From Nitrososphaerota archaeon (GTDB taxonomy: Archaea; Thermoproteota; Nitrososphaeria; Nitrososphaerales; UBA57), in assembly GCA_002713205.1 (NCBI GenBank), contig PAVW01000020.1, positions 1 through 32,000 on the forward strand: a DNA stretch of 32,000 bases. The letters run 5' to 3'. The first letter of the stretch is position 1. Every line of letters starts with the position of its first letter. A program made the position numbers and the translations under genes. Positions 1 to 32,000 of this stretch are shown one piece after another. The notes under the pieces were generated by a model. It was not told the origin of the DNA. It made no database searches and saw only the letters and a program-made list of their open reading frames with translations.

Positions 1-2204
1 ATCCAGGAGGTCCTCCCGCCGCTGGAGGAATACCAAAAATAGTAACCGGTAACTGGGAATGGATTAATTACCAACCAACAGGTGGTAGTTATAGTCCACA
101 ATTTGAAATAAATCATGAAAATGTCCAGTACTTGGGGTTAAACTGGATATTTCCATATACTGCAATTGAGAGCCTTTTTCCTAATCAACAGGGAGGCTCT
201 GGCGCACCTGTAATAATTGTTGATGGTGTAGCATATGTTGGTAAAAATAACAGAGCTATACATGCAGTAGATGCAGCTACAGGTAAAGAAGTATGGTTCT
301 CAGATGAACAAAGTAATTTATGGGATCGTACTGCACTACTTGCTGAGTTTCCATTTTTCCAAAGTACTTGGGGACATACACATGGTATGAATTATTACCG
401 TGGTATGGGTGATTCTGGATGGTTAATAACAAGTAATCAACCATGTTTGCTTAGTGCAACAAATGCCGCTGACGGTTCTATCGCATGGCAAATGGGGGTA
501 GAACAACTCTGTGGTACCACAGCTGAATATGGCAATCCTGAAGAAGGTATAATTGGAAGCTTTGGAAGCAAAGGCCGAATATCTGGCCAATCTAATCATC
601 CTCCTAACTTCCATGGAGACATCATGGTATGGCCTATAATGGGTGCTAGTGGTGGAGGCGGTCGTTCTTCTGTAAAAGGTTTTGATATGAGTGATCCAAA
701 TAATCCAACAGAACTTTGGCGCACTTGGTTGATGCCTGATATGAGAGGCACTGATCCGGATTGGGCAATTACTCAATGTGATATTGTCGATGGTAATGGC
801 TGGTACTTCTCTGCACCTGACTTCTTTGAATCAGGAACACTTGCAATAAACTGTGCAGATGTGCCTGACGATGTTGTTAGAAATGATTGGATAAATATGA
901 AAGAAGGCACTCCTCATTTCGGTGAGGTTCATACTGCAAGTGCTATGTCAGTTGTTTGGGGTAACATGCCAATAGATCCTGCAACTGGTATTATATACAT
1001 TGGAACTGGTGACGTTGGACCATATACTAATTCATCATATAAATACGGACCAAATCTCTATGGAAGTGCTATAGTTGCTATAGACTCTACGACCGGTGAC
1101 ATAGTTTGGTGGTTCCATTCAAATCCACACGATCTCTGGGACTGGGACTGTTCTTGGGGTGGATTAATAGCAAAGGCACAAGGAACTAATGTTCTAATAA
1201 TGGGATGTAAGAATGGCATGGCTTATGCACTTAATGCCGCTACTGGTGAACCCGTATGGGTCTGGGAAGCTCCAACTACATGGAGAACTGCACCAGGTAC
1301 TAATTACGGCGTTGATGTAAACGGAAATGCAGGAGTCGATGGTGAAGCTTGTTGCCGTATGACAAAGGAACACATGGGTAAGGATTGGTTTAATTTTCCA
1401 GATACAGAACCTGCTATTATGAGTCCTTGGTTAGCCGGTGCACTTGAGTCCGATATGGCCTATAACGGCAAATATCTCTTTGTGGCAAATTACAATGATC
1501 CACGTTGGACTACAACTGAAAACGTGAGAGAGTTTGGTAATCAGGCTACTAACGTTGTGTCAGCTGGACATCCGGTAAATACTACAATTTATGCTGTTGA
1601 TATCAACACTGGCCAAGCTGCTTGGAGCGCATTCATACCTGACTTTGGATTTAGAGGAGGGTTGATGACAACTGGTAATGTACTGTATGGATATGCTGGG
1701 GATGGAAATCTCTATATGTTCAATGCAGATACTGGTGAATTGATCGACACACAATTATTTGGTGTACCTATTAGTGTAATGCCAACAATCGGTGCAGGCG
1801 AAGATGGAAAACACAGAATATTCCTCCATATTGGAGGCGGTGGTGGTTTCCTCTATGCAAGTGGATCAACTGAAGGTTCATTAGCTGCACTTGGATTACC
1901 TGATGTATTCCCAGACGCTGGTGAAATAGTTCAACAACGTGAAGTAATAAGAAACGTTGAGGTAGAAGGTCCAGTACGAGAAATATTCGTTGAAAAGGAA
2001 GTTGAAGTGATACAAGAAGTAGAGAAAATCATTGAACGAGAAGTCGAAGTAGAAGTCGAGAAAATCGTTGAAGTCGAGAAAGAAGTCCAAGTAGAAATAG
2101 TCACTACTGAAGAAGTAATCAGTCCAGTTTCTTATGTTGCAATTGGATTGGGCGTAGTTCTCATAGTAGTCGCTGGTGTACTATTCCAACGAAGTAAAAG
2201 CTAA
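1..2204 (+). CDS. PQQ-dependent (quinoprotein) dehydrogenase-family beta-propeller protein, paralog 1; 5' end cut by window edge; C-terminal E/V-rich stalk and TM anchor
   Basis: The frame of the 132..2204 ORF stays open back to nt 3 (PGGPPAAGGIPKIVTGNWEWINYQPTGGSYSPQFEINHENVQYLGLNW...). That stretch matches the conserved N-terminal motif of the other paralogs, so the TTG at 132 is not the true start. Repeated AxDxxTGxxxW blade motifs (AVDAATGKEVW, AIDSTTGDIVWW, ALNAATGEPVW, AVDINTGQAAW). Core IGTGDVGPY...GPNLYGSAIVAID...HDLWDWDCSW. E/V-rich tail at nt 1938-2117, then ISPVSY-VAIGLGVVLIVVAGVLF-QRSKS. Confidence 0.85.
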   Translation, partial: PGGPPAAGGIPKIVTGNWEWINYQPTGGSYSPQFEINHENVQYLGLNWIFPYTAIESLFPNQQGGSGAPVIIVDGVAYVGKNNRAIHAVDAATGKEVWFSDEQSNLWDRTALLAEFPFFQSTWGHTHGMNYYRGMGDSGWLITSNQPCLLSATNAADGSIAWQMGVEQLCGTTAEYGNPEEGIIGSFGSKGRISGQSNHPPNFHGDIMVWPIMGASGGGGRSSVKGFDMSDPNNPTELWRTWLMPDMRGTDPDWAITQCDIVDGNGWYFSAPDFFESGTLAINCADVPDDVVRNDWINMKEGTPHFGEVHTASAMSVVWGNMPIDPATGIIYIGTGDVGPYTNSSYKYGPNLYGSAIVAIDSTTGDIVWWFHSNPHDLWDWDCSWGGLIAKAQGTNVLIMGCKNGMAYALNAATGEPVWVWEAPTTWRTAPGTNYGVDVNGNAGVDGEACCRMTKEHMGKDWFNFPDTEPAIMSPWLAGALESDMAYNGKYLFVANYNDPRWTTTENVREFGNQATNVVSAGHPVNTTIYAVDINTGQAAWSAFIPDFGFRGGLMTTGNVLYGYAGDGNLYMFNADTGELIDTQLFGVPISVMPTIGAGEDGKHRIFLHIGGGGGFLYASGSTEGSLAALGLPDVFPDAGEIVQQREVIRNVEVEGPVREIFVEKEVEVIQEVEKIIEREVEVEVEKIVEVEKEVQVEIVTTEEVISPVSYVAIGLGVVLIVVAGVLFQRSKS

Positions 2205-2213
2205 ATTAAACAA

Positions 2214-2246
2214 GTTGTCCCATTTGGGACAACTACTATTTTTTTT
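2214..2246. terminator. Hairpin (GTTGTCCC-ATTT-GGGACAAC) plus T8 run between convergent genes; putative terminator
   Basis: Perfect 8-bp stem at 2214-2221 / 2226-2233, starting 9 nt after the paralog 1 stop. T8 at 2239-2246. The same stem sequence recurs after paralog 6 (16960-16978). Confidence 0.5.
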
Positions 2247-2718
2247 CAAGTTTCTTATTTACAGCTTGTGCTATATCTGCCATATTATTCCAATGACTTC
2301 CTTTCCAGTAAATCTTAGAACATTCACAACAACGATAATATTCATAAAATCTTTGAAACGTATTTCTTGGAATTGTTTTTTGTAATTCCTCTTTTCCTAT
2401 TTCCATTAATTCATTATTACATATGGTACATCTTGTTGAAAATTTAGAATCATCTAATGATTGCCAGTTTAATAATTTACCGATCTCAATCAGATTATTC
2501 AAATCTGATTCTTGCATAGTGAGAATTGTCTCTATATTCTTTGATCTGCAGAGCTTGTATAATTCATAATTCGATGTCAAAATTATCCTGTTTTCTTGTA
2601 TTGCAATCTTGATAATTTCATTTTCTCGTATTTGTTTATAATACAAAGTATTAAATCCAAAAAAACGTAGTTTTTTGGCTAGTTTTCCATTCATAGAATC
2701 AACCACAAATTTATTCAT
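2236..2718 (-). CDS. Mut7-C / DUF82 PIN-like RNase domain protein with C-terminal zinc ribbon
   Basis: N-terminal FVVDSMNGKLAKKLRFFGF...RIILTSN resembles the Mut7-C pattern (D.MLG.LA+.LR.LG.D ... R.ILTRD). C-terminal CTICNN...CCECSKIYWKGSHW matches the C..CN ... C..C..(I/V)YW.GSHW motif. Confidence 0.7.
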   Translation of the reverse strand: MNKFVVDSMNGKLAKKLRFFGFNTLYYKQIRENEIIKIAIQENRIILTSNYELYKLCRSKNIETILTMQESDLNNLIEIGKLLNWQSLDDSKFSTRCTICNNELMEIGKEELQKTIPRNTFQRFYEYYRCCECSKIYWKGSHWNNMADIAQAVNKKLEKK

Positions 2719-2749
2719 TATCTAGATTATATTGTTGTTTTACTATAAC

Positions 2750-2758
2750 TTTTAAAAT
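2750..2758 (+). promoter_or_regulatory. TATA-like box (TTTTAAAAT) about 24 nt upstream of the paralog 2 ATG
   Basis: A/T box spacing to the ATG at 2778 is consistent with an archaeal TATA at about -26 and a leaderless or very short-leader mRNA. Motif-only evidence in AT-rich DNA. Confidence 0.3.
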
Positions 2759-2777
2759 CCCGATAAACCTATTAATA

Positions 2778-4931
2778 ATGCAAGGTGAATTTTTCAACGT
2801 GAGCAAAAATCAATTATTTGTCTTAATGTTGTTATTGTTATTTGTTACTATTGCAATTCCTTTTAATTTAATTAATCCATCGCCTTCTGCAGCTGCTCAG
2901 GAACTAACTCGAGAAATGACTAATTGGGATATGATAAATTACAATCAATATGGAACTGGTAATAATCCACAGTCAATAATTAACACTGAAAATGCTGCTG
3001 ATTTACAAATGAAATGGGTATTTCCTTATCCTCCATCGAGTTATCCAAAGATTAATGGTGCAATCAAAACTTATGCTGGTTCAGGTTCTCCTGCTTTAAT
3101 TGTCGATGGTATAACTTATTCAGCTACGAATCAAAGAGCTTTACTTGCAATAGATGCAGAAACTGGAAAACTCATTTGGAATGAAGTTGTGAATTATGAT
3201 AATGATGAAACTATCAAACAATATCCTCATGTTAAAGGAATGTTGCCCCATACTCATGCTGTTAATTATTATGATGACAAAGGAATAATTATTCCAAGTT
3301 TTCAATCATGCCAAATCGATGGCCATGATTCTTTGGTTGGTGATGTTGTATTCCAAGTCTTAGAATTATGTGGAACGGAAGAAGAAGCTAAAGCTTGGGG
3401 AAATAACGGTTATTATGCAAGTATAGGCACTCATCCTCCTCAATTTTTTGAAGATATAATGGTAGTTCCAGTTATGGGTTCGTCTGGAAATGGTGGACGA
3501 TCTTTCATTGCTGGATATGATGTTAGTGATATGGATAATCCCACAAGAGTTTGGCAAACCTTTTTGGTACCTCCATCAGAGGGAGATCCAGAATGGGCGT
3601 TACATGAATGTGACAAGGGATGGTTCTTCTCATTTCCTGAATGGCAAGAATCAGGTCGATTAGCTGTGCCTTGTGGTGAAGTACAATCAGATTGTCTTGA
3701 TTGTTTAATGAATGATTGGATTAATCCTAAAAGTTCTCGTGGATATTTACACACAGCTAGTACTATTGCTACTATTTGGGGTCATTATCTTATTGATCAA
3801 GAGACTGGGATAGTTTATTTGGGAACCGGAGAAAGTGGACCGTATCCAAATGCTGCAAGACGACCAGGAGTGAATTTGTATGGAAGTTCTATTGTAGCTC
3901 TTGATTCTCGTACTGGTGAATTTGTATGGTGGTATCAAAGTCTTCCACATGATATGTGGGATTATGATTGTTCATGGAATGCAGTTCTGGGTGAAGTAAA
4001 TGGCAAGAAAGCTATTTTCAAGGGTTGTAAAAATGGCTTCCTATATGCTTTAGATGCCGCTACTGGTGAACCCTTCTGGATATTTAATCCTCCGAGTTTA
4101 TGGCAACCACAACCTGGAATGGCTTATCCTGATCCAAAGAATTTAGATGATTTAACCCGTGAATGGCCTACTTCACATGTTGGCGAACTAAATTTCTTGA
4201 GTGCAAATTATGCTGGTCAGTTAGAAGCTGATATTGCATATGATAATAATAGAATCTATGTAGGTTCTTACAATATGCCAGTAATGGTTTCATCTCCAGA
4301 ATTTCCTAATGACTTTGGAAATCAACTTGTTATGACACCTACTAATCACCCTACTAATAGCACTATTTATGCAATTGATTCAAATACTGGAGAAATTATT
4401 TGGGAATTCTTTATAGACGGTGCAGGCTTCCGTGGAGGATTGACTGTTTCTGGTGGTGTTTTATATATTCCATCAGGAGATGGTTATCTATATTTACTTA
4501 ATTCTGAAACAGGTGAATTAATATTAAAGAAAGCTTTTGGAACTGGCCTTTGGACTCAAATAACGATTGGAGCTGATGCTTCAGACAATATGAAAGTATT
4601 TGTTCAGACAGGCGGTCAGAGTATTGCATCTTGGGGTCCTACAGGAATTCCTGGTGCACTAATTGCTTTAGGTTTGCCTGATGAAACGGCTATTTCTAAC
4701 GAACTTGTTGTTGCAGCCCCAGCAGATCCCGCAGCCCCAGCAGATCCCGCAGCGCCTGGTGAAGAACGAATCGTTGAAGTTGAAGTAGAGAAAATCGTTG
4801 AAACAGAGACTATTAAAACTCAAACGATTATTAGTCCCTTGTCTTATCTCATGATAATAATTTCCTTTATAATTTTGGTTATTTCTGCTACGTTGTTTGT
4901 AACAAGTGGAAATTGGAAATTTGGTAGCTAA
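2778..4931 (+). CDS. PQQ-dependent dehydrogenase-family beta-propeller protein, paralog 2; signal peptide, Pro/Ala plus E/V stalk, C-terminal TM anchor
   Basis: ATG start. Hydrophobic N-terminus (LFVLMLLLLFVTIAIP). YGTGNNPQSIINTENAADLQMKWVFPYP. Blade motifs AIDAETGKLIW, ALDSRTGEFVWW, ALDAATGEPFW, AIDSNTGEIIW. LGTGESGPY...GVNLYGSSIVALD...HDMWDYDCSW. C-terminus APADPAAPADPAAPGEERIVEVEVEKIVE...ISPLSYLMIIISFIILVISATLF. Confidence 0.9.
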   Translation: MQGEFFNVSKNQLFVLMLLLLFVTIAIPFNLINPSPSAAAQELTREMTNWDMINYNQYGTGNNPQSIINTENAADLQMKWVFPYPPSSYPKINGAIKTYAGSGSPALIVDGITYSATNQRALLAIDAETGKLIWNEVVNYDNDETIKQYPHVKGMLPHTHAVNYYDDKGIIIPSFQSCQIDGHDSLVGDVVFQVLELCGTEEEAKAWGNNGYYASIGTHPPQFFEDIMVVPVMGSSGNGGRSFIAGYDVSDMDNPTRVWQTFLVPPSEGDPEWALHECDKGWFFSFPEWQESGRLAVPCGEVQSDCLDCLMNDWINPKSSRGYLHTASTIATIWGHYLIDQETGIVYLGTGESGPYPNAARRPGVNLYGSSIVALDSRTGEFVWWYQSLPHDMWDYDCSWNAVLGEVNGKKAIFKGCKNGFLYALDAATGEPFWIFNPPSLWQPQPGMAYPDPKNLDDLTREWPTSHVGELNFLSANYAGQLEADIAYDNNRIYVGSYNMPVMVSSPEFPNDFGNQLVMTPTNHPTNSTIYAIDSNTGEIIWEFFIDGAGFRGGLTVSGGVLYIPSGDGYLYLLNSETGELILKKAFGTGLWTQITIGADASDNMKVFVQTGGQSIASWGPTGIPGALIALGLPDETAISNELVVAAPADPAAPADPAAPGEERIVEVEVEKIVETETIKTQTIISPLSYLMIIISFIILVISATLFVTSGNWKFGS
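4713..4756 (+). repeat. GC-rich 18-bp tandem repeat (gcagccccagcagatccc x2 plus partial) encoding the APADPA linker
   Basis: Read directly: 4713-4730 and 4731-4748 are identical. The 26-mer gcagccccagcagatcccgcagcgcc at 4731-4756 recurs exactly at 5118-5143 and 5163-5188 in the next gene. Confidence 0.9.
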
Positions 4932-4943
4932 TGTGTGATTTAT

Positions 4944-5771
4944 ATGGCTACTATTACTAAATCTGATCGCACAAAAATCGCTGGGTTATTTTTTATTATT
5001 GGCATAATAGGAATTGTTGGTATAATTGCTTATCCTACTGTACCGACTTTTGAAGATCGAGTAATAAGTAATGCACCGTCAGCTCCCCGTGGAGAACCTA
5101 GAGAACGTGAAGCACCCGCAGCCCCAGCAGATCCCGCAGCGCCCGCAGCGCCCGCAGCACCCGCAGCCCCAGCAGATCCCGCAGCGCCCGCAGTTCCAGC
5201 TGATCCTTCTAGAGCGGAACCTGCACTTGTACAAATCAGTGATGATCATCCTCAAGCTGAATTATTGCTATCTACAATTGATGAATTTCATTCTGCATTC
5301 GAGTCTCGTGATAGTAGAACAACATTAACTTATTACATAGATGATAAATCTACATATGCAGAATGGAGTGGCCAAGCAGGCGCATTCGCTGGTACTTACA
5401 AAGGATTCTCTAATATTAGGATATTAATTTCAACAATTCTTGGAAATACGTTAGATATTGAAATTGAAATGGTTTCGTATGAAGTTACATATGCTGGAGA
5501 TGAAGCCACTGTTGTTTCTAAATTGGTAAATACTGGTCATGGAAAACTAATTGGCGAATTTTCAATGGAAGTTGATGCTGTAACAAAGTGGGGATTCTCT
5601 GATGGCGAATGGAGAATTATTGATGATCGCTGGTTGTTTACATTTTTTAAAACCGAAGTTGTAGCAGAAGGTACTGTGTTTCCTCTAAAATGGGATAAAA
5701 TTGGTGACTTTAGCATTTTGAAAAATAATGTGCTATTTAGAGATGAAATAAAGTACGTTGCTATTCCGTGA
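4944..5771 (+). CDS. Membrane-anchored protein: N-terminal TM helix, Pro/Ala-rich repeat linker, C-terminal NTF2/SnoaL-like domain (putative)
   Basis: ATG at 4944 (GTG at 4935 is also possible), 13 nt after the paralog 2 stop on the same strand. TM helix IAGLFFIIGIIGIVGIIAY. APAAPADPAAPAAPAAPAAPADPAAPAVPADP linker. C-terminal about 150 aa (LLLSTIDEFHSAFESRDSRTTLTYYIDD...GEWRIIDDRWLF) has the pattern I associate with NTF2-like/SnoaL/DUF4440 folds. The fold call is by eye only. Confidence 0.8.
   Translation: MATITKSDRTKIAGLFFIIGIIGIVGIIAYPTVPTFEDRVISNAPSAPRGEPREREAPAAPADPAAPAAPAAPAAPADPAAPAVPADPSRAEPALVQISDDHPQAELLLSTIDEFHSAFESRDSRTTLTYYIDDKSTYAEWSGQAGAFAGTYKGFSNIRILISTILGNTLDIEIEMVSYEVTYAGDEATVVSKLVNTGHGKLIGEFSMEVDAVTKWGFSDGEWRIIDDRWLFTFFKTEVVAEGTVFPLKWDKIGDFSILKNNVLFRDEIKYVAIP
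5112..5205 (+). repeat. GC-rich 9-bp-period repeat array (gcagcNccc / gcagatccc units) encoding the (P-A-A/D)n linker
   Basis: Read directly. Contains two exact copies (5118-5143, 5163-5188) of the 26-mer also present at 4731-4756. Strong local GC excess relative to the flanks. Confidence 0.9.
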
Positions 5772-5786
5772 TTGTATTTTTAATTA

Positions 5787-7820
5787 TTACACTAGCTTAT
5801 TTTTAATAATATATCCTATGGAAATTCCGATAATTAAAGTTAGAGATAATAACCCTATTAATTCAATTGTAGAAGATGTAAAATCATCTTCTATTATTTT
5901 TGACTCAGTAATTATAACTTTTTCAACTTGTTGATTTTCTTTTACAATCTCTTTTTCTACATTCTTTTCTATATTTGAATTATAATTCTCTGGTAGACCA
6001 TAGGCCAATAAAGCTCCAGGTATTGGTTCTGAACGACCTAGTATTCCTCCTGATCCGATTAATGTGAAAATTTTAATATTACCATCGCTATCTGCTCCTA
6101 ATACAGGTTGTACAGGACATTGATGACCTTGGAATCTTTCCCAAATAAGAATACTGCTCTCTGCATTTAGAGCTCTTATTGTTCCATCTGTAGTACAAAA
6201 TAAAACCATTCCTCCTGAAACAGTAACTCCTCCTCGTATTCCCACATTATCTATGTCATATTTCCAAATCAGTTCTCCTGTTTTTGCATCATGAGCCCAG
6301 ACCGTAGCATTAGCAGCTAGTTCTTGATCAGAATATACTGAGATTCTTCCCCATGAATTTCTCATGGATGGTTCAACTGCTGTAATCTTCTGCAGTGACC
6401 ATTTATGATAAGTTGTAGAAAATAACTTTCCATATGCAAATGTTACATCGGATTCCGCACCTCCTGATTCTTTTCTCCAATTCGGTTCATTATTTGGATA
6501 TGAAACCCATGGCTTATTCATGTCATCCTTATTCATTGGGTCAAGAGCAAAATCAAAATTAGGTTCTGGACCCATACTTCCTCTTTTTACATGTGGATGG
6601 TAATCAGTACTCCATAATAATTCTCCAGTCTCTGCATCCATTGCATAGAGATATGCTCCTTTACATAACTTGAAAACTGTATTAATTCCATCTACATTTG
6701 CTAATACAGTATTCCATGAACAATCCAAGTCACCTAAATCATGTGATACAATTTGATGCCACCAAAGTAAATTACCTGTCTTCGTTTCTATAGCTAAAAC
6801 TGAATTACTGAAAACATTTGGGCCTGGCCTATATGTAGCATTCCAACTTGGAGATGGATTACCAGTTGCTAAGTATGCTACTCCATTATCTTCATCTACT
6901 GCCCATTGGCCCCAACCTATTCCCATATCTCCTTTTCCAAATCCACAATTGTCAGGACATTCACCCCAATCATTTCTCAATATGTTTTCTGGAATCTCAG
7001 TTGCTCTTATTCCTTGAATCCAGCCTTTGTCTGCTACTCTTATAGTCCATTCTGGATCTCCTACATCTTGTGGTGGCATAAGATAAAATGTCCAGAGTAA
7101 TTCTCCTGAATCAAGATTGTAACCTCTGAATGCACCTCTTCCTCCCTCGACTGCTTCTCTACCTCCTGTTCCATAAATCAGAACCCGATTGTTTGTGTCA
7201 AATACTGGACCTGAAGATTGCAAACCTTTGAATAATCCTTCATTTCCTTCCAAATCTTTGCATGTTGGAGTCTTTAATCTAAATTCAATTTCTCCTGTTT
7301 TTGCATTAAGACCAAAAACCTGACAATTCGGCCATGGTGCAAATATCTTATTTTCGGTATAAGAAAAGCTATGAGCATGACTGGATAAAGACGGATCAAA
7401 ATTTAAATTGACCGGTAGATTTCTCTTTGCAATTTCTATATTTACTAAATATGGATCTGCTTGAAATAACCAAATAATTTCTCCAGTTTTTGCATCAATT
7501 GCAGAAATTCTTAGATCCTCCATTCGATTATAAACTATCCCGTCTACAATTATGGGATTTGCAATAGAACCTATTCTTGGTTCTATTCCGTCTATTGATT
7601 CCGGTAATGGCCATGCATGCACCCATTTTAATTCCAAATGGTTTACATTTTCTATATTTATCTGAGTTTGTGGATTAAATCCCGTCGCACGATAATCATA
7701 ATTTGGAGCAACAGAATTAAAACCATTGTCTTCTATTGCATCAGAAAATAATATTTCAGTATTTAGTGAAGTTAAAGCTGAAATAATTAAAATAAAAATT
7801 AATATGCCTACTTTTTGCAC
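5787..7820 (-). CDS. PQQ-dependent dehydrogenase-family beta-propeller protein, paralog 3 (most canonical active-site motifs); C-terminal TM anchor
   Basis: GTG start at 7820. Signal-like VGILIFILIISALTSL. YRATGFNPQTQINIENVNHLELKWVHAW. AIDAKTGEIIW, GLNAKTGEIEF, AMDAETGELLW, AHDAKTGELIW. LATGNPSPSWNATYRPGPNVFSNSVLAIETKTGNLLWWHQIVSHDLGDLDCSW closely parallels the MxaF/XoxF GSGNPAPWN...HDEWD core. C-terminal K/E/V-rich stalk and IELIGLLSLTLIIGISIGYII-KNKLV. Confidence 0.9.
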   Translation of the reverse strand: MQKVGILIFILIISALTSLNTEILFSDAIEDNGFNSVAPNYDYRATGFNPQTQINIENVNHLELKWVHAWPLPESIDGIEPRIGSIANPIIVDGIVYNRMEDLRISAIDAKTGEIIWLFQADPYLVNIEIAKRNLPVNLNFDPSLSSHAHSFSYTENKIFAPWPNCQVFGLNAKTGEIEFRLKTPTCKDLEGNEGLFKGLQSSGPVFDTNNRVLIYGTGGREAVEGGRGAFRGYNLDSGELLWTFYLMPPQDVGDPEWTIRVADKGWIQGIRATEIPENILRNDWGECPDNCGFGKGDMGIGWGQWAVDEDNGVAYLATGNPSPSWNATYRPGPNVFSNSVLAIETKTGNLLWWHQIVSHDLGDLDCSWNTVLANVDGINTVFKLCKGAYLYAMDAETGELLWSTDYHPHVKRGSMGPEPNFDFALDPMNKDDMNKPWVSYPNNEPNWRKESGGAESDVTFAYGKLFSTTYHKWSLQKITAVEPSMRNSWGRISVYSDQELAANATVWAHDAKTGELIWKYDIDNVGIRGGVTVSGGMVLFCTTDGTIRALNAESSILIWERFQGHQCPVQPVLGADSDGNIKIFTLIGSGGILGRSEPIPGALLAYGLPENYNSNIEKNVEKEIVKENQQVEKVIITESKIIEDDFTSSTIELIGLLSLTLIIGISIGYIIKNKLV

Positions 7821-7869
7821 AAATTAAATTTATCATGTCTTCCCTAATAGGTTTAGTGAAAAATTTATT

Positions 7870-9918
7870 TTACCTTCTTCTTCTATATGCGGTTAGAATT
7901 ATAATTGATAATATTCCAAAAATAATTAGGAAAATTGTAGTAAATCTAACCGAGTCAATTTCTTCTGCTGGTTCATTGACGATGTTTTCTTGTATTTCTA
8001 TTTCTTCTGAAATACCCAAGGCCATCAAAGATCCTGGTATCTGATTATGTAACAATCCACCTACTTCTTCTCTTCCCCTTCCTCCGTTTATTATATATAT
8101 CTGAAATTCACCATCAGAATTTCGCCCAATTGTCGGCTGAGTCGTCAATGGCGTATTTAAAAATATTTTATGTAATAATTCTCCTGTTATTCCGTTTAAT
8201 ATGTATAAATTTCCATCAGCCGCGGGTATTATTACCAGGTCTTCTGTAGCTATAATTCCACCTCTAAATGCTACTCCGTCAATAAAATAACTCCATATTT
8301 CTTCACCAGTATTTGCATCTATTCCTAATATTGTTGTATTTTGTTTTTGTTTTGGGTAATTTAGATTATATTCTCCAGGAGGAACTCCTATTCCTTTATG
8401 ATTACCTGCTTTTACACTAGCATCCCATCCAAGACTTAATGGCAATATCACTATGTCTTCTTTTTCATTGTAAGCAATGTCTGCTTCTCCAGCTCTTAAT
8501 GGTATAATGTAAAACCAATCCTTTGATGGATAATTCAACCATTTCTTTTCCTTCATGTCATAGTAACTCATTACATTATTCCAATATCCATCCTGAGTAT
8601 TTGGATCACATCCTATGCAAGGATGACCCGAAGTTCTTCCTCTTGGAATTCCATCTTCGCTTGTTCTACTTTCCAATAGAGGTGATTCATATATCCACAA
8701 TGGTTCGCCAGTAGCTGCATCAAGAGCCCAAAGTAGACCTGTAACAGAATATTTTATTATAGCTTTTTTCTTTTCTCCGTTTATTGTCAATTCAGTTAGA
8801 ACTGTATTCCAAGCTGTGTCTGCTTGCACCATATCTCTTGGTACTGTTTGATACCACCATATTATGTTTCCACTTGTTGCATTTAGTGCTACTATTGAAG
8901 ACGCAAATAAATTGGGTCCAATAGCATACGTATTATTTACCCATCCGCCCTGATTTCCAGTTCCGAAATATACTATTCCAGTCTCCTGATCCAATGCCAT
9001 TTGCCCCCACAGCAAACCTACTGCGGAATTATAGTGTTTTGGCACTCCCCAATCATTTATCAGATTCTCTCTTGGAACCTCGTTACATGGAATTCCAAGT
9101 CTTCCATTTTTCTTCCATTCTGGATATGAGAAGAACCATCCCTTGTCACATTCGTGCAAGGCCCATTCTGGATCACCATCTGATGGTGGCGCTAAAAACG
9201 TCCTCCATATTCTTTCAGGTGGATCTATATTCAGGTTATATCCATCAATGAATGCTCTACCTCCCCAATTTGAATCTGCTCCACATATTTGTGTAACATA
9301 GATGTTTGAATATTCTATTCCAGGGTGTGATGATAGTCCACATAATCCTGGCCCAATGTACGAGTCCCAATTATATGCATTTCCTTCAATGTTCCTGCAT
9401 GTATCATTTAATTCAAAATCGATTTCTCCATCTTCTGGATTTATTGATAAAATAGAACATGCTACTGTACTAGGAAACAATTTACCATTAATCAGATTTA
9501 ATCCATGAACATGTAATGCACCGCCTGTTATTGGTAATTTTCTATAAGCTTCTTTCCAATCAAAATCCCATATATTTACCCACTTTAGATTTCCTGTTGA
9601 AGAATCTATTGCATATGTGTCTCTCATGTTGGTTGTAAAATATACTGTGCCATTAATTACCAAAGGAGGCGTCATTGAACCTTCTGTTAAAGAAATCCCT
9701 TCTTGTTCATTAAATTCAGCAGCAGGAATTGGGTAAGTCCATTTCAATTCCAACATATGTGCGTTATCTGCGTTAATCTGATTCTGTGGTGAGTAGTTTG
9801 TTCCTCTCACATTGTGATTAATGAATTCCCAATTGCCTTGATTAGATAATGCTTGAATTTCTGATGATTGTGCTATTATGCTGAATAATATCAAAATAAT
9901 TATTATAGTTATCTTCAA
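7870..9918 (-). CDS. PQQ-dependent dehydrogenase-family beta-propeller protein, paralog 4 (catalytic Asp position is Gln); C-terminal TM anchor
   Basis: TTG at 9918 is the only start candidate after the in-frame stop at 9934-9936. Signal KITIIIILILFSIIAQSSEIQA. NWEFINHNVRGTNYSPQNQINADNAHMLELKWTYPIP. FGTGNQGGW...GPNLFASSIVALNATSGNIIWWYQTVPRDMVQADTAW. ALDAATGEPLW, GIDANTGEEIW. C-terminus TTIFLIIFGILSIIILTAY-RRRR. Confidence 0.88.
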   Translation of the reverse strand: MKITIIIILILFSIIAQSSEIQALSNQGNWEFINHNVRGTNYSPQNQINADNAHMLELKWTYPIPAAEFNEQEGISLTEGSMTPPLVINGTVYFTTNMRDTYAIDSSTGNLKWVNIWDFDWKEAYRKLPITGGALHVHGLNLINGKLFPSTVACSILSINPEDGEIDFELNDTCRNIEGNAYNWDSYIGPGLCGLSSHPGIEYSNIYVTQICGADSNWGGRAFIDGYNLNIDPPERIWRTFLAPPSDGDPEWALHECDKGWFFSYPEWKKNGRLGIPCNEVPRENLINDWGVPKHYNSAVGLLWGQMALDQETGIVYFGTGNQGGWVNNTYAIGPNLFASSIVALNATSGNIIWWYQTVPRDMVQADTAWNTVLTELTINGEKKKAIIKYSVTGLLWALDAATGEPLWIYESPLLESRTSEDGIPRGRTSGHPCIGCDPNTQDGYWNNVMSYYDMKEKKWLNYPSKDWFYIIPLRAGEADIAYNEKEDIVILPLSLGWDASVKAGNHKGIGVPPGEYNLNYPKQKQNTTILGIDANTGEEIWSYFIDGVAFRGGIIATEDLVIIPAADGNLYILNGITGELLHKIFLNTPLTTQPTIGRNSDGEFQIYIINGGRGREEVGGLLHNQIPGSLMALGISEEIEIQENIVNEPAEEIDSVRFTTIFLIIFGILSIIILTAYRRRR

Positions 9919-9972
9919 TTTCTTACCAGAATATCACAATTATAATATTTAGAATTTGATGTTTTTTTGTTA

Positions 9973-12252
9973 TTATATCTTATTTGTTAATTTTATGATT
10001 TTTATAATGGATATTCCAATTATTATAATTACTACAGAACCTAATAATACATTATAGAATTGTTCATCGAACCAATAGTTATCCCCCGAATCACTTTCTA
10101 AAATTCTTGATTCTGCTTTTTTCTCCTCTATTTCTTGTTTCTCAGGTTCTGGTTCTACTGGTACTGGCGCTGCGGGTGCTGGTATTTCAACACAATCACC
10201 TCGTACTCCTGCTTCGCAAAGAGAATCAACACCCGATGATGCTGGTTCATTTATTTTTTCAATATAATTATCAGGTAAACCAAAAGAAAATATAGCCCCC
10301 GGAATGTTTTGTTTTGTTATACCTCCTATTGCATAAGCTCCTCTTCCTCCACTAATCACAAATAATCTTGGTTCCCCATCAATTGTTTTTCCTATTGTTG
10401 GTAATACTAATAATGAATTACTAAGAAATATATTATCTAATAATTGCCCATTGTCAGCATCAAACATATACAAATTTCCATCTGCCGCAGGCAAATATAC
10501 GACTCCGCCACTTACCATTACTCCGCCCCTATATGCAACTCCATCAATAAAATAACTCCATTTTACTTTACCTGTTATTGCATCAACTGCATATAGCGTA
10601 ACATTTTTTGGTTGCGTATCGAGATAATAATCTTCACCTGGTTTGTCTCCTAGACTTCCATATTGTCCTGCTTTTATTGCTTTATCTACTCCTCCTGCGA
10701 CAGGAAGAAAAATTGTTTGTTTATCCATATCTACTGCAATATCTGCTTCTCCTGCTCTTGCTGGAATCCAATAAAACCAATCCTTTGATGGATAATTCAA
10801 CCATTTCTTTTCCTGCATGTCATAGTAACTCATTACATTATTCCAATATCCATCCTGAGTATTTGGATCACATCCTATGCAAGGATGACCCGAAGTTCTT
10901 CCTCTTATCGCTCCATCTGGATCTGTTCTACTTTCTAGTAATGGTGATTCAAATATCCACAATGGTTCACCAGTAGCTGCATCAAGAGCCCAAAGTAGAC
11001 CTGTAACAGAATACTTTAGTATTACTTTCTTTTCTTCACCATCTATTGTTAGTTTAGCGAGAACAGTATTCCAAGAACTGTCTCCTTCTACCATATCTCG
11101 TGGAACTTGTTGATACCACCAGACCATATCTCCTGTCATTACATCTAGAGCTATTGTAGATGCTGCATACAAATTCGGACCCGTTACAAATGTCTGATTA
11201 GGCCAACTGCCTTGATTTCCAGTACCAAAATAGACTATACCTGTTTCTTCATCAATTGCCATTTGACCCCAAATTGCTGCCACTGACGACGTAAAATGTT
11301 TTGGAACTCCCCAATCATTCATTATATTCTCCCTTGGAACGTCTATGCAAGGAATCCCGAGTTTACCTTCTTCTTTCCATTGCTTATATGAGAAGAACCA
11401 TCCCTTGTCACATTCATGTAACGCCCATTCTGGATCTCCCTCTGCTGGTGGCGCTAAGAATTTTCTCCATAATCTCTTTGGAGGATCGAAGTCTAAATCA
11501 TATGCATCTATAAATGCTCTACCGCCTCCCCATGATGCTGTAGCTCCTGTAATTGCCACTATTAGGATGTTCTCTTTTTGAAATATCGGACCTGGATGAG
11601 ATGGGGAACCGTACTTCCCTATGCCGTTATATGATTGCCATGAATAGTTGTTTCCTTCAACATTACTGCAAATCTTGTTAATTTCAAATGATAATTCACC
11701 AGAAAGCGCATCTATTGCTTGAACTGAACAATTTAATGTACTCGAATACAATAATCCATTTACATATTGTAAACCATGAATATGAGGTGCTCCTCCTGCA
11801 ATTTCAGGTAAATCAGCTCTGGCTTTATTCCAATCGTGTTTGTATATATTCAGCCAATTAAGATCTCCAAATTTTCCATCAAATGAATAAACATTTCTCA
11901 TATTTGACGAAACAAATACATTCCCATCTACTATTAGCGGAGGTGTTATTACGCCCTCGAATTGGATTCCTCCTGATTGATATCTTAAAAACTCTGACGC
12001 AGGTGGAAATGGATATATCCATTTTAATTCTAACATATTAACATTTTCTTTGTTAATGTCATTTTGTGGGCTATAATTACTTCCCCAGCTGTTATGATTT
12101 ACAAATTCCCAATTTCTTTCTGCACGTTCTCCGCTAGGAATTGCCAATAGGTTGTTATCTGCTTCAATAAACACTTTATTAAAAGTTGAAAAAATCAATA
12201 AGAACAAAAGAATTAGTATATATCCATATGAAAAATTCGTTATTGTTTTCAT
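9973..12252 (-). CDS. PQQ-dependent dehydrogenase-family beta-propeller protein, paralog 5 (catalytic Asp position is Glu); tandem sister of paralog 4; C-terminal TM anchor
   Basis: ATG at 12252 (MKTITNF...). The ORF track starts at a TTG at 12264. NWEFVNHNSWGSNYSPQNDINKENVNMLELKWIYPFP. FGTGNQGSW...GPNLYAASTIALDVMTGDMVWWYQQVPRDMVEGDSSW. ALDAATGEPLW, AVDAITGKVKW. Tail PAPAAPVPVEPEPEKQEIEEKK... and LLGSVVIIIIGISIIKII-KLTNKI. Confidence 0.88.
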   Translation of the reverse strand: MKTITNFSYGYILILLFLLIFSTFNKVFIEADNNLLAIPSGERAERNWEFVNHNSWGSNYSPQNDINKENVNMLELKWIYPFPPASEFLRYQSGGIQFEGVITPPLIVDGNVFVSSNMRNVYSFDGKFGDLNWLNIYKHDWNKARADLPEIAGGAPHIHGLQYVNGLLYSSTLNCSVQAIDALSGELSFEINKICSNVEGNNYSWQSYNGIGKYGSPSHPGPIFQKENILIVAITGATASWGGGRAFIDAYDLDFDPPKRLWRKFLAPPAEGDPEWALHECDKGWFFSYKQWKEEGKLGIPCIDVPRENIMNDWGVPKHFTSSVAAIWGQMAIDEETGIVYFGTGNQGSWPNQTFVTGPNLYAASTIALDVMTGDMVWWYQQVPRDMVEGDSSWNTVLAKLTIDGEEKKVILKYSVTGLLWALDAATGEPLWIFESPLLESRTDPDGAIRGRTSGHPCIGCDPNTQDGYWNNVMSYYDMQEKKWLNYPSKDWFYWIPARAGEADIAVDMDKQTIFLPVAGGVDKAIKAGQYGSLGDKPGEDYYLDTQPKNVTLYAVDAITGKVKWSYFIDGVAYRGGVMVSGGVVYLPAADGNLYMFDADNGQLLDNIFLSNSLLVLPTIGKTIDGEPRLFVISGGRGAYAIGGITKQNIPGAIFSFGLPDNYIEKINEPASSGVDSLCEAGVRGDCVEIPAPAAPVPVEPEPEKQEIEEKKAESRILESDSGDNYWFDEQFYNVLLGSVVIIIIGISIIKIIKLTNKI

Positions 12253-12269
12253 AAACACTACCAATACAT

Positions 12270-13874
12270 TTATCTCAAATATTTTTCCATGTAAGGTCCT
12301 TGAAGATGATATCCTAATTTTTTATAATATTCTCTTGTTCCAATGGCACTTATAACGAGTATCTTATTACATGACTCTTTTTCTTTTGCAATTTTCTCTG
12401 CTTCTTCCATTAGTTTACTTCCCATTCCTTTATGTTGCCAACTAGACTTGTCTTTTTTTCCCAATGGAATTAGTTGACCATATACATGAAGTTCTCTGAT
12501 TAGAGCTGTTTTTTCATCAATTTCTTTCCTATGTGCTAAAATTGAAGGAATTCGAAGTCTTGCAAAACCAATTAACGACTCACTTTTTTGCTCTTCCGCT
12601 GATATGAAATATTCATAACCTTTTGACGCTTCATATTTCTTCTTTAATATTTTTACATCTTTATGATTTATTTCAAATCCCTCTTTTAATTGTCTTAATC
12701 CGATTTCTCTACATCTAATACATTTACATTTGTAACCTTTTCTTCTCATTTCTGCAATAATTAATTCTCGTATGTTGCCCTTATCTACTCCTGCTTCGAT
12801 TTCTGATTTGGAAATTTCTCTTTGTATTCTCATTATTCTTACCCATTGCGGAATGTCTTTCTTAACTTCTGTTAATAAATTGATAACTGTTTGAGTATTG
12901 TATGGATCATACAATCCTTTTTGATACATTTTGTATAATCCAGTTCCAGGAACAACTAAAGTCGGATAAATTTTTAACATATCGGGCTTAAAATTAGATT
13001 CTGAAAATAAAGTTTTGAAATCTTCCAAGTCCTTATTGAAATTTGACCCAGGTAGTCCTGGCATCATATGAGCAACTATTTTAAAACCAGAATCTTTAGC
13101 TATTCTGAAAGATTCTATCACATCTTTTAATGTATGATCTCTGTTAGTGTGCTTATAGATTTCATCAGATAAAGTTTGTACGCCTATTTCTATTCGTGTA
13201 GCTCCAAATGATAGAACACTATCTATGTGCCGTTCTTTACACCAATCAGGCTTTGTTTCTATGCTAAGTCCTACATTTCTAACAATTGATTTTTCCCCTA
13301 TTTTATGAGCTGTTTTTATATTATTGGAAACTCTTCCATTAAGAGCATCAAAACAAGATTTTATAAAATTCTCCTGATAGTCGATAGGAAGATTCATGAA
13401 AGTACCTCCAATTATTAATAATTCTATTTTATCTATTTCATGTCCTATTGCTTTTAATTGAATCATTCTATTTTTTACTTGATTAAATGGATCGAATTCA
13501 ACTTCCAATGCTCGTATTGTAGCAGGTTCAGTAGGCAAATAGCTCTGAGGCGTTCCAATTTTTTCGCCGCCTGGACAGAAAACACAAACTCCATGAGGAC
13601 AATTATATGGCTTTGTCATTACTGAAATCACCGCTATTCCAGATGCTGTTTTTGTAGGTTTTATTTTTAGAATTTGAGAATAATACTTTCGTTTATTTTT
13701 TGGAAGTATGTTAAATATTTCTGAATTACTTGGTATGTGATCCATCTTTTTATTTTTGACTATTTCTTTTTTTAATTCTTGTAAATTTTTAAATTGTAAT
13801 GATTGATTTAAACCTAAATCTTCAGCAAGTATTTTTAAATTGTTTTTTATAATTGTTTGTTGATACTTCGACAA
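12270..13874 (-). CDS. elp3: Elp3-family radical SAM / GNAT acetyltransferase (tRNA U34 carboxymethylation enzyme homolog)
   Basis: KPTKTASGIAVISVMTKPYNCPHGVCVFCPGG matches the Elp3 radical-SAM cluster motif (CPHG.C.[FY]CPGG). TIM-barrel region IEIGVQTL. C-terminal GNAT-like ELHVYG...QHKGMGSKLMEEAEKIA. Start uncertain: TTG at 13874 or internal ATG (MDHIPS). Confidence 0.9.
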   Translation of the reverse strand: MSKYQQTIIKNNLKILAEDLGLNQSLQFKNLQELKKEIVKNKKMDHIPSNSEIFNILPKNKRKYYSQILKIKPTKTASGIAVISVMTKPYNCPHGVCVFCPGGEKIGTPQSYLPTEPATIRALEVEFDPFNQVKNRMIQLKAIGHEIDKIELLIIGGTFMNLPIDYQENFIKSCFDALNGRVSNNIKTAHKIGEKSIVRNVGLSIETKPDWCKERHIDSVLSFGATRIEIGVQTLSDEIYKHTNRDHTLKDVIESFRIAKDSGFKIVAHMMPGLPGSNFNKDLEDFKTLFSESNFKPDMLKIYPTLVVPGTGLYKMYQKGLYDPYNTQTVINLLTEVKKDIPQWVRIMRIQREISKSEIEAGVDKGNIRELIIAEMRRKGYKCKCIRCREIGLRQLKEGFEINHKDVKILKKKYEASKGYEYFISAEEQKSESLIGFARLRIPSILAHRKEIDEKTALIRELHVYGQLIPLGKKDKSSWQHKGMGSKLMEEAEKIAKEKESCNKILVISAIGTREYYKKLGYHLQGPYMEKYLR

Positions 13875-13955
13875 GATTTTAAATATTAATTAACTTTGGC
13901 TCTATATATTACTTCATTATATAAAGAATATTAATTTGTTCATTATACATGTAAT

Positions 13956-14567
13956 ATGTCTAGATATATAATTCTGTTATTGATATTTGTTCTTGGTTTA
14001 TTTTCTGGTATATCTTCGAGCTATATTGTTTTTTATCCGCAAATTAATTCGCTTAATACTTCCATTAACACATTTGCACAATTACAAATTAAACAAGATG
14101 ATGTTATTCAATCTCTAGAATTAAGTAATAATTTACTCAATGAAGAAATTAATTTACTCAAATTAAATAATTCACACTTGTTAGATCAATTAAATGAAAC
14201 ACAAATATTATTAGAAAAACTCCAAAATTCTTCGAATCAAATTGTAAACTTTGAAAATTTAATTGAACCTTTGCAGGATCCACTTTTGGAAATTGTTGAT
14301 AACTTTCAAAATTCAGAAATAATCATTAATAACCGGACTGCTTACCAAGTAACTGGAACAATTGTAAATTATAACACGGAAGCAGCTGAAAACATTCAGG
14401 TCCAAATAACTTGGTGGGTTTTAAGCGGTTGTGGTTGTGATTCTCTTCCACAACGCTCTGAAATAATCACAATTGAATCTATTTCTGGCCGTTCTTCTTT
14501 TAATATAGACGAAACATTTCATTTTTCATTCCCAAAATTTCAATTTTTACGTATAGAAATTTTGTAA
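13956..14567 (+). CDS. Hypothetical membrane-anchored protein with N/Q/L-rich coiled-coil region and C-terminal beta-rich domain
   Basis: ATG start. N-terminal TM helix (YIILLLIFVLGLFSGISSSYIVF). Heptad-like LNEEINLLKLNNSHLLDQLNETQILLEKLQ. No family recognised. Confidence 0.6.
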   Translation: MSRYIILLLIFVLGLFSGISSSYIVFYPQINSLNTSINTFAQLQIKQDDVIQSLELSNNLLNEEINLLKLNNSHLLDQLNETQILLEKLQNSSNQIVNFENLIEPLQDPLLEIVDNFQNSEIIINNRTAYQVTGTIVNYNTEAAENIQVQITWWVLSGCGCDSLPQRSEIITIESISGRSSFNIDETFHFSFPKFQFLRIEIL

Positions 14568-14572
14568 AACTG

Positions 14573-14580
14573 TTTTTTTT
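14573..14580 (+). terminator. Oligo-T (T8) tract 5 nt after the stop of the 13956..14567 gene
   Basis: Archaeal RNAP terminates at oligo-T. Position immediately 3' of the stop codon. Motif-only evidence. Confidence 0.35.
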
Positions 14581-14647
14581 ACTTTAAATACCGTCTTTTT
14601 ATGCTATAAACTACTGAAATGAATCTTTTTTTGTGTTTCTGGAGGGA

Positions 14648-14658
14648 TTTATATATAT
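14648..14658 (+). promoter_or_regulatory. TATA box (TTTATATATAT) about 26 nt upstream of the paralog 6 ATG; preceded by the G-rich GGAGGGA
   Basis: Canonical archaeal TTTATATA-type box. Spacing to the ATG at 14679 implies a leaderless or near-leaderless transcript. Confidence 0.45.
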
Positions 14659-14678
14659 TTTATTACTAAATCCAGTCC

Positions 14679-16952
14679 ATGACTCGACATTTAATAGCTA
14701 GTCTATTAGTAATTACACTACTTGTCGCAGCAGCTATATTCGTGATGGCTCCTAAAGCCAGTGCACAAAATGTAGCACCAGCTTTAGGTTCAACTAGAGC
14801 TGAACGTAATTGGGAATATATTAACGCAAACTCCTGGGGACATAATTTTAATCCTCAGACACAACTAAATTCCGAAAACATTCATCTCGCTGAGATGAAG
14901 TGGGTATTTCCAATACCTGATGCTGACTCGATAGGGTGTACTAACTTAAACGGGTTCTGTGGAACCGGTGGTATTGCACCTCCTCTTATTATAGATGGAT
15001 ATGCATACCTTGCCACTAATTACCAAACAATCTTCAAAATCGATATGGAAACTGGAGCTCAAGTTTGGTATAGTGAACGAACCGCAGACGGAGAAAGAAC
15101 AGATATTATTGGTGAACAAGTACAATTCCATCGTGGATTAAATCCACCTGGTCTTCCAGTCTTTTCACTATCAGCTCACACACACTCAATGAACGCTTGG
15201 GAACTAAATGGTGAGATGGTCCTTTGGCTCAATTCCTTTGGTTGTACTATTAAAGGAATTAGTGCTGAAACTGGTGAAGAAGTTTTCACTTTGTTAGAAC
15301 ATTGTAGAAATGTACCAACTAATTCTGGTTTGTACAACGCACAAGGTTCACATGCACCAGTTATTGACCGCAGTCACAATCAAATAATTGTAGCGGTTGG
15401 TGGACATATGGAAGGAAGTTATGGTGGCAGAGCATATGTAGCAGCATATGATCTTGGCGCATGTAGCAGCTTCCCTTGTACTATTGATGCAACAACAGAT
15501 ACTCATCTGAATTGGAGATTCTTTTATCAACCTCCTAACGGTGAACTATTCCCTGATGAATACAAAGCATGGGGTGAATGGTTAGTTGATAACTGCGCTG
15601 TAGGATGGATTGAAGGCGTAAATTCATGTGATGTCCCAGCAGAAGTTCTTCGATGGGACTGGTCAGGAATGCCTGGAACTTATAATGAGAAAACAGGTAT
15701 GCCATTCAATGCAGGTGTAAGCAATATTTGGGGTGAAATCGTAGTTGATGAAGAAAATGGTAGAGTATACTTCGGTACAGCTCAACCAGGACCTGATTTC
15801 AACACAACATTCACAAAAGGACCTCGTCTATTTGGTTCTGCCATAGTTGGTGTGAATACTGCTGACGGCTCACTTGGTTGGTATTTCCAAAGCTCCACAA
15901 AAGATGTTTGGGATATGGATTGTTCATGGAATACGACCCTCATGGATATTGATGGTCGACGAACAGTCATTAAACAATGTAAACAAGGTCACGTTCATGC
16001 ATTTGATGCAGCTACTGGTGATCCCATATGGATTACTGAAGTACCTGGTGTACATTTCTCCAAGTATTACTGCAATGCAGCATGTGATAACGGCGGTGGA
16101 CCTAACAATGGTCTTAGAGGTCGTGGTGTACTACACTCTGTACCACTAGGTATAGATGGTCTAGGAGACAATGCAAAGAATTGGGCATTCTTTGATATGA
16201 GAGTACCTGAAGATGTCCTCAAACCATGGCAAAGTCACCCAGCACCTCAATCTCAAAGCTTCTGGCAAAATCCTAACGGTTCTGGATGTGCAGAAAATGA
16301 TATCGCATTCGATGGTGATAGAGTATATGTTGCATGTAAGAATGAACCTGTATACATTCGAGCGATGAATGTAGATTTCAGATGTCATGCATTCACAGGA
16401 TGCTTCATGGACAATAGAAACGACGATGCACCGTTCCCGCGAGAATTTAATCACACAGTTACAGCAATTGATGCTCGTACTGGTGAAGTAGTGTGGGACT
16501 TCTTTGTTGATACCGTTGCACACCGTGGTGGTGTAATAGCCTCCGGTGGAGTATCCTATTGGAATGGTTTCGATGGTAAACTCCGTGCAGTTGATTCAGC
16601 AACTGGTGAACTTCTTCATCAATTCAACTTTGGTACAGCTCTAGATACACAACCTATTATCGGTCAAACAGCTGATGGACAGACACGACTTATGCAATCC
16701 TATGGAGGCAGAGGTCTAACGAGTCAAGTACCATCACTCAGGGGTTCAGTACCAGGTGCTCTTACTGCATTTGGCTTACCTGATCAACTACCTGAAGGCG
16801 TTAGCCGAGAAGTAGAAGTTAGAGAGGTAATCAAAGAAGTAGAAGTACCAGTAGAAACAATTAGTCCAATTTCTTATGTTGCAATTGGACTCGGCGTCGT
16901 ATTAGTCGTCGTTGCTGGAGTTCTCTTCACAAGATCACGTCAAACAACTTAA
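14679..16952 (+). CDS. PQQ-dependent dehydrogenase-family beta-propeller protein, paralog 6; signal peptide, E/V stalk, C-terminal TM anchor
   Basis: Sec-type signal MTRHLIASLLVITLLVAAAIFVMAPKASA-Q. NWEYINANSWGHNFNPQTQLNSENIHLAEMKWVFPIP. KIDMETGAQVW, GISAETGEEVF, AFDAATGDPIW, AIDARTGEVVW, AVDSATGELLH. FGTAQPGPDFNTTFTKGPRLFGSAIVGVNTADGSLGWYFQSSTKDVWDMDCSW. Tail REVEVREVIKEVEVPVETISPISYVAIGLGVVLVVVAGVLF-TRSRQTT. Confidence 0.9.
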   Translation: MTRHLIASLLVITLLVAAAIFVMAPKASAQNVAPALGSTRAERNWEYINANSWGHNFNPQTQLNSENIHLAEMKWVFPIPDADSIGCTNLNGFCGTGGIAPPLIIDGYAYLATNYQTIFKIDMETGAQVWYSERTADGERTDIIGEQVQFHRGLNPPGLPVFSLSAHTHSMNAWELNGEMVLWLNSFGCTIKGISAETGEEVFTLLEHCRNVPTNSGLYNAQGSHAPVIDRSHNQIIVAVGGHMEGSYGGRAYVAAYDLGACSSFPCTIDATTDTHLNWRFFYQPPNGELFPDEYKAWGEWLVDNCAVGWIEGVNSCDVPAEVLRWDWSGMPGTYNEKTGMPFNAGVSNIWGEIVVDEENGRVYFGTAQPGPDFNTTFTKGPRLFGSAIVGVNTADGSLGWYFQSSTKDVWDMDCSWNTTLMDIDGRRTVIKQCKQGHVHAFDAATGDPIWITEVPGVHFSKYYCNAACDNGGGPNNGLRGRGVLHSVPLGIDGLGDNAKNWAFFDMRVPEDVLKPWQSHPAPQSQSFWQNPNGSGCAENDIAFDGDRVYVACKNEPVYIRAMNVDFRCHAFTGCFMDNRNDDAPFPREFNHTVTAIDARTGEVVWDFFVDTVAHRGGVIASGGVSYWNGFDGKLRAVDSATGELLHQFNFGTALDTQPIIGQTADGQTRLMQSYGGRGLTSQVPSLRGSVPGALTAFGLPDQLPEGVSREVEVREVIKEVEVPVETISPISYVAIGLGVVLVVVAGVLFTRSRQTT

Positions 16953-16959
16953 GATGATA

Positions 16960-16994
16960 GTTGTCCCTCTGGGACAACTTCATATTTTTTTTTT
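16960..16994 (+). terminator. Hairpin (GTTGTCCC-TCT-GGGACAAC) plus T10 run; putative terminator of paralog 6
   Basis: Perfect 8-bp stem at 16960-16967 / 16971-16978, starting 7 nt after the stop. T10 at 16985-16994. Stem identical to the one after paralog 1. Confidence 0.55.
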
Positions 16995-17047
16995 CGATTA
17001 AATTCCTTCAGCTACACTTATTATTATAAAAACCAAAATAAATTTCA

Positions 17048-17347
17048 TTGAAAATAATTACTATTGGGTCACAAGCATTTATTTCTGGATTTATGCTATC
17101 TGGCGCAAGTGGAATACATGTAAAAAATTCTTCTGACGCTCTAAAACAGATTAATTCACTTTTAACTACAAAAGATATTGGTCTTGTTCTTATCAGTAAT
17201 GAAATTTCAAAAGAAATCGAGGATGAATTGAATGATATTCGCTCAAATAATCCCACGCCATTAATATATTCAATACCTGGTCCTGGTAGTAAAATTGACC
17301 AAGTTGACTATCGCGAACTAATCAAAAAAGTCTTAAAAATGTCTTGA
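17048..17347 (+). CDS. atpF: A-type (A1Ao) ATP synthase subunit F
   Basis: About 100 aa. IITIGSQAFISGFMLSGASGIHV...DIGLVLISNEISKEI follows the subunit F pattern (V.GD.D...GF.LAG ... I.II.E..A). TTG start, with an A/T box (TTATTATAAAAA) about 24 nt upstream. Confidence 0.72.
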   Translation: MKIITIGSQAFISGFMLSGASGIHVKNSSDALKQINSLLTTKDIGLVLISNEISKEIEDELNDIRSNNPTPLIYSIPGPGSKIDQVDYRELIKKVLKMS

Positions 17348-17352
17348 TTATC

Positions 17353-18534
17353 TTACATCGGTGTTAATTTAAATTTCTTATTTTCTCTTTTCTCTGAATC
17401 ATTCCATGCCGATGATAATTTTTTCCCTGCACTGCCAATGATAGCTTCGATTTCTGTTTTATCTGCATATTTTTTAACATGATTTTCAACAGCTTGTATT
17501 CCGCTCTTAATTATTTTGTTTTGATATTCTTCTATTTTTCCATTATCGCAAAGTTGTGCTACATTAGGATCCAATGGTAATGAAACTATAAGTTTTGTAC
17601 CTAATTTATCCGCAAATTTCTGACTTTCTGATTCTCCAAGTATGTAGTTGCGCTCTCCACATTTCTTACAACTCAAATATGACATATTTTCCACTAGACC
17701 TATTAGCGGGATGTTCAATGCTTTCGCCATATTTGCTGATTTACTGACAATCATCTTTGCCAAATCTTGTGGAGTACTTACAATAACAACTCCAGATAAA
17801 GGTAAAGATTGAAAAACAGTAAGTGATGCATCACTAGTTCCAGGTGGTAAATCGACCAGTAGATAGTCCAAATCACCCCAATCAACATCTGAATATAATT
17901 GCCTGATTAAATTATTAATAATAGGTCCTCTCCAAATTGTTGGTCTTTCTGGATCGTCCAACATTAAATTTAATGAAATTATTTTTAAACCTGTGCTAGT
18001 TTCTGCAGGAATCATTCCATTTCTTCCTTTTAATATTCTTTTGGTAACTCCAAATATTTTTGCTTGACTTGGTCCAGTAATATCTGCGTCAAGTATACCT
18101 ACGTTATATCCTAATCTTTTTAATTCAGATGCAAATAATGCAGTAATTAGTGATTTTCCAACTCCTCCTTTGCCAGAAACAACAGCTATTATATTCTCAT
18201 TATTTTTCTTTTCTAATCGTCCAATTAGATCTTTTTCTGATTTACCAGACTTCTTTTGTACCTTTGTTTTCAGAATTGATAATTCTTCTTTAGACATTAC
18301 AGTTGTATCTGCATTAACTTTGTTTATTCCCTGTAATTTGATTAATTCATTTTTCACATCTCTTTTTATTGTATCAGCTAAAGGACATCCTGCAACAGTC
18401 AATGCAATTAATACGTCGACTACGTCATTTTTAATTTGGATTTTTTTTACCATGTTAAGATCAATTATATTCATATGAATTTCCGGATCCATGACATTTG
18501 TTAAAGCGGTTCTAATTTCCTTTTCTGTTGACAT
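17353..18534 (-). CDS. Mrp/NBP35/ApbC-family Fe-S cluster carrier ATPase with N-terminal DUF59 (MIP18-like) domain
   Basis: DUF59-like TALTNVMDPEIHMNIIDLNMV...TVAGCPL. Deviant Walker A VVSGKGGVGKS. Conserved CxxC (LSCKKCGE). ATG at 18534; an upstream GTG at 18543 is used in the ORF track. Confidence 0.9.
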   Translation of the reverse strand: MSTEKEIRTALTNVMDPEIHMNIIDLNMVKKIQIKNDVVDVLIALTVAGCPLADTIKRDVKNELIKLQGINKVNADTTVMSKEELSILKTKVQKKSGKSEKDLIGRLEKKNNENIIAVVSGKGGVGKSLITALFASELKRLGYNVGILDADITGPSQAKIFGVTKRILKGRNGMIPAETSTGLKIISLNLMLDDPERPTIWRGPIINNLIRQLYSDVDWGDLDYLLVDLPPGTSDASLTVFQSLPLSGVVIVSTPQDLAKMIVSKSANMAKALNIPLIGLVENMSYLSCKKCGERNYILGESESQKFADKLGTKLIVSLPLDPNVAQLCDNGKIEEYQNKIIKSGIQAVENHVKKYADKTEIEAIIGSAGKKLSSAWNDSEKRENKKFKLTPM

Positions 18535-18664
18535 GATTTTCACTGATTAATTGGTATTGATATTATTAATTTTTATGATTATATAATATTGATTATATAT
18601 TTTTGATTTGATAATTAACTATTAAATATAAATAGATAGTGGTTATTTTTACTAGTGATGTCTC

Positions 18665-19270
18665 ATGGAAAATAATCAGAAAAATAGCAATATTCTTGAT
18701 GACGTTGCAAAAGAAACTGAAACTGAAATTATGTCTATTATCAACGAAGGATTTGAACAAGCCAGAAAAATAATTGAAGACTCTGAAAATCGGACAAAAA
18801 TTGATATAAATGATATTAGTACTTTCCAAGAAAAAGAATCCGAAATTCTCTCACGTCAAATATTAGGTACTGCTGAAATTGAAAAACGAAATACTGTTCT
18901 AAAAATTATTGAAAAAAATATTAATAAAGTCTTTATTACAGCGCTTAAAGAACTAAATAAAAATAAAGATAAAAATTATCAAAAATCTCTAAATAGTTTT
19001 CTTACCGAAGGTGTTGTTTTATTGGATGATTCAATATTATATGTTTCTTGCAATAAAAAAGATAGACAATTAATTAAAAAAATTATTCCAACTCTCTCCA
19101 AACAATATGATAAGGAAATTAAACTTAATGATGAATCCATCGATACTTGTGGTGGCGTTATTATTCGTAATGCTGATAGTTCAGTTAGTATTAATAATAC
19201 TATTGAAGAACGATTAGAAAGAATGAAACCAGAACTTCGTACTGAAATTGTTAAAAAATTTACTAAATAA
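18665..19270 (+). CDS. atpE: A-type ATP synthase subunit E (peripheral stalk)
   Basis: 201 aa. Charged helical N-terminal half. C-terminal CGGVIIRNADSSVSINNTIEERLERMKPELR matches the subunit E signature GGV.....DG.I..DNT.E.RL. Confidence 0.78.
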   Translation: MENNQKNSNILDDVAKETETEIMSIINEGFEQARKIIEDSENRTKIDINDISTFQEKESEILSRQILGTAEIEKRNTVLKIIEKNINKVFITALKELNKNKDKNYQKSLNSFLTEGVVLLDDSILYVSCNKKDRQLIKKIIPTLSKQYDKEIKLNDESIDTCGGVIIRNADSSVSINNTIEERLERMKPELRTEIVKKFTK

Positions 19271-19286
19271 TATTTTTTTACTTTAA

Positions 19287-20480
19287 ATGATTTTTTTGAA
19301 TAATCAAAAAACTCTAATTATACTTTATTCAGTTGTTTTTTGCGTTGCAACTGGTTTGTCTATAATTACTCCTGCACTTTCATTATATGCAAGAGAGTTC
19401 GCCGCAACTAATTTTATGATAGGTGGTTTAATAGCTGGATTTGGGATTGCTCGTGTTTTTGTTAATCTCCCTGCAGGGATGTTTGCAGATAAATATGATC
19501 AAAAACAATTAATGCAATTTGGATTATCGATTATAATTATTTCATCATTAGTTGCTGCATTTTCTCCCTCTTATTCAATATTATTGCTTTGTAGAATTGT
19601 TGAAGGTGTTGGTTCTGCTTTTTATATGGTTTCCGCATCTACTCTTTTGAATTCAATTGTTCCTATCTCAAAACGCGGTCGTGCATTGAGTTATTATACT
19701 GCTTCCATTCTTTTTGGCGTAATTATAGGACCAATTTTAGGTGGCATTATTGTACCACTTTATGGTAAAAGTTCTCCGTTTATTTTCTATTCTTTAATGA
19801 CACTTGCTGGTCTTCTTATAACTCGTTATTTTATTACTAATACTGTTAAAATTTCCACTAATAGATCCCCATTTAGTTTGAATCATCTTAAAAATCGTTC
19901 ACTTCTACTCGTTTCACTTTCTACTTTTGCTTTTGCATTTAGTTGGACTGGTTTAGAATTAACTGTTATACCTATTTTTGCATATGATAAGTTACAACTT
20001 TCTCCACTATTACTTGGTCTAACTATAAGCATTGCAGCTGTTTCTAATTTGGCAAGTACTTTGTTTGCTGGTCATTTAACTGATAGATTTGGTAGAAAAA
20101 AACCAATTATATTAAGTCTATTTTGTACAGCTATTGTCGCTTATTGCTTGTCATTGTCTTATTCTTTTTACAGCTTGTTGTTCTTTATGTCACTTTTTGG
20201 ATTATCTAGCGGTTTATGGGGGCAAACACAAGCTTGGGCAGCTGATTTATCTGACAAAAAACATTTAGGCAGTTTTCTTGGTTTTAATCGCACAATGGGT
20301 GATTTGGGCTTTGTCATTGGTCCAATTTTACTGGGTTATCTTTCCTCAAGTTATTCTGTTAATAATATAAGTTTATTACCCTTTTACTTTGATTCACTTG
20401 TTTTGATTATTATTGCAATAGCTATAGTATTTGCCAAGGATCCCGCGGCTAATTTAAATACTAAATCTAAAAAAAACTAA
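19287..20480 (+). CDS. MFS transporter
   Basis: About 12 predicted TM segments. MFS signatures GMFADKYDQK (loop 2-3 position) and GHLTDRFGRKKPI (loop 8-9). Confidence 0.82.
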   Translation: MIFLNNQKTLIILYSVVFCVATGLSIITPALSLYAREFAATNFMIGGLIAGFGIARVFVNLPAGMFADKYDQKQLMQFGLSIIIISSLVAAFSPSYSILLLCRIVEGVGSAFYMVSASTLLNSIVPISKRGRALSYYTASILFGVIIGPILGGIIVPLYGKSSPFIFYSLMTLAGLLITRYFITNTVKISTNRSPFSLNHLKNRSLLLVSLSTFAFAFSWTGLELTVIPIFAYDKLQLSPLLLGLTISIAAVSNLASTLFAGHLTDRFGRKKPIILSLFCTAIVAYCLSLSYSFYSLLFFMSLFGLSSGLWGQTQAWAADLSDKKHLGSFLGFNRTMGDLGFVIGPILLGYLSSSYSVNNISLLPFYFDSLVLIIIAIAIVFAKDPAANLNTKSKKN

Positions 20481-21055
20481 ATCCAAGTTTTAATTTGTAT
20501 TGTTTTTTTAATTATGTTAGATATGATGTATGATATTGGAACTGTATATGCTATTAATGTTACATTAAACAATGCAATTAGTCCTAAAGTAATAAACAAA
20601 GCTGATTCTGGAATTGCAAACCCTATTGGTGGATTCATAGGCAGTGCTATGAAATTAATTATAGTCATTATTGATGTTCTGATTATTATAGCAGAACTTG
20701 TTAATATGACTACATTCTTTCTGATTCGGAAATATTGTAATTTATGTATTAATATTATTCCTATGAGAGAACTATAAATAGCAAATAAATTATAAATTGG
20801 CCCTGTAATTAATTGCCCTGGAAAGAAAATTAAAAGAGAAATGAAATTAATGAATGATGCTAAAAACGCGGAAATAGGTCCGAATAGAAATAATGCTATA
20901 AACAAAGGTATTTCCCATATTTGATAAATAAGAAAGGGCGCATAAGGCGCTGGTATTCCTAATGGCAAAAAAGGCGGATGTAAAACTAATGATAATGTTG
21001 CAAAGAGTATTGACGCTGAAAAAATTTTCGTGGATACAATTGATTTTGATTGCAA
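20477..21055 (-). CDS. Polytopic integral membrane protein, function unknown (possibly ECF-transporter S-component-like)
   Basis: 192 aa, about 5-6 hydrophobic segments, TTG start with no early ATG. 4-nt tail-to-tail overlap with the MFS gene. The S-component resemblance is only an impression. Confidence 0.55.
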   Translation of the reverse strand: MQSKSIVSTKIFSASILFATLSLVLHPPFLPLGIPAPYAPFLIYQIWEIPLFIALFLFGPISAFLASFINFISLLIFFPGQLITGPIYNLFAIYSSLIGIILIHKLQYFRIRKNVVILTSSAIIIRTSIMTIINFIALPMNPPIGFAIPESALFITLGLIALFNVTLIAYTVPISYIISNIIKKTIQIKTWI

Positions 21056-21115
21056 TTATCGAATAATAAAATTAAACATAAATAAATTTATTGTAACTAC
21101 AAAAATATTGGTAAC

Positions 21116-21685
21116 TTAATCTACAACTATTATAGTTCCTGTCATAAATGGATGAGGATTGCATTTGTAATTGAATTCTCCAACTTGTTCAAATTTATGT
21201 GAAAAACCTGCATCGAATCCCATTTCAATGGACTTGAATAATCCGTCTTCTGATGTGACGTCATGCCAACCGACACCTCCTCCACCACCATCTAACTGGG
21301 TATCTTGATTCCTCCAAGTAATTGTAGATCCTTTTTTAATTTTAATTACTGCAGGTTTAAATTTGTAATTATCCATAATTATCTCAATATTCCCTTCTAA
21401 AACTGTTAGCTCACATTTATCACCAATTAAAACTTGTCCAAATGGACATTTTTGTTCTGGTTCAGCAACTGGTTCTGGTTCAGCAACTGGTTCTGGTTCA
21501 GCAACTGGTTCTGGTTCAGCAACTGCCTCCTCTTGATTTTTAGATTTTTCTCCAGATTCGGCCATTTCATCTAAAACATTAATAGAATTATTAGAAGTAT
21601 CCGGAAAACTATTCGAATAAATGAATATGCCTCCTAATATAATTAGCAATGCAATTACAATTGGAACTACAGGTAGTTTATTCAT
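21116..21685 (-). CDS. Membrane-anchored type-1 blue copper protein (amicyanin/plastocyanin-like cupredoxin) with (PVAEPE)4 linker
   Basis: N-terminal TM (LPVVPIVIALLIILGGIFIY). Linker AVAEPEPVAEPEPVAEPEPVAEPEQ. Cupredoxin domain with ligand pattern His (GWHDV) ... Cys-x2-His-x2-Met (YKCNPHPFMTG), the spacing seen in amicyanin (CTPHPFM). Confidence 0.85.
   Translation of the reverse strand: MNKLPVVPIVIALLIILGGIFIYSNSFPDTSNNSINVLDEMAESGEKSKNQEEAVAEPEPVAEPEPVAEPEPVAEPEQKCPFGQVLIGDKCELTVLEGNIEIIMDNYKFKPAVIKIKKGSTITWRNQDTQLDGGGGGVGWHDVTSEDGLFKSIEMGFDAGFSHKFEQVGEFNYKCNPHPFMTGTIIVVD
21455..21526 (-). repeat. Four tandem 18-bp repeats (ttctggttcagcaactgg on + strand), first three perfect and the last differing at its final base, encoding PVAEPE x4
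   Basis: Read directly: units at 21455-21472, 21473-21490, 21491-21508 and 21509-21526. The last unit ends in c instead of g. Confidence 0.95.
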
Positions 21686-21819
21686 TTAATATTATTTGAA
21701 AAATCAATCATTTAAGAATTTTGTATTTACTTCACAATAATTTATCAATAGAATGGATTTTTTATTAAAATAATCGAATTGTTTTTAAACCCTAATTGTC
21801 AAATGATAAATGATAATTT

Positions 21820-23610
21820 TTGGTCGCAAAAGGTAAGATAATATGGATTAGTGGTCCAGCAGTAAAAGCAGATGGTATGTCTACTGCTCAAATGTATGAA
21901 ACTGTAGAAGTTGGCGAAGATAAGATTGTTGGTGAAATCATTCGACTCACTGGTGATACTGCATTTATTCAAGTTTATGAATCTACAAGTGGACTTACCC
22001 CTGGCCAACCAGTTGTTGGAACTGGTTCTCCTCTCTCTGTGACTTTGGGACCGGGAATGATGGGAACTATTTATGATGGTTTACAACGACCTCTTGATAA
22101 AATTGCTGCTAAGGCAGGTGATTTTATTACTCGAGGCATTCATGTTCCTCCAATTCCTAAAAAGAAATGGAATTTCTTACCATCTGTAAAAAAAGGCGAT
22201 ATTGTTAAAGCTGGTAGTATATTAGGCACTGTTAAAGAAACTGATTTAATAGATCATAAAATTCTAGTTCCTCCTACTCATTCAGGTGGAAAAATTTCTG
22301 AAATTGTTAAAGAAGGTAAGTATGATAAAGATTATGTTATTGCTGTAGTGGACAATAAAAATGATAAATATGAATTATTTATGCACCATAATTGGCCTGT
22401 AAGACAACCACGACCATTTTCACAAAGATATGATCCTGAACTTCCTCTTATAACTGGACAACGTGTTCTTGATACATTTTTCCCTATCGCTAAAGGTGGA
22501 ACTGCTGCAATACCAGGTGGTTTCGGTACCGGTAAAACAGTAACTTTACATCAAGTTGCTTCTTGGTCCGATGCCAGTGTTGTTTTCCATATTGGTTGTG
22601 GAGAACGTGGCAATGAAATGACTGAAGTTTTGATTAAATTCCCTGAATTAAAAGATCCTCGTACTGGAAAATCATTAATGGAACGTACAATATTAGTAGC
22701 AAACACAAGTAATATGCCTGTAGCGGCACGAGAAGCAAGTATCTATACTGGTATAACTATGGCTGAATATTATAGGGATATGGGTTATGACACTGTACTT
22801 GTTGCTGATTCTACAAGTCGATGGGCTGAGGCACTGCGTGAATTAAGTGGCAGATTAGAAGAAATGCCTGCAGAAGAAGGCTATCCGTCATATCTTGCAT
22901 CACGATTAGCCGAATTTTATGAACGCGCTGGTCGAGTAAAGTGTTTAGGTTCTCCTGATCGAGATGGATCTGTAACTGTAATTGGTGCTGTTTCTCCACC
23001 GGGTGGTGATTTTACTGAACCTGTTTCTACTCATACTATGAGATGTATCAAAACTTTTTGGGCTCTTGACACAAAACTAGCTTATTCTAGACATTATCCG
23101 TCAATAAATTGGATGACTAGTTATTCTGGTTATGCAGAATCAATTGATAATTGGTGGGTATCTAATGTTGATAAAGACAGACCAAAACTTAGACTTGAAA
23201 CATATACTATATTACAGCGTGAAGACGTGTTAAAAGAAATTGTTAGATTATTGGGACCCGAGGCGTTACCTGATGAGGAAAAACTAATACTTGATGTTGC
23301 TCGTATGATAAAAGAAGGATTCTTACAACAGATGGCTTTTGATAAGGTTGATAGATATTGCAGTCCCGAAAAGCAGGTGAAAATGATGAAAATCTATGTT
23401 AATTTCTATAAAGAATGTCAAAAAGCATTAAGTAATGGTGTTTCTTTGGAAAGCATTCGTTCTCTTCCAGTTATTTCTCAAATAATTAGATCTAAATACG
23501 AAATTTCTGATAACGAACTTGAAAAAATGGATGAATTGTATAAAATTACAATGAAATCAATAACTGAATTATCTGGTAAGGAGGTCCCAGTAGTTGCCGA
23601 CTCAAAATAG
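21820..23610 (+). CDS. atpA: A-type ATP synthase catalytic subunit A
   Basis: Walker [56 protein letters not shown]: the classical A/V-ATPase A subunit. The TTG start at 21820 is forced: there is an in-frame TAA at 21814-21816 and no ATG before the conserved N-terminus. Confidence 0.97.
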
Positions 23611-24991
23611 ATCCACTGGTTTAGAATATAGTAAAATCTCAGAAATTAAAGGCCCATTGCTGATTATTGATGGAGTTACGGGTGCTGCATTTGATGAATT
23701 GGTTGAAATAGAAACTCCTTCACATGAAAAACGATTAGGTCGTGTATTGGAAATAGGAGGAGGCCGTGCTGTTGTTCAAGTTTTTGAAGGTACTACTGGA
23801 CTTTCTGTTTCAGAAACAAAAACTAGATTCTTAGGAAAAACTATGAAAATTCCTGTATCGGATCAATTACTGGGGCGTGTTTTTGATGGATTAGGAAGAC
23901 CAATTGATAATCTTCCAGATCCTGTAGGCGATAGATTTGATGACATTAATGGCGAGTCTATAAATCCTGAAAGACGGGATTTTCCAGAAGATTTTATTCA
24001 AACAGGTGTCTCATCAATTGATGGTCTTAATACTTTAGTTCGTGGTCAAAAATTACCTATATTCTCAGGAGCCGGACTTCCACATAACCTACTTGCTGCT
24101 CAAATCGCACGTCAGGCTACAGTTCCTGGCAAAGGTGAAGAATTTGCTGTAGTTTTTGCTGCAATTGGTGTTCAAAATAGCGAAGCAAGTTTCTTTCGAA
24201 AATCATTAGAAGAAAGCGGCGCAATAAAACGGAGTATTCTTTATATTAATTTGGCTGATGATCCTGCTATTGAAAGAATTATTACTCCTCGTGTTGCACT
24301 TACTGCAGCTGAATATTTGGCATTTGAAAAAGACACTCATGTCTTAGTTATAATTAGTGACATGACAAATTATGCTGAAGCATTACGTGAAATTAGTGCT
24401 GCACGAGAAGAAGTACCTGGCCGTAAAGGATATCCTGGGTATCTCTACACTGATCTTGCAACAATTTATGAACGAGCTGGAAAAATTAAAGGACGAAACG
24501 GAAGCTTGACACAGATTCCAATTTTATCTATGCCATCTGATGATATAACTCATCCAATTCCTGATCTTACCGGTTATATTACTGAAGGTCAAATTGTTTT
24601 AGGACGGGATTTACATCGCAAAGAAATTTATCCGCCTATCAGTATTCTTTCATGCTTAAGTCGATTAATGAAAGAAGGTGTTGGCGAAGGTAAAACTCGT
24701 CAGGATCATCAAAATGTAAGTAGTCAACTATATAGTGCTTATTCTAGGTCACTTGAGTTGCGTGCATTAGCCGAAATTGTAGGCAAAGCTGGTCTTGCCC
24801 CTGTTGATATTAAATATTTAGAATTTGGCGATTTATTTGAGGATAAATTCCTTAAACAAGGTTTTGATGAAAATAGAACACTAGAAGATACGCTTGGAAT
24901 AGCATGGGAATTGTTTAGTACTTTACCAGTTGATGAATTAACCAAAGTAAAACAAGATGAAATTAGTTTATATTTGAAGGCCAAAGCATAA
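23594..24991 (+). CDS. atpB: A-type ATP synthase subunit B
   Basis: [82 protein letters not shown] start overlapping atpA by 17 nt, with GGAGG (23580-23584) 9 nt upstream. Confidence 0.97.
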
Positions 24992-25620
24992 TGTCAAGTT
25001 CTAATAAACGACCTCCTCCAACAAAACTTGAATTGATTAAACTAAAACGAAGTTTAGTCGTTGCAAAATCTGTTTATAAAATTCTTGAGGACAAACGCGA
25101 TGTTTTGCTTAAACGAATTGAGGAAATGATAGATGAAGCAGGTCAAGCTAGAACTGATATGTCAGAGCCTTTATCTGATGCTTATAGATCTTTGTTTAAC
25201 GCTTACTTGACTTTAGGCTCTAATAAACTCGAATCTATTGCCCATACTACGCCTTCTCATCTTGATATTGATGTAAATGTTAAAGTTATTGTCGATGTTC
25301 GAATACCGAGTTTCACAATTAATGAAAAAAAACTTGGCTTGAACTATGGTTTTGCAGATTCAAATTCAAACTTAGACCAAGCCACCAAAATGATGCGTTT
25401 AGTTTTACCTCGAATTCTTAAGGCTGCAGAATATGAAAATACTATACTAGGTCTTGCTAGAGGATTAGAAAAAACACAACGACTCATTAATGCCCTCGAA
25501 TATGTTATCATGCCAGATTATCAAGAATCAATCAAGTTTATATCTTCTATTTTGGAAGAACGAGAACGTGAAGATTTTGCACGTCTCAAACATGTAAAAA
25601 AGGTAATTCAGAGTAGGTAA
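24991..25620 (+). CDS. atpD: A-type ATP synthase subunit D (central stalk)
   Basis: 209 aa. The ATG overlaps the atpB TAA by 1 nt. PTKLELIKLKRSLVVAKSVYKILEDKRDVLL and the C-terminal ALEYVIMP...LEEREREDFARLK are typical of subunit D. Confidence 0.9.
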   Translation: MSSSNKRPPPTKLELIKLKRSLVVAKSVYKILEDKRDVLLKRIEEMIDEAGQARTDMSEPLSDAYRSLFNAYLTLGSNKLESIAHTTPSHLDIDVNVKVIVDVRIPSFTINEKKLGLNYGFADSNSNLDQATKMMRLVLPRILKAAEYENTILGLARGLEKTQRLINALEYVIMPDYQESIKFISSILEEREREDFARLKHVKKVIQSR

Positions 25621-25632
25621 ACGGTGTAAAAA

Positions 25633-25761
25633 TTGAAGCGGAATAAAAAATATGAAGATTTACTTGATTTAATACAAAAGCAATTTAATTCTGATGTTGA
25701 TGAATTAAAAAAATCTATCATTTTGGTACGAGATAAGGCTTATAAAGCATTGAAAAAATAA
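25633..25761 (+). CDS. Candidate small ORF (42 aa, TTG start) between atpD and atpK; charged helical peptide
   Basis: My own translation: MKRNKKYEDLLDLIQKQFNSDVDELKKSIILVRDKAYKALKK*. Same strand as the operon and fills the 159-nt atpD-atpK gap. No homology recognised. Below the ORF-track size cutoff. Confidence 0.25.
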   Translation: MKRNKKYEDLLDLIQKQFNSDVDELKKSIILVRDKAYKALKK

Positions 25762-25782
25762 TAACCAAATAATAGGACATTG

Positions 25783-26094
25783 ATGAAAATGAGCTCTATA
25801 ACATCTATAACAATAATTGCATTAATCTCAATAGCATTTCTAAGTTTTCTTCCTTTTGCTTTAGCTCAAGAAGAACAATCTACTGGCGGAGATATGAAAT
25901 ATATTGGTGCAGCAATAGCTTTTGCTGGTGCTGCCATCGGTGCTGGAATTGGAATTGGTCAAGCAGGTTCTGCTGGTTTAGCTGCTGCCGCTGAAAACGA
26001 AAGTATGAAAACACAAGGTCTTATTATCACTGCATTAGCAGAAGCTGTTGCTATCTATGGTATAGTTGTAGCTTTGTTAATATTAGGCAGTTAG
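25783..26094 (+). CDS. atpK: A-type ATP synthase c/K subunit (proteolipid) with N-terminal signal-like hydrophobic extension
   Basis: Gly/Ala-rich helix 1 GAAIAFAGAAIGAGIGIGQAG and helix 2 with the carboxylate ITALAEAVAIYGIVVALLIL. ATG at 25783 (TTG at 25780 in the ORF track). N-terminal ITIIALISIAFLSFLPFALA-QEE. Confidence 0.85.
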   Translation: MKMSSITSITIIALISIAFLSFLPFALAQEEQSTGGDMKYIGAAIAFAGAAIGAGIGIGQAGSAGLAAAAENESMKTQGLIITALAEAVAIYGIVVALLILGS

Positions 26095-26327
26095 GACTTA
26101 TTAATTACACTGACTCTTTCTAGTATTCTTGATATTAGTATAATGGAGATTATCAAACCTAGCATTGATAACACTAAAGGAATTATAATAGGTTCGAAAA
26201 AATTTATTCGGTCAGAAATTCTTAAACCAATACCTAGTCCTCCTATAACAAATGAAGATATTAAAACCGGAAGTAGAACTAATATGATTTTCTTGTCTAT
26301 CTGGTATTTCTTCGTTCTAGTTGCCAA
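26091..26327 (-). CDS. Small hypothetical membrane protein (2 TM), immediately downstream of pyrI
   Basis: 78 aa. Basic N-terminus (ATRTKKYQIDKK) followed by two clear hydrophobic helices. TTG start 4 nt after the pyrI stop. Preferred over the overlapping + strand ORF 26143..26343, which has no membrane-protein or other pattern. Confidence 0.35.
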   Translation of the reverse strand: MATRTKKYQIDKKIILVLLPVLISSFVIGGLGIGLRISDRINFFEPIIIPLVLSMLGLIISIILISRILERVSVINKS

Positions 26328-26331
26328 TTTT

Positions 26332-26796
26332 TCATCTGCTTAACAAAATTTCTTCTGGGAGTAATATTCTTGAGCAATATTTACATCTTAATTTTGGCGG
26401 ATCTTTTTTTAAAACTAAAAGTTCTGATATTATTGGTTCACTAGCATTAGATATGCAAGTTGGATTTGTACATTTGAAAACATCTACAAAGCTTTTCGGC
26501 AGCTTGACATTTCTTTTTTCTGTTATCTTATAATTTTGAATGATATTGATTGTTGTATTAGGCGAAATCAAAGCCAAACGATTTGTTTCATCAACTACTA
26601 GAATTCTATTTTCAACTTTTACTATATCTTTTTTATTTAATCTTTTACTTGGGACGTTCATTGCTACAGAAACTTGATTTCCATCTGTACCTTTTATATC
26701 GAGTGCAGCCAAGACATTGAAAGCATGTCCTGATTCAATATGATCTAATACGGTTCCTTGACGTATTCGATTAATTATTAATTCCTTTTCTGACAT
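26332..26796 (-). CDS. pyrI: Aspartate carbamoyltransferase regulatory chain
   Basis: MSEKELIINRIRQGTVLDHI N-terminus. C-terminal Zn domain CTNPTCISN ... CKYCSR. ATG at 26796; the ORF track extends to a TTG at 26811. Confidence 0.9.
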   Translation of the reverse strand: MSEKELIINRIRQGTVLDHIESGHAFNVLAALDIKGTDGNQVSVAMNVPSKRLNKKDIVKVENRILVVDETNRLALISPNTTINIIQNYKITEKRNVKLPKSFVDVFKCTNPTCISNASEPIISELLVLKKDPPKLRCKYCSRILLPEEILLSR

Positions 26797-26886
26797 TGCT
26801 ATAATAGACAAATGGAGATTGGAAATTAAGTTTAACTATCGATTAAATAACTATAGCTAACTATTTAGTTACAAACTGCTAAACAT

Positions 26887-26897
26887 CTTTATATAAT
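26887..26897 (+). promoter_or_regulatory. TATA box (CTTTATATAAT) about 29 nt upstream of the pyrB ATG
   Basis: Canonical TTTATATA core. Spacing to the ATG at 26921 suggests a leaderless or short-leader transcript. Confidence 0.4.
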
Positions 26898-26920
26898 CCT
26901 TTTTGTAGATTATTAGAAGG

Positions 26921-27847
26921 ATGACCAACCCATTTTATAACAAAAATGTGGTTTCCATAAGAGATTTTACACGTAATGATCTCGAATACCTCTTTCATGT
27001 TGCAGATAATATTAATTCAAATTCTTTATGCGAAGCACTTCGAAATAAAATTTTAGGATTAGTGTTTTTTGAACCAAGTACTCGAACTCGTTTAAGTTTC
27101 GAGTCAGCAATGAATTCTCTTGGTGGAACATGTATTGGTTTTTCAGAATCCTCGTCTTCTTCTACTGAAAAAGGAGAAAATTTGAATGACACTCTAGTTA
27201 CTATGAATCAATATGTTGATGCTTTAGTTTTACGACATCAAAAAGACGGTGTTGCTCGTTTTGCTTCTGAAATTTGCACCAAACCAGTAATAAATGCAGG
27301 TAGTGGTACTGAAGAACATCCAACTCAGGCAATGCTGGATTTGTATACCATTTTTAAAGAACTCGGTACTATTGACAATCTTAATATTGGGATTTTTGGA
27401 GATCTAAAATATGGCAGAACAGTATATTCTTTATTATATGGATTATCAAATTATAATCCTACTGTATATTTAATTTCTCCTGACCTGTTACAACTTCGTA
27501 GTGATGCACTATCTGATATTAGAGAGAAGTTGTCTATTGAACAACATAGTAACCTATCTGATGTAATCTCTAAATTAGATGTTATATACACTACTCGAAT
27601 ACAAAAAGAACGTTTTCCTGATATTCAGGAATATGAAAGAGTAAAAGGTTCGTATAGAATTGATGAATCACTATTAAAAAATACCAAAGATAATCTTATA
27701 ATTCTTCATCCAATGCCACGTTCTGAAGAAATCCCGCCAAGTCTTGATACTACTAAATACGCAAAATATTTTAAACAAATACGGTATGGAAAACTAATAC
27801 GTTCAGCTTTATTATATCTGATTTTTACAGAACATCCAGAATATTGA
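26921..27847 (+). CDS. pyrB: Aspartate carbamoyltransferase catalytic chain
   Basis: FFEPSTRTRLSFE carbamoyl-phosphate motif, EHPTQAMLD, HPMPR. 308 aa. Confidence 0.95.
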   Translation: MTNPFYNKNVVSIRDFTRNDLEYLFHVADNINSNSLCEALRNKILGLVFFEPSTRTRLSFESAMNSLGGTCIGFSESSSSSTEKGENLNDTLVTMNQYVDALVLRHQKDGVARFASEICTKPVINAGSGTEEHPTQAMLDLYTIFKELGTIDNLNIGIFGDLKYGRTVYSLLYGLSNYNPTVYLISPDLLQLRSDALSDIREKLSIEQHSNLSDVISKLDVIYTTRIQKERFPDIQEYERVKGSYRIDESLLKNTKDNLIILHPMPRSEEIPPSLDTTKYAKYFKQIRYGKLIRSALLYLIFTEHPEY

Positions 27848-27857
27848 TTGAATCTAA

Positions 27858-30257
27858 TTAACCACAACTAGAATATGAACAGGATAAACATTTACTACAT
27901 CCTTCGCTGTGTATTAATGAATTTTCACCGCACATTTCACATTGTTTTTTTACATTTATTTTTTCTTCCGTTTTTGAAATATTGACTTTTACTTCTTGTT
28001 CATTATTTATGACTTCTACTTGTTCATTATGTATAGTATCTGCAAGTGCATGAGCAACAGCGTCAGGCACCGATCTTATAGGAATGCTATTGCCTTTGGT
28101 TTGATGCCATGAGATATTCTTAGTTTGTATACCTCTCATTGTTTTGATAATTGATGAAACATCAATATTTGATTGCAGAGCAATTGAAATCAGGCGACCC
28201 ATTCCTTCATAGGCTGCTTTTTCTTCATCTACTGATTTTCCTCTCTCGATAAAAACTTCACGAGGAACTCCATTTTCATCTTTATTAATCGTTATAAAGA
28301 GCCCACTATTGTTATATGTGAAACGATAAGTCCTTCCTATCAAATATTCTGGACGGATATATCCTCCTGATAAAATATGAGCCCCTTCTGCATTCTTGCT
28401 TTCTCTTAGATTCTTTGTTTTTTCTGTTTCTAAAACCTGTAAATCTAAACAACCATCTCGATATACTGTAATTCCTTTACAATGTGTATTATAAGCTAAA
28501 TTGTATGCTTTGTTAACATCTTCTACCGTTGCTTCATTGGGCAAATTAATCGTTTTACTTACTCCGTCATCAACAAATTCTTGAAAAGCTGATTGCATTA
28601 AAACATGTTTTTCACCACTCAAATCAGATGCTATTGGAAACATGTCCTTGACGGTCTGAGGAATCCATGTAATGTCTTGTATACTTCCTCCATTTTTCGA
28701 AATTTCTAGAATCTTTTCTTTATCTAATGTTATTCCTTTTTCAGATAATACCTCTTTAAAAAATTCATTTAAATGATGTAATTCTTCAAATTCTTCACTC
28801 CTCTCTTTTATCCTTGAATGTCTTACATACACCAATGCAAAATGTGGTTCTATTCCTGGTGAACAACTAGCTATGGTGCCAATTGAACCTGTTGGAGCTA
28901 TTATTGTACAATTTACATTTCTAACTCTCTTTTGTGTTTTTGCAAAATCACTTTTATCCCAATAAGGAAATGTCCCTCTTTTCTCTGCAAGATCTTCTGA
29001 CATTTTCCATGCAACTTCTGAGATGAATTTCATTAGATTTCTTGCGAATTGGTATGATTTTTCTGTTCCATATTTTATTCCTATTTTACTTAACAAATCA
29101 GCAAATCCCATTACACCTAAACCTAGTCTTCTCATGTTATGAGACATTTCTTTTATCTCGTTTGTGGGATATTTATTCACTGAAACAACATTATCCAGAA
29201 AATGAATTGTGTCTCTGACACTTTCTCTTAGTTTATTCCAGTCTATATCATCATTCGTTGCATTAATAAATTTCACAACATTAATTGATCCGAGATTACA
29301 ACTCTCATTTGGTAGAAGAGGTACTTCACCACATGGATTTGTAGATTCAATTGTAAAATGTTCTCGCACAGGATTTGATAAACTATTATTTATTTTATCA
29401 ATAAATATTAAACCTGGGTCTGCACATTCCCATGCATATTGAATTATTTTTTCCCATAGTTCTTTCGCCTTTATTCTTTTAGGATTGCCTCCACATAATT
29501 TACACACGTCAAAAATATTTTTATCATTAAGAAAAATATTCTTTCCACAATCTTCACATTTTAATACTTCATTTCCAGTTCTTGGATTAATAAATTTATG
29601 ATTTTCATCATTTCGCAGTTCACTCATAAATTGTTCAGTAATTGCAACCGATATGTTGAATTCTTTCATAATTTTTGCCTGTTCATCTAAATTCATATTA
29701 TTTCTTTTCATTTCAATGAATTCAATTATATCTGGGTGTTCTATACTTAGAATTCCCATATTCGCACCTCTGCGTTTTCCTCCTTGTTTAATTACTTGTG
29801 TACATTTATCAAATAATTGCATAAATGATACTGGTCCTGATGCTACTGATCCCGTAGATCCGACTTGATCTCCTTCAGGCCTTAATTTACTAAATGAAAA
29901 TCCTGTTCCGCCACCTGTTTTTTGAACAATAGCTTGTGTTTTTACTGCTTCTAGTATTGAACTTGTATTATCTTCGACCGGTAGTACAAAACACGCTGAT
30001 AATTGCCCTAAAGTTGCGCCTGCATTCATGAGTGTGGGTGAATTTGGTAAAAATTCAAAATTTTTCATTAATTTATAAAATTTTTCCTCTGACTCTACTA
30101 TATTGAAATCATTATATTCATTATCTGCAATAGCAACTGTTTTAGCTACTCTTCTAAACATTTGATCAGGTGTTTCTTGCTTTCCATCTTGTTTTATTAG
30201 ATATCTTGCTTTCAACACTTTCATTACATTTTCGGATAAAGTTTCTGCAATTTCCAT
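27858..30257 (-). CDS. nrdJ: Class II (adenosylcobalamin-dependent) ribonucleotide reductase
   Basis: LPNSPTLMNAG, GGGTGFSFSKLRP, KRRGANMGIL, active-site finger loop STNPCGEVPL, and a C-terminal Cys cluster CEMCGE...CSKCLSCSYSSCG typical of NrdJ redox tails. Confidence 0.92.
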   Translation of the reverse strand: MEIAETLSENVMKVLKARYLIKQDGKQETPDQMFRRVAKTVAIADNEYNDFNIVESEEKFYKLMKNFEFLPNSPTLMNAGATLGQLSACFVLPVEDNTSSILEAVKTQAIVQKTGGGTGFSFSKLRPEGDQVGSTGSVASGPVSFMQLFDKCTQVIKQGGKRRGANMGILSIEHPDIIEFIEMKRNNMNLDEQAKIMKEFNISVAITEQFMSELRNDENHKFINPRTGNEVLKCEDCGKNIFLNDKNIFDVCKLCGGNPKRIKAKELWEKIIQYAWECADPGLIFIDKINNSLSNPVREHFTIESTNPCGEVPLLPNESCNLGSINVVKFINATNDDIDWNKLRESVRDTIHFLDNVVSVNKYPTNEIKEMSHNMRRLGLGVMGFADLLSKIGIKYGTEKSYQFARNLMKFISEVAWKMSEDLAEKRGTFPYWDKSDFAKTQKRVRNVNCTIIAPTGSIGTIASCSPGIEPHFALVYVRHSRIKERSEEFEELHHLNEFFKEVLSEKGITLDKEKILEISKNGGSIQDITWIPQTVKDMFPIASDLSGEKHVLMQSAFQEFVDDGVSKTINLPNEATVEDVNKAYNLAYNTHCKGITVYRDGCLDLQVLETEKTKNLRESKNAEGAHILSGGYIRPEYLIGRTYRFTYNNSGLFITINKDENGVPREVFIERGKSVDEEKAAYEGMGRLISIALQSNIDVSSIIKTMRGIQTKNISWHQTKGNSIPIRSVPDAVAHALADTIHNEQVEVINNEQEVKVNISKTEEKINVKKQCEMCGENSLIHSEGCSKCLSCSYSSCG

Positions 30258-30466
30258 AATTAATTCACTATAACTAACTATTATACGAACCAGTAATATT
30301 TGTACATTTATTATTTTTTACCGGATTAAACTCAATCATAAAAAAACTAGACATAATTTATTATAGCTAAATTTGTATATGATTGTTAAATTGAAAAAAA
30401 ATTGACTAAATTCAATTTGTTAAAAATATATTTTATCTTTATTGGATTAAATCAAGGATTAAAATC

Positions 30467-30493
30467 AAAAAAAAACCTTATATCTGGTTTTTT
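30467..30493 (-). terminator. A9-CC-ttatatct-GG-T6 palindrome; on the minus strand a hairpin followed by a U9 run, downstream of the NrdD-like gene
   Basis: Read directly. Lies 62-88 nt 3' of the stop at 30555 and upstream of the nrdJ promoter region. The stem is mostly A-U, so weak. Confidence 0.35.
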
Positions 30494-30554
30494 ATAAAAT
30501 TGTTCTACAATTACGTCTGTCAAATGTTTGTGACTAATTTATTGAAACCTATTT

Positions 30555-32000
30555 TTATTTGTGCGGGTATTCTATTAGAGATGTGGAATTACATTCAATA
30601 CATTTTTCTGCGGAATGTACATTTTTCTTCGCACATGAAATGCATACTTTCATTTTGTGATAAAATTTAAAGAATGGTATTCTTTTCCCGGTTTTTTTTG
30701 CGATTTCAATAATATTTTTTGCATTTAAATCAGTCACGTTTATTGACACTGAAAATCCTCCTTTGTACCTTTCTATGAATGTTCCAATATTATCTATTGT
30801 ATCTGTCTCACTTGGATTTATAATAATTGATTGTGAATATGAATTGTCTTGATTTTCTGTCTTTACTCGCGCCTTGCCAAATTTATCTGTGTCAAGAAGA
30901 GCAAATCTCATACTTGATCCATCTGAAATTGTGGAAATCCCATATTCTTCGCCTAATTCTTTGCTTGCCGAAGCAATTTCTTCGTTTGCTGTATCTAAAA
31001 TCTTTGAAATAAGTTTAGCTTTTTCTTTTCCTGTAGCTTTTGAATCGGTTAGTATATCTATTGATTCATTTAATCCTGTAAAGTTAATAATTAAAGGAAT
31101 TTTTTGATTGGAAATAATTCCACTATTCATACGTAATAATGGCAAAAGATCTTTTCCTACCATGTCGTCTATGATTTCTCTCCTTGTTGAAAGTGCTGAA
31201 ATAGCTATTTTTAATATGAGATTCACTTTTGCTCTGAAATATATATCGTCTCTATTTGATTCATATGCTAATCGCGGTAAATTTATTGATAGTGAATGCA
31301 GTGCTATTCCCCCTCCGGCTTGTTTTTTATTATTTATTGATTTACTAATTCCTAATAAACTGAAACAAGTTTTTTCATTACTGTTTATTGCTATATATCC
31401 TCCATTTTTTATAACTGGAATAATTTTATTCAGTATATCATTATCTGATTTCTTCCAATCCACCGCTATAATTAAACCCACTTTTGGAATTGCAGTTGAT
31501 TTGATATATTCAAAATATGATTCTAATATTACTTTATTTATTTTTGTTATTTTTTTACCATCATTTTTATAATTCTTTGATATTGATAAATCTAAACTAA
31601 TAAATGGTCCGTCAACTTCTGCTACAACTTGAGAAATCATTTTTATCATTTGCGTAAGATTATCTTTTATATCCGCCATTGATTGATTGTCAGTGTATTT
31701 TAGTATGTAATCTAAAAAATTATTATAAATAATTTCTGAATTTATTTCTTTTTTTAATTCTGATGTTAACAAAACTATGTTTGCTAATGCGTCATTTAGT
31801 TTATTTGGCATTATTATTTTTACTGAATTTAGTAATTTTCCTTGTAATTGTATGCCTTGTGCAGGTAATGAATTTAAATCTATGAATACATTATCTGGTT
31901 TTAATCCCCAAGCGCCCAAGTTTGAAATATGTATGTCTCCTGATAAATGTGCATCTGTAATATCTCTCGTTAATTGATTTAATAATAAATATTCAGAAAA
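30555..32000 (-). CDS. NrdD-like (class III anaerobic RNR-like) protein, 5' end cut by window edge; C-terminal zinc ribbon but no recognisable glycyl-radical motif
   Basis: The frame stays open from 31919 to nt 32000 (FSEYLLLNQLTRDITDAHLSGDIHISNLGAWG...), so the TTG at 31919 is not the start. AHLSGDIHISNL resembles NrdD H..G.IHIHDL. TCFSLLG...GGGIALHSLSINLPRLAYES resembles the NrdD GCRSFLG...(V/I)(T/S)LNLPRIA region. C-terminus CISCAKK-x8-CIECN, then only 11 residues (STSLIEYPHK). Confidence 0.65.
   Translation of the reverse strand, partial: FSEYLLLNQLTRDITDAHLSGDIHISNLGAWGLKPDNVFIDLNSLPAQGIQLQGKLLNSVKIIMPNKLNDALANIVLLTSELKKEINSEIIYNNFLDYILKYTDNQSMADIKDNLTQMIKMISQVVAEVDGPFISLDLSISKNYKNDGKKITKINKVILESYFEYIKSTAIPKVGLIIAVDWKKSDNDILNKIIPVIKNGGYIAINSNEKTCFSLLGISKSINNKKQAGGGIALHSLSINLPRLAYESNRDDIYFRAKVNLILKIAISALSTRREIIDDMVGKDLLPLLRMNSGIISNQKIPLIINFTGLNESIDILTDSKATGKEKAKLISKILDTANEEIASASKELGEEYGISTISDGSSMRFALLDTDKFGKARVKTENQDNSYSQSIIINPSETDTIDNIGTFIERYKGGFSVSINVTDLNAKNIIEIAKKTGKRIPFFKFYHKMKVCISCAKKNVHSAEKCIECNSTSLIEYPHK

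Follow-up and report, generated by a model that had tools for sequence, protein, structure and literature searches.

What six large paralogous genes for quinoprotein-like proteins do in one archaeal genome, and where the electrons that their products might withdraw would go, are the questions raised by the locus described here. We analysed a window of 32,000 nucleotides (positions 1 to 32,000 of contig PAVW01000020.1, GenBank assembly GCA_002713205.1), in which the six ORFs, P1 to P6, have a summed length of 13,005 nt (∼13 kb; Table 1). A first-pass annotation made from the letters alone had read them as membrane-tethered PQQ-type dehydrogenases displayed outside the cell. We recovered all six where that annotation had placed them, with one adjustment: P5 opens with a TTG at 12264, and the start given earlier, 12252, is the first ATG. 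The ORFs also align with each other as claimed, over their full length, with pairwise identities of 27–58% and 71 invariant columns. The N-terminal motif drawn up for all six fits strictly in P4, P5 and P6, but only loosely in P1, P2 and P3.

Host, gene order and base composition

The locus is the conserved set of clustered PQQ-dehydrogenase genes carried by a heterotrophic, pSL12-like marine thaumarchaeote (HMT). An exact-sequence search of public assemblies with P2 gave no match; the closest relatives are 91–97% identical. Contig 21 of ASW8_bin1 (locus L001), a MAG used in Aylward & Santoro 2020 (PMC7300363), holds syntenic orthologues at 74–91% identity, with P1 (77%), a cupredoxin gene, P2, TM278, P3 (89%) and P4 in order. 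A locus from Nitrososphaerales ALOHA_A2.5_79 (L002) holds P4, P5, Elp3, TM203, P6 (74%), Mrp and ATPase genes, and the same gene order is found in L081 and 14 further metagenome loci.

The first-pass annotation was right to connect such families with non-ammonia-oxidising deep-ocean Thaumarchaeota: orthologues lie in HMT MAGs, and the families are published. Both the family and its clustering are already known, having been in print from 2020 on; in the available portions of that literature the colocalisation of PQQ-dehydrogenase genes in HMT had been noted, and the suggestion that details of the locus might be new largely falls away. What is available of PMC7300363 describes PQQ families with many paralogues, without Cys-Cys and with DYD/DXD in a subset, carrying signal peptides and TM anchors, with blue-copper proteins replacing cytochrome c; high expression is reported there and in PMC13374868. 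P1–P6 display the same traits (no Cys-Cys, DxD in a subset, a signal-like segment plus TM helix), and nothing essential separates them from the HMT families of the same organism group in the accessible parts of Aylward & Santoro 2020 (PMC7300363), Reji & Francis 2019/2020 and PMC13374868.

The G+C content of the PQQ genes (0.35–0.42) exceeds a level of ∼0.29, which could be taken as a trace of recent horizontal transfer. We rejected this explanation, since GC3 is low throughout all genes (0.12–0.26) and the excess is confined to codon positions 1 and 2; it is thus attributable to amino-acid composition. An older transfer of the PQQ genes from bacteria, proposed in the portion of PMC13374868 available to us, may still have taken place. 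The window yielded neither a tRNA nor a match to any Rfam family.

Table 1. Positions of the PQQ-propeller genes, the shared P4/P5 tract and neighbouring genes in the window.
Feature	Position	Strand	Description	Support
P1	1..2204 (<3-2204)	+	PQQ-propeller dehydrogenase paralogue, N-terminus cut by window start	PF01011, 114.6 bits
P2	2778-4931	+	Complete PQQ-propeller dehydrogenase	PF01011, 139 bits; AF2 model
P3	5787-7820	-	PQQ-propeller dehydrogenase, CK, C-terminal TM	PF01011, 155.5 bits
P4	7870-9918	-	Divergent PQQ-propeller paralogue	
P5	9973-12264	-	Tandem paralogue of P4, 58% identical	
P6	14679-16952	+	PQQ-propeller dehydrogenase	PF01011, 131 bits
Gene-conversion tract in P4	8474-8773	-	Partner 10736-11035 in P5	300 nt, 89% identity
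Gene-conversion tract in P5	10736-11035	-	Partner 8474-8773 in P4	
Mut7-C RNase-domain gene	2236-2718	-		PF01927, 127 bits
TM278	4935-5771	+	N-terminal TM helix, Pro/Ala linker, extracytoplasmic NTF2/SnoaL-like domain	
Elp3	12270-13874		Radical SAM	
TM203	13956-14567	+	N-terminally anchored protein, TM helix	No Pfam family
TM192	20477-21055			
Cupredoxin	21116-21685	-	Type-1 copper protein with membrane anchor	N-terminal TM, PEPVAE linker, WH...CNPHPFM

Fold, topology and active site

Several lines of evidence support that P1–P6 are PQQ-type eight-bladed propeller proteins. First, all six match PF01011 at 114.6–155.5 bits, far above the gathering score of 26.7. Secondly, a PDB search with a profile of the six proteins returned PQQ alcohol/methanol dehydrogenases throughout (E 1e-42 to 1e-23). 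Thirdly, the AF2 model of P2 (pLDDT 86.7, pTM 0.82) is a confident eight-bladed propeller at residues 41–636 (pLDDT >90), preceded by a helix at 10–30 and followed by a disordered linker (637–686) and a second helix (687–709). In Foldseek the top 30 PDB matches of this model belong without exception to PQQ MDH/ADH and have target-normalised TM-scores of roughly 0.6–0.74; the best is XoxF 6dam (E 6e-34), and the next fold class is BamB at 1e-15. The fold was modelled for P2, and we infer that of the other five from homology; with 38% identity between P4 and P2, there is no reason to question it for P4.

An outward-facing topology with a tether at the C-terminal helix, as the first-pass annotation had it, is predicted by a Kyte-Doolittle heuristic and by the P2 model. 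The heuristic called an N-terminal hydrophobic, signal-like segment in all five complete copies and a C-terminal TM helix with a basic tail in all six. Between propeller and helix lies an acidic linker of 14–69 residues, EV-rich in P1 and PA/EV in P2, and disordered in P2, the one paralogue modelled. The C-termini follow a conserved SPxSY-TM-basic pattern (ISPVSY in P1, ISPISY in P6). In a comparison with known archaeosortase/sortase signals this tail matched no NCBIfam CTERM model, LPXTG-like matches stayed below threshold and were due to the TM-plus-basic pattern, and a word-based search with the tail gave short fragments only. TM192, considered as an archaeosortase, was rejected, having no Cys and no family match.

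The proteins are not, however, type-I methanol/ethanol dehydrogenases in the strict sense. Against TIGR03075 (methanol/ethanol type) all six score 100.8–148.7 bits, below the cut-off of 480, and they match TIGR03074 (mGDH family) only in part (70–103 bits, cut-off 833). In a neighbour-joining tree the six paralogues and 120 metagenomic homologues retrieved with P2 (126 sequences) form their own clade, apart from 56 bacterial references. Identity to any studied enzyme is 21–27%, and the active site, considered below, lacks Cys-Cys and has HxH in place of the NRG Arg.

We mapped residues by aligning the proteins with XoxF 6dam and 55 bacterial ORFs (profile alignment and L-INS-i), and the metal-ligand assignment rests on sequence alignment. 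The stacking Trp (Trp243 equivalent) is invariant in the six paralogues and in 126/126 sequences, a D301-type Asp is likewise invariant in all 126 family sequences, and the second Asp of D-x-D is invariant in all six. P1 (DWD), P2 (DYD), P3 and P6 (DMD) have the full D-x-D, together with the catalytic Asp (Asp303 equivalent) and a Lys (Arg/Lys331 equivalent); P1 further carries CKNG, P3 CK and P6 CKQG. Metal-site residues read S, D, D, D in P1, S, E, D, D in P2, E, N, D, D in P3 and E (shifted by one position), Q, D, D in P6. Each of these four has three carboxylates; P3 is the only paralogue with the canonical lanthanide-type 2D-1E-1N set, and the sets of P1, P2 and P6 are non-canonical. Throughout the DxD clades, exactly three acidic residues occupy the four ligand positions (47/47 sequences), reached by two routes, S/T with D/E or E/D with N/Q. 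This charge pattern in P1, P2, P3 and P6 would resemble that of lanthanide enzymes; motif classes for lanthanide and calcium sites are defined in 10.64898/2026.07.14.738520.

Several of the classical PQQ contacts are not conserved. At the aligned position the vicinal Cys-Cys is absent from 126/126 sequences, with HxH[GAS] instead of CC..NRG, the NRG-motif Arg (Arg109) is a His of the invariant HxH, the Glu55 equivalent is not conserved, and the Asn394 region holds an invariant ExD; the family-specific invariants HxH, SHPP, ExD and RGG line the presumed pocket. A pocket so altered might belong to PQQ-free surface binding proteins, or to enzymes with another cofactor or chemistry, much as tetrathionate hydrolase has the same fold and a different chemistry. 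This alternative also draws on TIGR04528 ('acido-empty-quinoprotein group A'), a group of divergent quinoprotein homologues whose members occur in organisms without a PQQ pathway: the window proteins are not members (92–133 bits, cut-off 650), but they score about as they do against the PQQ families. Further, some P4/P5-clade members have a single acidic metal ligand, and pqqC alone is reported for HMT genomes in the available literature. We nevertheless regard the alternative as improbable. The clades of P1, P2, P3 and P6 show strict conservation of the stacking Trp, the D-x-D pair and the Lys, and the compensatory swap that holds three carboxylates in every DxD sequence is difficult to account for unless a metal binds there. 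Genuine PQQ enzymes fill the first 30 places among the structural matches, with tetrathionate hydrolase and BamB 19 orders of magnitude worse, and scavenged PQQ suffices for the enzymes of many organisms, for example E. coli mGDH.

The divergent pair P4 and P5

P4 has Gln for the catalytic Asp (RDMVQAD), Val for the Lys (KYSVTG) and no Cys pair, with metal-site residues D, N, Q, D; P5 has Glu for the Asp and Val for the Lys, with T, N, E, D at the metal site. Since both lack the catalytic Asp and the Lys/Arg, only four of the six paralogues look canonically catalytic. Each retains two acids at the metal-ligand positions. The two genes also share a gene-conversion tract: their third-codon-position identity is 0.72–0.97 in 40-residue windows starting at P4 residues 361–441, and 0.3–0.65 in the others.

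One possibility is that P4 and P5 are divalent-metal variants whose active site is rearranged; another is that they are non-canonical members. They might also be catalytically inactive pseudo-enzymes that partner the active paralogues in a structural role or by capturing substrate. The replacement of Asp and Lys would fit such a role, as would the loss of the Cys pair near the active site and an acidic-ligand count that runs from 1 to 3 in the clade, varying even among close relatives. However, conservation within the clade is tight, metagenomes contain it in great abundance, and it keeps the stacking Trp, HxH, the Asn, the D301-type Asp, ExD and RGG. Moreover, P5 has Glu at the base position, and a crystal structure exists for methanol dehydrogenase with the D303E mutation (PDB 1h4j). 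The ligand compositions also match classes defined in 10.64898/2026.07.14.738520, P5 (1D-1E-1N) the Ca class and P4 (2D-1N) the non-canonical Ca class. Inactivity of these two proteins is, in our judgement, a rather doubtful explanation, though one to be taken seriously.

Electron acceptor, mechanism and biological meaning

No CxxCH motif occurs in any real ORF of the window, the four six-frame occurrences all lying in non-coding frames, and the window encodes no c-type cytochrome. The first-pass annotation was right in this respect, but its statement that no partner was in sight and the acceptor unknown is misleading, because the available portion of PMC7300363 describes HMT as having no cytochrome c and puts forward blue-copper proteins as the acceptors, and the window itself holds a cupredoxin gene. 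The product of this gene matches PF13473 (33.6 bits) and PF00127 (33.0 bits) above both gathering scores; its best NCBIfam match is amicyanin (40 bits, under the cut-off of 110), and its ligand-loop spacing is that of amicyanin. It has an orthologue in L002. Since the gene lies 4.2 kb from P6 amid ATPase genes, its link to the cluster within the window is one of proximity and of analogy with relatives; its product is the candidate electron acceptor. In 11 sister-lineage loci a membrane-anchored cupredoxin is encoded inside the cluster, between P1 and P2, whereas in this lineage (the window, L082, L083 and L094) the slot holds the Mut7-C gene, which probably stands outside the PQQ system.

Known quinoproteins offer partial precedents. 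XoxF/PedH/ExaF lanthanide enzymes (PDB 6dam, 4mae, 6zcw), the best structural matches of P2, have in common with the window proteins the eight-bladed propeller, the stacking Trp and an Asp-x-Asp with the extra lanthanide-ligating Asp, and P3 has the full E-N-D-D. The window proteins differ from them in the low identity and separate clade already noted, in lacking the vicinal disulfide, in having His for Arg109 and in the non-canonical ligand sets of P1, P2 and P6. XoxF-type enzymes are soluble, periplasmic and coupled to a cytochrome c (XoxG), whereas the window proteins have a C-terminal membrane anchor and no XoxG-like CxxCH acceptor is encoded among the window ORFs. Type II quinohaemoprotein ADHs (PDB 1yiq, 1kb0, 1kv9) are the best sequence-profile matches (E 1e-42 to 1e-32). 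These enzymes pass electrons to azurin, and for ADH IIB of P. putida HK5 the physiological acceptor is a cupredoxin. Unlike P1–P6, they have a Cys-Cys pair and relay electrons through a haem c domain (CxxCH) at the C-terminus; no fused or associated haem c domain was found in P1–P6, which end in linker and TM helix. Methylamine dehydrogenase, a quinoprotein that directly reduces the dedicated cupredoxin amicyanin, uses TTQ instead of PQQ and has a different subunit architecture. The likeness, through the CxPHPFM loop that the window cupredoxin shares, is one of wiring and not of dehydrogenase homology.

Could the dehydrogenases instead reduce membrane quinones directly, as mGDH does, the cupredoxins being unrelated respiratory components? 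The quinone pool is listed as an alternative acceptor in what is available of Aylward & Santoro (PMC7300363), all six proteins are predicted to be membrane-tethered, the window's cupredoxin gene stands among ATPase genes outside the cluster, and there are the partial TIGR03074 matches. Those matches, however, are far under the cut-off. Quinone reduction in mGDH goes with an N-terminal membrane domain of five helices; no such domain is present in the window proteins, which by the Kyte-Doolittle heuristic have one N-terminal hydrophobic segment and one C-terminal helix. A single helix beyond a linker offers no evident quinone site, and the cupredoxin embedded between P1 and P2 in related loci also speaks for a copper route. 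Direct quinone reduction therefore seems unlikely to us.

Among the remaining neighbours, TM278 starts 3 nt past the P2 stop codon, follows P2 in every related locus that reaches past the P2 end, and appears to be co-transcribed with it. Its homologues carry PF12680 or PF13474, residues 100–244 of its AF2 model have pLDDT >90, and Foldseek points to NTF2-like folds. TM203 adjoins P6 in the window and in L002, where a 205-aa ORF lies between Elp3 and the P6 orthologue; L081 has a 187-aa homologue after Elp3 and ends before any P6 orthologue. Elp3 itself was considered as a hidden PqqE and rejected, its domains (ELP3_N, Radical_SAM, Radical_SAM_C, GNAT) being those of a complete Elp3. A domain search of the neighbouring ORFs of the window found no Pqq biosynthesis domain, in agreement with the earlier remark that pqqABCDE-like genes are absent from it.

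Taken as a whole, we think it reasonably probable that these are surface PQQ dehydrogenases of HMT, tethered to the membrane and oxidising substrates outside the cell, with blue-copper proteins receiving the electrons. The proteins would be exported by the Sec pathway and the propeller hung outside the cytoplasmic membrane on a flexible linker and C-terminal helix. There, using PQQ together with a metal ion, they would oxidise dissolved alcohols, sugars or aldehydes; electrons would most likely flow to membrane-anchored blue-copper proteins and on to a haem-copper oxidase, rather than to cytochrome c. Since the available reports give HMT genomes only pqqC, PQQ probably comes from scavenging or from an as yet unknown pathway.

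Some observations count against this explanation as a whole. The clade has no biochemically characterised member, is at most 27% identical to studied enzymes and does not conserve several classical PQQ contacts; TIGR04528 scores are as high as those for the methanol/ethanol family, all being below cut-off, and HMT are reported to have only pqqC.

A more far-reaching reading can be put forward only tentatively: that the cluster is a complete, haem-free extracellular respiratory module unlike any in bacteria, made up of four quinoproteins of lanthanide type and two that are divalent-type or non-canonical. These would scavenge their PQQ from seawater, sit on C-terminal anchors carrying a conserved SPxSY sorting-like motif and pass electrons directly to membrane-anchored, amicyanin-like cupredoxins. 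If true, Archaea would have their first characterised lanthanide enzymes, and a direct couple of PQQ and cupredoxin would be without precedent. In the available literature both lanthanide-type motifs and blue-copper acceptors have already been proposed; novelty would be confined to the details of the wiring and to experimental proof.

With the family already published, it is not this window that first raises the question. What goes beyond the available parts of the published account is the swap of cupredoxin and Mut7-C between P1 and P2, the three-carboxylate compensation, the gene conversion in the P4/P5 clade and its loss of catalytic residues, the SPxSY-TM-basic pattern conserved at the C-terminus, and the NTF2-like gene apparently co-transcribed with P2. 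Concrete targets are P3 with its canonical lanthanide site, P4 and P5 without a catalytic base, and the cupredoxins as candidate partners. The PQQ dehydrogenases of HMT are thought to yield energy from dissolved organics without import, in a cell with a very small genome, and the cluster is relevant to carbon-turnover models of the dark ocean as well as to the question of lanthanide use by Archaea.

The propeller cluster and its membrane anchors

The first-pass annotation described six large, mutually alignable ORFs (P1-P6, about 13 kb of coding sequence), with a signal-like N-terminal segment in the five complete copies and a transmembrane (TM) helix at the end of all six. Our results agree with this description: the ORFs sum to 13,005 nt and align over their full length, with 71 invariant columns and pairwise identities of 27-41%, the exception being P4/P5 (58%). 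A hydrophobic N-terminal segment was found in each complete copy (P2-P6), and at the C-terminus of all six paralogues a hydrophobic helix precedes basic residues. For P5, the proposed end at 12252 stands as the first ATG but not as the start of the ORF, which opens with TTG.

All six proteins matched PF01011 (PQQ propeller), scoring 115-156 bits where the gathering score is 26.7. An AlphaFold2 model of P2, built on 51 aligned family members (mean pLDDT 86.7, pTM 0.82), has a beta-propeller at residues 41-636, mostly at pLDDT >90, followed by a disordered linker (637-686) and a helix (687-709). The 30 best PDB matches of this model in Foldseek were without exception PQQ-dependent methanol or alcohol dehydrogenases, led by the lanthanide enzyme XoxF 6dam (E 6e-34), with PedH, MxaF, ExaA and quinohaemoprotein ADHs among further matches; the next fold class (BamB, YxaL, tetrathionate hydrolase) appeared at E about 1e-15. 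A profile of the six paralogues retrieved the same PQQ dehydrogenase families from the PDB (E 1e-42 to 1e-23). Pfam family, fold and terminal segments thus show that the cluster had been recognized correctly, as PQQ-type propeller proteins tethered at the surface.

In the clades of P1, P2, P3 and P6 (the D-x-D clades), 41 of 46 proteins carry ET[IV]SP[IV]SY or a close variant before the anchor and basic residues after it, a layout shared by 9 of 80 proteins in the P4/P5 clade. The TM helix of this module, noted at the C-termini of P1, P2 and P6, is Gly-rich, and the anchor coding of P1 and P6 (2111-2186 and 16853-16928) is 78% identical in nucleotides, compared with 29% protein identity between their catalytic domains. 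The predicted tripartite layout resembles archaeosortase-type sorting signals; no NCBIfam CTERM model matched it, and a sequence search with the tail did not establish the module on unrelated proteins. Linker repeats are also shared: a 9-nt periodic repeat encoding PAAPAD-type linkers is common to the P2 3' end (4706-4768) and the 5' part of the adjoining gene TM278 (5084-5218), and EVEVEK-type repeats are common to P1 (1998-2121) and P2 (4764-4809).

The G+C content of the PQQ genes (0.35-0.42; window 1-17000) exceeds that of the housekeeping genes (0.26-0.37; 17000-32000). Since GC3 is low throughout (0.12-0.26) and the excess sits in codon positions 1 and 2, amino-acid composition lies behind the difference, and the uniformly low GC3 gives no sign of recent acquisition of the PQQ genes.

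Features of the window and of two related loci, with residues of P1-P6 aligned to XoxF Glu172, Asn256, Asp299 and Asp301
Feature	Position	Strand	Description	Aligned residues
P1	<3-2204	+	PQQ-propeller ORF	S, D, D, D
Mut7-C gene	2236-2718	-	RNase-domain gene filling the P1-P2 slot	
P2	2778-4931	+	PQQ-propeller ORF	S, E, D, D
TM278	4935-5771	+	Starts 3 nt past P2 stop codon	
P3	5787-7820	-	PQQ-propeller ORF	E, N, D, D
P4	7870-9918	-	PQQ-propeller ORF	D, N, Q, D
P4 putative gene-conversion tract	8474-8773	-	300 nt, 89% identity to P5 tract	
P5	9973-12264	-	PQQ-propeller ORF; TTG at 12264, first ATG 12252	T, N, E, D
P5 putative gene-conversion tract	10736-11035	-	300 nt, 89% identity to P4 tract	
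TM203	13956-14567		Conserved, N-terminally anchored	
P6	14679-16952	+	PQQ-propeller ORF	E (one residue later), Q, D, D
AtpF	17048-17347			
AtpE	18665-19270			
Cupredoxin	21116-21685	-	PF13473 and PF00127, both above gathering scores	
AtpA/B/D	21820-25620			
ATPase c subunit	25780-26094			
Large ribonucleotide reductase	27858-30257	-	TSCPD domain; adjoins NrdD-like ORF	
NrdD-like ORF	30555-31919	-	PF13597, anaerobic ribonucleotide reductase family	
Slot cupredoxin, ASW8_bin1 locus	9188-9847			
Slot cupredoxin, L081	9234-9824			

Active site and metal ligands

The reading of P1-P6 as strict type-I methanol/ethanol dehydrogenases, whose hallmarks the first-pass annotation pointed out, was not borne out. 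First, all six score 101-149 bits against TIGR03075, the NCBIfam model of the methanol/ethanol type (cut-off 480), with similar, likewise sub-threshold scores for the mGDH and "acido-empty-quinoprotein" families. Secondly, in a neighbor-joining tree of 182 sequences, one clade holds all 126 archaeal-type proteins (the six paralogues and 120 metagenomic homologues retrieved with P2) and excludes XoxF 6dam and 55 bacterial ORFs, to which they are 21-27% identical; the tree sets them apart from all 56 references. Thirdly, the vicinal Cys-Cys is absent when the family is aligned with XoxF 6dam (its sequence reconstructed from HMMER output) and the bacterial ORFs. In this alignment and in the six-paralogue profile alignments, which agree on the residue calls given here, an invariant HxH stands where the NRG arginine would be, the stacking Trp is invariant, and the family has invariant motifs of its own (SHPP, ExD at the place of MDH Asn394, and RGG). 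Judged from their sequences, P1-P6 are not strict type-I enzymes.

The equivalent of XoxF D301, the Asp that distinguishes lanthanide enzymes, is invariant (126/126). With the four ligand positions assigned by alignment, without a structure, exactly three are acidic in every one of 47 sequences from the D-x-D clades, and this count is reached by two routes: a non-acidic Glu loop with Asp or Glu at the Asn position, or an acidic loop with Asn or Gln. Because the acid count is compensated at three, the pattern speaks for a working metal site in these clades, charged as in lanthanide enzymes. By alignment, P3 has the canonical "2D-1E-1N" lanthanide set, a class defined in a 2026 preprint whose lanthanide-type candidates include a Nitrososphaerales protein (10.64898/2026.07.14.738520).

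The tandem pair P4/P5 belongs to a large, tightly conserved metagenomic clade with Gln or Glu at the catalytic Asp and Val at the Lys/Arg (KYSVTG). Two Cys residues, located behind D-x-D and ahead of the Lys, covary in the other clades, where a disulfide between them is proposed; this clade has neither, and acidic ligands number 1 to 3 among close relatives. In composition, P5 (1D-1E-1N) and P4 (2D-1N) equal the Ca and non-canonical-Ca classes of the same preprint, the residue positions being different. P4 and P5 would be non-canonical members, or else variants that use a divalent metal and have a displaced base.

Third-codon-position identity between P4 and P5 reaches 0.88-0.97 within a 300-nt tract, against 0.3-0.65 in outside windows, a contrast that clearly signals gene conversion, of recent date, between the two copies. 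Mosaic metagenomic homologues (P0013, P0014, P0086, P0056) were also seen, for instance with a P2-type N-terminal and a P5-type C-terminal half, or with a P5-type Glu loop and a P4-type QAD motif. Such sequences may stem from true recombination or from chimeric assembly; mosaics of P4-type and P5-type modules would point the same way as the conversion tract.

Electron acceptor, PQQ source and neighboring genes

Scans of ORFs and neighboring domains upheld the absence of CxxCH motifs and pqq genes: no real ORF of the window contains CxxCH, the window holds no pqq gene, and no ORF neighboring P1-P6 has a PQQ-biosynthesis domain. The claim that no electron-accepting partner was in sight has to be revised. 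A cupredoxin gene lies in the window. Its product has a TM helix at the N-terminus, then a PEPVAE linker, and carries WH...CNPHPFM as ligands; among NCBIfam models amicyanin matches it best, at a score below cut-off, and an orthologue occupies the equivalent place in the ALOHA_A2.5_79 locus. Moreover, we compared the P1-P2 slot across related loci (ASW8_bin1, L081 and L082-L094). It holds Mut7-C in the window and three metagenome loci (P2 92-97% identical), and a membrane-anchored cupredoxin with a CPPHPWM or CPAHPIM ligand loop in 11 sister-lineage loci, ASW8_bin1 included (P2 70-76% identical). The window thus looks partnerless because Mut7-C stands in place of the cupredoxin.

For heterotrophic marine Thaumarchaeota (HMT) it has been hypothesized that, without cytochrome c, the enzymes feed either the quinone pool or blue-copper proteins (PMC7300363). 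The slot cupredoxins give locus-level support to the blue-copper acceptor. Direct quinone reduction by P1-P6 seems less likely, since each has a single C-terminal helix as its sole membrane element, set off by a linker of 14-69 residues that was modelled as disordered in P2.

As the pathway is established, PqqC by itself cannot produce PQQ. Of the pqq genes, the published HMT annotation lists a pqqC homologue (PF03070) alone; pqqA, B, D and E are absent from the tables consulted. With pqqC alone insufficient for synthesis, scavenging of exogenous PQQ by seawater-exposed enzymes would be the most economical reading.

TM278 stands next to P2 in every related locus that reaches past the P2 end. 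Its N-terminal TM helix leads through a Pro/Ala linker to an NTF2/SnoaL-like domain that was modelled with confidence, and its few homologues (54) appear confined to the HMT-type group; it may be a small-molecule-binding or product-processing accessory. TM203 has no Pfam match, and Elp3 and Mut7-C are housekeeping genes scattered among the cluster. The A-type ATPase genes (17048-26094) are split by an Mrp/NBP35 gene, an MFS transporter that is absent from the ALOHA_A2.5_79 locus, the cupredoxin and an ORF predicted to have several TM segments (20477-21055). The NrdD-like ORF stands beside the large ribonucleotide reductase, and HMT have been described as aerobic.

Relation to the published HMT complement

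Among species-representative genomes, a P2 orthologue (74% identical) occurs in "Thaumarchaeota archaeon ASW8_bin1", in the order P1 (77%), slot cupredoxin, P2, TM278 (57%), P3 (89%), P4 (91%), and a further relative in "Nitrososphaerales archaeon ALOHA_A2.5_79", whose order is P4 (85%), P5 (74%), Elp3, TM203, P6 (74%), Mrp, AtpE ... AtpA. Gene order is repeated in L081, a 108-kb metagenome scaffold, and 14 further metagenome loci. Before its P1 orthologue, L081 (1-6800) carries a seventh PQQ-propeller gene and an ABC transporter with two solute-binding proteins, which may hint at substrates.

ASW8 is among the MAGs of Aylward & Santoro 2020 (PMC7300363), and the syntenic orthologues bear out the expectation of the first-pass annotation that the family was known from deep-ocean, non-ammonia-oxidizing Thaumarchaeota. 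That paper reports 4-19 PQQ dehydrogenases per HMT MAG, in 21 families: they lack the Cys-Cys motif and include four DYD and five DXD variants, 15 families have signal peptides, 19 have TM segments, and expression is very high. Extracellular PQQ dehydrogenases were also inferred by Reji & Francis, and a 2026 study (PMC13374868) found that they belong to the most expressed genes and attributed their presence to horizontal transfer. The suggestion that the locus-level details might be new was largely not upheld: the Gagatemarchaeaceae paper states that PQQ gene colocalization had been noted for HMT.

In conclusion, the window cluster is the published PQQ-dehydrogenase complement of HMT, made up of surface-tethered PQQ-type propellers, and the core finding is already in print since families, features, expression and colocalization appear in earlier HMT papers. 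Our results add to it incrementally the cupredoxin/Mut7-C swap, the carboxylate compensation, the residue losses and probable gene conversion of P4/P5, the SPxSY anchor and the NTF2-like companion TM278.
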